From Chiloscyllium plagiosum (lineage: Eukaryota): a DNA stretch of 64,000 nucleotides. The position numbers and the translations under genes are program-made. The notes beneath the pieces are model-generated. The model saw only the letters and a program-made list of their open reading frames with translations, made no database searches and was not told the origin of the DNA. The DNA lies in the NCBI RefSeq assembly GCF_004010195.1, contig NC_057757.1, positions 9,645,646 through 9,709,645 of the forward strand. The letters run 5' to 3'. This document shows, piece after piece, positions 1 through 64,000 of this stretch (position 1 is the stretch's first letter; each line of letters begins with the position of its first letter).

Positions 1-229
1 AGAGATGTTAGGGGTAGGTTCTTTACTCAGCGAGTCGTGAGTTCATGGAATGCCCTGCCAGTAGCAGTGGTGGACTCTCCCTCATTATGGGCATTTAAGC
101 GGGCATTGGATAGGCATATGGAGGATAGTGGGCTAGTGTAGGTTAGGTGGGCTTGGATCGGCGCAACATCGAGGGCCGAAGGGCCTGTACTGCGCTGTAT
201 TCTTCTATGTATCTATGTATCTATATGTA
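1..229 (+). mobile_element. CR1/HER1-type LINE 3' end
   Basis: Encodes the ORF2 C-terminal motif RFFTQRVVSSWNALP...FKRALDRHM, then 3' UTR gggccgaagggcctgtactgcgctgta and a (tatgtatc)n tail. Confidence 0.9.
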
Positions 230-231
230 TT

Positions 232-994
232 ACAGGTGACCCCACTACACTATATACACTCTCTCTCCCTCTCACACACACACCCACACAGTTATATACT
301 CACACATTCATGCAGACCCTCTCTCATCCACACACACATACAGCTCCCACACTCACACCCACGCACGCATTCTCTCACAGGCTTATACTCCATCACATTC
401 ACACACCCACTTTACCAAGCTTGCACACATGCAAACACACGCTGTCTCATGTGCACTCACATTCATACACACGCACTCAGATAGACACACTCTGTCTCTC
501 TCCTGCATGCACACACACAGATCTGTTTGTGGGGTGAATTTGTATTTGCAGAATGATATTTGCAGGTACTTTCTCTTTTGCTCAAAAAATGCAAAACCTG
601 CAAAAAGTCAATGCAGGCAGTGAATCCATGTAATATTTGTAAATTCCACTTTGGAAGTAGAAGTAATCTGGCTCAAGATTGGTCTGACTTACACCATTAA
701 GGCATTGTCTGAGCTGAGATGTCACCTATTGTTATATAACTTTAAATTATCTTGAAAATGTGACTTAAAAGTAGTTCTGGGATTTACATATTAAAAGACC
801 GAAACCAGCAAATCCATTCTAAAAGATGAAAGACCTAACAATCTAGGTTTGTTCAATGTATCACTGTAATCCTTTGTTATAAATTCTGTGTCCTAAGATC
901 CTGCTCCACAGCTACCTGATGAAGCACTCCGAAAGCTAGTGCTCCCAAATAAACCTGTTGGACTATAACCTGGTGTTATGTGATTTTTAACTTT
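232..994 (+). mobile_element. Penelope-like element 3' region/pseudo-LTR with CA-rich tract and degenerate hammerhead motif
   Basis: CA-rich tract ~240-520; ends in ctgatgaagcactccgaaagctagtg...ggactataacctggtgttatgtgatttttaacttt, the same terminus as the copies at 2677, 7801 and 34940. Confidence 0.7.
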
Positions 995-1029
995 AGTCCT
1001 GGGATCCACATTGTATGGAACACAGCAAG

Positions 1030-1232
1030 ATAGGAAATAGGATGATAAGTAGGCCATCAGCCCTTTAAGCCTGCTCCACCATTCAAAATGATCATGGCTG
1101 ATCTTCCAACTCAGTCCCCTTTTCCCACTTTCTCCCCGTATCTTTGATCTTCTTAGCCCTCAGAACTATATTAAACCCCTTCTTGAAAATATTCAATACT
1201 CATGCCTCAACCACTTTCTGTGGTAAAGAGTT
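1030..1232 (-). mobile_element. old CR1 LINE 3' fragment
   Basis: Reverse complement resembles a CR1 3' UTR/ORF2 end (aggccatcagccctttaagcctgctccaccattc...atcatggctgatc). Confidence 0.65.
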
Positions 1233-1486
1233 ACCCTTTGTTCAATATAGACATTTATCTTTACTAATGAAACACCAGTAAAAGGCATTGGGAAAACTAG
1301 CAACCACAAAAGCCAGGCTTGCGCAAAACCACACAGTTAGAGCTGCTCAAATTGGTTTGAACAAAGCCGTAATATCAGGGGGCACCAGCTGCACTAGGTG
1401 ATAGTGCTCAGTCAATGTCATCTGGATGCCATGTTGTTTCTCATGGCAACTGGTAAAAAGACATCAGCAACACTAGAAAACCTAGT

Positions 1487-1797
1487 GGGCGGCACGGTGG
1501 CACAGTGGTTCGCACTGCTGCCTCACAGCGCCTGAGACCCGGGTTCAATTCCCGCCTCAGGCGACTAACTGTGTGGAGTCTGCACGTTCTCCCCGTGTCT
1601 GCGTGGGTTTCCTCCGGGTGCTCCAGTTTCCTCCCACAGTCCAAAGATGTGCAGGCCAAGTGAATTGGCCATGCTAAATTGCCCATAGTGTTAGGTAAGG
1701 GGTAAATGTAAGGGTATGGGTGGGTTGCGCTTCGGCGGGTCGGTGTGGACTTGTTGGGCCGAAGGGCCTGTTTCCACACTGTAATGTAATGTAATCT
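1487..1797 (+). mobile_element. HE1-type tRNA-derived V-SINE, full length, young
   Basis: A box tggcacagtgg, B box ggttcaattcc, V-domain tgtgtggagtctgcacgttctccccgtgtctgcgtgggtttcctccggg, CR1-like tail gggccgaagggcctgtttccacactgta plus short repeats. Confidence 0.92.
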
Positions 1798-2676
1798 AAA
1801 CAGTTCAACACAGCACAGGAACAGGCCCTTCAGCCCACAAATTCGCAAAGAGCAAATCATTCTGTAAATTTGAAATCATCTGATGATGTTGGTACTTCAA
1901 GGACAACAGCCTTTTTTAGATCTGGATGTGGCCCACAGTTCCAACTCACTGACCCCCACCAATTCCTCCCCTACCCAGGGCAATTGAAATGAAATGGGAA
2001 ATTAACCCAGTTCTTTCTTGATCTAACCCACTCTGCCTTCAAACAGTAGGCAACAAGACTAAGACTAGGGTAGTCCCCTTATTATCCGGACTGGGAGTTG
2101 ATGGCTTCATTGGAACTGGACATGCTCGTTTAACCTGGATCTGGGCAGGTTAAGGTCGGGCGGGGTTTCCTGCTCAGTCAAGCTGCACATGAGAACCTCC
2201 CCAAGAGAAAATGTTTTACCATTTTATTCAAGTTCATTGGCCCTGGGGAGCAGCAATCCTCTCTCATGCTCATCCCTCAAGGTGGTTCACTTGTCAAGTT
2301 TCTCTTTTGCTTCCACGATCTATTTACTTGATGGAGAGAATCAATCTCAGCTCCCACCAGCTGGATAGACAGGAATTCTGGCCTCAAAGAAAGAAACTGT
2401 AAAACTTGGGGAATTTGGACCTGTATGTTCACTTCCCAGAGCTACTTTATTTCACTGTTTCTGTTTCATTTGAACCAGAGTAATGGCCTGAAGCTTGAAG
2501 AAGGGGGTACAATAGCTTTTTGGAGATGAGCACATGAGCTGCTTGCTCACTGAGCTTCCCATTCTGACCAAAAACTGTAAACTTGTAACCTTGAATTTTG
2601 ATAACTGTTAGAAATCTCTCCTGCTGTGAATCCTGGGAGTGATGGATACATGATGTGAATGCTGCTCAGTATTTTG

Positions 2677-2877
2677 AAGTTAAAAATCACACAACACCAG
2701 GTTATAGTCCAACAGGTTTATTTGGAAGCACTAGCTTTCGGAGCACTGCTCCTTCACCAGGTGATGAAGAAACAGCGCTTTGAAAGCTAGTGCTTCCAAA
2801 TACACCTGTTGGACTATAACCTGGTGTTGTGTGATTTTTAACTTTGTACACCCCAGTCCAACAATGGTGTCTCCAAA
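2677..2877. mobile_element. palindromic Penelope-like mini-element (inverted pseudo-LTRs plus tail)
   Basis: Arms ~2677-2760 and ~2761-2845 are reverse complements; flanked by tcagt(a/g)ttttgaa at 2666-2678 and 2878-2890. Confidence 0.8.
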
Positions 2878-2982
2878 TCAGTGTTTTGAAATGAGATATT
2901 GCTTTTGGGTTATTTGTTTCTCCCTCTGGAACTTCGTCCACGTGATGCACTGGTATCTGACAATCCTTTGTAAATAGTACTC

Positions 2983-3196
2983 AAGCAGGACGCTGGAAGA
3001 ACACAGCAAGCCAGGCAGCATCACGGGATGGAGAAATCAACATTTCGAGTATAACCTTCCTTCAAGAATTCCTGAAGAAGGATTACACCCTAAACGTTGG
3101 CTTCTTCACATCCTGAAGCTCTGTTGCTTGCTGTGTTCTTTCAGCCTCCTGCTTGTCAATTTTGGATTCCAGCATTTGCCGGTTTTTTTTGCCTCT
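2983..3196. mobile_element. older palindromic Penelope-like mini-element
   Basis: Imperfect inverted arms around ttcaagaattcctgaagaagg; decayed ctgaagaagg..acaccc.aaacgt motif. Confidence 0.65.
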
Positions 3197-3374
3197 AATT
3201 CCTTGTAGATTACTGTGGTGACCCAGAGTGCTTTACATCACCAATAGCAGTCCCAAGGGAATTCTCCAGATTTTTATTTTCCATTAATGGTCTCTCCCAG
3301 GAGATTACTCTGGGAGGTAGGAAGGTGTCTATACGTCTGGCATTATAGTTGTGAAACAGGTCTGATGGTATATC

Positions 3375-3464
3375 CTGATGAAGGGCTTATGTCCGAAACA
3401 TCGATTCTCCTGCTCCTCGGATGCTGCCTGACCTGCTGAGCTTTTCCAGCAACACATTCTTGAC
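3375..3464 (+). mobile_element. short Penelope-like terminus beginning at the hammerhead core
   Basis: Starts CTGATGAagggcttatgtccGAAAcatc; flanked by a perfect 14-bp duplication tctgatggtatatc (3361-3374, 3465-3478). Confidence 0.8.
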
Positions 3465-3655
3465 TCTGATGGTATATCTGACCTTTTCCTGTTCCTTGTT
3501 GCTGTAGATTTGGAATGAAGGTGGTGTAGTGAGATTGTCACTGATGATTCTGAGGCCCAGGCTAAGGTTTTAGGGACATGGATTCAAATCTTGCCCCACC
3601 AGCTGGTTAGTACATCCAAATAAAAAGCCAGTCTTCTTAATTGTGACCATGGTAA

Positions 3656-4292
3656 TGTGACGATACAATGGTTATTTTGTTTTTTTTTAAGAGAAGTTTT
3701 AAGACAGAAGTGCTGAGCTGTCTGTTTGGAAAACCAGTAGCCTAAATAGCTTGTGCAGCCTTAGAGTTTTTTTTTAGTTGGAATAATAGAAGCAGCCTGA
3801 ATGGGTGTGGTCAATCTCAAATCAAATAAGTTTTAGTTTCTTAGTTTTTCACACATAGCAATTGTTTTGGGATCCATTGCTGCAGTATTTCAGAATTTCA
3901 GTCTTTCAGAATTGTCTTGAAGTTTCTCCTCCTGGGCTGCTACAGTTGTGCATGAAATAATCTGTTTGCTTGAATTTCTCTTCTGCCAAGGCTGTGTTTA
4001 TGGAATGTTACTATATTGGAACTGTTAATTAGTAATAGCTAGTGGATCGATTATTATGTTAAGTTGTCCAATAGAGTCATAGCTAAGCCAATTATTGCCT
4101 TTATTCTTTCTTTTGTCTATATTGACCATAGTTTATGAATAAAGTGTGTTTTATTTTACGCTGGTTAGTTTGACCAATTGAATTGCATCTGGAATGCAAA
4201 ACCTTATATTTATCTTTAAAATAAGAAAATGCTAAGGTCTAGGTTACCTTCTTAATATATTTTAAAGTGGTCTGGTCTGGTCGATATCAACA
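3656..4292 (+). mobile_element. probable solo LTR
   Basis: 637-bp TG...CA block that splits a SINE; AATAAA at 4138; no clear TSD. Confidence 0.55.
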
Positions 4293-4380
4293 ACTATCAT
4301 TCATTTGTAAAAATCCATCTTGTTCTCTAATGTCCTTCTGGGGTGGAAACTTGCCATCCTAACTCCATATCCAAAACAGT

Positions 4381-4693
4381 GGGCGGCACGGTGGCACAGT
4401 GGTTAGCACTGCTGCCTCACAGCGCCAGAGACCCGGGTTCAATTCCCGACTCAGGCGACTGACTGTGTGGAGTTTGCACATTTTCCCCGTGTCTGCGTGG
4501 GTTTCCTCTGGGTGCTCCGGTTTCCTCCCACAGTCCAAAGATGTGCAGGTCAGGTGAATTGGCCATGCTAAATTGCCCGTAGTGTTAGGTTAAAGGGGTA
4601 AATGTAGGGGTATGGGTGGGTTGCGCTTCGGCGGGGGGGTGTGGACTTGTTGGGCCGAAGGGCCTGTTTCCACACTGTAAGTAATCTAATCTA
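4381..4693 (+). mobile_element. HE1-type V-SINE, full length
   Basis: Near-identical to 1487-1797. Confidence 0.92.
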
Positions 4694-7321
4694 GTGTGCT
4701 TCATTCTTAATTGCCCTTTGAAATGGCTGAGCAAGCCTTTCAGTTCCAGGGCAATTAGAGATGAGCAATAAACGCTGCTCTTGCCAGCACCCCCTACGTC
4801 TCATGTAAGAATCCAAGAGATACTTATCAAGCTGGGATCTCGATCCTCGAACACCAGTTACTGATTCCACACTCGTCTGGCCAACCGTGATGAGTTGAGA
4901 TTAGATGATGCCACCATGATACATTTGACGGAAATGGCTGCCTCGAGTAAGGGACTCCAGCCTTTGGTCATGTCCCCTACTGTTGGGGGGGGGGGGGGAG
5001 CCAGAGATAGAGGTGTAGACTGACAATCCTCCAGTGATTCCTTTTACTTCTCTTGGACTTGAGCATCTCACTTTGGGCTGCAAACTCTAAATGAATGACA
5101 GAGGGGGGAGCAGTTTCGCCCAATGACCTCCTGCATTTATCTGCCTCAGCTGGTAAAACAACCTTCTTCCAGGCCTACCCTACATTCTGGATATTTTTAT
5201 AACTCGTATAGGAAAGTATTCAGTGATAATTGAGAAAAAAAACACACATGTGAATTATTGATAACTCGATGATTATTCTCCAGATTTGCCCTGGAGATCA
5301 ATTGTCAATTTCTGGAGACTTGAACTCAATCCCTGAGCATTCGACAATGACAGTCTTTCTCCCTCCTGGTTAATATCAACCAATTCAAACCGGGAACAGA
5401 TGGAGTGTGGCTCCCCATTAGTCTGCAGCATGCACCATGGGACATTCCTTCACTAAGCCATCAGAGACTCCAACTCTTTGCTGATGCAATTGCAACACCA
5501 AAAACAAATTTGCTGGGTCACCAAATGATTCTTGATGACATTTGCAAGCCACTGTGCTGTTCTGAAATGCCTTCTGAAGGATAGGGTTCAATGTGGTTAA
5601 CCAGATGAGAGCCGGTTTGACCGCTATCCGACCAGGGTAGAGTTACTAGACTGAAAAAGCCATCGAGGTTTGGCACATCAGAATTGGGAGGGGTTCAGAA
5701 CCAGAGTTTTGAATTTCCTCAAAGACTCCTGTCATTTCCATTAGGTCAGGGCAGGGTCACCACCTGCACTCACTTAAAGTGGGGCGGGAACATGCAGGAA
5801 ATTAAAATTTCTCTGTCTTTGGCATTTCGTATAGCTGAGTGAGATCCGAAGCTTGTGCTAAGTGAATTCATGCACCGTGGCAGGGGACTACTGAAGAGTC
5901 AGGAACCTTTAACAGGTCAGTTTGAAAGTTGCTGCCAATGCCTCCTCATGTCTCACGTGTCCCCATCATTTTCTTTCATATGCCCAAACCACCCCTGGGG
6001 TCTTCTATCCCTAATGTCCTTTCCATACCCCTTCTGTGACCACTACCCATCCATATTCCAGGCCCACTCTCCCAATGGACATTATATAATTCCAATCACC
6101 CACTCAGATCTGGACAATCCTCAAAACAGTCATCGTATGCATTTGAAAATGTCCCTTGGGGAAAAGAAACTATTGAGCTCTTAAAAGTACCAAACAGCCA
6201 CCGTCATTCATCGTTTCAATGTCAAAAGCTTTCATCAAGCCCACATCCCTTAATCTTGTGTAAGCATTAAAAACCAACATCAAAGAAATAATTACTTATT
6301 ATAAGATAATACGTATGTCAATCAAACAAGCCATACAATTCCCTGCTAGGCATGTGAATGTTGCCTGCTGAGCTGAGGGCAGTATCTGTTCCTGGAGCTT
6401 AGCCAAACAACTGGATCTGCAGCAGTAGTTTGAGTAGATGACCAGATGACTTTTCCAGATTACCACATTTCCATTTGTCTTCCCAATTATTTGCTGTATC
6501 GGCAGGCTAACTTTTGTGATTCAGTTACCAGAACACTCAAAACCCTCTTTACTACAGCATTCAGTGTTTGTTCTCTATTTAAATATTGTGTTTTTCTCAT
6601 CCTGCTACCAAAGTGAACAGCCTCACATAGTTTTCACATTATACTTGATTTAACAAGTTTTCCCACTCACTTAACTTATGTTCCTTATATAGTTATGAGA
6701 AACATAACTAATCCTTATAGTTATAAGGAATAAGTTTGTATCATCCTTCCAAGTTGCTTTCCCACCTAATGTTATATCACCAGCTATTGTGGCTACAATA
6801 TACTCACTCCCTTTATTCACCTCATCAATACAGACTGTAAACACTTCAGCCGCAACACCATAAGCTCTTAACTTGTGTGCTGAAGTTTTATGTGGTAATT
6901 CTTTGCATTTCAGAAACCCAAATTCATTACATTTACTGGTTCCCCTTTATTGCCTCTGGTTATTACATACTCAAAGAGCTTGAATAAATTTTTCAGATAT
7001 GGTTATCCTTTTAGAAAACCACTTGGCACTACTTGATTGAATTATGATTTCCTAAATGTTCTGCCATTAATTTTATATTGCAGCACTATCCCAACGATAG
7101 ATAGAGACTATCTGCCCTCTTGTTCCGTTTTTCTCTCTCCATCCTTTCTAAACATTGGTTTAGAAAATCTGTCATTTTCTAAAACATTGAGAATCTGTCA
7201 CAATCTATGGATTTATGGAAGATTACAACCAATGCATCCATTACATTTGCTGCCACTTCTTTCAAGACCCTAGGAAGCAGACAACTACAGACTTGTTAGC
7301 CTTCTGACACATCAAGTTTTG

Positions 7322-7637
7322 AGATTAGATTAGATTCCCTACAGTGTGGAAACAGGCCCTTCGGCCCAACAAGTCCACACTGACCCGCCGAAGCGTATAC
7401 CACCCAGACCCATTCCCCTACATTTACCCCTTCACCTAACACTAGGGGCAATTTAGCATGGCCAATTCACCTAACCTGCCAATCTTTGGACTGTGGGAGG
7501 AAACCAGAGCACCCGGAGGAAACCCACACAGACACAGGGAGAATGTGCAAACTCCACACAGACAGCTACCCAAGGCTGAAATCAAACCTGGGTCCCTGTG
7601 CTGTGAGGCAGCAGTGCTTACCACTGAGCCACCGCCC
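7322..7637 (-). mobile_element. HE1-type V-SINE
   Basis: Reverse complement of the 1487 family, with an (agatt)n tail. Confidence 0.9.
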
Positions 7638-7800
7638 CTCTAGTTAATGTAATTGTTTTATTTTTCTCATTGAGATGGTACTACTCTTGAGATGATTTGA
7701 ATATCTTATGCTGTGAAGATAGATACAAAATACTTGTTCAAAGTCCTTATCATTGCTTCATTTACCATTAATAATTTCCAAGTCTCACTCTTTACAGGGG

Positions 7801-8002
7801 ACAAAGTTAAAAAATCACACAATACCACGGTATCGACCAACAGGTTTATTTGGACGGAGTAGCTTTCAGAGTGCTGCTTCATCATCAGGTGGTTTTGCAG
7901 AGATTTGAAAGCTTGTACCTCCAAATAAACCTGTTGGGCTATAACTTGGTGTTGTGTGATTTTTAACTTTAAGCAACCCAGTCCAACACTAGCTCCTTCA
8001 AA
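7801..8002. mobile_element. palindromic Penelope-like mini-element
   Basis: Same family as 2677; inverted arms; TSD tcttta(c/a)agggg at 7789-7800 and 8003-8014. Confidence 0.78.
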
Positions 8003-8442
8003 TCTTTAAAGGGGGGGTGCTGACTTGAGCTATTCTCCTCTTTTTCATAAAAGCGTAGAAGCTTCTACTGTCTATCTTTACACTTCTTGCTCATTTATTC
8101 TAATATTCCAATTTCTCCCTGTATCAGTTCTTTAGTCATCCTGGCTCAGTTTCTGAAAGTTTTTTTACTCAGCATCCGTATGGTGGAGTCTTTCTTTCTT
8201 TGACATCAATGACCCTCACTAGATTGGGCTTTTTGCAACAGTGTGGAGTTTCTTGATCACATAGTCCAGCCAGGCAAGTGCAGTAAATATAGAACATAGA
8301 ACAATATAGCGCAGGAGGAGAATGGGAGCATTCCCATAGGATTATTACCGTTTAGATTTATTCAAGGTACTACACACGTTTGCCTGAGCGTAAACTTAGT
8401 TAAATAAAATGGTTGGCATCGATCTTCAATAGGGGGGTGTAC

Positions 8443-8523
8443 CTTCAGGTGCTGGAGTTGCCTTCGCTCATCCTCCAGCTGTCGTTTCTTGTTTTCTATC
8501 TCTGTCTGTCGCTTCCTCTTCTC
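8443..8523 (-). CDS. PALM: paralemmin-1-like coding exon (equivalent to exon 3), EKRKRQTEIENKKRQLEDERRQLQHLK
   Basis: 81-nt phase 0/0 exon with a pyrimidine tract...cccag acceptor and AAG|gtacac donor; peptide nearly identical to the recalled paralemmin-1 EKRKRQAEIENKRRQLEDERRQLQHLK. Confidence 0.93.
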
Positions 8524-9006
8524 CTGGGAATGAGAGAGAGCAAGAAGGAATCAGTTCAAAAGACTCGCTAAATAATTCCCCGTTCACTTACTCAGTCTGT
8601 TGTCTCTCTCAGTTTTCCTGAATAGAACATCCTGAAAGGGGAACTGCTGCTGGATTTGCGTTACGTTGCATTAAATTCAGTGATTGGTTAATTGTGGATT
8701 TTCACACAGAAGGTGATGAATGAATTCACACAGTCTTTTAACGTCAGAGATTGGTTTCAGTTAAACATTATTATTGTGAAATATCGCTTTTTTTAAAAAA
8801 GGTTCCAATAAATTCTGAGTAACAATGGCAGCTTTTAATAGTTCCAAACAAAACTGCTGCTTCAACCGCCTGTCTCCCCTCCTCACTCCCACATTGTCCC
8901 AATACACCCCCTTCCCCACTCCATTCCTTCCCCACTCTCCCACTCTCCCACCCTCCCCCACTCCCTCCNNNNNNNNNNNNNNNNNNNNNNNNNNNNNNNN
9001 NNNNNN

Positions 9007-9593
9007 GTTCGTTAGCAGAGGGATTGAATTCAAGAGTCGTTAAGTGATGTTGCAGCTGTACAGGACTTTGTTTAGGCCACATTTGGAGTACTGTGTGCAG
9101 TTCTGGTTGCCTCACTTTAGGAAAGATGTGGAAGCTTTGGAGAGGGTGCAGAGAAGATTTACCAGGATGTTGCCTGGAATGGAGAGGAAGTCGTACGAGG
9201 ATAGGTTGAGAGTTCTCGGCCTTTTCTCGTTGGTACGGCGTAGGATGAGGGGTGACTTGATAGAGGTTTATAAGATGATCAGAGGAATAGATAGAGTAGA
9301 CAGTCAGAAACTTTTTCCCTGGGTACAACAGAGTGTTACAAGGGGACATAAATTTAAGGTGAAGGGTGGAAGGTATAGGGGAGATGTCAGGGGTGGGTTC
9401 TTTACCCAGAGAGTGGTGGGGGCATGGAATGCGCTGCCCGTGGGAGTGGTAGAGTCGGAATCATTGGCGACCTTTAAGCGGCATTTGGATAGGTACATGG
9501 ATGGGTACTTAATCTAGGTTAGAAGTTCGGCACAACATCGTGGGCCGAAGGGCCTGTTCTGTGCTGTATTGTTCTATGTTCTATGTTCTATGT
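9007..9593 (+). mobile_element. young CR1/HER1 LINE 3' fragment
   Basis: ORF 9044-9517 (LYRTLFRPHLEYCVQFW...FFTQRVVGAWNALP) and (ttctatg)n tail; 5' end lies in the gap; in-frame TAA at 9041. Confidence 0.95.
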
Positions 9594-9594
9594 A

Positions 9595-9910
9595 CTCCAG
9601 GTTGCTGAGTCTAAAATCGAGGGACACTAGGTAAGGATAAGGGGAGTGACACTTCAGTCTGAAATGAGAAGAATTCCTCTTACTCAGTGTTGTAAATCTT
9701 TGCCATTCTCTCCCAGCAATCTATGGAAGCTGAATTGTTGAATATGGTTAAAGTTGAGACTGATAGATTTCTGCTGACTAGAGTATCCAAGCTTATGGGG
9801 CTGGGGTGGGTAAAATACAATGAATTCTTCAATTAGCTAGGATTGCACTGAATGGTGAGGGAAGCCCGATAGGCAGTGTGGTCTACTCCTGCTCTGATGT
9901 GCTATGTTCC
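9595..9910 (+). mobile_element. older CR1 3' fragment
   Basis: Decayed ORF2 end and 3' UTR ending tactcctgctctgatgtgctatgttc. Confidence 0.6.
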
Positions 9911-10244
9911 TTGATCCATCATTCTCAATATCCAGGAGAAAAATGCAAGATGATCCCCATCGTGAATACTTAGTGAACTGACTAATAGCTTAGGAGTGGG
10001 TCTGGGTGGGTTGCCCTTCAGAAGGTCAATGCAGACTCAATGGGCTGAATGGCCTCTAATTACACTGTAGGGATTCTATGATTCTATAAAGACTCAGTCA
10101 GGCAGGTGTTTGCTGACACCATTGTAAAGGGGACTGCTGGCTTTGTTTGATTGACAGGTTTATTACTGTTGAAGTCTGTTTTAATTAGTTGTGTGTAGTT
10201 TTAACTAAGGTCAAAGTTTCTTCAATGGAATTTAGGAAATAATT

Positions 10245-10600
10245 CATTTATGAGACATGGCTTTCACTGACTTGGCCAGCATTTATTGCTCATCCCCAAC
10301 TGCACTCAAACTAAATGGTTTGCAAAGCTATTTCAGAGGCAATTAAGAGTAAACCATAATGCTATGAGTCACATGTAGGTCAGGCTAGTTAAGAGTGGCA
10401 GATTTCCCTCCTTAAAGGACATTAGTAAACCAGATGGGTTTTTATGTAAATGAACAGTGGTCATCATTAGATTCAGTTTTTAATTTCAGAATTTATTGAA
10501 CTCAGATTTCACCAAGGTGAGATTCAAACCCATACCCCAGAACATTAGCATGGGATTCTGGATTATTCGTCGGTGATTTTGTCACTACACAGCCACCTCT
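10245..10600 (-). mobile_element. tRNA-derived SINE (second family)
   Basis: Reverse complement of the 60445 family (aaggacattagtaaaccagatgggtttt). Confidence 0.75.
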
Positions 10601-11239
10601 CCATTTCACAGGTAGCATTTCAGTGACAGTTTTATTACATTCTATGATGTCAGTTTTCAATATCTATCTGCTTATTTGAGCAATATTAAAGGTTTTTTTT
10701 CAGTGAGATGCTCATTGGCTGTGTTTGATTGACAATTTTATGATCAACTGGGCATCAAAGTGGAACTGGAGGCCATGGGTACATCCCATTTCATCGTGCC
10801 AATGTGGGGTTGCCCAGTGTTGGAAAATTCAGCGGCCAGCTCACCAACTTAACTTTAGAGGTAGGTCATCCGGGTTGGAAAACAAGAAGCACTTTCTGAC
10901 TTGATGTAAAAACCTGGAACTCACTCTCCCAAAGGTATTTGGATACTAGGGAATAACTGGAGCTTTCCAGACTGTGATTAACGGAGCTGGTTAGTTAATG
11001 TCATGGAGCCAAAATGTGTAAGGTTATAAAAGGATTTGCAAAAATGGTTTCAGAGATGAGGATCTGAGGTAGAGGTTTGGAGAAGTTAGGACCAACTTCC
11101 TTGGAGAGAAGAAGGTTTGAGAGGAGATCTGATTGAGGTGTTCAAAATCTTTGGTAGGTCAGGACAGAGTATATAGGATCAGGGATCAAGAATGAGAGGA
11201 CACAGAACCTAATGTCATTGATATACTATGATGGCCATC

Positions 11240-11480
11240 GATATGTACCAACAGATTCAGGAGCAGCTTCTTCCCTACTGTTGTTAGACTTCTGAACAGA
11301 CTTCTCAAATTTTAAATTTAATGATGAACTCACTCTTCCTCTGCAGCTGCAACACAGTATTCCTTGTTCTGTTCTATTACCCTAATGCACTTTGGTATGG
11401 TATGATCTGCCTGTACTACATGCAAAACAAAAGTTTTCACTATACCCAGGTGCATGTGACATTAAAAAATCAAATCAAAA
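11240..11480 (+). mobile_element. Rex1-like LINE 3' end
   Basis: TNRFRSSFFPTVVRLLN-type end, 3' UTR ttttcactata...catgtgaca and (aatca)n tail; matches 43360-43580. Confidence 0.65.
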
Positions 11481-11593
11481 AAACATTGAATAATAATATC
11501 AGATCAGATGAATGAAAACTAATTTTCCTAAACAGTTAAAGTTTTCCTGTGGACAGTGTTCAGCTGAGGCATTCAAAAGGGAATTGGCCTTTT

Positions 11594-11885
11594 AGATTAG
11601 ATTATTGACAGCATGGAAACAGGCCCTTCGGCCCAACAAGCCCACACCGACGCGCAACCCACCCAGAACCATTCCCCTACATTTACCCCTTCACCTAACA
11701 CTACAGGCAGTTTAGCATGGCCAATTCACCTAACCTGCACATCTTTGGATTGTTGGAGGAAACCCATGCAGACACGGGGAGAATGTGCAAACTCCACACA
11801 ATCAGTCACCTGAGGCGGGAACCGAACATGGGTCTCTGATGCTGTGAGGCAGCAGTGCTAACCATTGTGCCACCTTGCTGCCCAC
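11594..11885 (-). mobile_element. HE1-type V-SINE
   Basis: Reverse-complement homology to 1487. Confidence 0.88.
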
Positions 11886-12829
11886 ATTTAAAAAGAAACA
11901 AGATTCAAGGTTTTGGGGGTGAGGGTAAGGCAGAAGAACAGCAGTAAATGACTCAGCCCAAGAGTTGGTGTCACAAAGATGGGTTTAGTGCCTCCTTCTG
12001 CATCACAACAAATCTGTGAATTGGTTTCAAGGTGTCAATTAACCATGACCTGCTGGAAGAACGGAGCAGAATTGAGGGGCTGAATTGTGACTCCGACACT
12101 TACGGAGCTTATTCAGGGTGGAGGAGAGGATGCTGGTGAGGAGAATCTTCTTTAGAGCAACAAACGTGGGACAATGGTTTCAGCACTGGTGGCCATGAAG
12201 TAAAAGTAGTACCAGCCTCTGTTGAGGCATCTTTCACTGTGTGGGACCACTGGCCCACCTTGAAACAAAGCTGATTTGATGATACCATTCCTTTTGAGCT
12301 CAGGTCATTAACTTATTGTCGGCTTCACCCTGAGCCAATTCTCTTGGCCGTTCACCATTGTCTTCCACTCTCAGGGGGAAGGCTGAGGGGGCAGGTCCCA
12401 ATATCAGATATTGGCCAAATGCTGTTGGCACTGCTCTGTTCCGTACACTAGCAATTTGGCAACTGAGTAAACTGGTGTGTCGGTGTGATGAGCATGCTCC
12501 TTTAATCTGTATTTCAGTTCTTTCTGCAATGCAGTCTGCTCAACAAAAGGTTGAAAGAAGCCTTTCAGCTTAAGAGTCTCAAATCTTTCAAAGCTTGCTT
12601 GAAGACTCATTTATGAAGGGTGATTGATATACATTATGTCAGAAAATTCTCAGCATTGAATGAAATATTAGGGCTCGTACCAGCACTTTTCACATTTCAG
12701 AAGAACATAGCACTCAAATAGTTTATCTGATTTCAGTTTTCACTTTGCCATTTCCAACTCAATGACCTTGTCCTCCTGTACCATTGAAAATGGGAATAGG
12801 TTTCTGATCTAACCCTCATCTTTATTCTT

Positions 12830-13150
12830 TCATCAGATGTGCCAGGATTTGTTGCTCATCCCCAACTGCCTTTGAACTGAGCAGTCACTATGTCAGTTCA
12901 ATGAGAAGTTAAGAGTCAAGCATATTGTTGTGGCTCTGGTGTTACATGTAGGCCAGGATGGTAGGTTTCCCTCTAGAAACAACATGAGTGAACTGATAGA
13001 GCATTTTTTTAAAGCAGTCACCATTACTGAGGTTATCTTAATATTCCAAATTTATTAACCAAATTCAAATTAAACCCACAGCTATTGTGGGATTTGAACC
13101 CATGGCTAAGTAAAATCGAGGTTTCTGGATGACTAGTAATTACCATCAGG
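12830..13150 (-). mobile_element. tRNA-derived SINE (second family), decayed
   Basis: ttaagagtcaagcatattg...catgtaggccagg; gggatttgaacccatg B-box region. Confidence 0.6.
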
Positions 13151-13459
13151 CCCCATCTTCCCAAACTCTTGTCACTAATTGAGAGCGGTGTCTGGTTCTG
13201 GTGATCATGACATGGTGCAGGTGACCGAACTCTGTATTCAGAGGAGAGAAACCCCATAAGATTCATCCCTTTTACCAGGAGCCTCAGTTATGGAGAAAGA
13301 CTAGAGAGATACCTGGAAATAATGTTCATGGCAATAACAGAGGTAAGGGAAAGGGCAGGAGGTTTCCTGATGATGTGAGGAGAAACCTTTTCACTCAGAG
13401 GGTGGTGGGAATCCAGAACTCACTGCCACTAAGGCAGAAACCTTCAAAACAATTGATCA

Positions 13460-14230
13460 GTTGGGTCAATGGGCTAAGGCATGGCTGATGAAGTTCAATT
13501 TGATAAATGTGAGGTAATGTATTTTGGTAAAACAACAAAAGGCAGGACTTTGAATTAAAAGTAGAGCCTTGGGTATAAAAGAGAGAGGTACGGGTTTAGG
13601 TACACAATTCTTTGAAGATTGTGTCACATGTAGACAGGTTAAGAAGGCATTTAGTACGCTAACCTTCATTAGTCAGACTTTTGGGTATAGGAGTTGTGAT
13701 GTCATGTTGAGGTTATACAGGAGGTTGCTGAGGCCTCTTCTGGAGTACTGCGTCTAGTTCTGCTCACCCTGTTGTAGGAAGGATATTATTAAGCTGTAGA
13801 GAGTTCAGCAGAGATTTACCAGGATGTTGCCGGAATGGAGCATTTGAGTTATAAGGAGAGGCTGGATAAGTTGGGACTTTTTTCATTGGCGTGTATGTGG
13901 TTGAGGGGTGACCTTACAGAGGTTTATAAAATCATGAGGGGTATGGATAAGGTGAGTGGCAGATATCTTTTCCCTTGGGTCAGAGATTTCAAGACTAGGA
14001 GGAATATTTCTAAGGTGAGAGGAGAAAGATTTAAATAAGACATGAGGGCAATATTTTGGAGTGGTTTGTGTGTGGAATGAACTTCCAGAGGCACAGTTAC
14101 AATGTTTGAAGACGCTTGGATAAGTAAATGAGTGGAAAATGTTTGGAGGGATATGGGCCTGGAGCAGGCAAGTGGGACTCGTTTAGTTTGGGATTATGTT
14201 CAGCATGGACTGGTTGGATCTGTGACACTA
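13460..14230 (+). mobile_element. CR1 LINE 3' fragment
   Basis: KKAFSTLTFISQTFGYRS...RPLLEYCV and LRGDLTEVYKIMRG motifs, with stops and frameshifts. Confidence 0.9.
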
Positions 14231-14984
14231 TAAGTATTTAGATATGCACTTATAATGTCAAGGCAGGCAAGACTATGGGCTAAGTATTGAATTGGAATAC
14301 TTAGGTGGCTGATGGGCCAAAGGGCTTTATTCTGGCTGTAGATCTCTCTGACGTTATGTATGAATTGAAGCACGTGGAACTCATATACATCCCTCCATTG
14401 CATAGGCTGCGTGGTAATTATTAACAAAGCTGTCTGGCTGGTTATGAACAAAGACAATTATTTCTCAAACGAAAACATTTTCACAGATTAGAAGTAGATA
14501 ATTCCCAGGAAAACACAAGGAGGTTCCACACACAATAAAAGGAAACAAAGGTCGCTGTTAAATCTGCAAAAAGGTTAACAGGAAAAGGGATCGTGCACAA
14601 CAGCGATAGCCTGAGAAAAAAGAACTTTTCTAACTGCATTAAACACCAGAAACCCAACAGACATGTTATATCATTAAGAGATTCGCAAAGACTGACTTAG
14701 ACGGAATGTTCAATGTACAGTAGAAATAGCAAATGAATATTTTATATTAGCCTTTACTTTTGAAGAAAAAGATCAAATCATGCTGCTAAAATTAAAATTA
14801 TTCACAGTAATAGATGATGAATCTGAAATAAGAAGCTTTCAAGAGATCAGGCAGTCTACCTACATGCTAATACTCATGGGTCCGTCAAGATAGAAGGAAA
14901 GCACTGAGACTATCATTTACCTCAACGGGAACACTGCTCTGAGACCAGAGGATTGGCAGTACCAAGCAGTTGCCACAGGGACAT

Positions 14985-15077
14985 TGTGTGTGTGCACATC
15001 TGTGTCTGTGTGTATGTTCCTATGTGCATGTTTGTGTTTCTGTGTGCATGTCTGTGTGCGAGTGTGCCTGTGTGTAT
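14985..15077 (+). repeat. degenerate (TG)n microsatellite
   Basis: tgtgtgtgtgcacatctgtgtctgtgtg... Confidence 0.8.
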
Positions 15078-16259
15078 GAACCTGAATTGTAGTTCCAGTG
15101 TTCAGGAGGTTGAGAGTAGTGAGGTCAGAAATAAGGTTTCAAGGTCGCAAGAGTTGACCAGCATGCAGGAAGGTGGTTTGAAGTGTGTCTACTTCAACAC
15201 CAGGAGCATCCGGAATAAGGTGGATGAACATCAGCATGGGTTTGTACCTGGGACCTTGATGTTGCAATATTGTGGCCATTTCAGAGACATGGATAGACTG
15301 GGACAGGAATGGTTGTTGCAGATTCTGGGGTTTAGATGTTTCAGTAAGAACAGTGAAGATGGTAAAGGGGTGTGGGGGTGTGGCATTGTTAGGCAAGGAC
15401 ATTATTACGGTGGCCGAAAGGACGTTTGAGGACTCATCTAATTAAGTAGTATTGGCTGAGGTTAGAAACAGAAAAGGAGAAGTCACGCTTGTGGGAGTTT
15501 TCTGGAGGCCTCTGAATTGTTCTAGGGATGTAGCAGAAAGAATAGCAAAGATGGATAGGAGTGAGAGTAACAGGGCAGTTGTTATAGGGGACTTTAATTT
15601 TCCAAATATTGACTAGAAACATGATAGTTCGAGTACTTTATATGTGTCAGTTTTTGTCCAATATGTGCAGAATGGTTTCTTGACATGGTACATAAACAGG
15701 TCAACAAGGGGTGAGGCCACAGTGGATTTGGTACTGGGTAATGAAACCGGCCAGGTGTTAGATTTGGAGGTAGTGATCACAATTCGGTCATGTTCACTTT
15801 AGTGATGGAAAGGGATAGGTATATAATGCAGGGCAAGAGTTATTGCTGGGGGAAAGGCAATTATGATGCGATTAGGCAAGGTTTAGGTTGCATAGGATGG
15901 GGAAGGAAACTGCAGGGGATGGACACAATTAAAATGTGGAGCTTGTTCAAGGAACAGCTACTGCGTATCCTTGATAAGTATGTACCTGTCAGACAGGGAG
16001 GAAGTGGTCAAGTGAGGGAGCCGTGGTTTACTAAAGAAGTTGAATCTCTTGTCAAAAGGAAGAAGAGGCTTATATTAGGATGAGGTATGAAGATTCAGGG
16101 TGCTTGAGAGTTATGTGCTCGCCAGGAAAGACCTAAAGAAAGAGCTAAGAGCCAGGAGGGGACATGAGAAGTATTTGGCAGCTATGATCAAGGAAAACCC
16201 TGAAGTTTTTTACAGGTATATCAGAAATAAAAGAATGATCAGAGTAAGATTAGGGCCAA

Positions 16260-16475
16260 GCGCTGAAAATGTGTTGCTGGAAAAGTGCAGCAGGTCAGGC
16301 AGCATCCAAGGAGCAGGAGAATCGACGTTTCGGGCATAAGCCCTTCTTCAGGAAACGGGCTTATGCCCGAAACGTCGATTCTCCAGCTCCTTGGATGCTG
16401 CCTGACCTGCTGCACTTTTCCAGCAACACATTTTCAGCTCTGATCTCCAGCATCTGCAGTCCTCACTTTCTCCTC
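16260..16475. mobile_element. young palindromic Penelope-like mini-element nested in CR1
   Basis: 82-bp inverted arms 16262-16343 and 16357-16438 (one mismatch); perfect 15-bp TSD taagattagggccaa (16245-16259, 16476-16490). Confidence 0.9.
16319..16354 (-). ncRNA. minimal hammerhead ribozyme motif
   Basis: Minus strand reads ttcCTGAAGA-A-GGGC-ttat-GCCC-GAAAC-GTC-gatt. Confidence 0.6.
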
Positions 16476-19336
16476 TAAGATTAGGGCCAATCAAGGGTAG
16501 TAGTGGGAAGTTGTGTGTGGGGTCTGTGGAAAGTGGAAAGTGTTAAATGAATATTTTTCATCAATATTCAGACTGGAAAAAGACAATGTTGTTGAGGAGA
16601 ATACTGAGATACAGGCTACGAGACAAGACAGGATTGAAGTTCATAAGGAGGAGGTGTTAACAATTCTGGAAAGTGTGAAAATAGATAAGTCTGCTGGGCC
16701 GGATGGGATTTATCCTAGGATTCTCTGGGAAGCCAGGGAGGAGATTGCAGAGCTTTTGGCTTTGATCTTTATTTTGTCATTGTCTACAGGAATAGTACCA
16801 GAAGACCGGAGGATAGCAAATATTGTCCCCTTGTTCAAGAAGGGGAGTAGAGACAACCCTGGTAATTATAGACCAGTGAGCCTTACTTGTGGGTAAACTG
16901 TTAGAAAAGGTTATAAGAGATAGGATTTATAATCGTCTAGAGAGGAATAAGTTGATTAAGGGTAGTCAACACGGTTTTGTGAAGGTAATTCGTGCCTCAC
17001 AAACCTTTTGAGATCTTTGAGAAGGTGACCAAACAGGTGGATGAGGGTAAAGCGGTTGATATGGTGCATATGGATTTCAGTGAGGCTTTTGAAAAGGTTC
17101 CCCATGGTAGCCTATTTCACAAAATACAGAGGCATGGGATTGAGGGCAACTTAGCAGTTTGGATCAGAAATTGGTTTGTTGTCAAACAACAGAGGGTGAT
17201 GGTAAATGGGAAATGGTCATCCTGGAGTTCAGTTATGAAATGATGTGCTGCAAGGATCTGTTTTGGGAGTACTGCTGTTTGCCATTTTTGTAAATAACCT
17301 GGATGAGGGCGTAGAAGGATGGGTAAGTAAATTCACAGATGACATTAAGGTCGGTGGTGTTGTGAATAATGTGGAAGGATGTTGCAGGTTACAGAGGGAC
17401 ATAGGTAACTGCAGAGCTGGCTAAGAGGTGGCAAATGGAGTTTAATGTGGAAAAGTGTGAGGTGATTCACTTTGGAAAGAGCACTAATGAGCACTCTGGG
17501 TAGTGTAGATGAGCAAAGAGGTCTTGCTGTCCATGTACATAGATCTCTGAAAATTACCACTCAGGTTGATAGGGTTGTTAAGAAGGCATATGGTGTGTTA
17601 GCTTTTATTGGTAGAGGGATTGAGTTTCGGAGTCACGAGGTCATGCTGCAGCTGTACAAAACTCTGGTGCGGCTGCACTTGGAGTATTGCATACAGTTCT
17701 GGTCACTGCATTATAAGAAGAAAGTGGAAGCTTTGGAGAGGGTCCAGAAGAGATTTACTGGAATGTTATCTGATATGGAGGGAAGGTTTTATGAGGAAAG
17801 GCTAAGGAACTTGAAGCTGTTTTCATTCGAGAGAAGAAGGTTGAGAGGTGAATTAATTGAAACATATAAGATAATCAGAGGGTTAGATAAGGTGGACAGG
17901 GAGAGCCTTTTTCCTCCGATGGTGATGGTTAGCAAGATAGAACATAACTTTAAATTGAGGGGTGTTAGATTTATGACAGACGTCAGAGATAGTAGCATGG
18001 AACGCACTACCTGTAACAGTAGTAAACTCACCAACCTTAATGACTTTTAAATGGTCATTGGATAGACATGTGGATGAAAATGGAACAGTTTAGAATAGAT
18101 AGACTTGAGATTGGTTCCACAGGGCGGTGCAACATTTGAGGGCCAAAGGGCCTGTACTGCGCTGTAATGTTCTATGTTCTATGAGGTGTCCATTACCAGT
18201 CCTGCTGGGATTTGCTAATGTACAAATGCAGTAGCATTGGCTGGGCAGAATTCCAAACTGATTCCAGAGGTCTCTGCTCCCACCACATGCCCTGGATATT
18301 AAGATCAATTCTATTAATGGTAACAATACATATATATTTTAGTAGGGGCTTATTATTGTGATGCATTGTAATTACTAATATACTTCCAATGATCCAATGA
18401 TCACTGCTGGAATTTGCTGATAGACATCAATGAAGGACAGCATTGGGCTTGGTTATATCCCCAAAACCCCATAGAAAATCCAGTTCCCCCACCCTCCCTG
18501 GAGTCCAGTGCTCTTCCACTGCCCAACACTATCTCTCCCAAGTGTGAAAGTGGACCCTTATGTGAGGTTGTGCAGCTCTTCTCAAACCTTGGCCCAGTAG
18601 CAGATTGAAAAGGAGGGGAAGGGAATGGGCGATGGGAAGGAGAGGTGAAAGGGATGCACTGACCAGCTCATCATGCATCTTGTAACAACCAATCAGGAGA
18701 CGCATGTCCCAAAATCGAGTGGGATGTTGCTGGATGGGTAGATGTAGGATAAGGTCCATGTCGTCATGGAGAGTAAACGTATCAGTTACCAGTTTGATCC
18801 ATCCCATTCCACAGGCAGTTTAAACGATAATCCAGACTCACATCCCAGCCAGCAATTAAAGCCAAGTTTCATTTATTCATTCACAGCCTATTACTTATAC
18901 AGGTGAGATATTACAACATCTGGAGGGGACACTCTATCTTCGAAATGGAGTTCTGTTGGAAGCAGATATAGGAGAAGATGGAGATTGTTGATCAAAGTAC
19001 TTTCATTGAGTGGGGTGATCAGTCAAACTCATGTCATCCTCTGGCCAAAAGCCAGGATTAAATGGTTCTCATATTGATTACCATTCTCCATGGGCTGAAC
19101 CAGAACCACCCTCAGTCTGTACTGAGACAGCTGGTTTTGGAAGTGGGAGAGACGGTTCAGGACATTGGGTAACTGACAATGGCCAGTATTCCCTGATTAA
19201 TCATTTCAGATGTTGGGAACTGTCGAGAAGAGAGAGAGGAACATCGTTTCCAGTTGTGGCATCAGTTTATTGGGCTGCATTTTGGGTGTGGGTGGGGTGG
19301 GAGGGGGGTGTCAGCTGAGGAGGGAATCGTTTAAAA

Positions 19337-19470
19337 AGATTAGATTAGATTAGATTAGATTAGATTAGATNNNNNNNNNNNNNNNNNNNNNNNNNNNNNN
19401 NNNNNNNNNNNNCCGGGTCTCTGGCGCTGTGAGGCAGCAGTGCTAACCACTGTGCCACCGTGCCGCCCAC
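19337..19470 (-). mobile_element. HE1-type V-SINE spanning an assembly gap
   Basis: (agatt)n tail before the gap; SINE head ccactgtgccaccgtgccgccc after it. Confidence 0.85.
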
Positions 19471-19739
19471 AAAAGAATATAGGTGCTTCAGGATTCAGGC
19501 ATTGCTGGCAAAACTGTATCTGTAGCTTGTCCGATGGGATGGAGAGCAGCTGCTGGTGGTTCAGGTTGTACCAGCTCAGCGGGAAGTGAAGGGTCACTCA
19601 TCTTGGTATTTGACTGGAATCACGTCCAGGCCAGACCAGATAAGGAAGGCAGTATCCCTTCCCAGTGCAGCTTATATCCACGAAGGAGATGCCTTCTGTC
19701 TCTGTGATTACACCCTCACCTCACACTCAGTTTTGTTTC

Positions 19740-20130
19740 TGGAACCTGAGGACCATATCTCAGCTGACAGACCTAGTGCAAACATTTATCACAGACAGCA
19801 ACTTCCAAACCCACAACCACATCCATCTAGAAGGTCAAAAGCAGCAGATACGTGGCAGCAGCAACAACACCTCCTGCAAGGACCCCTCCTACAAAAACTC
19901 TTTGTTGACCCACAATGGAATTCTGGGATTTGAACCCATTTTAACAGCAATATATTTCCAAGTTAGGACAAAGAGTTATATTGCTGTTAAAATGGGTTCA
20001 AATCCCAGAATTCCATTGTGGGTCAACAAACACCAATGGACAGCAAAGGTTAAGTCAGCAGTTCACCACCACCCTTTCAAAGGCAATTGGAGAAGGGAAG
20101 CAAATACCAGGCCAGCAACTCATGTCCTTA
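19740..20130 (+). mobile_element. non-CR1 LINE 3' fragment (same family as 29195) containing an inverted duplication
   Basis: QQLPNPQPHPSRRSKAADTW and tail caccaccaccctttcaaaggcaattgg, homologous to the reverse complement of 29195-29780. Confidence 0.65.
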
Positions 20131-20149
20131 TCTTGGAAAATAACTTGTA

Positions 20150-23100
20150 AAACGTAGAGAGCGAGTGCAATGCTGTTGCAGAGACAACCTCAAGGGAGCA
20201 TTGCACTATCAGAGGGCCAATGTCAAGCAAGCACTGCATTGTTGGAGGGGTAGTACTGAGGGAATGGGCACTGTTGGAGGGTCGGTGCTGAGGGACTGCT
20301 GCACTGTCAGAGGGTCTGCACTGAGGGAGTGTCACACTGTTGGAGGGTCAGTGCTGAGGGAGCACCGCACTGTCAGAGGGTCAGTGTAGAGGGAGTGTAG
20401 TACTGCTGGAGGGTCAGTGCTGAGGGAGCACTGCACGATCAGGAGGTCAGTGCTGAGTGAGCACCGCACTGTCAGAGGGTCAGTGCTGAGGGAGCACCGT
20501 ACTGTCAGAGGGTCAGTGCTGAGGGAGTGCTGCACTGTCAGAGGGTCAGTGCTGAGGGATCGCCTCACTGTCAGAGGATCTGTGCTGAGGCAGTGCTGCA
20601 CAGTCAGAGGGTCAATGCAGAGCGAGTGTAGCACAGTGGGAGGGTCAGTGCTGATGGAGCACCGCACCGCCAGAGGGTCAGTGCTGAGGGAGTGCCACAC
20701 AGTCGGAGTGTCAGTACTGAGAGATCACTGCATTTTTGTAGAGACAGTGCTGAGGGAGTGCCGCATTGTCAGATTGTCAGTGCTGAGGGAGCACCTCACT
20801 GTCAGAGGGTCAGTGCTGAGGGAGCGCCTCACTGTCAGAGGATCTGTGCTGAGGGAGTGCTGCACTGTCAGAGGGTCAGTGCTGAGGGATGTGCTGCACT
20901 GTCAGAGGGTCAGTGCTGAGGGAGCGCTGCACTATCAGAGGGTCAGTGCTGAGGGAGCACCATATTGTCAGAGGGTCAGTGCTGAGGGAGTGCTGCACTA
21001 TCAGAGGATCAGTGCTGAGGGAGTGCTGCACTGTCAGAGGGTCAGTGCTGAGGGAGCACCGCGCTGTTGGAGGATCAGTGCTGAGGGAGCACTGCTCTGT
21101 CGGAGGCCCAGTGCTGAGGGAGCACCGCACTGTCAGAGGGTCAGAGCTGTGGGAGCATTGCACTGTCGGAGGAACAGTGCTGAGGGAGCACCTGACTGTC
21201 AGAGGGTCAGTGCTGAGTGAATGCCTCACTGTCAGGGTCAGTGCTGAGGGTGCACCGTACTGTCAGAGGGTCAGTGTTGAGGGAGCGCCTCACTGTCAGA
21301 GGGTCAGTGCTGAGGGAGTGCTGCACTGTCAGACGGTCAGTGCTGAGGGAGTGCCTCACTGTCAGAGGGTCAGTGCTGATGGAGTGCCGCACTGTCGGAG
21401 GGTCAGTGTTGAGGGAGTGCTGCATTGTCAGAGGCTCAGTGCTGAGGGAATGCTGCGTTGTCAGAGGGTCAGTACTGATGGAGTGCTGCACTGTCAGAGG
21501 GTCAGTGCTGAGGGAGTGTTGCACTGTCAGAGGGTCAGTGTTGAGGGAATGCTGTACTGTCAAAGGGTCAGTCCTGAGGGAGCACTGTACTGTAAGAGGG
21601 TCAGTGCTGAATGGTCAGAGGGTCCGTGCTGAAGAAGTGTCGCACTGTCAGAAGGTCAGTGCTGAGGGAGTGTTGCAATGTTGGAGGGTCAGTGCTGAGG
21701 GAGTGCCGCACTGTGAGAGGGTCAGTGCTGAGGAAGCGCCGCACTGTGAGAGGGTCAGTGCTGAGGGAGTGCTGCACTGTCAGAGGGTCAGGGCTGAGGG
21801 AGTGCCGCACAGTCAGAGGGTCAGTGCTGAGGGATCACTGTACTGTCAGAGGGTCAGTGCTGAGACAGTGCTGCACTGTCAGAGGGTCAGTGCTGAGGGA
21901 GCAACTCACAGTTACAGGGCCAGTCCTGAGGGAGCACTGTACTGTCAGAGGATCAGTGCTGAGGGAGTGCTGCACTGTCAGAGGGTCAGTGCTGAGGGAG
22001 TATTGCAATGTCAGAGGGTCAGGGGTGAGGGAGTGCTGCACTGTCAGAGGGTCAGTGCTGAGGGAGTGCTGCACTGTCAGAGGGTCAGTGCTGAGGGAGT
22101 GCCTCACTGTTGAAGGGTCAGTGCTGAGGGAGCGCTGCACTGTCAGAGGGTCAGTGCTGAGGGAGACTGTACTGTCAGAGGGTCAGTGTTGAGGGAGCGC
22201 CTCACTGTCAGAGGGTCAGTGGTGAGGGAGCACTGTACTATCAGAGGGTCAGTGCTGAGGGAGTGCTGCACTGTCAGAGGGTCAGTACTGAGGGAGCGCC
22301 TCACTGTTAGAGGGTCAGTGCTGAGCGTGCACCTCACTAACAGAGGGTCAGTGCTGAGGGAATGTCGCAGTGTTGGAGGGTCAGTGTTGAGGGAGCACCG
22401 CACTCTCGGAGGTTCAAAGCTGTGTGGGCGTCGCACTGTCGGATGGTCAGAGCTGTGGGGGCGCCGCACTGTTGGAGGGTCAATGCTGAGGGACTGCCGC
22501 ACTGTCAGAGGGTCAGTGTTAAGGGAGTGCCGCACTAACAAAGGGTCAGTGCTGAAGGAGCATCGCACTGTCAGATGGTCACTGCTGACGGAGTGCCACA
22601 CTGTCGGATGGTCAGCGCCGGGGCAGTGCTTCACTGTCCGAGGGTCAGTGCTGAGGGAAGTCACACTGTCAGAGGGTTAGTGCTGAGGAGAGTGACACTG
22701 TCGGAGGGTCAGTACTGAGGGAGTGCTGTACTGTCAGACAGTCAGTGCTGAGGGAGTGCTGCATTGTGAGAGGGTCAGTGCTGAGGTAGCATCTCACTGT
22801 CGAAGGGTCAGTGCTGAAGGAGTGCTGCACTGTTAGAGGGTCAGTGCTGAGGGAGTGTTTCAATGTCAGAGGGTCAGTGCTGAGGGAGTGCCTCACTGTC
22901 GAAGGGTCAGTGCTGAGGGAGTGCTACACTGTCAGAGGGTCAGTGCTGCGGGAGTGTTGCAATGTCAGAGGGTCAGTGCTGAGGGAGTGCTGCACTGTCG
23001 GAGGGTCAGTGCTGAGGGAGACTGTACTGTCAGAGCATCAGTGCTGAGGGAGTGCCTCACTGTCAGAGGGTCAGTGGTGAGGGAGCACTGTACTATCAGA

Positions 23101-24292
23101 GGGTCAGTGCTGAGGGAGCGCCTCACTGTCAGAGGGTCAGTGCTGAGGGAGCGCCTCACTGTCAGAAGGTCAGTGCTGAGGGAGTGCTGCACTGTCAGAG
23201 GGTCAGTGCTGACGAAGTGTTGCAGTGTTGGAGGGTCAGTGCTGAGGGAGTGCTGTGCTGTCGGAAGGTCAGTGCTGAGGGAGTGCTGCACTGTTAGAGG
23301 GTCAGTGCTGAGCGTGCGCCTCACTGTCAGAGGGTCAGTGCTGAGGGAATGTCGCAGTGTTGGAGGGTCAGTGCTGAGGGAGTGCTGCACTGTCAGAAGG
23401 TCAGTGCTGAGAGATCACTGCATTTTTGGAGAGTCAATACTTAGGGAGTGCCGCATGTCAGAAGGCCAGTGCTGACGAAGTGTCGCAGTGTTGGAAGGTC
23501 AGTGCTGAGGGAGTACCGCACTGTCAGACGGTCAGTGCTGAGGGAGTGCTGCACTGTCAGAGGGTCAGTGCTGAGGGAGAGCTGCACTGTCAGAGGGTCA
23601 GTGCTGAGGGAGCACTGCACTGTCAAAGCGTCAGTGCTGAGGGAGCACTGTACTGTCAGAGCATCAGTGCTGAGGGAGCGCCTCACTGTCAGAGGGTCAG
23701 TGGTGAGGGAGTGCTGTATTGTGACAGGGTCAGTGCTGAGGGAGCAGTATACTGTCAGAGGGTCAGTGTTGAGGGAGCGCCTCACTGTCAGAAGGTCAGT
23801 GCTGGGGGAGTGCTGGACTGTTGGAGGGTCAGTGCTGAGGGAGCACTGTACTGTCAGAGGGTCTGTGCTGAGTGAGTGCTGCACTGTCAGAGGGTCAGTG
23901 CTGAGGGAGTGCTGCACTGTCAGAAGGTCAGTGCTGATGGAGTACCATTCTGTCAGAGGGACAGTGCTGAGGCATTGCACAGTCAGAGGGTCAGAGCTGA
24001 GGGAGTACCACACTGTTAGAGTGTCTGTGCTGAGGGAGCACCGCTCTGCCAGAGGGTCGGTGCTGAGGGAGTGCCACATTGTTGGATGGTCAGTGCTGAG
24101 GGAGAGTCGCACTGTCGGAGGGTCAGTGCTGAGGGAGTGCTGCACTGTCGGAGGGTCAGTGCAGAGCGAGTGTTGCTCTGTTGGAGGGTCAGTTCTGAGA
24201 GAGTGCCGTACTGTTGGAGGATCAGTACTGAGGGAACAGGAACTGTTGGAGGGTCAGTGCTGAGGAAGTGCTGCACTGTTGTAACGTCAGTG
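20150..24292. repeat. 33-bp tandem satellite array (~4.1 kb, roughly 120 units)
   Basis: Consensus actgtcagagggtcagtgctgagggagtgctgc; 11-aa periodicity (TVRGSVLRECC) in the ORF track; edges more diverged. Confidence 0.97.
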
Positions 24293-24309
24293 CCAACTAT
24301 AATTAACTA

Positions 24310-25700
24310 TATTTCCTCCCACTCTGCTTTCTGTCAGGACTCCATTCACCCGTCCAGCTTTTCCATCTCTGTCACTTCTGAACTCCAAGATACAATGTTC
24401 ACCAGTATGTTTCTGAAAGAACCTTTTCTTTGCCTGACCCATCTCACACTCCTGTCCTCCCTCCTTCCTCTTCCTCTCAGAACAATAGGGTTCTCCGTGT
24501 TTTTACTTTCCACCCTACCGGACTCCACAATACCCCTCCTCCATTTTCACCACCTCCATGGGGATGTCACTAGCAAACACATCTTGCCATCCCCTCCATT
24601 GTTTGCATTTTGCAGGGACTGTTCCCTCTGTGACTACCTGGTCCCCTCCTCCATCACTTTCTCACTCCCCCATCACACTTCCCCATCAAGTCACAGGAAG
24701 TGTAACACTTGACCTTTGCCTTCCTCCCTCTTCACTTCCTGCCCAGTGAAGGGTGGCACAGAGGCTCAGTGGTTAGCACTTCTGCCTCATGGTGCCAGGG
24801 ACCTGGGTTCGATTCCACCATCGGGTGACTGTCTGTGTGAAGGTTGCATGATCTTCCTATGTCTGTGTGAGTTCCTCTGGGTGCTCCGGTTTCTTCCCAC
24901 AGTCCAAAACTGTGCAGAATAGGTGGATTGACCATAGTGTTCAGGGGTGTATAAGTTAAATGTATTTGCAATGGGAATTGTAGAGTGGAGGGGTGAGTCT
25001 GGGTGGGATGCTCTTCAGAGGGTTGGTGTGATTTAATATGCCAAACAGCCTGGTTCCATGCTGAAGTAGCATTTCACTTCACCTTTTCTTAATCTAGTCT
25101 TCTGTTTCGCTACTTACAAGGTGGTTTCCTTAATAGCAGGGAGATAAAACACAGACTGGGTACTGCTTTCCTTTATACCTCTGTTTTGTCCATGACAGTG
25201 ACCCTGACCTTTCAATTGCTCACCATTTGAATGCACCATCTTGTTCTCATTCTGTCCTGGACCTGTGACAATGTTCCAGCGAATCTCAGTGCGAGCTGGA
25301 GTTACAACATCTCATCTTCCACGTTGTCACTCTACAGCCTTCAGAGCTGAACATTGAGCTCAACAACTTTAGCATGAACTCTGTCCTCTGCGTTGATTAC
25401 AGCCCTCCCCTCCTCCAGTGTCCTGTTCGTGTGGATTTGCTGTTAGCAAAACCAATCTATTTTTGACTGTCCACAGCTATCATTGCTATCTCTCCATTCC
25501 ATTATTAGCGCTCACTTCATTGTTCACTCTCGGAACCCTGATCATATGTTCCACTCACTCCTACTCCCCAACATTACCATCATTCCCCAGTGCCCTTCAG
25601 TGCTGAAGAAGAGTCATATTGCACTCAAAATGGTAGTTCTCTTTCTATCTTCACAGATGCTGCTGAGTTTCTCCAGCATGCTGTTTTTATTTTGGACTTC
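24310..25700 (+). mobile_element. decayed Penelope-like element (ORF C-terminus plus pseudo-LTR) interrupted by HE1
   Basis: HILPSPPLFAFCRDCSLCDYLV resembles the 49863 copy; ends ctgaagaagagtcatattgcactc...cagatgctgctgagtttctccagc. Confidence 0.65.
24751..25062 (+). mobile_element. HE1-type V-SINE, older
   Basis: A/B boxes and V-domain recognisable. Confidence 0.85.
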
Positions 25701-26050
25701 TTGCACCCATGATAGTTTTCTGCTAGTTAAGGGTGTCACGGTCCCTTTAAATTATATTTAAAAGCAGCTAGATAAAAGTAAATTCTGATTAGTGGAAGTT
25801 TTGTGGCAATCTGACAGATGGTCACCCTACTGCTTCTCATTTCCTCTGTCATTTTCTGCATTCTTATTTCTCGATTTTACTAATTTATTACTGAGTTTTT
25901 ATTTCTTTATTTTTCTAATTTTTGCCACTGAAAATTTGTACTTAAGAAGCTGTACCTAGGGACTTTGTTACCTTATATGGCTGCATAAGTGGTGACTTAT
26001 AAACTTTTCACTGTACTTGAGTACATGTGACAATCAAGCTCATTCTAATT

Positions 26051-26148
26051 CTGAGGAAGGGTCATTGGACTCGAAGCGTTAACTGATTTCTCTTCACAGC
26101 TGCTGCCAGACTTGCTGAGCTTTTCCAATAATTTTTGTTTTTGTTTCT
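26051..26148 (+). mobile_element. short Penelope-like terminus beginning at the hammerhead core
   Basis: CTGAGGA-A-gggtc-attg-gactc-gaagcgtt; sits in a ttctaattct repeat at the end of a Rex1-like tail. Confidence 0.65.
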
Positions 26149-27012
26149 AATTCTAATTCTAACAAGATAAGATTTAAAGGGCAGGACTTTTAACTGCTTT
26201 AAGAGTCTGACAGCTCTCTTTGACAAGTATTTTTGTCAAAACTTCTTGACATATTTGACAGGTCCCTTTGCAGGATGCTTCTGAAAGTTTTAACAGGTCT
26301 GTTCAGAGCTCCATTGAGCATGGCTCATTGATAAATTTATGCATTTTATACACATATTTATACCTACTTTTAATAAACCCAGAAAGGTCCTTGCTGCTCC
26401 CAAATGTGTCCAAGAGGTACACCACCACTTCAATCCTTTAGGTTTCACACTCCAAGGCTGACAAAATCCCATTTCAATGGTTGTAAATGTTAATTTAAAT
26501 GACTAGCTGCCCACAAAAAGGACATGTCAAATCCCAACCCAACCACTTTCCTGCTCCCACTAAACTGGGAAATGCTGTGTTTGGGAATGAGAATTACAAG
26601 TTGGGCCTCATCCATTCTGGTCAGGCCTCTCTCCGCTGTGGTGATAAATCTAGGCCTGGGTTTGGGATAATGATCTAAAATGCCCGACTGCTTTCTGCTC
26701 CAAAGCAGTAAAAGTCAACTAATCAGCCCAAATTCTCTTACAAACTCCTTTGAATCAGGAGGTAAAGGATTTGCTCTGTGATCCTTTCATTTAACTCAAC
26801 AAATAGAAAGATCATCTGCTGCCTGCAACATTCCCCAACTGATATTTTTTCTGTTAATTTGAAACACTTCTTGCTTATCTGACTATTAATTCCCTCAATT
26901 GTATTTGGAAAATGAAGCCTTCAGGATTTCAAGATACTTTATATATCTATCTCATTAAACAAACATTTCCAAGGAATGCCTTTTGTTTGCTTCAGACCCT
27001 CAAAGAACATAG

Positions 27013-27150
27013 GAGGGCTACGTTCCGATGAAGGGCTTTTGCCCGAAACATCGATTTTCCTGCTCCTCAGATGCTGCCTGACCTGCTGTGCTTTTCCAGC
27101 ACCACTCTAACCTAGACTCTGGTTTCCAGCACCTGCAGTTCTTGTTTTTA
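27013..27150 (+). mobile_element. short Penelope-like terminus
   Basis: ccgatgaagggcttttgcccgaaacatcg; TSD cctcaaagaa(c/t)atag at 26998-27012 and 27151-27165. Confidence 0.8.
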
Positions 27151-27154
27151 CCTC

Positions 27155-27860
27155 AAAGAATATAGAACGGTCCAGCACAGGAACAGGCCCTTTGGCCCAC
27201 CATGTCTGTGCCATCCATAATGCCATTCTCACCTAGTCTTATCTGCCTGCGCATGGCCCATATCCCTGTATTCCCTGCCTATTCATGTACCTGTCTAAAT
27301 GCCTCTTGAACTTTGCTATTGTATCTGCTTCTACCCACCTCCCCAGCAGTGTGTTTCAGACACCTAACAACCCTCTGTCTAAGAAACCTTTCCTCGCACA
27401 TTTTTAAATGTTCCCCCTCTCACCTTAAACCTGTGCCTTCTCGTACTCAACATTTCTACCCTGGGAAAGAGACTCTGATTACTCATCCTATCCATGCCCC
27501 TCATAATTTTATAAACTTCTATCAGGTTGGCCCTCAGAGTCTGACACTCTCGCGACAACAATCAAGCTTTGTCCAGCCACTCCTTATACCTAATGCACTC
27601 TGATCCAGGCAACATCCTGAGAAACAAAAACAGAAATTGCAGGAAAAGCTCAGCAGATCTGGCAGCATCTGTGGAGAGGAATCAGAGTTAACCCTTCATC
27701 AGAACATCCTCTACAAAGCCCCCACATTCTTCCTAGAGTGCAGTGACCAGAACTGCACACAATACTCCCAAGTGTGGCCTGACCAAAGCCTTATACAATT
27801 GTAAGGTAAGTATGCCTTACACCCCCTTTACCAGCTTGTCTACTTGTGTTGCTACTTTCG
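27155..27860 (-). mobile_element. CR1 LINE 3' fragment
   Basis: Minus-strand LRANLIEVYKIMRGMDR; CR1 3' UTR at the left end. Confidence 0.88.
27619..27702 (-). mobile_element. short Penelope-like terminus nested in CR1
   Basis: Ends in cttcatcag (CTGATGA on minus); TSD aacatcct at 27611-27618 and 27703-27710. Confidence 0.7.
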
Positions 27861-28136
27861 CTCGATTGGAATTGTGCTCCAGGTTTGAATAGAGGCCTAG
27901 AGTGTCAATGAGGAGCAAGGCTGGTCTGAATCCAAGAATCTGAACTGATTCTCATTATGAGGCTGTCTGTCACAACTCCACATGTGGCTTGCCCAGTAGC
28001 TACAGAGGTGGGTGGTGACACATGAAGTACGGGAGGAATGTATAGTGGGGACTGCTGGTAGCATAGTGAGATACTGGGATGTTGGAGGGTGCAATCCTGC
28101 TCCTCCTTAACCAGAGCAATTTGTTTTTTTTTTAAT

Positions 28137-28783
28137 TGAAAGTGGAGTCACAGGTAGACAGGGCAGTAAAGAAGGCTTTTGGCAAACTGCCCTTCATCAG
28201 TCAGGGCATTGAGTACAGAAGTTGGGAAGTTATTTTGCAGTTATACAGGTCATTGATAAGGCCACACTTGGAGTATTGTGTTCAGTTTTGGTCACTTTGC
28301 TAATGGAAAGATGTTATTAAACTGGAAAGAATACAGAAATTTACAAGGATGTTGCCAGAACTCAAGAGTCAGAGTTATGGGGAGAGATTGGTCAAACTAG
28401 GAGTGTGGGAGACTGAGGGGGGATCTAACTGAAATGTAGAAGATCATGAGAGGCAAGGATAGGGTGAATGCACTCAGACTTTTTCCCAGGGTTGGGGAAT
28501 CGAGGACTGAAGGACATCAGTTTAAGGTTAGAGGGGAAAGAATAAAAGGGAACCTGAGAGGCTACATTTTTACACAGAGGGTGGTATGCATAGGGAATGA
28601 GCTGCCAGTGGAAGTGGTTGAGGTAGGTACGTTAACAATATTTAAAAGGCATTTGGACAAATACATGGATAGGAAAGGATTAGAAGGATATGGGCCAAGT
28701 GCAGGGAAATTGGGTTAGTGTGGATGGATATTTTGTTCGGCATGGACCAGTTTTGGCTGAAGGTCCTGTCTCTGGACTCTATG
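28137..28783 (+). mobile_element. CR1 LINE 3' fragment
   Basis: RPHLEYCVQFW, FTQRVV, FKRHLDKYM motifs. Confidence 0.9.
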
Positions 28784-29194
28784 AAAGGAAAGCAAACACC
28801 TGTTTCAGGTGGTAAGGAGTGTATGTGGTTCTGATTCGATGGTAAATGGTGGATTAGTGACCTCAGGCCTGTATTAGCTGATGGCTTGAGTCAGCTTTGT
28901 CTGGGAGACTGATTATTGAAGATCTGGTGTAGCAGGTCCCAATCCCTGAATGTGGATGTTGATCCTCCTGTACAGAATTGAGGAGCTACTGAGTGCTGGG
29001 GCTGTCAACTTTTAGATGAGACATTAAACTGAGATTCTGCAGCTAAATTTGAAGACAAAGTGGGGGGAGGAATGGTGGGTGGGAGATAAATAATCCCAGC
29101 AGCTGCCTTACTGACTCCCTGGCTCCATTAAGACATTGAAGCACTTTAATGGATGCCTACAAAAAGGGTATTGTGTGTTGGCAGTGCAAGTTTC

Positions 29195-29780
29195 TATTCA
29201 CTTGTGGGATGTGGGCATTGCTGGCCAGGCCAGCATTGGTAGTTGTCCCTTGAGAAGGTGGTGGTGAGCTGCCTTCTTGAACCACTGCAGTCTACCTAGT
29301 GTGGGCTGACCCATAATGCTTTCAGGGAGGGAATTCCACGATTTCGACCAGTGACAGTGAAAGAATATATTTCCAAGTTAGGATGGTGAGTGGCTCAGAG
29401 GGGACCTTGCACAGGGTGGTATTCCCACGTATCTGTTGCCCTAGTCATTCTAGATGGAAGTGGTCATGGGTTTGGAAGGTCTGAGGATCTTTGGTGAATT
29501 TCTGCCATGCATCTTGTAGATAGTACACACTGCTGCTACTGAGCATCGGTGAGGTACAGAGTGGATGCTTGTCGATGCAGTGCCAGTCAAGGGCGCTGCT
29601 TTGTCTTGGATGGTGTCAAGCTTGAGTGTCGTCGGGGCTGCACTTATCCAGAGCAAATGGGAAGTATTTCATCACACTCCTGACTTGCTCCTCATTGATG
29701 ATGGACAGGGGGTTCAAGAGGTGAGCTAGTTGCCGTAGGATTCCCAGCTTCTGACCTTCTCTTGTAGCCACTGTCACTGA
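29195..29780 (-). mobile_element. non-CR1 (CR1/L2-group) LINE ORF2 C-terminus and 3' tail
   Basis: Minus-strand GQKLGILRQLAHLL...QVRSVMKY...TTLKLDTIQDKAA...VAAVCTIYKMH; tail shared with the second SINE family. Confidence 0.75.
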
Positions 29781-30189
29781 GGGCAATTGAAGGAAGACGT
29801 AGTTCACAGATTTTTCAATCAGGCTTCCTGTACGGACAGGAAGAAGCCCATTTCAGGCTTGGAGATGAGCACCCAGTGGTTGGCCCAGGGCAGAGCTCCA
29901 AATGAGGGACCCTTTCTGTCTGTCCATCTATCCTTGTGTAGGTGCAGCTACTGCCTCCAATGTGGTCATTAAGGATTTAAGGATATTGCTGAGATCTATC
30001 TCCATTTTGAAGCACCCTTACCTTCCAAGCTGCAAGACCTTTGGTCAAGCCACCACCTCTAAGAGCCTGCCCATCATCATTAAGGTGACCCACCATCTGA
30101 GTAGTGATTGGCTGCTCCAGGGGTTGGATTAATCACCTGGAAACAGCTCCCATCTCTTGTTAAATAATAGAGTACTGCGCAGATTTTAA

Positions 30190-30716
30190 ATAAAAACTGA
30201 AAATGTCGTAGACACTGAGCAGGAGAGAGAAACAAAGTTAACATTTTGAGTCCACTCTGACTTTTTTGGGATCTGATAGGGGCCAGAAAACAATTTTTCT
30301 TGCTGTCAAGAAAAGTGGAGCAGGAGCAAGTGGAACAAATGGTGCCATTGCAAACGCCAAGTGCTTGCTAATGGCAGTACAGGAGCGATATAGATGAAGA
30401 AAAGGTGTTAATGGTAGGCTTTAATAGGAATGCTACACTAAGAGCAAACTCATGCAAACAATATGGAAAGAGAGAGGGTGCAATCAAAATGCAGGACTAT
30501 CAGAATTTGTTTAACTTAATGTTGAGTCCTCAAGGTTGTAATGTGACTGTGAACAATGAGGTGTTGTTCCTCCAGCTTGCATTGGGCTTCACTGGAACAA
30601 CAGACCCAGGACAGGCAATGTCAACACAGGAGCAAAAGGTAGCTTATTGAAATGTCAAGCAAGTGGATGGTCAGGGTCATTCTCCCAGACAGAATGGAGG
30701 CATTCCAGCAAAGTGG
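30190..30716 (-). mobile_element. old Penelope-like remnant
   Basis: Terminus gagagagaaacaaagttaacattttgagtcc; internal similarity to 25070-25400. Confidence 0.55.
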
Positions 30717-32703
30717 CCCCCTCTCTACTCACAGCAATCTTAGCTGGTAAGTTAGCTGCAAACCGTAAACTCTACCATGAGAAAAAGAAGGTCACAATTT
30801 GGACATTGCAACATAAAATGATGGGCCCGTCTTATCTCAACATTGTCAGGAGCAGAGGTAACATGCTGAAGAATTGCTTTAGGTGATAGCACTGGCCTTC
30901 CCCAGCGCCTGTGTTCTGAATCCCAACCCCTAGTATGTATCCTTGGTAGATTGATGGCAATCGATGGTGTATGGAAATCCCAGGGCTGGAGCTTGACTAT
31001 GGAGGCAGCTAGCTTAAGTTGCAAAATTCCCCAAGTTATTGAAGCTGCCTCAGCAGAAAAGACCCTGAAACATTCTCTGGGTCTGTGATCGTTGGGATTA
31101 CCAACCCTGGAAGCACAGCTAAGCAGCTACACTGTAGATACAGACCATTTTAGAAAGCTTACCTCTGCCTTCAGGCACTTAATCCTAATAGCTTTAATAA
31201 TTGCTAATCCCTCTAGCACTCATATCTCCCATACCCCTTCATCCTCTCACCCGCACCTCAATGGCTTCCCAATGTCCAAGCCTACTCATACCATTCTAAC
31301 ATCACCCTCTTACTCACCATGCCTCCTCCATACCAATCACCCAGGATCCAACAGGGGTAGATCTCAGAACTCTTGTGGAGCTAAACATAATAGGCTACCC
31401 GATACAGCTCCTGCTTTTAGACATCTAATAGAGATAAAACCCTCCTTTCATAAAATCCATTCAAAACCGTTAAGTCTCAGCAAATTGTTCATCTCTGGTT
31501 TTAAAAAAAACTTTTATTCTGACTCCAAATCAAAGACAGCCCTAATCAGAGTCAGAGTCAGCCTTTTAATAATCTTTTAAACCTGTCAAACAAAGTATGA
31601 ATTCAGAACTCTGGCTGAGATAATTGTAACTTTGGAAATTGAGTCAAACATTCATAATGACAACCTTTGGAAAATGTCAAGAAAGACGCCTATTGAAACT
31701 GCAGAACTTTCTTAACCTATGCCTATCAATAAAAGCAGTCCAGCAGAGGATGTTACTTTACTCCTGAGTGACAGCAGCTTTTATTAAAGAAAGAGTGGGG
31801 TATTTTTAAAAAACTGCTTTTTATGACAATTACACAGAACTTATTTGCCAGATTATGACAATTCAGTCGACAAAATGGAGCTGCAATGACCCTGAGAGTT
31901 TGGGTGGCTCTCCTGTAGGAATCACACACATTCTCTTTTCCCCCACCAGCAAAAATTGAATCTCCAAGACCATAACAACTACGAACAGGAGCATTCAGTC
32001 CCTCAAGCCTGCTCCATTATTCACTGGGGATCACGGCCGACCTGACACTCTCTGCGCCCACTTTCCTGCCTTTTCCCATCCCTCTATATTCTCCTCCTCA
32101 TCAAGAATCTCAGCCTTAAATATACACAAGGACTCTGCCCCCACAGCTCCCAGTGGTGAGAAGTTCCAAAGACTCACAACCCTCCAAGAGAAGAAATTCC
32201 TCCTCATCTCAGTTTTAAATTGGCTCTCCTTTAATCAGAGACTGTGCCCTTTGGTCCCAGACTCTCCCACGAGGGGAAACACCCTCTCAGCATTTATCCT
32301 TTTGAAATATGTAGGATTCTTATGGAACTAAAAGAGATTGTGTCTCATTCTTTCAAGCTCCAGTGAGTACACTCTCAATCTGTTGAACCTTTGCGCAAAA
32401 GACAATCTCTCCATGCCAGTGGTCATCCTAGTGAATCTTCCAATGAAATAATATATTCTTTGAAATAAGGGAACCAAAACTATTCACAGTACTCCACATG
32501 TGCAGTTGCAGTAAGACTTCCCTGCTCTCATATTCCAAACCCGTTGAAATAAGGGCCAACATTCCATTGGCCTTCCTGATTACCTGCTGCCACTGCATGC
32601 TAGCTTTCTGTGTTCTGTGCCGAAGTCCCCCCCCAATTCCCTTGGTGTTGCAGCTTTCTGCAGAATTTCCCTATTGAAATAATACTTTCTTCTTCCTTCC
32701 AAA

Positions 32704-34842
32704 GAACAAAGAACAAAACAGCACAAGAACAGGTCCTCCGGCCCTCCAAGCGTGTGCCGACACATTTTGCCCCTCCATATTAAAACTGTCTTCACTTACA
32801 GGATCAGTATCCCTCCATTTCCTTCCTATTCGTGTATTCACTCAGGGACTTCTTGAAGGCTGCTATTGTGTCTGCTTCCACCACCTCCTCTGGCAGCGCG
32901 TTCCAGGCACTCAGCATTCTTTGTGTGAAAAACTTGCCTTGCACATCTCTTTTAAACTCGCTCCCCCCTCCCCCTACACCTTGAACCTCCCCACGCACCT
33001 TGAACCTGTATCCCCTAGTAATTGACCCTTCAACCTGGGAAAAAGCCTCAGACTTTCCACTCTAACTGTGCCAGTCACAATCTTATAAACGTCTGTCTGG
33101 TCACCCCTCAACCTCCTATGTTCAAGTAAAAACAATCCCATTCTACCTAACCCTTCCTCATTGCTAAAATCCCTCATACCAGGCAACATCCTGGTAAACC
33201 TTTTCTGTACCCTCTCCAAAGCATCCACATCCTTCTGGTAGTGTGCACAATATTCCAATTGTGGCCTAACGAAAGTTTTATAAAGCTGCAGCATAACTTG
33301 GCCCTCCTTATTTGCAATTCCCCTTCCAATGAAGGTAAGCATGCCATAGGCCTTTTTTACAACCTTATCTACCTGCGCTGCCACCTTGAATGATCTATGG
33401 ACCTGAACACCCAGATCCCTCCGCATAAAAATACTCCTAAGAGTCTTACCATTCACTGTATAATTTCCACCTGTACTTGACCTTCCAAAATGCATCACCT
33501 CACATTTGTCTGGATTAAACTCATCTGTCATTTTTCTGCCCATGCCTCCAACTGATCTATATCCTGCTGTATCCTTGGACAATCTCATTATCTGCAACTG
33601 CAGCAATCTTTGTATCATCCAACTTACTAATTAGACCAAATCATTTCTGTGGACCACGAACACCAGAGGTCCTCTATGGAACACCACCAGCCATCATCCT
33701 CCATCCCGAAAAGCATTCTTCCCCTGCTATCCTCTGTCTCCTATGACTAAGCCAATTCTGTATCCATCTTGCCAGCTCACCCTGATACCATGTGACTTTA
33801 CCTTTTGTACCAGTCTGCCATAAGGCATCTTGTCAAAGACTTTACTGAAGTTCACGTACACAACATCAACTGCTTTTCCCTTAATCATCTTCACCACCTC
33901 CTCAGAAAACCCGATCAAGTTAGTGGGGCACAACATCCTCTGCACAAAACCACGCTGTCTATCATTAATAAATCCATTTGCTTCAAAATGCGTGTAGGTC
34001 TTGTCCCTGAGAATCTTTTCTAATAATTTTCCTACCACTGAGATGAGGCTCACAGGCCTGTAATTTCCAGGATTATCCCTATGACCCTTCCTAAATAATC
34101 GGATAACATTGGCGATTTGCTCATCCTCTGGGACCTCACCTGTGGCCAAAGAAGATATAAAGATGCCTGCCAATGTTCCAGCAACTGCCTCCCTCAATCT
34201 TCTGGGATAGATTCCATCAGGACCCCAGAACTTAGTCATCTTTTTTCTTTCCTACAGTGTGGAAGCAGGCCACTCAGCCTATCAAGTCCACAGCGACCCC
34301 GCAAAAAGCACCCCAAACATACCTACCTCCCTAGCCTATCCCTGTAACCCTCTATTTCCCACAGCAAATCCACCTAGCCTGCACATCCCTGGACACTATG
34401 GGTAATTAAGCATGGCCAATCCACCTAACCTGCACATCTTTGGACTGTGGGATGAAACTGGAGCACCCAGGGGAAACCCACGCAGACACGGGGAGAATGT
34501 GCAAACTGTACGCAGTCACCTGAGGGTGGAATTGAACCCAGGTTCCTGGTGCTGTGAAGCAGAAGTGCTAACCCGTATCCACCTTAATACTTTTTAAGAT
34601 GCACAACACCTCTTCCTTTTTAATAGCAACTTTGCTTAGAAATTCGAAACTCCCTTCCCTGAGATCATCCTCCACCATTTTCTTTTCTTTGGTGAATATT
34701 GATACAAAGTATTCATTGAGGACCTCACCAACGTCTTCTGGCTCCACACATACAATCCCTCCTTTGTCCTTGAGTGGGCCGACCCTTTCCCTGGTTACCT
34801 TTTTGCTTTTCTTAATCCTGTTTGCTAATAGCTTTTCACAAC
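32704..34842 (-). mobile_element. younger CR1 LINE fragment nested in the older CR1
   Basis: Minus ORFs 33727-34239 (GPDGIYPR...GNYRPVSL) and 32974-33618; (agaacaa)n tail at 32704. Confidence 0.9.
34250..34572 (-). mobile_element. HE1-type V-SINE nested in CR1
   Basis: V-domain and head on the minus strand. Confidence 0.87.
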
Positions 34843-34939
34843 TTCCAAAATGAACAGCTTCACATTTTCCCACAATATACTCCATTTGCCAACTTTCTTC
34901 CAACTCTCTTAACCTATCAATATCTCTCTGTAGCCTGTT

Positions 34940-35208
34940 TAATTGGAAGCACACTAGCTTTCAGAGCGACGCTCCTTCATCAGGTGATTGTGGAGGGCTC
35001 GATCGTAACACAGAATTTATAGCAACAATTTGCAGTGTGATGTAACTGAAATTATACATTGAAAAATTGATTGTCTGTTAAGCCTTTCATCTGTTAGAAT
35101 ACAGTGATAGTTTCACTTCTTTCATGTGTAAATCACAAAACCCTTTATAACCTGGTGTTGTGTGATTTTTAACTTTGTACACCCCAATCCAACACCGGCA
35201 TCTCCAAA
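34940..35208. mobile_element. Penelope-like insertion with inverted 5' part
   Basis: Perfect 15-bp TSD tctctgtagcctgtt (34925-34939, 35209-35223); 34940-35145 on minus, 35146-35208 terminus on plus. Confidence 0.85.
34952..34986 (-). ncRNA. minimal hammerhead ribozyme motif
   Basis: Minus strand reads cac-CTGATGA-A-GGAGC-gtc-GCTCT-GAAA-GCTA-gtg; helix I cac/gtg, AGCT palindrome. Confidence 0.65.
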
Positions 35209-35727
35209 TCTCTGTAGCCTGTTCGTATTCCTCTTGCGACCTGACTTTCCACCTATTTTAATGTTGACTCCAAATGTGGCTACAGTACATTCACTGCCTT
35301 CTTCTAAGTCATTAACACATATCCATCTGATGGAAATGGAGATGCAACCTCCTCAGTGAAGCAATGCCCACCATCTTTAGAAGTTCTGTAGAACCTTCCA
35401 GCCTCTGTAAAAATCCGGCTCCTCAGTATCAGATCCATTCAAAGTTAATATTCCTTAAGATAAGGGACAAGTGAATAATGACCCTACACTGGGTGACAAT
35501 TGACAAGGAATCAGCACTTTGTTTTTTTTGCACAGTTTGTGCTTCCACAGATGGATTGCTATACAGAGACTTGCAGACTACAGCAAATTCTGAGGAGACA
35601 TCAGTACACACTTCCAACAAAACCACCTGGAGCACAGCGGCACGCATGTAGCATTCTCACACTTGCAACAAGCCCCTTTTAGCTGTGACTCTATTCTCCC
35701 AGCTGTGTTAGTCGTCCCACCAAGCTC

Positions 35728-36450
35728 AGAGTCATAGAGTCATAGAGATGTACAGCATGGAAACAGACCCTTCAGTCCAACCCGTCCATGCCGACCAGAT
35801 ATCCCAACCCAATCTAGTCCCACCTTCCAGCACCCGGCCCACATCCCTCCAAACCCTTCCTATTCATACACCCATCAAAATGCCTCTTAAATGTTGTAAT
35901 TGTACCAGCCTCCACCACTTCCTCTGGCAGTTCATTCCATACACGTACCACCCTCTGTGTGAAAAAGTTGCCCCTTAGGTCTCTTTTATATCTTTCCCCT
36001 CTCACCCCAAACCTATGCCCTCTAGATTTGGACTCCCCACCCCAGGGAAAATACTTGTCTATTTACCCTATCCATGCGCCTCATAATTTTGTAAATCCCT
36101 ATAAGGTCACCCCTCAGCCTCCGAAGCTCCAGGGAAAACAACCCCAGCCTGTTCAGCCTCTCCCTGTAACTCAAATCCTCCAAATCTGGCAACATCCTTG
36201 TAAATTTTTTCTGAACCCTTTCAAGTTTCACAACATCTTTCCGATAGGAAGGAGGCCAGAACTGCACGCAATATTCCAACAGTGGCCTAACCAATGTCCT
36301 GTACAGCCACAACATGACCTCCCAACTCCTGTACTCAATACTCTGACCAATAAAAGAAAGCATACCAAATGCCTTCTTCACTATCCTATCTACCTGCCAC
36401 TCCACTTTCAAGGAGCTATGAACCCGCACTCCAAAGTCTCTTTGTTCTGC
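35728..36450 (-). mobile_element. CR1 LINE 3' fragment
   Basis: Minus ORFs 36022-36429 and 35814-36005; (agagtcat)n tail. Confidence 0.93.
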
Positions 36451-37077
36451 NNNNNNNNNNNNNNNNNNNNNNNNNNNNNNNNNNNNNNNNNNNNNNNNNN
36501 NNNNNNNNNNNNNNNNNNNNNNNNNNNNNNNNNNNNNNNNNNNNNNNNNNNNNNNNNNNNNNNNNNNNNNNNNNNNNNNNNNNNNNNNNNNNNNNNNNNN
36601 NNNNNNNNNNNNNNNNNNNNNNNNNNNNNNNNNNNNNNNNNNNNNNNNNNNNNNNNNNNNNNNNNNNNNNNNNNNNNNNNNNNNNNNNNNNNNNNNNNNN
36701 NNNNNNNNNNNNNNNNNNNNNNNNNNNNNNNNNNNNNNNNNNNNNNNNNNNNNNNNNNNNNNNNNNNNNNNNNNNNNNNNNNNNNNNNNNNNNNNNNNNN
36801 NNNNNNNNNNNNNNNNNNNNNNNNNNNNNNNNNNNNNNNNNNNNNNNNNNNNNNNNNNNNNNNNNNNNNNNNNNNNNNNNNNNNNNNNNNNNNNNNNNNN
36901 NNNNNNNNNNNNNNNNNNNNNNNNNNNNNNNNNNNNNNNNNNNNNNNNNNNNNNNNNNNNNNNNNNNNNNNNNNNNNNNNNNNNNNNNNNNNNNNNNNNN
37001 NNNNNNNNNNNNNNNNNNNNNNNNNNNNNNNNNNNNNNNNNNNNNNNNNNNNNNNNNNNNNNNNNNNNNNNNNNNNN

Positions 37078-37161
37078 TGGATGCTGCCCTGACCTGCGTG
37101 CTGTTCCAGCAATAAAGTTTCAACTTTGATCTCCAGCATCTGCAGACCTCACTTTCTCCTC
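37078..37161 (+). mobile_element. Penelope-like terminus after the gap
   Basis: gatctccagcatctgcagacctcactttctcctc, same tail as the 16260 element. Confidence 0.7.
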
Positions 37162-37385
37162 TGATCTTTGAGGGTCCCTATTCTCTCCCTAGTTACCCTT
37201 TTGTCCTTAGTGTATTTGTAAAAACCCTTTGGCTTCTCCTTAATTCTATTCGCCAAAGTTATCTCATATCCCATTTTTGCCATCCTGATTTACCTCTTAA
37301 GTATACTCCTACTGCCTTTATACTCTTCTAAGGATTCATTCGATCTCTCCTGTCTATACCTTACATATGCTTCCTTCTTTTTCTT
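37162..37385 (-). mobile_element. CR1 ORF2 internal fragment
   Basis: Minus strand encodes an RIKEKPKGFYKY...TRERIGP-type segment. Confidence 0.7.
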
Positions 37386-37386
37386 G

Positions 37387-37660
37387 TGGGTTTGAGTCCT
37401 AATCCGGCAACTTCAGCACCAAAGCTAGGTTCATGCACCAGACTAGCGCTGAAGGCATGCTGCAGTGTAGGAGATACTGTTTTGTTGACCGAGATTTGAA
37501 ATGGAAGCACTATTTGCTGTCTCAAGAGGCCATTTCCCTGGTTTCCAAAACAATATTGATCACTCAGCCAGCAGGTCATTTGATAGCATTTCATTGGTAA
37601 GCAATTCAGGGAGCGACTTTGTTCCCATGATGTTTCATCCAGGGACAGCGACTGACATCA
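37387..37660 (+). mobile_element. ancient Deu-domain-type SINE remnant
   Basis: gtgggtttgagtcc B-box, then gctgaaggcatgctgcagtgtaggagatactgt and caatattgatcactcagcca, resembling the recalled DeuSINE body. Confidence 0.45.
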
Positions 37661-38442
37661 TGGAGCCTGGAACTGCTTTTGGCCTGGGAAGCCTCATCCC
37701 CTCCCTACCCCAAGCACAGTGACACCACCCCGCTCCTGGTTATTAAATGTTGATGCCTTGTGCCCAGGTTACGTTCCAATGGAGCCTAAGTTCACTAGCT
37801 GGTGTTTGATGGCTCAGTGATCCTGCCAATTTGAACAATTCCATGCTTCGGCTCCACCTTCTGACCGCTCCACATATCCCTTCGTTCTCCAAGACAGCAA
37901 AAAGCTGTCCATTCTGACCCTGAACACATTCAATGGCAGAACAGCCGTAACCCCTCTCGAGGGGGGAGAGGAATGCTGTGGATTTGTAACCTGTTGATTT
38001 CTGCTCATCTCAGTGAGTGTCAACTGAGTCTCTTTCCCTAGGCCAATCAATGACCTCCTTTCAACATCCAGTCCCCCTGGACACAATGTCCACCCCTTAC
38101 AGATGTCCCTTCATTTCCCCTCCCGCTTCTGGTATTTCCACCAATAGGTCCATCACCCTTTTGTTTAACCACCGCAGTCACACTCCCCCACACCCCTCAC
38201 TGTCCTGAGTAACCCCCAATATCTGTCCCACTCCTGGACTCCAATGTGCCCACTGCAGCTTCTGATTGGCTGAGATTAGACTGCTACTGGCCAATCATAT
38301 GTCTAAGTGAGGACCTGACTCTCCAATGGAGGGGCTGAAGTCGCACCAACTCTGGCCCTTCGTGTTCATTGGCTGTGGGGCAAGTGGTCTCGATGGCGCA
38401 GTGTCTGACAACCATTCTCTGAAGGCCTGCAAAATTTTAAAA

Positions 38443-38695
38443 ACTATAGAATCCCTACAGTGTGGAAGCAGGCCATTTGGTTCGAGTCCATACTGACTCT
38501 CAGAAGAGCATCCCCATCCAGGCCCATGCCATCCCTGTAATCCTGCATTTCTCATGGCCAATATCCACCTAGCCTGGATATCCATGCAGACACGGGGCAA
38601 ATGTGCAAACTCCATACTGACATTTGCCTGAGGCTGGAGTCGCACCCAGATCCCTGGTGCTAGAAGGGCTAACCACTGAGCCACTGTGTCACCCC
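38443..38695 (-). mobile_element. HE1-type V-SINE, older
   Basis: tagaatccctacagtgtggaagcaggcc tail; head at the right end. Confidence 0.82.
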
Positions 38696-38936
38696 AGCGC
38701 CAATCACAGCCTCAATCCTCTGACAATTCTTGTGTCCTAACAATGGAATGGAATTGGGATGCTATTTGTATGTTCCTCCATCAGAATCTGAGTACATCTT
38801 GACATTCTGAAAACCCAACCAGGAAAAGGAGATGACATTTATCTTGCTTGAGTGGCAAATTATCGATTCTGCACTCCTTAAATAAAATTCTGCATCTCTG
38901 CAGCAATTACAGGAACATCTGAAAGAGTCTGCTCAA

Positions 38937-39630
38937 ATGGAATATTGTGTGCAATTCTGGTTTATAGGAAGGATGTTGTGAAACTTGAAAGGGTTTATAA
39001 AAGATTTACAAGGATGTTGCCAGGGTTGGAGGATTTGAGCTATAGGGAGAGGCTGGACAAGCTGGAGCTGTTTTCCCTGGACCATCAGAGGTTGAGGGGT
39101 GACCTGATAGAGGTTTATAAAATCATGAGGGACATGGATAGAGTAAATCGACAAGGTCTTTTCTCTGGGGTGGGGAAGTCCAGAACTAGAGGGAATAGGT
39201 TTAGGGTGAGAGGGGAAAGAATTAAAAGGGACCTAATGGGCAACGTTTTCATGCAAAGGGTGGTGCGTGTATGGAATGAGCGGACATGGATAGAGTAAAT
39301 CGACAAGGTCTTTTCTCTGGAGTGGGGAAGTCCAGAACTAGAGGGAATAGGTTTAGGGTGAGAGGGGAAAGATTTAAAAGGGACCTAATGGGCAACGTTT
39401 TCATGCAAAGGGTGGTGCGTGTATGGAATGAGCTGCCAGAAGAAGTGGTGGAGGCCGGTATGATTACAACATTTAAGAGGCAGCTGAATGGTATATGAAT
39501 AGTAAGTGTTGAGAGGGATATAGGCCAAGTGCTGGGAAATGGGACTGGATAAGTTTTGGAAATCTGGTCAGCCTGAACGAGTTGGACTGAAAGGTCTGTT
39601 TCCATGCTGTACATTTCTACAGCTCTATGT
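38937..39630 (+). mobile_element. CR1 LINE 3' fragment with an internal 152-bp tandem duplication
   Basis: ORF2 C-terminal motifs; 39130-39281 repeated at 39282-39433. Confidence 0.92.
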
Positions 39631-40021
39631 CTTTGGGATACAGACCTCCTCCCTTTATAAAGCTGTCAGATATGTTAGCTGTTTTAATTAATCATTGAGG
39701 CTTGTTGTTCAATCCCTCCCTGCTTTGTGCTTTCCTCTACCACCCCACATCAGCACTTTCCCCAGTGCTTCAGCACACATGTTACAGCTATCCCTGAATT
39801 CACAAGGTTAACTTAACTGGCAGGTTCCTTCACAAGAAAGTGATTAATTTTGCAGCATGCTTATCCCCAGACTTGTGCTTTCTAAGTCAGCAAGGTGAGA
39901 TTTGAAAAAAAAAGTTCTTTAATCAAACCGAAGCAGATGGGTCTTGAACCTGATACTCTGGGTCCATGGGTAGGGATGCTGCACCACAATAGGGCCCTAG
40001 AAGAGAAGGAAAGGAGTGCCT

Positions 40022-40092
40022 TACATTGGCTGGGAATCAAACCTGGGCCTCCCATGTGGCAGGCAAGAAATCTACCACTGAACTACCAACAT
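40022..40092 (-). pseudogene. tRNA-Gly(GCC) pseudogene
   Basis: Minus strand ATGTTGGTAGTTCAGTGGTAGATTTCTTGCCTGCCACATGGGAGGCCCAGGTTTGATTCCCAGCCAATGTA, 71 nt, colinear with vertebrate tRNA-Gly-GCC, about a dozen mostly CpG-type changes. Confidence 0.85.
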
Positions 40093-40185
40093 AATTCCCA
40101 CTAGGCCCAGATAATTTTATTGACTCAATGCAATTGAAAATACCTTGAAAATATTTCAAATATCATTTATAAATCAGGGAAGCAC

Positions 40186-40500
40186 TGGTGTAGTGGTGAT
40201 TTCACTGGGATAATGATAACCCAGTAACCTCAGGCTAATTTTCTATGCGTACGGGTTCAAACTTCACCATGGTACTGGTGAAATGTCAATTCATAAGAAT
40301 GTGGAATAAAAAAAATGCCAAACATGTCACCATTATTTATCAGAAAAAACTCAACTTGATCAATTTTAAAAAGACAATCTGTCGGCTTGGTCTGGCCCAC
40401 ACATGACCCACAGCAATGGGATTGAATCCTACCTACCCCTGAAATGGTCAAACAAGGGATGGGTAATAAATGCCAGCCCAGTCCATGATGCCCAATCTCA
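40186..40500 (+). mobile_element. tRNA-derived SINE (second family), decayed
   Basis: ggtgtagtggt head, gggttcaaac B box, tail agggatgggtaataaatgccagcccag. Confidence 0.7.
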
Positions 40501-40589
40501 ATTGTACTTTGGAGTCATTGTTGCAAAAACTAACAGCTTCAGAAGAGGAGAGAAAAAATCTACAACAAAATAGATTCTGAAAGGGAAAC

Positions 40590-40875
40590 ACAGAATCCCT
40601 ACAGTGCAGACAGAGGCCATACAGCCCATCAAATCTGCAATGACCCTCTGAAGAGTATCTCATGCAGACTCTCCTGTCACCACGTTTCAGAGAACTAATC
40701 CACCTAATTTGCACATCTTTGGACTGTGGGAGGAAACTAGAGAATCTGGAGGAAACCCACACAAACACAGGGCAAAAGTGCAAATTCCACACAGTCAGTC
40801 ATCTGAGGCTGGAATCGAACCTGAGTTCCAGGCACTGTGAGGCAGCAGTTGCTAACCACAACTGAGCCACCACAC
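40590..40875 (-). mobile_element. HE1-type V-SINE
   Basis: V-domain on the minus strand. Confidence 0.83.
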
Positions 40876-40934
40876 TGTAAAGTAGAAACCTCCCTTGAAA
40901 GGCATATACATAGCAACCATCACAAACACCAGTA

Positions 40935-41590
40935 CTCTCTCAACACTTCAAAGTTTAATGGGCACATTTTCTCATGTGTGATCCCCATCTGAATGCACTG
41001 GAACCACAGCAACCAATCTACATTCAGCAAGCTCCCACAAAACAACACAAGAATGCCCATGATTTACAACTTTTGTGAGGCTGTTGATTGAGATACAAAT
41101 ATTGATCAGGGAACCAGGGAAAGCTCTCCTGTCCTTCTTCAGCATAGGACAGAGGAATACACTCAACTAGGCACATGAGGCTTCAGTTTACCATCTCCTC
41201 TGGAAGGGGAGCTGCTCTCTCAGCAATGTATTGGGCTATCATAGACTCCCTATGATGTGGAAACAGGCCCATCGGCCCATCACATCCACACCAACCCTCC
41301 AAAGATCATCCCACCCCATCCCTGTGACCCTGCACTTCCCATGGCCAATCCACTGAACCTGGAGATCTTTGGATTGTGGGAGGAAACTGGAGTACTGGTG
41401 AAAACTCACATAGACATGGGGAGAATGTGCAAACGTCACACAGTCACCCGAGACTGGAATCGAACCCAGGTCCCTGGTGCTGTGAAGCCACTGTGCTACC
41501 TTCATCTTAACGTTCAAGCACGAGGAGTGGGACGTGAACCCGGAGTCTTAGGATTAGGAGGTGGCTGTGCGACCAACTAAGCAACAGTTG
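40935..41590 (-). mobile_element. ancient Deu-domain-type SINE interrupted by HE1
   Basis: cagcaagctcccacaa, aatattgatcagg and cttcagtttaccatctc on plus; head gagtgggacgtgaacccgg resumes after the HE1. Confidence 0.5.
41238..41500 (-). mobile_element. HE1-type V-SINE
   Basis: V-domain and tail on the minus strand. Confidence 0.83.
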
Positions 41591-41958
41591 GCACCTAAAC
41601 AGTTGGCACCTGTGTGGCAGGTGGCACAGATGCTGTGACATCTACATCATGGGTCAGCATTAATGATGTGCCTGTCAACACCCTCCTAATTTTAGTTAGC
41701 CCACCTCCGCTCCTAATCTTCACCTGGACATAAACAAGGTTCACGAACAATGTGAATGGTCTAAACTGGAGTGTTCCCACAGTCACAGAGCTTCACTGGA
41801 CAGATAGTTCATTAGTTAGATAATCGATTTTCAATTTTCAACCATGTTTATTTTCAGTTTTATTATTTATACAAAGGAAAACAAATAAATGTTGTATGCC
41901 AGAGATATAGACAGACAATAAAGGGGTCTACACCTAAAGGTCTTTAATTACAAGTATT

Positions 41959-42125
41959 GGGCTGAAATTACAGATGATAGTGAGCGGGGGGATTTCACTG
42001 GAGAAAGTTAGTTATTGCTAGTGGCAAAACTTGGACCCAATGACGTGCATTGAAGCAGCAGGGTGCCATGTAAAGCAGCTTCCTGATTCATAATGGCACT
42101 CCTCACAGAAGGCTAGTTTCAGCCC
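41959..42125. mobile_element. possible old MITE with GGGC-starting terminal inverted repeats
   Basis: gggctgaaatta ... tagtttcagccc (12 bp, one mismatch); no clear TSD. Confidence 0.35.
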
Positions 42126-42295
42126 CACCTCCACCCACCAGAATACAAACTAGGAGCAGGAGTCGACATGCAGCTCCTTCAGTGAGCCTCCTCTGCTAAT
42201 TTGTAAGACCATGGTTGACTTCAGGATTCAACCCTACCTCTCTGATTGTTCCACATATCCCTTCATTCCCTGTATCAAAATTCTATCCATCATGT

Positions 42296-43580
42296 AAACC
42301 AGCCTTCCATCCATTGACTCCATCTATAATTCCATCCACTGACTCCATCTATACCTCCATCCACTTACTCCATCTATAACTCCATCCATTGACTCCATCT
42401 ATAACTCCATCCATTGACTCCACCTATAACTCTATCCACTGACTCTATCTATAACTCCATCCAATGACTTCACCAATAACTCCATCCACTGACACCATCT
42501 ATAATCCCATCCACTGACTCCATCTATAACTCCATACATTGACTCCATCTATAATTCCATCCAATGACTCCATCTATAATTCCATCCATTGACTCCATCT
42601 ATAATTCCATCCATTGACTCCATCTTTAACTCCATCCACTGACTCTATCTATAACTCCATCCATTGACTCCATCTATAACTCCAATCACTGGCTCCATCT
42701 ATAACTCCATCCACTGCTCCATCTATAACTCCATCCATTGACTCCATCTATAATTCCATCCACTGACTCCATCTATAATTCCATCCATTGACTCCATGTA
42801 TAACTCCATCCAATGACTTCATCTAGAACTCCATTCACTGGCTCCAACTATAACTCCATCCACTGGCTCCATCTATAACTCCATCCACTGACTCCATCTA
42901 TAACTCCATCCACTGACTCTATCTATAATTCCATCCATTGACTCCATCTATAACTCCATCCACTGACTCCATGTATAACTCCATCCACTGACTTCATCTA
43001 TAACTCCATTCACTGGCTCCAACTATAACTCCATTCACTGGCTCCAACTATAACTCCATCCACTGGCTCCATCTATAACTCCATCCACTGCTCCATCTAT
43101 AACTCCATCCATTGACTCCATCTATAACTCCATCCACTGACTCCATCTATAATTCCATCCACTGACTCCATCTATAACTCCATCCACTGGCTCCAACTAT
43201 AACTCCATCCACTGACTCCATCTATAACTCCATCCACTGACTCCATCTATAATTCCTGCTGCCTTGGGAAAGTAAAGAACAATCAAAGACCCCTCCCACC
43301 TTGGTTGTGTTTTCTCTTCCATTGGGCCGAGGGTGTAAAAGTTTGAATACACTTGCGAACAAATTCAAGACCAGCTTCTTTCCCCCTGTTATCAGAGTTT
43401 AGGACAGACCTCTCAAATGTTAATTCTGATCTCTCTCTGTGTACCTTCTCTGTGGCTGTTACACTGTATTGTGTTTTGCTATTCTGATACATTTGGAACG
43501 GTACGATCTGCCTGTGTACATGCAAAACAACACTTTTCGCTGTATCTCGATGAGACAACAATAAAATAATTAATCAATCT
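42296..43580 (+). mobile_element. Rex1-like LINE 3' fragment containing an expanded minisatellite
   Basis: SLPSIDSIY...CLGK...IKDPSH...NKFKTSFFPPVIR-type ORF2 end, 3' UTR and aatca tail. Confidence 0.7.
42307..43255. repeat. 25-bp minisatellite (~38 units)
   Basis: Unit ctccatccactgactccatctataa. Confidence 0.97.
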
Positions 43581-44109
43581 ACATTATTCAATGGGGGGAA
43601 CAACCATAGCCCTTTGGGGGAGATAATACAACTTTCTGATTTCTCTTCATCTCAGTTCTAAATGATCAGCCTCTCATCCTAAAACTGTGCCCCTGTGTTC
43701 TAGATGTTTTAAGATTTGAACCATTTCTCAGCATCTTTCCTATTAAGTCCCTTCAGACCTTTGTCTCAATGAGATTGCTTCTTACTCTTTGAAACTCGAG
43801 ACACACAGTAGAAATTTGCACGGGCTGTCATCCTAGCACTATTGCATACTTCCCTTATCTTTAATAAAGTTCACCTTTAAGGACTCCATGAACAATGAAT
43901 GTACAATATTGCTTGACATCTACTCTGGGTTTGCAACATGCGCTCACAGAAATCAGTTGCCTTGCTGTTCTGCTTTGTTACTTATAATGTGTTTTAATGT
44001 TTTCAATGAACTAATCCACACTGTTAATCAATATCCAATGAGGAATTAATGATGGATGAGGGCTTGATTATAGGACCATTATCAATAATAGCATGGAAAC
44101 CTCACTCAG

Positions 44110-44260
44110 AGGAGATGTGGTCTCGTGGTAATGTCACTGGGATAGAAATCTGGAAACCCTTATTAATTCTCTAGATTTAAATCACCCCATTGCAGATGCT
44201 GAAATCTGGATTCAATAAAAACATGGACTAAAAATCAGACTAATGGAAATTATATAACCA
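44110..44260 (+). mobile_element. tRNA-derived SINE (second family) 5' part
   Basis: gtggtaatgtcactgg...gcagatgctgaaatctggattcaataaaa. Confidence 0.55.
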
Positions 44261-44289
44261 CTCGAATAAAAGCAAGGTACTCACCTGCT

Positions 44290-44398
44290 GGAAATTAAAG
44301 AAAAACAGAAAATGCTGGAGAAACTCAACAGGTTATGTAATCTCTTTGGAGAGAGAAACAGAACTGATATTTCAAGTCTGATAAGACTGTTCTTCAGA
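44290..44398 (-). mobile_element. short Penelope-like terminus
   Basis: Minus strand CTGAAGA-A-cagtc-ttatca-gactt-GAAA...tttctccagcattttctgtttt. Confidence 0.6.
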
Positions 44399-44486
44399 GG
44401 TTCAGAGCTCGGACCAGGGTAAAACTCACAGATTTCTATTCTGAAAGGACATTAATAAACCAGATTGGTCTTTATGACAATTGTCA

Positions 44487-44790
44487 GTCATTGAGTCATA
44501 TGGCATGGAAACAAACCCTTCGGTCCAACTTGTCGATGCTGACCAGATTTCCCAATCTGATCATTCCACACACACACACCACCCTCTGTGTGAAAAAGTT
44601 GCCCCTTCACTCCCTTTTAAATCTTTACCCGGTCACTTTAAATGCTCTTTAGTTCTGAATTCCTCCACCCTAGGGAAAAAAATCTTTGCTATTCCCCTTA
44701 TCTACATCCCTCATGATTTTATAAACCTCTGTAAAATCACCCTTTGACCTCCTGTGCTCCACGGAAAAGAGTCCCAGCTTGCCCAGCTTC
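44487..44790 (-). mobile_element. CR1 3' fragment nested in a SINE (44420-44905)
   Basis: gtcattgagtcatatggcatggaaacaaacccttcgg tail; catgattttataaacctct. Confidence 0.75.
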
Positions 44791-45721
44791 TATTCCAAAT
44801 TTTCAATGGAATTCAAATTTCACCATCTGCCAGGTAGGATTGAACCCTATGTCCCCAAAACATTAACCTAAGGTTCCGGATTTCTAGTCCAGCGACAATT
44901 CCACTCCCTATGTTGTTGCTGTTGCAATACCCAGTCCCAGTCCTAACTTTAAGGTACATTATTTATTTAGCCACTTTGGACATATTAATATCCTCAGTCT
45001 CATCGATCAAACAGATCCCTCCATCAGCATTAAATTATTATAAATAAATTCGCCTTGCTCTTCTTCCCCTCTCAGAATATGATTGCTGCCGAGTAAAAGG
45101 GATAAATAATCTTTTGCATCCTGAAACTTCCCTTTTATTTAATATTCACATTGCATGCTTTAATTCTGAAAATGGACAGAGAAATTCATTCGACATTGAT
45201 AAGAAAGTTGTTTTGAAATAGAGACCGACACAGAGTCAATGTCAATACATTCACAACCCTTACAGAAATTGATTGGAAACAGTGCCTAATGCTGGAATGT
45301 GCAGAATCTCAATCAACCTTTGCAGGAAGACAATAAAAACAAGTGTTTTCAGTCAGGACCCTTTTAAACAGGGAAGGCCTTCTACAAAAATGTATCCTAT
45401 TCTAAAGATGAATGCAAAGATTAATCCCGCTCAGATACCTGAGTGATAGGTTAAGGCCTATAGGATGCAGCCAAGGTTAATAAGCAATGATAAGGTGACT
45501 CTGGACCTCACTGCTCCTGAGGTTGCCGATGAGCTGCTGGGTGGTACCATCATTTTTAAAAAATGTGATAATTTCACACATTTGCTCCATTTTAATCTCA
45601 CTGGGGATCAGGGTCAGCTTGAGCCCAGAAAAGTGGCTAGAGTGGGCTTTCCCTGGACAACACCTCTTTAGCAGAACGGGGTGAGGATCAGAGAAAGAAG
45701 AGAAGTTATATATAGACTCAC

Positions 45722-45767
45722 CGCGATAGCTTGGAGCCTCTCCTGTTGAAACAAAGTCTCGGACATC
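45722..45767 (-). CDS. PALM: paralemmin-1-like coding exon (equivalent to exon 2), G + MSETLFQQERLQAIA
   Basis: 46-nt exon with a long pyrimidine tract...ctcag acceptor and GCG|gtgagt donor; QQERLQAIA is the paralemmin signature and splices in phase 0 to the 8443-8523 exon. Confidence 0.92.
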
Positions 45768-46756
45768 CTGAGAAAGCAAGAAAGAAAAGGATTACTCGAT
45801 GAGACAATGACAAAAAAAAACTGTGTTGCTGCAAGAAGGAAAGAGATATTGAGATAATTCATCAGTAATCTTAAAAAAACACTCAAACCTGTTCTGGTCC
45901 AGCCTCATGATGCCTGCCTGCATATGATCCAGCAGTAAAATGCAGTCTAAGTGACCACCAATACTTGACAATATTATTCAGCTAGTGTCTCGCATTACCA
46001 TAATACCCAGAGTAGAAGTAGAGTCTCAAATAGAAGCAGCCCATTCTGACCTGCAGGACTGCCACATCAATCAATCACCACAGGAATCACACCACCATTT
46101 TAGCTGCAAGCTGAACAAATAAATGTAGATACATAGAATCGAACTGCACAGAGGAGGCTCTTCAGTCTTTTGGCACATGCTTGCTCTTTATAAAAGCAAT
46201 TCAATTAGCCACCTGCTCCTTCCTTATATATTCACACAAATTTACCTTTCAAACTATTTATCCAATTGCATTTTGAAAGTTTGCATTCACTCTGCCTCTA
46301 CCTCCTCCCTGATTGCCAGCAGTGTATTCCAGATAATACCAACTCACTGTGCAAAAACATTCAGCTTCATCCACCCCTTGATTATTTTGTAAATCCTCTG
46401 CAATGTGCATTCTCTGATTGCCAATCCTCCACTAAGTTTCTCCTTATCTGTCAACCCTCCTTCAAGTTTTGAACAACGTAGCACAAGTATGATTTGAAGG
46501 AATTTGACGATGAGAAGGCTGTAGGATTTTAATGTGCTCCTGCAGTCAATAGCAGCAGTGATTTGTAAACTCCATGATGCGTTAAGGTAACAAAGAAGCC
46601 AGTGTAACGAGTGAAGGAACAGTTCCTGTTCAGTGGAGGGGATTGACAGATATGAAGCTGAGATCACAGCGTGTAAAGTTCACCAGTGACATCTTTCCAA
46701 CTTGTTTGACTGGGCCATGAAGATTAAATTGCACCCAGGGAGCAGGGTCAACATAT

Positions 46757-47008
46757 CATAGATAATCATAGATTTTCAACAGTGTGGAAACAGGCCATTT
46801 GGCCCAACAAGTCCACACCAACCCTCTAAAGAGTAACCCACCCAGACCCATTCCCTATCTTACTACTCTACATTCCCTTGACGAACCCACCTAGCCTACA
46901 CATCCCAGAACACTATGGGTAATTTAGCATGGCCAATTCACCTAACCTGCATTTCTTTGGGCTGTGGGAGGAAACTGGAGCACCCGGAGGAAACTCATGC
47001 AGACACAA
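46757..47008 (-). mobile_element. HE1-type V-SINE, 5'-truncated
   Basis: Tail and V-domain present, head absent. Confidence 0.83.
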
Positions 47009-48381
47009 TGTAGTTACCAGTTGGACAGAGAGACTCGCTGGGACTTTCACCCTTCATACAAACACAGAGTTAGATTGGGTTATAAACATAAGAGAGAAAT
47101 TCAACTGGATAGTGCTGTGTTTGACTTTGGACAGGCTTCCTCCCTCTCACTGTGCAGAACTCCTCCCAGCTTTAATGCTCTATGAGGCAGACAAAGCGTG
47201 TGCTTCCTGGGGCAACCATTCCTTGAGCAGCTCATCAGAGACTACAGCTTCAGAGGTGCCACTCCACATCAAACAGAGCTGACCAGGAGACTCCTCCACT
47301 GCCATGCACAACAGAAGAAAGTGAAGTTTGATCATTGACCTGGTTGGCAACATTAGGAATACACCTTTCAAGGCCATCCAGTCTGAGAGTGGGACTTGAA
47401 CCTGGAGTTTCGGGCTCAGAGGTCAACCTGTTACCCATTACCCTATAGGGATCACTCTTCACCTCACTGCTATCAACACCCCTTTCCACTTCTTACTGTT
47501 TCACATGCTTGTCTGGCTTCCTGATTAATTCCCCTCCATTTTTCTCCTCAGCCTGTCACCCCCAAGCATGTTGAGAGGTTTGTTTTACAATCAGGAGTGG
47601 GATTCCCAGCTGACCTCCATCCCAATTCCCAGGCATAGGATGTGCTGGGATGCGTTGCTGGGAATGGGATCCAGCAAAACAACACAAACCTGCGAGTGAT
47701 CCTAGGATTTCTGTTGCCTGTGCAAGTCTTGATGATATCTCAGCTGTTAGTGGCGAACTGAATCATTCAGCATTTTCCATCAGTTACCATGACTTCTACT
47801 TGCCAGTCTTTGCCAGTGGGTTGTGAATCTTTGTGGTTATGGAAGGACAGCTTTGGCAATGTCTTGTCTCTCAATGATGGAGATTTTTAGGAAATTGTCC
47901 AACCACTCAGAGGAGCAGATTCCTTTCAGCAGAAAACACCAGAATATCGCTTCCCTTCTATGACTAACAATACCAAATGGCATAGATCTAGGTGATTTCT
48001 CAGAAGAACTTTGTTGGTGTACTGTTTATTAGAGAGATACTGTTTTTCTGTTTTGGACTAAAGAGGGAATTTTAAAGAAGGTGTATACAAGGCACTGTCA
48101 TGTGGTCTCTAACAGCACGTTCCACCATGTTTTCTTGACAGAGACCTCCATACACCATGACCATCCTCTGCCTGTCTCTAAGGCGTATTGAGGAAGTGTT
48201 GGGTAGCAGTAATCCTGCCTTCCATTTTGGCTCCTGAACTTCCAAAGGGCACCATGAGTTTAGGAAGGCCTCTTAGGGGGAATATAAAGTGCAAAACCCA
48301 TGATTAGTAAACACTCTCCTCCCTTGGGAATACCTTTGTGTTTCTCTTGGTTCTTTTTATTTCAGTTCCTTTGCTTATTTG

Positions 48382-48616
48382 TGAAATAACTTCACAGAGG
48401 CTGGTATCCCATCACCAAATCGCTCTTTTTTTGCACATGCATAGTATTTGACACTGGTCTGGCTTCCTCAGAGTCAGCAGTCAGAGGGAACAGAAACTCT
48501 GGACTCCTGTTCATATCTGTCAGCCAAGGCTCCCTGATTGGTCCTGATTAACAATACTAATCAGGGACCTCAAATTCTATGAGATCCATCTGGCTGACCT
48601 CATTACAATCACCGTA
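48382..48616 (-). mobile_element. short solo LTR
   Basis: 235 bp flanked by 5-bp TSD atttg (48377-48381, 48617-48621); TG start; internal inverted tccctgatt/aatcaggga and a TATA-like motif on minus. Confidence 0.65.
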
Positions 48617-48789
48617 ATTTGGTTCAGAAAATTGTCTCACTATTCCAAATCCAACCCCTTCATCAGACAGCTTGGTTGATTTGTATGATTCAAGGCTGGT
48701 AGCAGAATTTAGTTGGTTGGAGGATGGTACCAGAGCCTATCAATGAGAGAATGGATTCTCACAGTTCACTATACTTCGAAAGTATTTGA

Positions 48790-49368
48790 TCAAAGAGCAT
48801 TGATTATAGGAATTGGGATAACATGTTATGGTTGTACAGAACATTGGTGAGGCCACTTTTAGAGTACTCTGGCTGCCCTACTGCAGGCAGGGTATTATTA
48901 AGTTATAAAAGGTGTAGAAAAAATATACAAGGATGTTGCTGGAACTGAAGGGTTTGAGTTATAAGGAGGAACTAGGAAGACTGGGACTTTTTTCCCTGGA
49001 ATGTAGGAGATTGAGGGGTGATTTTGTAAAAGTTTATAAAATCATGAGGAGCATAGATAAGATGATTAGCAAAGATCTTTCCCCATGGTAGGGAAGTCCA
49101 AAACTAGAGTACAGAGGTTTAAAGTGAGAGGGGAAAGATTTAAAAGGGACCTGAGGGGCAACGTTTTCATGTAGAGGGTGGTACGTGTGTGGAATGAACT
49201 GCCAGGGAAAATGGTAGAAGCAGGTACAGTTTAAACATTTAAATGGCATTTGGACAGGGACAAGAATAGGAAAGGTTTAGAGGGAGATGGGCCAAAGGAT
49301 TGGATTAGTTTGGAAAACCTGGTTGAATAGATGGGTTGGACCGAAGGGTCTGTTTATGACTCTGTGAC
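48790..49368 (+). mobile_element. CR1 LINE 3' fragment
   Basis: LYRTLVRPLLEY...VYKIMR...RVVRVWNELP; (atgactct) tail. Confidence 0.9.
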
Positions 49369-49862
49369 GCTATTTGATGTTCTATTGGACTGTGTGATTA
49401 AGAGCTAGATATTTTGTTAATACCGGTTTGCCAGTCTGTGTGATTGGGAGCTAATGAGCTAGTTATCAAATTATCTGAACATGATATGAATGTGGCAGTG
49501 ATGTTGGGAGGAATGTTTTTACAAAGCAAGCAGTTCCATTCTGTAGCAGAACACTGACATGATCTCGTGTTTCAGATCGCTCTCCAATGCAGCAGTTCAC
49601 CAGTACCCTGCAAAAGAATATTAACTTCATATATTGTGCACATTCGTCAAGGCTACCTAATATCAGATTTGAAAAAGGGGTCCAGTTGAATTCCCCACTG
49701 AAGTGGTTCTGCCTCGGAAGAAATGTCACTTGTTCCCAAAACGGAGTTCACCTTGATTGGGTTTACAGTAGATATTCCACCACTTCTCCCATCCCAGCTT
49801 GTGTGGGAGAGTCTGTGATCAGACAGTGAGTGGTTTACTCAGACAGAGGCTTCAGAGCTGAG

Positions 49863-50640
49863 AAAGTGAGGACTCCAGATGCTGGAGTACCAGAGTTGAA
49901 AAATGTGGTGCTGGAAAAACACAGCAGGCCAGGCAGCATACGAGGAGCAGGAGAATCGACGTTTCGGGCATAAGCCCTTCTTCAGGAATGAGGCTGGTGT
50001 GCCAAGCGGGCTGAGATAAAAGGTAGGGGGGAGGGGCGCTGGGAATACGATAGGTGGAAGGAGGTGAGGGTGAGGGTGATAGGCCGGAGAGNNNNNNNNN
50101 NNNNNNNNNNNNNNNNNNNNNNNNNNNNNNNNNNNNNNNNNNNNNNNNNNNNNNNNNNNNNNNNNNNNNNNNNNNNNNNNNNNNNNNNNNNNNNNNNNNN
50201 NNNNNNNNNNNNNNNNNNNNNNNNNNNNNNNNNNNNNNNNNNNNNNNNNNNNNNNNNNNNNNNNNNNNNNNNNNNNNNNNNNNNNNNNNNNNNNNNNNNN
50301 NNNNNNNNNNNNNNNNNNNNNNNNNNNNNNNNNNNNNTGGTTGCGGGGGAAGGGGCCGGGTGTGGAGGTGGGGTTGGTGGGGGGGTGTGGATCTGACGAG
50401 GGAGGGAGTGGTCTCTCCGTAACGCTGATAGGGGTGGGGATGGAAATATATCCTTGGTGTCTGTTTGGAGGTGGCGGAAATGACAGAGGATGATACGATG
50501 TATCCGGTGGAAGGTGAGGACCAGTGGGGTTCTGTCCTGGTGGCGATTGGAGGGGCGGGGTTCAAGGGCGGAGGTGCGGGAAGTGGAGGAGATGCAGTGG
50601 AGATTGTCGTCGACCACGTCAGAGGGGAAATTGCGGAGGG
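49863..50640 (-). mobile_element. Penelope-like element, 5'-truncated, spanning a gap
   Basis: Minus ORF ISSTSRTSALEPRPSNRHQDRTPLVLTFH...DIFPSPPLSALRRDHSL; pseudo-LTR with hammerhead; gagctgag on both flanks. Confidence 0.82.
49954..49989 (-). ncRNA. minimal hammerhead ribozyme motif
   Basis: Minus strand reads attc-CTGAAGA-A-GGGC-ttat-GCCC-GAAAC-GTC-gatt; ACGT palindrome. Confidence 0.62.
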
Positions 50641-51480
50641 GAGCTGAGGCCCAGAATGGGAGTCAACAGCATTTCTTCCTAATGTCAGAAATCTCCGGCA
50701 TGGGATCTGTGGTCTCTCAGTAACAGGAGTGTTCAGGAGCACCCCTGCCATCTCTCCACTCACTATTCAAGATGGGTGAGACTGACAGTGTGAGTTGCAC
50801 TGTGAGACCCATACTGAGATTACTCCCGACAGGAATTGCTGTTAGGCTTCCCTTCTAGAATCTGCCAGATTAAGCAAGAGCGAGAAAAACAGAAAATGTT
50901 TTCATTTGTATTGCACCTTTTGCACCACCTTAGGACATCCCAAGGCACAGGTGAGTGTTGTAAACACAGCGCCACATTTATGCAGACTGCAGACTTGAGG
51001 GAGAATCCCTCTGGGTGTGTTACTTGTTAGGTGTCAGGGTAAGGGAATATCTTGTGGTGACCAGAAGAGAAAATTGGAAAGGAAAGAGGATAATCCAGGG
51101 TAGGGCAGCCAAGAACATAGTGTAGGAACAGGCAGGACTGATAATTAGAGTTAGGGTTAGGGTCAGTTAGGCACTATATTTGAAAGCAATGACATTGAGG
51201 ATTGTAGATTTATTGCACATGTCACATGCAAATTAGCAGAGAGAAGATTATTCAGGGAAGTTACCATGTGGAGAAGTCTGGCAGAGACAAGACAGGGCTC
51301 TCTGTGTTCAAGGGGATTAGCCAGGAGGGTCGTTGTATCATTATTGAAAAGGATAAATAGGGAGGGGACCAAGGTTTTTAAATTAGTAACAAAGTGACAT
51401 GGAGCAGAGGGCGGGGGGAGTTTATGCAGAGAAGATGAAACTAATCTAAACATCAACAAAACAGAAAATACTAGGGTAAA

Positions 51481-51712
51481 GCACGTTCTCCCCATGTCTG
51501 CATGGGTTACCTCCGGATGCTTCGAGTTCCTCTGGCAATCCAATGATGTGCAGGTTAGGTGGATTGACCATGGGAAATGCAGAGTTACAGGGGTTGGGTG
51601 GGGTGGGATGGTGGAGGGAAGCATGGGTCTGGTGGGATGCTGTTCAGAGGGTTGGTTCAGACTCGATGGGCTGATTTGCCTCTTTCTGCACTGTGGGGAT
51701 TTTCTGATTCTA
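51481..51712 (+). mobile_element. HE1-type V-SINE, 5'-truncated
   Basis: Begins in the V-domain gcacgttctccccatgtctgcatggg. Confidence 0.8.
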
Positions 51713-52091
51713 AAGAAAGACTAAACTTAAGTGAGGGGTTAATTTCTTGAGCTTGAACGCAAAAAAATGTTAAAAATCAAATAAGAACTGCTATTTAGAA
51801 GATTTAAACTCTCTGTAGTGTAACACACAGTGTCTTTAATGATTAAGGGATATTTTGGCTATCATATTTTGTGAGGAACCAAACTTAATAGGGATTACTG
51901 AGAAAAATCTAGAGAAAAAAAATCAGTGCTTGGATTTAAACATTTAACATTTAAACAAAGCAGAATACAACACATTTCAAAAGATAGAGAGGGATAAAAG
52001 GGAAGTGGAGGAGCTGTGTTTATTCAGGTGCACAGAATGGCTATCATCAAAAGTGAGATGGCTGTCAGCAAAGTCTACATTAAATCCATTA

Positions 52092-52560
52092 GACTACAAG
52101 ACAAAGGAGCAGAAATTAGGCCATTCAGCCCATCATGTCTGTTCCGCCATTCAATCATGGCTGATAAGTTTCTCAACCCCATTCTCCCGCTTTCTCCCTG
52201 TAACCCTTGATCCCCTTGACAATTAAGAGTCTATCTATCTCAGTCTTAAATATACTCAATGACCTGGCCTCCAAAGCCTTCTGTGGCAATGATTTCCATA
52301 GATTCACCACTCTCTGGCTGAAGACGTTTCTCCTTATCTCCATTCTAAAAGACTCTAAGACTGTGCCCTCATTCCTCATCTCTCCGACCAATGGAAACAT
52401 CTTCCCATCATCCACTCTGTCCAGGCCATTCAGTATTCTGTATTTTTCAATTAGATTTCCCCCCCCACCCCCTCCTTCTAACCTCCATTGAGTATAAACC
52501 CAGAGTCCTCAAATGTTCCTCATATGTTAAGCTTTTCATTCCTGTGACCATTCTCGTAAA
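52092..52560 (-). mobile_element. CR1 3' fragment
   Basis: Minus ORF RRNVFSQRVVNLWKSLP...FKTEIDR. Confidence 0.85.
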
Positions 52561-53169
52561 TCTCCAATTGAATAAAGAGAAACTAAAAGATTAATCAGAC
52601 CAATTACTGTAGTCTAAGACTTGCTGTTAGCACAAGGCAGTGTACCTTTTAGACAGTTAGATTGATATCATGATGTGTGATGTTTAAACATAGAGGACCT
52701 AACTTCACTTCCAACATCAGTAGCAGTATATGAACCACAGGAATATTTTGCTTGTAGTTACTCTGTCTTTTCTTTATACATTCACTGCGCTCAGAGCCGA
52801 GCCCATGTGTCAGTGTGGGATTTCATTGCAGCGTAACAGTGAATTATGGCATTCTGTCTCAACCATACCCCAAACTTTATGTTGTGTAGAAATAGATAGA
52901 AATTGCTGGTCTTTGGCAGTGGCCGGTTTGTGAAACCAAGAGGGTGTGAAATGAATAAAAAAGGATTTTTGTCTCCTTTTTAAAATAAATAGTTTGTGAA
53001 ATTAAATGGTGCTGTTTTTTGTGGCGACCTATACGCATTTTACTGTATTTTCATAAATACAAGTAGCAATAAATTTCTTCCTACCTAATTCTCGAAGTAG
53101 CTAATCCCATATCGGTCCTAACCCTTAGTCTGGCTTCAGCTGTGTCTCGAACTGGTTGTTAGTGGATGA

Positions 53170-53700
53170 CATGATTGGCATAACATGATGAGATAAGAGT
53201 GTGGATTGACACATCAAATTGTGATACTGTTGCCAACACAGAGACAGGGTTGAGGGAGAGACAGGACTGGCAGCTGAACATGCTGGGGTATCGGATCTTC
53301 AGGCAGGTCAAGGGAGGATATCGAAGTGGAGGTGGTGTCATATGATTAATTAATTAAGGAGTCAGTTACTGCAGTAAGGGATAATATCTTGCAGGAGTCT
53401 TCACATAAGGTTTGCTAGGTAGAACTTAAGAATAAAAAAGGTGGCATTCACATTGCTGGGAGGCCCCAGTCAGTGTTAATGTATCAAACATTCACTAAAG
53501 TGTGTAACAATAATAGGGTAATTACATTAAAGGATTTCAACTTTCCCAACATTAATTCAGGTTATCATAGTGTAAAAGGTTTAAAGGGAGAGGATTTCTT
53601 GAAATACATTCCAGAGAGCTGTTCATGTCCACACAGAAGGTCAAGCACATAGTGGTGACAGTGCTGGATGGAATTCTGGGTAATGACAGTGATGGGTGAC
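53170..53700 (+). mobile_element. CR1 endonuclease-domain remnant
   Basis: VANTETGL...QDWQLNMLGYRIFR...GGGV and DFNFPNIN-like segments. Confidence 0.65.
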
Positions 53701-53844
53701 AGTGCGGGAGCATTGTACTGACAGCAACAACAACACTGTACTTTCTAGGTTGATTTTGTGAATGCTCTGCAGAAAAGGGGTTTTGGATTGGGGTAGATTT
53801 CATTAAATAAGGCAATAGCCAGCCAATGTAGACAGGGATCAGCG

Positions 53845-54777
53845 AGTTCACTGCTTTTTGTCATTTATATAAAAGTGAACATCGGAGGCATAGTTAGTAA
53901 GTTTGCAGACGTCATCAAAAGTGGAGGTGTAGTGGACAGCAAGGAAAGGGTGACATCAGAGTACAACGGGACCTTTATCAGATGGGCCAATGGGCCAATG
54001 GGCTGAGGAGTTTAATTTAGATAAATATGAGCTGATGCATTTTGGAAAGGCAAATCAGGGCGGACTTGTACACTTAATAGTAAGGTACTGGGGAGTTTTG
54101 CTGAACAAAACTGAACTGGGAGTGCAGGTTCATAGTTCCTTGAAAGTAGAGTCGCATGTAGATAGGATAGTGAAGAAGGCATTTGGTATGCTTTCCTTTA
54201 TTGGTCAGAGTATTGAGTATAGGAGTTGGGAGGTCATGTTGCGGTGTACAGAACTTAGGTTAGGCCACTTTTGGAATACTGTGTGCAATTCTGGTCTCCC
54301 TCCGTTGTGAAACTTGAAAGGGTTCAGAAAAGATTTACAAGGATGTTGCCAGGGTTGGAGAGTTTGAACAATAGGGATAGGCTGATTAGTCTGGGACTGT
54401 TTTCCATGGAGCGAGGGACGCTGAGGGGTGACCTTATAGAAGTTGATAAAATCATGAAGGACATGGATAAGGTAAATAGACAAGATCTTTTTCCTGGGAT
54501 GGGGGAGTCCAGAACTAGAGGATATGGGTTAGGGTGAGAAGGGAAAAATTTAAAAATGACCTAAGGGGCAACTTTTCCACGCAGAGGGTGGTGTGTTTAT
54601 CGAATGAGCTGCCAGATGAAGTGGTGGAGACTGGTTGGGTGTATGAATAGGAAGGGTTTACAGGGATATGGGCAAGTGCTGGCAAATGGGACAAGGTTAA
54701 TTTAGGATATCTGGTCAGCATGGATGAGTTTGACCGAAGGGTCTGTTTCAGTGTTGTACACCTCTATGACTCTATAA
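53845..54777 (+). mobile_element. CR1 LINE 3' fragment
   Basis: SKFADV, KKAFGMLSFIGQSIEYRS, EYCVQFW; (tatgactc) tail. Confidence 0.92.
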
Positions 54778-54869
54778 CTTGAGGGTGAATCTACAACAGA
54801 ATAATGGGAGATTTTCAATAAGGTACTGAGCGAAGTACAGGCCCAAGATATTCCCTTTAGAATAAAGCA

Positions 54870-55190
54870 TTTTTAAATTCATTTTGCGGGATGTGGGCAT
54901 TTTCATTTCTCTTTCACTCCTCTGGCCAGCATTTATTGGCTATCCCTAGTTGCCCTTGGGAAGTGATGGTAAGCTGCCTTCTTGAACCGCTGCTATGAGT
55001 TGACCCACAATGTCATTAGAGAGTGAATTCCAGGATACTGAAGGAACGGTGATATATTTCCAAGTCAGGATAGTGAGTGGCCTGAAGGGTAATTTGAAGG
55101 TGATGGTGTTCCCATATATCTGCTGCCCTTGTCTTTCTGGATGGAAGGTTTTGGGAGTTGCTGTCTGAGGATCACTGGTGAATTGGTGCA
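54870..55190 (-). mobile_element. non-CR1 LINE 3' fragment (29195 family)
   Basis: gatatatttccaagtcagga and ctagttgcccttg shared with 29195-29780. Confidence 0.72.
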
Positions 55191-55199
55191 GGACCAAGA

Positions 55200-57010
55200 A
55201 GCCCAGAGAACCCTGGGTGTCCCGAAATATTCAAGACTGAATAAAAAGGAAAAGAGAGTTGAAAAAAGGAGGAAAGGGAGTGAAATAGTGGAGGCTTCTA
55301 GAGGAGTATGGAAAGGGCAGGAAAACTAGGGAGATTCCCAAGATATTCTATAAATATATGAAGGGGAAGGGTATAATCAGAAAAAGAGCAGGGAAGAAAG
55401 GAGCAGTGGAATCAGACAACATTGGAAGGGTGTTAAATCAGTGTTTCATTTCAGTTTTCACTCGGGGGAGGGTGTGGTTAGGGAGGACAACTGTGAAGTT
55501 GTTATCTTCATCTACACACACGGTCACCTCCACGAAAAATTAAATAAACTTTGTTCGGCATGACCTCCCTCTGACAGAACCATTCTGACTAATCCTGATC
55601 AAACCTTGCCTCTCTAAATGAAGATTAATTTTCTCTTTCACTCCTTCCTCCAATAGTTTCTCAACCACTGATGTGAAAGTCACTGGTGTATAGTTTTCCC
55701 TGGTCTATCTCTACCACCCTTCTTGAAAAGAGGAACCATATTAGCTGTCCTCCAGTCCTCTGGCACCTCCCCTGTGGCCAGAGAAGAAGAATTAAAAATT
55801 TGGGTCAGATGAGAGTAGTGTGGTTAATTCAGTTTACATGGATTTCAGCAATGCCTTTGACAATGGATAGAGATGAAGAAGGTAAAAGCACATGGGATCC
55901 AGGGTAACTTGGCAAGATCACCTAAAATTAGTGGTCTGTGTCATTGGAGCCCGGTATGCAGTGGTATGCCATTGGATCTGTGCTGGGTCCCTTATTGTTC
56001 ATTATGTGTGTGAACGATGGAGATGAGAATGTGGGGTCAGGATTAGTAAGTTTGTGGATGACATGAAGATTGGTCAGGTGGCTAATAGCGAGGAAGGTTT
56101 TAGATTATAGAAAGATATAGGTGGGTTGGTTTTGATGGCGGATCAGGGGGCAAATGCAATTTAATCCTGATAAATGTGAGGTGATGCATTTTGGAAGAAG
56201 TAACAAAACAAGAGAGTACTCAATGGATGTCAGGAGCCTAGGAAGCTCCGAGGAATGATCAGATCTTAGGATGCATGTCCACTGCTCACTGATGGTGGCA
56301 GGACTGGTTAATAAGGACTGGTTAATAAGGGAAATATGAAGGCATACAAGACATGTGCTTTTATCAGTCGTAACATAGATTATAAGAGCAGGGAGGTCAT
56401 GTTGGAGTTGTACAGGACTTTGGTTAGAACACACTTGGAGTACTGTGTCCAGTTCTGGTCCACATACTGTAGGAAGGATGTGATTGCAATGGAGGATGTT
56501 CAGAGAAGACTCACCAGGATGTTGTCTGGAATGGAGCATTTCAGCGATGAAGAGAAGCTGGATAAGCTCGGGTTGTTTTCTTTGGAGCAGGGAAGGCTGA
56601 GGAAAGACATGATTGAGGAGTATAAGATTATGAGGGGCATGGATAGGGTGGATACAAAGCAGCTGTTCCTCTTCATTTAAAGGTGAATAACAAGGGGACA
56701 TCATTTTGGGATGATGGGTAGCAAATTATTTTTCACCCAGAGTGTGGCAGTCATAAACCTTTAAACAATATGTGAGTCGAAAAGTGTGGCGCTGGAAAAG
56801 TACAGCTGGTCAGGCAGCATCCGAGGAGCAGGCGAATCGATGTTCCGGGTATAAGCCCTGTATCAGGAATGAGTGAATATATGGACGAGCACTTGAAATG
56901 TTATAACATTCATGTCTATGGACCAAATGCTGGAAGGTGGAACTACTGTTGATAGGTCAGTGCAGATTCAATGGGCTGAACGGCCTCTTCTGCAATGTAT
57001 GACTCCGTGA
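55200..57010 (+). mobile_element. decayed CR1 LINE with an internal inversion
   Basis: ORF2 motifs in order, but ~55498-55806 lies on the minus strand; ORF 56336-56680. Confidence 0.85.
56775..56872 (-). mobile_element. short Penelope-like terminus nested in CR1
   Basis: Homologous to 49905-49990, with a degenerate core. Confidence 0.72.
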
Positions 57011-57929
57011 CACTCCAGTGAAATGATTCAATGTTTAATTGCTCCAATCTGCACTGCTTTTGAAAGCTTCTAAAGATCAGATGGCAGGATAAAACACCAA
57101 GTACTGCAGTGCCAACCTCAGCTGGCATGCCAATCATCCACTCCACGTTGACACACTCAGAACTGACTTGGTGTGATTCGAACGTCTGACACTCACTTAC
57201 TGAAGTGAATTTATGAAGAAGTGTTTCAGTTTTGGGTGGACTCTCATTGCAGACGAAGGAAGTGCTCCAAAGGCCACTTCAAAGGCTCAGCATCGAAGTT
57301 TTGATAGCGATCATCTGCGCTGAGAGAAACTCACCCAGGACTGCTGTCCCTGGAGCAAACTGACATAAAATGGACTGGTCTCCTTTGAAAGCAAGCTCAT
57401 ATCAGAATGAGGGAGAAAACTCAAGAAGAGAAAATACTGAGCTAGCAACTCTCCAAGTGTCTGTCCTATCCTGTCCTATTTGCAGCAGAATCCATGAAGT
57501 CAGATCATTCACAGCAGCCACTAGCAGAATCTTCCCAAACATCCCACATGATGACAATAATTCTCTCCTTCTCAAAGGATGAACAAGATGGATTGGCAGA
57601 AACATGGAGGGTAAAAAACACAAATGGGGGAATTCAGTAAAACAACGTAGAATAATATTCATCAAGGATTTTAATTATCCTGATATAAATTGACCAGAAA
57701 TTATAAATAAAAGGGTTAAGGGAATAGTGTTTCTACCACGTGTACAGGACTCTATTCTCAAGGTAGAGGCTTATAGAGTCCTTCGGTCCAACGTCCCCAT
57801 GCTGCCCAGTTTTCACAATTTAAACAAGTCCCATTTGCCTGCATTTGGTCAATATCCCCCCATTCGTATCCCATTTACGTACCAGTCCAAATGTTTCTTA
57901 AATGACTAAATTGTATTCACCCCTGTATT

Positions 57930-59638
57930 CTATAGGTGTATAAGGGATATAAGAATTACCAGAGTAAGATTAAGGTCAAACAAGGACAGTAGTGGGAAGT
58001 TGTGCGTGGAATCTGAAGAGATACGGGAAGTGCTAAATGAATATTTTCGTCAATAGTCACACTGGAAAAAGACAATATTGTTGAGGAGAATACTGAGAAA
58101 CAGGCTACCAGACTAGTTGGGATTGAGGTTCACAAGGAGGAGGTGTTAGCAATTCTGGAAAGTGTGAAAATAGATAAATCCCCTGGGCCGGATGGGATTT
58201 ATCCTAAGGATTCTCTGGAAGCCAGGGAGGAGCTTGCCAAGCCTTTGGCTTTGATCTTTATGTCATCATTGTCGACAGGAGTAGTGCCCGAAGACTGGAG
58301 GATAGCAAATGTCCCCTTGTTCAAGAAGAGGATTAGAGACAACCCTGGTAATTACAGACCAGTGAGCCTTACTGTGGTTGTGGGTAAAGTATTGGAAAAG
58401 GTTATAAGAGATAAGAATAAGTTGATTAGGAATAGTTATCACGGTGTTGTGAAGGGTACGTCGTGCCTCACAGACCTCTGAGTTCTTTGAGAAGGTGACC
58501 AAACAGGTGGATGAGGATAAAGCAGTTGATGTGGTGTATATTGATTTCAGTAAGGTGTTTGATAAGGTTCCCCATGGTAGGCTACTGCACAAAATACAGA
58601 GGCATGGGATTCAGGGTGATTTTGCGGCTTGAATCAGAAATTGGCTCGCTGAAAGAAGGTGGTGGTTGCTGGGAAATATTCATCCTGGAGTTCAGTTACT
58701 AGTGGAGTACCGCAAGGATCCGTACTGGGTCCACTGTTGTTTGTCATTTTTATAAACAATGAGGGCTTAGAAGGATGGGTTCGTAAACTAAAGTTCGATG
58801 ACACTAAGGTCGGGACAGCTCTGGATAGTGCTGAAGATGTTGCAGGTTACAGAGGGACATATATAAGCTGCAGAGCTGGGCTGAGAGGTGGCAAATGGAA
58901 TTTAATGTGGAAAAGGAGCAACAGGCATGCAGAGTACTGGGCGAATGGTAAGATGTTTGGTAGTGTAGATGTGTACATGGATCCCTCAAAGTTGTTACCC
59001 AGGTTTATAGGGCTGTTAAGAAGGCATATGGTGTGTTAGCTTTTATTAGTAGAAGGATCGGGTTTCTGAACCACGAGGTCATGCTGCAGCTGAGGTCATG
59101 TGGCTGCACTTGGAGTATTGCATGCTGTTCTGCTCACCACATTATAAGAAGGATGTGGAAGCTTTGGAAAGGGTTCAGAGGAGATTTACTAGGATGTTGC
59201 CTGCTACGGGAGGGAAAGTCTTACGAGGAAAGGCTGAGGGACTTGAGGCTGTTTTCATTAGAGAGAAAAAGGTTGAAAGGTGACTTAATTGAGACATTTA
59301 AGATAATCAGAGGGTTAGATCGAGTGGACAGTGAGAGTCTTTTTCCTCAGATGGTGATGGCTTGTATGAGGGGACATAGCTTCAAATCGAGGGTGATAGA
59401 TATAGGACAGATGTCAGAGGCAATTTCTTTACTCAGAGAGTAGTCGTGGAGTGGAATGCACTGCCTGCAACCGTTGTAGACTTGCCAACTTTATGGACAT
59501 TTAAATGGTCATTGGATAGGCATATGGATGAGAATGGAATAGTTTAGGATAGATGGGCTTCAGAATGGTTTCAAAGGGTGGCGCAACATCGAGGGCCAAA
59601 AGGTCTGTACTGCGCTGGAATGTTCTTTGGTCTATGTT
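57930..59638 (+). mobile_element. CR1 LINE RT fragment (same subfamily as 15080-18183)
   Basis: ESVKIDKSPGPDGIYP, GNYRPVSLT, SGVPQGSVLGPLLFVIFIN, KFDDTK; CR1 tail. Confidence 0.95.
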
Positions 59639-59639
59639 C

Positions 59640-59940
59640 CACCACTATCTCTCACAGTTGGTTCCAATCACTCACCACACTATGTGAAAAGATTGCCCCC
59701 TGGACTCTTTTGTATCTTTCCCCTCTCACCTTAAACCTATGCCCTTTAGTTTTATACTCCCTTGGGGAAAAGCTTTTCACTATTTACCTTATCTATGCCT
59801 TTCATGTTTCTTATATACCTTTATAAGGCCACCCCTCAGTCTCCACACTCCAGGGAAACACAAACCTGTCAGTCCAGGTAGCATCTTAGTAAATCTTTTC
59901 TGCACTCTTTCTCATTTAATAATATCCTTTCTACAGTAGA
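59640..59940 (-). mobile_element. CR1 fragment
   Basis: ctttcccctctcaccttaaacctatgccc etc., reverse complement of the CR1 ORF2 end. Confidence 0.75.
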
Positions 59941-59946
59941 ACGATA

Positions 59947-60106
59947 CAGAGGAACCTTGATTATCTGAATGACAAGGGCAAAGGATTATTTTGTTGGGGT
60001 AATTGAATGCCGGATAACACAGTTTAAAAAGCATCGGGACCTTACGACCTTGTTCGGATAATCTGAAATTCGGACAATCGAATGGCAGATATTCGAGGTT
60101 CCTCTG
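59947..60106. mobile_element. Tc1/mariner-superfamily (Tigger/pogo-like) MITE
   Basis: 21-bp TIR cagaggaaccttgattatctg / cagatattcgaggttcctctg (two mismatches), TA on both flanks. Confidence 0.8.
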
Positions 60107-60444
60107 TATATATTAACTACAGTTGAATGAATAAAATGAGGTGATCCTATTGAAGCAAAATTCTTACAGATATTGATAGATTTCTAAATAGTAAAGACAT
60201 CAGGGATTAAGGGGTGGTGGGGTAAATGGCATTGCGGTAGAAGATCACTATGATTAATTTGAATGTAGAGCTGAGAGGGGGCAACTGATCTCCTTCTCAT
60301 TCTATTTTCTCTGTTCTAACTCAATTGGTTAGTTGTCAAAAAGGAATTTTCACAAATTGACATTGTAGTAAAGAATGGGCCAGAGCAGTGAAATGTAATA
60401 AAATAAGGTACATCCTGGCAATACTGATCATGATAAAATTAGGG

Positions 60445-60760
60445 GAGGTGATGGCCCCTACTGATGATGGTATTATTGCTGGACTGTGAATCAAGAGACC
60501 CAAGTAAAGTCAGGTCCTCTAGGTTCGAATCTGGCCAGAGAAAATGTGAAATTTGAATTCAATAAAGATCTTGAATTAAGAGTCTAATGATGACTATGAA
60601 TCAATTGTTGGAAAACTCCATCTAATTTACTTATGCCCTTTAGGGAAGGAAACTGCCATCCTTACCTGGTTTGAACAACATGTGAGTCCAGACCCACAAC
60701 TCTTAACTGCCTCTGGGTAATTAGGGATGGCCCAGCCAGCGACACCCGCATCCCATTAAA
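60445..60760 (+). mobile_element. tRNA-derived SINE (second family)
   Basis: B box ggttcgaatc; body cctttagggaaggaaactgccatccttacctgg; tail ttagggatggcccagccagcgacacccgcatccc. Confidence 0.78.
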
Positions 60761-60849
60761 GAACAGAAATGAAGTTGATAATAAGGAGGGAGAAATATGA
60801 CAAAACCAAACTAGTAGATTGGAGAAAAGCTTTTTTTGAGGGTTTTTAT

Positions 60850-61800
60850 CTGAGGGGCCAAAACTTTTTCTGAAAAAAATAAAATGGGCAAAAAGATGGG
60901 CAAACAATGATGTAAAACACCAATGGGAAAGATTAAAAACAATGTTTCAACAAAGAGCAGGAGGAATATATGCTGTTACAAAGAAGCCCAAGCTAATCAT
61001 TAATGAGTCACCACACATGAATAAAGACATAATGGTACAATTGTGGGAAAGGACACAGATATACATTAGATGCACAGACAACAGTGAGCATCATGGAGAA
61101 CACAAAAAATTAAAAGATAAGCCAAAAATAACAATTAGGAAGGTAAAGACACTACAAAATTAAATTGTCAAGGAACAGAAAACAAAATAGTAAACCATAT
61201 GTCTGTTTAAAAACAATCCAGGGAGGAGATAACAAAGTTAAAACTGTTCATTTTTAATAATCTATTTTAGAAAGCTTTAGTGCCAGAGGCCTGAAAGATA
61301 GCCAGTGTAATTCCTATATTTACAAAGTTGGGGGAGCAGAACATTTCCATAAAATTATAGACCTGTCAGTTTAATTTTAGTGGTAGGAAAAATAATGTAA
61401 CCCTTACTAAATGAGAGAATATCTAGAGGACAGGGCTATTCCAATGACTAGGCACCACGGATTTCAAAAGGAAAATTCTCGCTCGCTCGCTGTCCTTATG
61501 AATTTTTGAAGTGGTCACAGATAAAGTAGACATCATTTATCTGGCTTTTCAAAAGGCCTACGACAGGGTTCCACAAAACAGGCTATGAATAAAATAATGG
61601 ACAGTCAAAAGACAAGCAGCAGAATGAATGTCTGCCTGTTTCAAGACTGACTGCTGAGAAAATGGTTAAATGTGAGTTATTTGGCGTGTGGTGTACCGCA
61701 AGGATCAATACTGGGGTTACTGCTTTTCACAATTTACATCAATATGAACATTGAAAACTTACAATGCGATTTTTAAGTTTCCAGAAGCTGCCAAATTAGG
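60850..61800 (+). mobile_element. old AT-rich CR1 ORF2 remnant
   Basis: VPEA*KIASVIPIF, NYRPVSL, YLAFQKAYDRVP, GVPQGSILG motifs. Confidence 0.7.
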
Positions 61801-62096
61801 GTGAGGTCAGTACTAAAAATCAAAATCACAGAATTTGTACAATGCACAAGAAGCCCTTTGGCCTGTCATGCCTGTCCTAACTCTTCCAAAAGATATTTCA
61901 CTTCATGCCCCTTCCCTGCTTTCTCTCCTTAACACCGCACATTGTTCCTTTTAAGATAATAACCGAACTTCATTTTCAGTGCATCCGCACTCTCAGGCAG
62001 GGCATTCCAGATCTTAATCAGTCATTGCATTGGTGTATCTCTTTTGCTGCTTTTGCCAATTACATTAAGTGTGTTCTCTTTCACTCTGTGTCCTTT

Positions 62097-62860
62097 CATT
62101 CAGAGGAGGTTAACTAGATTAATTGCAGGGCTGAAAGGTTTGTCTCATGCAGAGAGATTGAGCAGTTTATGCCAATTCTCTCTGGGGTGTAGAAGTATAG
62201 GAGGTGATTTATTTGAGGTATATAGGATACTAGAGGTGATTGACAAAGTATACATAGAGCAGATGTTTCACATTGTGGGACAATCTAGAATGAGAGGTCA
62301 AATTTTTAGGATAATGTTAAGGCAGACTTAATACAGAGATAAGGAGGAATGGCTTATCTTAAAGGGTTGAGAAGGGTTGGAATTCATGACCCCAGAACAG
62401 CAGTGGACGCTGGGACCCTGAATACGTTTAAGGAGGAGTCTCATGCAGAGAGGTTGAGCAGTTTATGCCAATTCTCTCTGGGGTGTAGGAGGTGATTTAT
62501 TTGAGGTATATAGGATACTAGAGGTGATTGACAAAGTATATATAGAGCAGATGTTTCACATTGTGGGACAATCTAGAATGAGAGGTCAAATTTTTAGGAT
62601 AATGTTAAGGCAGACTTAATACAGAGATAAGGAGGAATGGCTTATCTTAAAGGGTTGAGAAGGGTTGGAATTCATGACCCCAGAACAGCAGTGGACGCTG
62701 GGACCCTGAATACGTTTAAGGAGGAGACAGACAGAGTTTTAATCAGTAATAAGTTGAAGGATTATGAAGAGTGGGCAGGAAAGTGAAGTTAAGGCTGAAA
62801 TGAGATCAGCCATGATCATATTAAATCGTGCAGCAGGATTGAATGACCTAATCCTGCTTC
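62097..62860 (+). mobile_element. CR1 3' fragment with a ~290-bp tandem duplication
   Basis: 62143-62438 repeated at 62439-62726. Confidence 0.85.
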
Positions 62861-62861
62861 T

Positions 62862-63260
62862 ACATAAGAACATAAGAAATAGGAGCAGAATTCGGCCATG
62901 TGGCCGTTTGAGCCCACTCCATCATTCAATAAGATCATGGCTGATCTTTTTGGGGCCTCAGCTCCATTTATCCACCCTCCCACCATAACCCTTAATTCCT
63001 TTGTTGTTCAAAAATCTATCTTTGCCTTAAAAACATTTAAACAGGTAGCCTCAACTGCTTCACCGTACAGGAATTCTACAGATTCACAATCCTTTGGAAG
63101 ATGCTCCTCTTCAACTCAGTCCTAAATCTATTTTGAGGCTCTGCCCGTGGTTCTAGTTTCACCCTTCAGTGGAAACAACCTCCCTGCTTCTACCTTATCT
63201 ATTCCCTTCATAATTTTATATGTTTCTAAACGATCCCCTCTCATCCTTCTAAATTCCAAT
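62862..63260 (-). mobile_element. CR1 3' fragment
   Basis: acataagaacataagaaataggagcag tail on plus; cataattttatatgtttct. Confidence 0.8.
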
Positions 63261-63261
63261 G

Positions 63262-63968
63262 ATAGGACCTTGGGTAGTGTTGTAGAACAGAGAGACCGAG
63301 GGGTTCAGGTACATAATTCTTTGAAGTTTGCATCACATACAGACAGGGTGGTTAAGAAGGTGTTTAGCACGCTTGCCTTCGTTGTTCAGACCTTTGAGTA
63401 TGGGAGTTGGGAAATCATGTTGAGGTTATATGGGACATTGGTGAGGCCTCTTCTGGGGTACTGTGTCCAGTTCTGGTTGCCCACTTATAGAGAGGATAGT
63501 ATTAATCTGGAGATTGTTCAGAACAGATTTACCAGGATGTTGCTGGGAATGCACGGTTTGAGTTATAAAGAAAAGCTGGATAGGTTAGACATCTTTGACT
63601 GGAATGTAGGAGGTTAAGACGTTTATAAAATAATGAGAGGTATAGATAGTTGTCTTTTACCGAGAATGGGAGATTTCAAGACCAGGGCGCACATTTTTAA
63701 GGGGAGAGGAGAGAGACTTAAAAATGACACAAGGAGCAAACTTTTCACACAGAGAGGTGTTCACGTGTGGAGTGAACTTTCTGAGGAAATGGTGGATGTG
63801 GGTACAGTTACAACGTTTAAAAGAGATTTGGTTAAGAATATGGATAAGAAAGGTTTGGAGGGATATAGGCCAGGAGCAGGCAGGTGGGACTAGTTTAGTT
63901 TGGGATAATGGTTGGCATAGACTGGTTGAACCAAAGGGTCTGTTTCCATGCTGTATGACCCTATGACT
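63262..63968 (+). mobile_element. CR1 LINE 3' fragment
   Basis: DRGVQVHNSLK...RPLLGYCVQFW...FTQRGVHVWSEL; ctatgaccctatgactc tail. Confidence 0.9.
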
Positions 63969-64000
63969 CCATAAACCAACTCTCTCAACTCCAGAATCAA

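Follow-up and report, generated by a model that had tools for sequence, protein, structure and literature searches.

Minimal type I hammerhead motifs in Penelope-like repeats of Chiloscyllium plagiosum, and copy boundaries suggesting that they lie at the start of the element RNA

Minimal type I hammerheads of Penelope-like elements (PLEs) are a known motif class, and the shark families described here belong to the described type. Their function has been called unclear (PMC8557442). For the Anolis element, protein-assisted cleavage and insertion from uncut RNA have been shown, and the same study detected no RNA ends at the cut (PMC11167929). In D. virilis, Penelope is driven by an internal promoter lacking a TATA box, and an intron precedes its motif; this differs from the layout reported below, and the arrangement of promoter and motif is therefore not universal. 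Chimeras of U6 and LINE-1 arise by RtcB ligation, for which joining to a 5'-OH end is expected (PMC6789731). A literature search, with figures and some supplements outside its reach, returned no shark Penelope hammerhead, no RNA start or poly(A) site beside such a motif and no U6 join at a hammerhead cut.

We analyzed a stretch of 64,000 nucleotides of the C. plagiosum genome (the window). The motif descriptor had just three requirements: CTGANGA, a stem with 4 or more pairs, and GAAA. It matched the window five times against 0.37 in 100 shuffles, and in four of the five the palindrome was also present and helix I had 2 or more pairs (0.02 in shuffles). A wider sample of 120 blindly picked 10-kb stretches (1,156,432 non-N bases; 1.16 Mb) contained 96 strict motifs, whereas 10 shuffles averaged 7.4. 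Of these 96 motifs, 86 have U16.1, 95 a base other than G at H17, 63 a palindrome with Watson-Crick pairing and 71 a helix I with two or more pairs; the descriptor required none of these features. One extra base followed the core in 40 of 45 matches from the first half of the sample. A covariance model gave 14 sites in the window at E < 0.05. The Rfam search that the first-pass annotation had proposed gave nine matches in the window at E up to 1, with no hammerhead family among them; the matches to microRNA families scored far below gathering and reflect hairpins. Extrapolated from the sample, the genome holds approximately 270,000 strict motifs and 1 million Penelope repeat fragments. On sequence grounds, the window motifs are confirmed as true minimal type I hammerhead sequences of known type. 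Six hammerhead-bearing families (A to F) occur in the genome, and all except E are present in the window. The annotation had spoken of at least four families with a shared motif; the shared motif stood, while the number in the window is five.

Most window copies are decayed stubs, and only three carry an intact motif. Because most are dead and many stubs are predicted to be locked in long hairpins, the window does not represent a set of working ribozymes. The copies are as follows.

911..943, plus strand: family B motif with a stem II deletion, in a long 3'-end copy (approximately 688-1000)
2667..2890, unstranded: family B head-to-head pair whose arms are one long and one short, flanked by the 12-bp target duplication 2667-2678/2879-2890; both motifs, 2727-2765 (minus) and 2756-2794 (plus), have a core change
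2980..3194, unstranded: family F head-to-head pair, absent from the first-pass annotation; decayed motifs at 3067-3104 (plus) and 3033-3070 (minus)
3370..3469, plus strand: family A solo stub starting 2 nt ahead of the core, palindrome decayed
7799..8015, unstranded: family B head-to-head pair, decayed, core at 7888 (minus)
16245..16490, unstranded: family A head-to-head pair with an intact motif at 16318-16356 (minus); 15-bp target duplication 16245-16259/16476-16490; the partner arm begins 8 nt inside the motif, and the pair is predicted to fold as a single long hairpin
24071..25700, plus strand: old Penelope-like element in a decayed state, with remnants of the RT/linker (24071-24649) and of the endonuclease end (25167-25370) and a family D motif at 25598-25640 that has lost G12
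26046..26148, plus strand: family C solo stub starting 4 nt ahead of the core, A15.1 changed
27021..27151, plus strand: family A solo stub missing one core base
27620..27707, minus strand: family C stub, stem II deleted
34926..35223, unstranded: family B insertion inside a CR1-like LINE; 3'-end copy on the minus strand with a near-intact motif at 34950-34988, short plus-strand arm 35146-35210, 14-bp duplication 34926-34939/35210-35223
37078..37164, plus strand: family A 3' part, its 5' side masked by an N gap
44304..44402, minus strand: family D solo stub, decayed, G10.1-C11.1 lost
49860..50766, minus strand: family A element, 5'-truncated; a remnant of the reading frame at 50635-50402 (77% to a longer copy) is followed by an N gap, the 3' UTR, the intact motif at 49952-49990 and a long tail
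56781..56873, minus strand: family A solo stub starting 7 nt ahead of a broken core

All sites listed in the first-pass annotation are present. Its covariation of stem II holds between families, but several of the stems it cited show decay of single copies, namely those at 3375 (family majority GGGC/GCCC, ACGT), 26051 (GGGTC/GACCC), 44370 (GAGTC/GACTC) and 34952 (GCTCC). Similarly, some sites are motif copies only in damaged form: 27025 lacks one core base, 2730-2763 has a changed core, 916 is deleted within stem II, and the core at 56872 is broken.

The core bases CUGANGA, GAAA, U16.1 and H17 are the majority at each position in six families. A structure-anchored pair count kept 90 distinct copies from 116 matches, and its counts are of sequences rather than events. 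Pairing reached 80.4% against 59.1% in shuffled copies, with none of 1000 shuffles as high, and two-sided changes numbered 174 against 56. Compensatory changes affect helices I, II and III, all of which covary between families, and together with the conserved core they support the earlier hammerhead reading. Helix I has 2-4 pairs, with CG, UA or AU at pair 1 depending on the family and three pair types at positions 1 and 2. The helix III pair is CG or GC. In helix II, G10.1-C11.1 is the most frequent pair in each of the six families, and pairs 2-4 alternate among GC, AU, UA and CG between families. The extra base between 9 and 10.1 is A in families A-D and F and U in family E. Loop III is absent. 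At the palindromic 15.2-16.2, families A and E have CG and family B has GC; C, D and F show either CG or forms derived from it by CpG decay. CpG-type changes aside, frequent variants in family A fall at N7, in loop II and at one flexible base of helix I. The intended dimer was the lowest-energy predicted fold in none of seven examples. The extra A and the short helix I had been regarded as non-canonical; both are already described for Penelope minimal hammerheads (PMC4209133).

The proposed link to Penelope-like elements is borne out for families A, B, C and F, in which other copies have same-strand reverse transcriptase (RT) or endonuclease sequence upstream of the motif, placing it 3' of RT/GIY-YIG frames. 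The tandem 5' repeat continues into the reading frame. In a 654-aa copy, a single frame matches Pfam RVT_1 (E 1.5e-6) and, at its C-terminal end, GIY-YIG (E 2.7e-4), both slightly short of the curated cut-offs, and there are 2,115 protein relatives at E up to 1e-50. Translations of A and B have a Cx2-5CxxC linker between RT and endonuclease, a feature of Neptune that is common to Nematis (PMC8557442) and is here called the Neptune/Nematis-type Cys linker. Family D has a same-strand match at 1 of 20 loci, a weak window remnant (E 0.001) and downstream sequence similar to that of family C, and appears weakly linked to Penelope-like elements. Both repeats together were found at none of 20 RT-centered loci. 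Direct tandem arrays of 150-450-nt hammerhead units are absent from the window; same-strand neighbors are few and irregular.

The copy list comprises 365 copies in 1.16 Mb, after removal of 12 duplicates from 377. Inverted pairs are long-plus-short in 58 of 68 cases. Among 336 copies of families A-D, 171 start at -12..+10, the 5' edge of the motif. The rate of 5' ends at this edge is 4.07% per nt, compared with 0.57 and 0.39 elsewhere and 0.45 at the cut. Ordinary copies show no peak at the cut site (7/336), and a small peak there in the first pass consisted mostly of CpG decay or microhomology. Frame-bearing copies start at -7..+2 in 15 of 30 cases, and 66 of 90 solo edge copies have unique flanks; in family E, no clear 5'-end pile-up was seen (3/20, p 0.12). 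An initiator-like pattern with A at -4 is present in long copies of families A (28/33), C (4/4), D (3/3) and F (5/6) and missing in B (16/16 copies) and E (8/8). It overlaps helix I, and the families are related. TATAAA occurs at -37..-40 in 13 of 16 B copies. RNA reads break off mainly at -4 (106 reads) and -3 (32); since the -4 reads come from host transcripts with embedded copies, they reproduce the boundary seen in the DNA. In two read alignments, no site was found where many molecules start or end. As the pile-up lies behind TATA-like or initiator-like signals and not at the cut, the edge is a likely RNA start, which suggests that the motif stands at the very start of the element RNA.

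In family B, approximately 1,300 RNA reads are polyadenylated 27-30 nt past the cut site, with no sharp drop across it. The U6 search examined 40 of 48 scored U6 matches. Four of six U6-Penelope chimeras, all four at family A loci, are joined exactly at the predicted cut (+28), in agreement with the GUC cut predicted in the first-pass annotation. Such joins at +28 are expected of ligation to a 5'-OH end (PMC6789731). A U6 joined exactly at the predicted cut is indirect evidence for cleavage in vivo, so the element RNA is likely cut by the motif in living cells.

The conserved core, covarying helices, RT/GIY-YIG link, copy boundaries, U6 joins and family B poly(A) tails established here are best explained by minimal type I hammerheads in PLE pseudo-LTRs that are predicted to form approximately the first 35 bases of the RNA and likely cut it only occasionally, a reading to which we assign a probability of roughly three in four. 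We propose that transcription begins approximately 4 nt ahead of the core, from a polymerase II promoter located in the upstream repeat. Two internal sites, approximately 85 and 120 nt past the core, would be used by the element protein to prime reverse transcription. When priming takes place at their 5' copy, synthesis would run off the RNA start and leave stubs of 85-130 nt, alone or as long-plus-short head-to-head pairs; the stubs would derive from uncut RNA. Occasionally, the motif would fold, probably as a palindrome-paired dimer with help from protein, and cut after GUC, CUA or GUU. A ligase could join the resulting 5'-OH end to U6 or, alternatively, to the cut 3' end of the element itself, which would give a circle. 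The window copies would mostly be dead by-products.

The pile-up of 5' ends could instead reflect a reverse transcriptase that stalls or folds back on structured RNA, with no RNA start involved. The edge is a partial palindrome in families A and B, many junctions share overlaps of a few bases, the peak is approximately 20 nt wide, and 45 of 336 copies end further upstream while others extend past the measured range. However, a polymerase moving 3' to 5' should stop near +32, on first meeting the fold from its 3' side, and the rate there is at background. The same edge also recurs in the 66 solo copies with unique flanks, and the TATA-like and initiator-like signals are spaced as expected, so that we consider stalling unlikely. 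It is very improbable that the short copies are a self-spreading, ribozyme-driven non-autonomous family, SINE-like or retrozyme-like. Their very high density would fit such a family, as would target duplications, which were scored at 18 of 66 pairs and at 2 of 66 controls (by a crude script that missed the 15-bp case in the window) and one family E derivative that recurs as a unit. However, the junctions of A-D pairs vary between copies. The upstream promoter signals are absent from the stubs, tandem arrays are lacking, and frame-bearing copies have identical boundaries. This reading is largely excluded for A-D.

The motif might also be a conserved RNA fold or protein-binding site of hammerhead descent that no longer cuts usefully. 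The lack of a cut-site peak in ordinary copies and the plentiful uncut polyadenylated RNA agree with this idea, as do insertion in vitro unaffected by cleavage mutants (PMC11167929) and the failure of 8 of 9 Xenopus retrozyme dimers to cut (bioRxiv 10.64898/2026.07.22.740005). Nevertheless, the catalytic positions and the non-G base at 17 remain the majority in six families despite changed helices, and in four U6 chimeras the junction coincides exactly with the predicted bond; we regard loss of useful cutting as quite unlikely.

Returning to the occasionally cutting hammerhead at the RNA start, we tentatively extend it to a pseudo-LTR that resembles a retroviral LTR whose R region contains a live ribozyme, a possibility we hold in less than even confidence. 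The order would be promoter, RNA start, hammerhead, poly(A) site (family B) and two priming sites. Priming in the 5' repeat would yield a strong-stop-like cDNA; one that is not extended further would become one of several hundred thousand stubs, and the rest of the element would be reached only by a jump across R or on a ribozyme-made, ligated RNA circle, which would also restore the tandem repeat. The U6 chimeras would then be fossils of the cut-and-ligate step. In 67 of 70 long family A copies, the upstream and downstream types match, the other three being poor matches; jumps between RNAs are therefore unsupported, a comparison that does not address jumps within one RNA.

The repeat ends indicate a predicted RNA start, two priming sites and a poly(A) site in one family, and the U6 chimeras point to a real cut. 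The role of the Penelope hammerhead can thereby be reduced to simple mapping and cleavage experiments.

The shark motifs share with the metazoan PLE hammerheads of Cervera and De la Pena (2014, PMC4209133) the type I core, the extra base between 9 and 10.1, G10.1-C11.1, the palindromic 15.2-16.2 without a loop, the short helix I and the pseudo-LTR location, as well as many solo and opposite-strand copies and several families per genome. They differ in a helix II of 4-5 bp in families A-D and F (7-8 bp in the Schistosoma set) and a helix I shortened to 2 bp in most of family A. The extrapolated 270,000 motifs compare with 4,000-9,000 in coelacanth and Xenopus, although the descriptors differ, and the searched text and supplement of that study include no sharks. 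Anolis Poseidon PAc (Frangieh 2024, PMC11167929) likewise has two internal reverse-transcription start sites with short and long 3' ends, inserts without need for the ribozyme and uses mainly uncut RNA as template; it is a Poseidon element, whereas shark A and B carry the Neptune/Nematis-type linker. Insertions of endonuclease-bearing PLEs (PMC3846280, PMC8557442) show the same head-to-head inverted repeat, one-arm tail and target duplications, and the Adineta pLTRs have TATA and initiator-like signals like the shark repeats, but shark insertions are mostly the repeat alone, meeting at the 5' edge of the ribozyme. As in U6/LINE-1 chimeras (Moldovan 2019, PMC6789731), a full-length U6 ending in a U-tract is joined to a 3' part of a retroelement; the shark partner is a Penelope repeat with the junction fixed at the predicted cut, while LINE-1 junctions are variable. 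Non-LTR retrozymes (PMC7229834; bioRxiv 10.64898/2026.07.22.740005) also carry a type I hammerhead from or related to PLE pseudo-LTRs, but form direct tandem arrays, in contrast to the dispersed, solo or inverted shark copies. Unlike the Anolis study, which found no reads at the cut, the shark genome records motif-edge 5' ends, long-plus-short pairs and U6 joins at the cut.

Every motif site named in the first-pass annotation was found in the window, and the interpretation as Penelope-like hammerhead ribozymes, a class already known, is upheld, with catalysis predicted from sequence. The scan descriptor was limited to the core and stem II, so the palindrome and helix I remain independent tests. 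It matched the window 5 times (0.37 in shuffles) and a blind sample of 120 stretches of 10 kb (1,156,432 non-N bases) 96 times (7.4 in shuffles). U16.1 is present in 86 of these 96 matches, a Watson-Crick palindrome in 63, and a helix I of two or more pairs in 71. The excess of 77 per Mb extrapolates to approximately 270,000 strict motifs genome-wide, if the 3.56-Gb assembly as a whole resembles its large scaffolds. A covariance model search returned 14 window sites with E below 0.05; the only intact window motifs are 16318-16356 and 49952-49990, plus 34950-34988 with one wobble. The suggested Rfam search found no hammerhead model matching the window. The extra A and short helix I, previously regarded as non-canonical, are standard for the class: Cervera and De la Pena describe both, together with the palindrome (PMC4209133).

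Features of the hammerhead-bearing families (majority forms for A, B, C, D and F; position counts start at the core's first C)
Family A: stem GGGC/GCCC; palindrome ACGU; predicted cut after GUC
Family B: stem GGAGC/GCUCC; palindrome AGCU; predicted cut after CUA or CUU
Family B poly(A) signal: locus L119, 1527-1547, equal to +38 to +58
Family C: stem GGGUC/GACCC; predicted cut after GUU
Family D: stem GAGUC/GACUC; predicted cut after GUU
Family F: stem GGGU/ACCC
Family E: stem of about 7 bp; extra base U; absent from the window
Family E derivative: loci L270, L276, L278, L282 and L283 (also L275, L277, L279 and L281)

Across 90 distinct, re-anchored copies, 80.4% of cells are paired (59.1% when shuffled), and two-sided changes number 174 against 56, with 0 of 1000 shuffles as high; both figures are counts of sequences. 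Helix switches at the family level are better evidence of covariation. Between families, helix I has CG, UA or AU at pair 1 and UA, AU or CG at pair 2, helix II takes three forms at each of pairs 2-4, and helix III is CG or GC, while the core is constant. The proposed stem II covariation holds between families; within a family, most single-copy differences are decay. A separate automated count pointed in the same direction, but family B was misaligned in its model.

In families A and B, motif copies are found on the 3' side of frames encoding RT, a Cx4CxxC linker and GIY-YIG. Families C and F are tied to element frames by same-strand matches; the link of family D is weak. One locus is a partial tandem whose 5' repeat continues through the motif into the frame. 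The closest named proteins to the element protein are from carpet sharks, which points to a carpet-shark host. Linkers of the Cx4CxxC type characterise the Neptune and Nematis clades (PMC8557442). The boundaries of the family E derivative (about 680 bp) are identical at nine of 15 unlinked loci; five loci carry a second, inverted motif in the same place. The derivative is young and may move as a unit, unlike the A-D stubs; it is probably Poseidon-type, since no Cys linker was seen ahead of its endonuclease. The window also holds a 33-bp minisatellite (20234-24279, 123 copies) abutting an old Penelope-like remnant at its end, a 25-bp minisatellite (42306-43256, 38 copies) and many broken LINE frames (9044-9517, 15745-18050, 32974-34960 and 58041-59443), presumably CR1-like, one of which hosts a family B insertion (34926-35223).

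Copy boundaries were drawn from 365 blind-sample copies, 12 duplicates having been dropped. The 3' ends fall at two places, approximately +85 and +125 in family A and +82 and +118 in family B, a pattern that matches the Anolis element, with its tail and its two sites of internal priming (PMC11167929). Solo copies are long in 102 cases and short in 127, a long and a short arm make up 58 of 68 head-to-head pairs, and 12-15 bp target duplications bound three window insertions. In families A-D, 171 of 336 copies start at -12 to +10, a rate of 4.07% per nt; the corresponding rates are 0.57 downstream of this interval, 0.39 upstream of it and 0.45 at positions no more than 2 nt from the cut. Among the edge copies, 90 looked solo: 66 of these have unique flanks and 16 an inverted partner overlooked at first, while the remaining 8 may be unrepresented subfamilies. 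Among 30 copies continuing into a frame, 15 start at -7 to +2, 3 further upstream and 12 later, two of these at N gaps.

We infer from these boundaries that the RNA starts at the copy 5' edge, most likely about 4 nt before the core. An initiator-like pattern with A at -4, judged against what we take to be the initiator consensus, overlaps helix I in families A, C, D and F, and family B has TATAAA at -37 to -40. Against this reading, families B and E lack the initiator-like pattern, family E has no clear 5'-edge pile-up (3 of 20 copies), D. virilis Penelope has a different build (PMC2377424), and no RNA 5' start was seen directly in the RNA reads examined. Raw reads break mostly at -4 and -3; these are host transcripts repeating the DNA boundary. 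With a start at the edge, synthesis primed at the internal sites in the 5' repeat would run off the RNA start and give stubs, made from uncut RNA singly or as long-plus-short pairs. Jumps between subfamily RNAs left no sign (67 of 70 concordant).

In head-to-head pairs, the motif would be hidden inside a hairpin (about -174 kcal/mol in the predicted fold of 16259-16480). Such hairpins could be mistaken for microRNA precursors, or give rise to them. The best Rfam match of 16318-16384 is mir-722, scoring 40 bits against a cut-off of 81; its arms contain a GAAACGUU resembling that of the motif, probably by chance. Cutting is probably rare and protein-assisted, because a lone motif cannot close helix III and fold prediction did not find the dimer as the lowest-energy fold; protein assistance is shown for the Anolis element (PMC11167929). 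Cuts at both repeats would leave ends that a ligase could close into a circle, as proposed in PMC4209133.

Joins to U6 bear on cleavage. Of 48 scored U6 matches, 40 were examined; six are fused to family A sequence. In four (L316, L332, L347 and L354), full-length U6 copies at four loci with four repeat variants, the U-tract runs straight into +28, the base that follows GUC and hence the predicted cut; the other two join inside the frame end, and none of the six at -4. By BLAST, two of the four start at +26, owing to a decayed CpG there in the reference; an earlier join would require the CpG change in all four, a change carried by 13 of 105 A copies. Among 182 ordinary family A copies, only 3 start within 2 nt of +28. 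By eye, approximately 17 of the 40 U6 copies have what we take to be a tRNA-like SINE head no more than about 25 bases downstream (L321-L353). Hammerheads leave a 5'-OH. U6 has a terminal cyclic phosphate and is ligated by RtcB to 5'-OH ends (PMC6789731). The joins at +28 are indirect evidence, from genomic sequence, of germ-line cleavage in family A only.

The polyadenylation data are from approximately 2% of a single-cell poly(A) run, possibly from a related species. Among 3,678 aligned reads, 715 are tailed at +58 and 592 at +55 of family B, approximately 1,300 reads rather than distinct molecules. The working signal begins 10 nt past the cut; its hexamer varies between AATAAA and ATTAAA and precedes the poly(A) site by 12-15 nt. 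The DNA following the site is not A-rich. Such a hexamer occurs in 13 of 173 family A copies and in no copies of families C, D and F. Read depth across the cut declines gradually (1,926, 1,871, 1,600 and 1,423), indicating that uncut RNA is common; the tailed reads may derive from host genes using the repeat. The thousands of dispersed family B copies could provide poly(A) sites to host genes.

PMC4209133 further describes motifs of this class that occur solo or on the opposite strand, and their weak cleavage when dimeric. What the present analysis adds to this known class is the record of copy boundaries, the polyadenylation site and the fusions to U6; with these, the function of the Penelope ribozymes becomes testable.

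Follow-up and report, generated by a model that had tools for sequence, protein, structure and literature searches.

The window analysed here, a 64-kb stretch of Chiloscyllium plagiosum DNA, contains near its left end two copies of a 14-bp sequence, TCTGATGGTATATC, which occupy positions 3361-3374 and 3465-3478 and form a perfect target-site duplication (TSD) around a 90-bp insert at 3375-3464. That this insert starts exactly at CTGATGA, as a first-pass annotation of the same DNA had reported, is borne out. All offsets given below are counted from that motif, with +1 denoting the C of CTGATGA and -1 the base just before it. The insertion and its borders are organised as follows.

3361..3374, plus strand: left TSD, 14 bp, of which the last 2 nt are also the element's -2 and -1 (5' microhomology)
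3375..3402, plus strand: minimal type I hammerhead motif of family A, its palindromic CG decayed to CA
3375-3381, 3383-3394 and 3395-3398, plus strand: core, stem II and GAAA of that motif, laid out as in PMC4209133
after 3402 (+28), plus strand: predicted cleavage
3403..3464, plus strand: tail of a Penelope-like element (PLE), stopping at the first of two 3'-end clusters (+82..+96)
3465..3478, plus strand: right TSD

The 6 nt of target that directly follow the tail match the continuation of the element, which constitutes microhomology at the 3' end, and the in-silico empty site at 3361 has no second match within the window. The predicted fold of this copy is an extended hairpin from +2 to +29. 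It was also observed that the palindromic CG, which is needed for dimer pairing, has become CA through CpG decay in three family A stubs (3399-3400, 27049-27050 and 56841-56842), and that this decay strengthens the alternative hairpin.

Hammerhead-bearing insertions in the window

Profile searches of the window identified 16 hammerhead-bearing insertion units, belonging to families A, A', B and C. Besides the insertion at 3375, they include the following.

27013..27150, plus strand: family A stub, 5' end at -12 and 3' end at +126 (long tail); TSD 14/15, 26998-27012 and 27151-27165
56775..56875, minus strand: family A stub, 5' end at about -9; weak TSD, 7/8
26051..26146, plus strand: stub of family B that begins at the core; TSD 13/14, extending into the first bases of the core
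27619..27702, minus strand: stub of family B that begins at the core and has lost the GAAA and most of stem II; TSD 8/8
44290..44398, minus strand: decayed family B hammerhead and tail; no TSD-defined ends
16260..16475, no single strand: head-to-head family A insertion, arms beginning at about -3 and +8 and ending at +88 and +125; TSD 15/15
2679..2877, no single strand: head-to-head family C insertion, junction at the core (about 2761); TSD 12/13
2980..3185, no single strand: head-to-head insertion of family A', old; the axis lies ~4 nt ahead of each core, and no TSD is convincing
7801..8002, no single strand: head-to-head family C insertion, arms beginning at about -6 to -8 and at +12; TSD 11/12
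34940..35208, no single strand: family C insertion whose inverted arms do not overlap (twin-priming type); it extends to about -155 and has TATAAAT at -38 (35021-35015); TSD 15/15
49863..50640, minus strand: long family A copy with RT-thumb coding 50402-50635, an N gap and 3' UTR; initiator-like TCATTC, the A of which is position -4 (49989); core of the hammerhead at 49985 and a tail ending at +125; TSD 8/8
24134..25700, plus strand: old long family B copy, left end approximate, with a decayed RT thumb at 24542-24652, a GIY-YIG C-terminus at 25188-25370 and the hammerhead at 25603
232..997, plus strand: long family C copy, left end approximate, with TATAAAT at 878-884 (-38) and the core at 916

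Several of these insertions had been listed in the first-pass annotation as beginning at or close to the core. For starts at or beside the core, the copies at 26051 (TSD 13/14) and 27619-27702 (TSD 8/8) stand, and the one at 44290-44398 does not, its end being unplaceable and the best repeat, of 6 nt, lying away from its ends. For starts within ~12 nt of the core, the copy at 27013 stands with its end at -12 and a TSD of 14/15; the minus-strand insert at 56775 begins at about -9 with a TSD of only 7/8, and its edge lies at 56875 and not at 56872. The accompanying statement that each insert contains the core does not hold for 27619-27702, where GAAA and most of stem II are gone, and the ~60-110 nt said to extend past the predicted cut agree with the tail lengths of 62-98 nt found here. 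The 12 nt that precede the core at 27013-27024 resemble pieces of the core (the start of stem II, then the bases before the cut) and not the family A upstream sequence; the real element end of this copy may be at -3, with a rearranged fragment in front.

Five insertions in the window have inverted arms, and four of them join at the core; the same-strand copies are all solitary. The two arms of the insertion at 16260-16475 differ from one another at 1 of 74 nt, as compared to 5-10 from other copies, and their near-identity indicates that both arms came from one source at insertion. The arms of the insertion at 34940-35208 (+50 to -155, and +55 to the tail end) resemble LINE twin priming, unlike the overlapping head-to-head forms. 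Insertion junctions carry microhomology of 2-6 nt.

The surrounding DNA is rich in other repeats. Satellite arrays lie at 20234-24279 (a 33-bp unit, x123) and 42306-43256 (a 25-bp unit, x38), and LINE RT fragments, which we take to be CR1-like, at 9044-9517, 17466-18050, 32974-34251, 56105-56725, 58964-59443 and 63126-63617; several of the hammerhead stubs are embedded in LINE copies of this kind. Units of 152 and 288 bp (at 39125-39433 and 62142-62726) each occur twice in tandem, the two copies being 96-98% identical, and these duplications may be artefacts of the assembly.

The source element and its hammerhead

The stubs are TSD-flanked copies of the hammerhead-plus-tail module of a PLE. 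Within the long copy at 49863-50640, the segment 50402-50629 displays 61-73% identity to five database proteins, four of them from a bamboo shark, and the RT-thumb segment is 68-73% identical to the proteins P0001-P0004; P0004 matches RVT_1 above the Pfam cut-off, and P0003 carries a CxxxxCxxC linker together with a GIY-YIG match below the cut-off. The same database proteins also match the old copy at 24134-25700, in its thumb and in its GIY-YIG C-terminus. The RT-thumb piece of the window itself produced no Pfam match, and family C has no coding remnant in the window.

This organisation corresponds to that described for EN+ PLEs, whose insertions are 5'-truncated and include a pseudo-LTR (pLTR), a 30-40-nt tail and an adjacent inverted copy (PMC8557442, PMC3846280). 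Shared with those elements are a source that encodes RT and GIY-YIG, a hammerhead in the pLTR, an optional tail and head-to-head inverted arms (the window contains five adjacent inverted 5'-truncated copies), as well as TSDs of 8-15 bp and microhomology junctions. A full-length copy with the order pLTR-ORF-pLTR was found nowhere in the window, and use of the tail as a leader was seen in one relative only. The linker CX2-5CxxC of the Neptune clade is present in P0003 and in alignment A2, copy 49985 having an N gap at that place; judged by this cysteine linker, the layout of the source is Neptune-like.

The hammerhead is equally recognisable. CUGANGA and GAAA boxes, a bulged base and a stem II closed by G-C are found in 3375, 49985, 16351, 916 (where stem II is partly deleted) and 34983, and a descriptor of the motif gave 5 matches in the window, compared to a mean of 0.02 in 100 shuffles; many of the other copies are decayed, and Rfam at its gathering score returned no match in the window. 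A palindromic dinucleotide replaces stem III (CG in families A, A' and B, GC in C, and CA in 3375, 27013 and 56866), and stem I, stem II and the dinucleotide covary between families, stem I being only 3-4 bp long. The predicted cut in family A falls after +28. With the minimal type I hammerheads of PMC4209133 the stubs have in common the core, the unpaired base before stem II, the G-C closing pair, a stem I of short length and a palindromic dinucleotide where stem III would be; in 2014 it had likewise been noted that minimal hammerheads occur mostly as solitary copies and as close opposite-strand pairs (Cervera and de la Pena, PMC4209133). Two other readings, a type III topology and a cut at the CUC before -4, just ahead of the core, were rejected on inspection: neither stem III nor stem I has a partner upstream.

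Outside the window, a scan with alignment A2 recovered 15 related loci in genome contigs (L015-L029) and none in viral contigs, and scans for related loci with P0003 found nothing. A pattern scan gave no match in viral contigs; in metagenome contigs it gave none and then 14 loci, all rejected as chance matches without hammerhead or tail. Seven of the 15 loci come from a single assembly. The contigs are filed in bacterial assemblies and carry eukaryote-type PLE ORFs, several with hammerheads and TA microsatellites; they are likely contamination from a host or another eukaryote. At L015:2552-2615, and also in L016 and L020, CCAAT, TATATAAA and a hammerhead with a CCGACGA core follow in promoter-like order right after the ORF stop. 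At L017:1818-3001 lies a permuted PLE, in which an inverted 3' part, from the RT thumb as far as hammerhead and tail, adjoins a direct part which leads into the ORF's start and itself begins at +39, ten bases past the predicted cut. In this related PLE the tail, +39..+85, is the leader of an ORF with its ATG at +164, and the inverted arm ends at about +85.

Distribution of the 5' ends

Nine of the 13 insertions whose ends can be placed have their upstream limit within -12..+3 of the core, and the remaining four are long (49985, 25603, 916 and 34983). Three of the 16 units were left out of this count (37078, which abuts an N gap, and 44397 and 30271, which lack a TSD), and two were included without a convincing TSD, namely 3068, which is placed among the nine by its inversion junction, and 916, which is among the long. 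The probability of at least nine of 13 under the constant truncation rate most favourable to chance is 9e-7, for a slot that was chosen after seeing the data. A permissive TSD search of 300 random 90-nt windows produced scores of at least 14 in 15 of them (all 16-21, and probably due to the tandem arrays of the window), of 13-15 in none and of 10-12 in seven.

Profiles built from the tail only found 20 tail arms in the window, of which one abuts a gap and 19 have readable upstream sequence, and no additional solo copy devoid of a core; the cluster was therefore not made by searching for the core. In three tail arms, all belonging to inverted insertions, the first part of the core is missing, and a start at the predicted cut (+29) occurs in none of the 19 readable arms. 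The 3' ends fall into two clusters, at +82..+96 and at +125/126, both in the copies of the window and among loose ends in public data.

Those public data comprised four runs, compared with a reference spanning 49840-50091 that extends 105 nt upstream from the core. One consists of raw poly(A) single-cell reads (X21), two are DNA contigs under two species labels (X1 and X12), and the last is a contig set guessed to be RNA (X9). Among the best 24 of 902 rows of loose ends, the largest 5' row lies at -4 in all four runs, with 230 reads in X21 and 528, 547 and 74 contigs in the three contig runs, the count for X1 being a lower bound. The next in the contig runs, among the rows listed, are -3 and +6, and also -5 in X1 and X12; the row at +6 is read as ends at +1/+2 clipped at a variant base, since its clipped letters complete the core. 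The loose letters agree at ~0.3 in the contig runs, as expected of unrelated flanks, and 7 of the 10 strand-switch joints listed (among the best 15 of 49 joint rows) have one side at -2..-8. The non-random placement of 5' ends proposed in the first-pass annotation is supported within the window and, among the rows listed, in the four runs.

Read depth in X21 follows the same edge. It amounts to 2059 at +29..+37, 1974 at +20..+28, 932 at -7..+2, 295 at -8..-16 and about 95 at -60, a loss of ~7-fold from the core region to beyond -8, with ~14% continuing past -8; the steepest step (x0.32) is that at -8..-16, the step at the cut site is x0.96, and none is found across +20 to +33. Subfamilies with different upstream DNA add to this drop (the loose consensus at -5 is G-rich), and the X21 row at -8, with an agreement of 0.77, is probably a single locus. 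No pile-up of molecule ends appeared among the rows listed, although in a poly(A) single-cell library, which is fragmented, such a signal would hardly be expected; likewise there was none at +28/+29 in this one poly(A) library, which is uninformative for cleavage activity. Contigs of X1 and X12 were also seen to join -3/-4 to +28..+31 (49988/49989 to 49955/49958) with 1-3 letters between; these joints are probably tandem duplications of the core, and could have arisen by template jumps onto a cleaved 3' end or by slippage on the ATTC repeated at -4 and +30.

Origin of the 5' edge

On balance, we favour an explanation in which the edge of the stubs is a run-off at an RNA start just before the ribozyme, following tail priming near the RNA 5' end. 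Studies of the purified protein of PAc, a Poseidon element of Anolis, demonstrated that cDNA synthesis by a PLE RT begins internally, at the two tail positions of an RNA that has not been cleaved, and that both nicked strands are extended (Frangieh et al. 2024, PMC11167929), and PLE transcripts start in the upstream pLTR (PMC2377424, PMC6765202); every PLE mRNA should therefore carry a priming site near its 5' end. In the favoured explanation the pLTR promoter would start the RNA at the first base of hammerhead stem I, and the element's RT, primed in the tail near the front of that RNA, would run off a 5' end whose predicted position is 4-8 nt before the core. Priming on the first tail would yield a cDNA of only 90-130 nt, and joining by 2-4-nt microhomology would trim its end to -4..+2; the microhomologies of 2-6 nt observed at the junctions could thus explain the spread of ends to +2. 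Extension of both nicked strands, or fold-back, would produce the head-to-head forms with their junction at the same place, and long copies would derive from priming on the downstream tail of a read-through RNA. The ribozyme would mark the position of the edge and not cause the stop. A fixed template end predicts -4; ends at +20 or further on would be expected from arrest at the fold and at +29 from cleavage, and a circle predicts passage through +28/+29 with tandem or permuted units.

Core promoters are known to carry TATA and initiator consensus motifs, and both were sought upstream of the hammerheads. Exact TATAWAW lies at -38/-39 in three of the eight families with visible upstream DNA (shark family C, the L015/16/20 family and L022:2778), the background being 0.1-2% per 5-nt slot; one family has a single-mismatch match at -38, and four of the eight, including family A, have none near -38. 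Because the -38 slot was first noticed in family C, the independent test amounts to two of the seven other families. Family A, to which the -4 peak belongs, displays no TATAWAW within one mismatch, only TTTTATCT at -36, together with an initiator-like YYANWY (TCATTC) whose A is at -4. That base is also the first of stem I, so that the initiator and stem readings are confounded, and the initiator match may simply follow from the need for base pairing in DNA rich in pyrimidines. Not every end respects the predicted start: 27013 reaches -12, and the inverted arm of L018 -12..-16 (compared to -8/-9 predicted). An untemplated cap-type G is absent from the 5' junctions of 3375, 26051, 27702 and 56866; in three of the four runs the loose letters at -4 begin with a sense G, which a subfamily variant could also give and which is not counted as evidence. 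In Drosophila virilis, Penelope starts ~120 nt upstream of helix I, with a 46-nt exon and a 75-nt intron in between (PMC2377424, PMC4209133), and the geometry of the stubs is accordingly not universal.

The strongest competitor, which we nonetheless judge unlikely, supposes a longer template on which RT stops just past the hammerhead, held up at stem I or upstream of it by a bound PLE protein, by pairing with a second hammerhead in the dimer, or by release as the cDNA folds. It is a displaced form of an idea in the first-pass annotation, namely arrest of reverse transcription at the ribozyme fold, which the position of the ends does not support: RT meets the fold from its 3' side (+20 to +32) and by the time it reaches the ends, at -4..+2, it has copied all the helices, with no corresponding depth step between +20 and +33. 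The coincidence of the edge with the 5' end of stem I (-4 in family A, and -3 in family C, where the junction at 2761 allows -1..-3) fits a barrier, as do the predicted hairpin of the 3375 copy and the action of protein on this region, the PAc hammerhead cleaving only with protein (PMC11167929); longer templates do get used, since long copies with uncut hammerheads occur. Against it, all helices are unwound before RT gets to -4, stem I has only 3-4 bp, the 3375 insert folds no better than its own shuffles (z -0.17), and the fixed distance from the TATA box is left unexplained.

A self-propagating, non-autonomous (SINE-like) family, in which stub masters are transcribed and mobilised by the PLE protein, is a less probable alternative still. 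The abundance of stubs (nine of the 13 placeable units) and the ~14% of depth past -8 are in its favour, and non-autonomous PLE derivatives have been described (PMC8557442; bioRxiv 10.64898/2026.07.22.740005). However, stubs differ from one another at 7, 9 and 10 of 74 nt and from the long copy at 7, 8 and 10 (three stubs, a small sample), they have no upstream TATA, the same edge appears in several unrelated families, and the loose ends share no common 5' flank (agreement about 0.3).

The possibility that the edge is mostly apparent, with subfamilies alike in hammerhead and tail and unlike upstream so that alignments break at the core, appears very remote, and is largely refuted within the window. 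The G-rich loose consensus at -5 and a partial consensus at -3/-4 indicate some subfamily or inversion signal; the loose letters mostly disagree among themselves, and TSDs (3375, 27702, 26051 and 27013) and four inversion junctions place the edge independently of any alignment.

No more credible is the other mechanism of the first-pass annotation, a retrozyme-like route of hammerhead cleavage, re-ligation to a circle and copying across the junction. Such a route was proposed for PLEs in PMC4209133, which does not predict an edge at -4 and, in the text covered, leaves copy ends unmapped. The intact minimal hammerhead layout, the covariation of its stems in three families and the few listed joints that touch +28..+31 are consistent with it, and tandem retrozymes have been reported in one chondrichthyan (bioRxiv 10.64898/2026.07.22.740005). 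It leads one to expect ends at +29, or permuted ends and tandem monomers, and gives no reason for a stop at -4; none of the 19 readable tail arms starts at +29, no tandem monomers occur in the window, and depth has no step at the cut. PAc, moreover, needs no cleavage for insertion in vitro, using uncleaved RNA as template, and neither RNA ends nor reads were found at its cut site (PMC11167929). Animal non-LTR retrozymes are likewise non-coding, with a type I hammerhead, long TSDs and an origin from PLE pLTRs, and differ in being tandem 150-450-bp units that release monomers and circles (PMC7229834; bioRxiv 10.64898/2026.07.22.740005), whereas the stubs are solitary or head-to-head, with one minimal hammerhead per strand, at whose 5' edge they start. 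None of the 12 tandem-repeat rows of the window is a head-to-tail hammerhead tandem, and neither a canonical hammerhead with stem III nor ends set by cleavage were found, the motif being minimal and none of 19 arms starting at the cut. By the tandem and cleavage-end criteria the stubs are not retrozymes; as for the 'retrozyme-like, non-autonomous unit' suggested earlier, the stubs are non-coding and, like animal retrozymes, related to PLE pLTRs, but the tandem organisation that defines retrozymes is absent, and the three stubs compared are no closer to each other than to the RT-bearing long copy. The pattern first noticed was right, and both mechanisms proposed for it are unlikely.

Finally, an edge at a 3' splice site, with stubs copied from a spliced leader whose tiny first exon was lost, can be put aside as barely plausible, for although a CAG is found 3-10 nt ahead of the core in the long copies 49985, 916 and 25603, and in D. 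virilis helix I is where the intron ends (PMC4209133), 190 of 280 family A reads carry a different base at the G of this AG, the loose ends share no common exon sequence, and none of the listed skipping joints has splice-type ends.

Run-off at the RNA start would recall, by analogy only, a product of another class of element. In LTR retroelements, priming near the RNA 5' end followed by run-off generates a short cDNA of fixed length, the minus-strand strong-stop DNA; in the stubs the primer would be the nicked target DNA and the product integrable, with no tRNA primer, RNase H or integrase. An extension of this analogy, which we regard as speculative and improbable, supposes an mRNA reaching from stem I to the cut in the downstream pLTR, with a 32-nt repeat (-4..+28) at both ends. 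Target-primed cDNA would start in the 5' leader, run off and jump by way of the repeat to the 3' end, building a pLTR in LTR fashion, and the stubs would be strong-stop products integrated without the jump. The few contigs that join -3/-4 to +28..+31 hint at such jumps, and ATTC slippage (-4, +30) explains them equally well.

The insertions are ordinary PLE debris, of a known class, and what is non-random in them is the edge. In the EN+ PLE literature (PMC8557442, PMC3846280) 5' truncation is described as a general feature; the stubs here have a fixed edge at the first base of stem I, and the majority measure 90-140 bp. The work on PAc agrees with the stubs in two internal starts that define the tail and in the extension of both strands, and differs in priming without homology (several stub junctions have 2-6 nt) and in the ORF start, which lies inside the hammerhead in PAc and at +164 in L017; it treats 3' ends, and run-off at the 5' end is absent from the text covered (PMC11167929). 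A fixed 5' edge at stem I, or run-off there, was not found in the freely accessible literature that the searches covered; short PLE stubs were already known, and the fixed edge is the part for which we found no report, although Supplementary Figure S2 of PMC11167929, a plot of how genomic copies cover the junction of pLTR and ORF, may already contain such an edge.

How pseudo-LTRs arise and what the hammerheads do are open questions on PLEs (PMC8557442, PMC11167929). Should the edge mark the start of the RNA, the stubs, abundant at 16 units per 64 kb of this window, would constitute a fossil map of both ends of the first cDNA, namely the site of priming in the tail and the start of the template; and the strong-stop cycle, if true, would provide a function for the PLE hammerhead.
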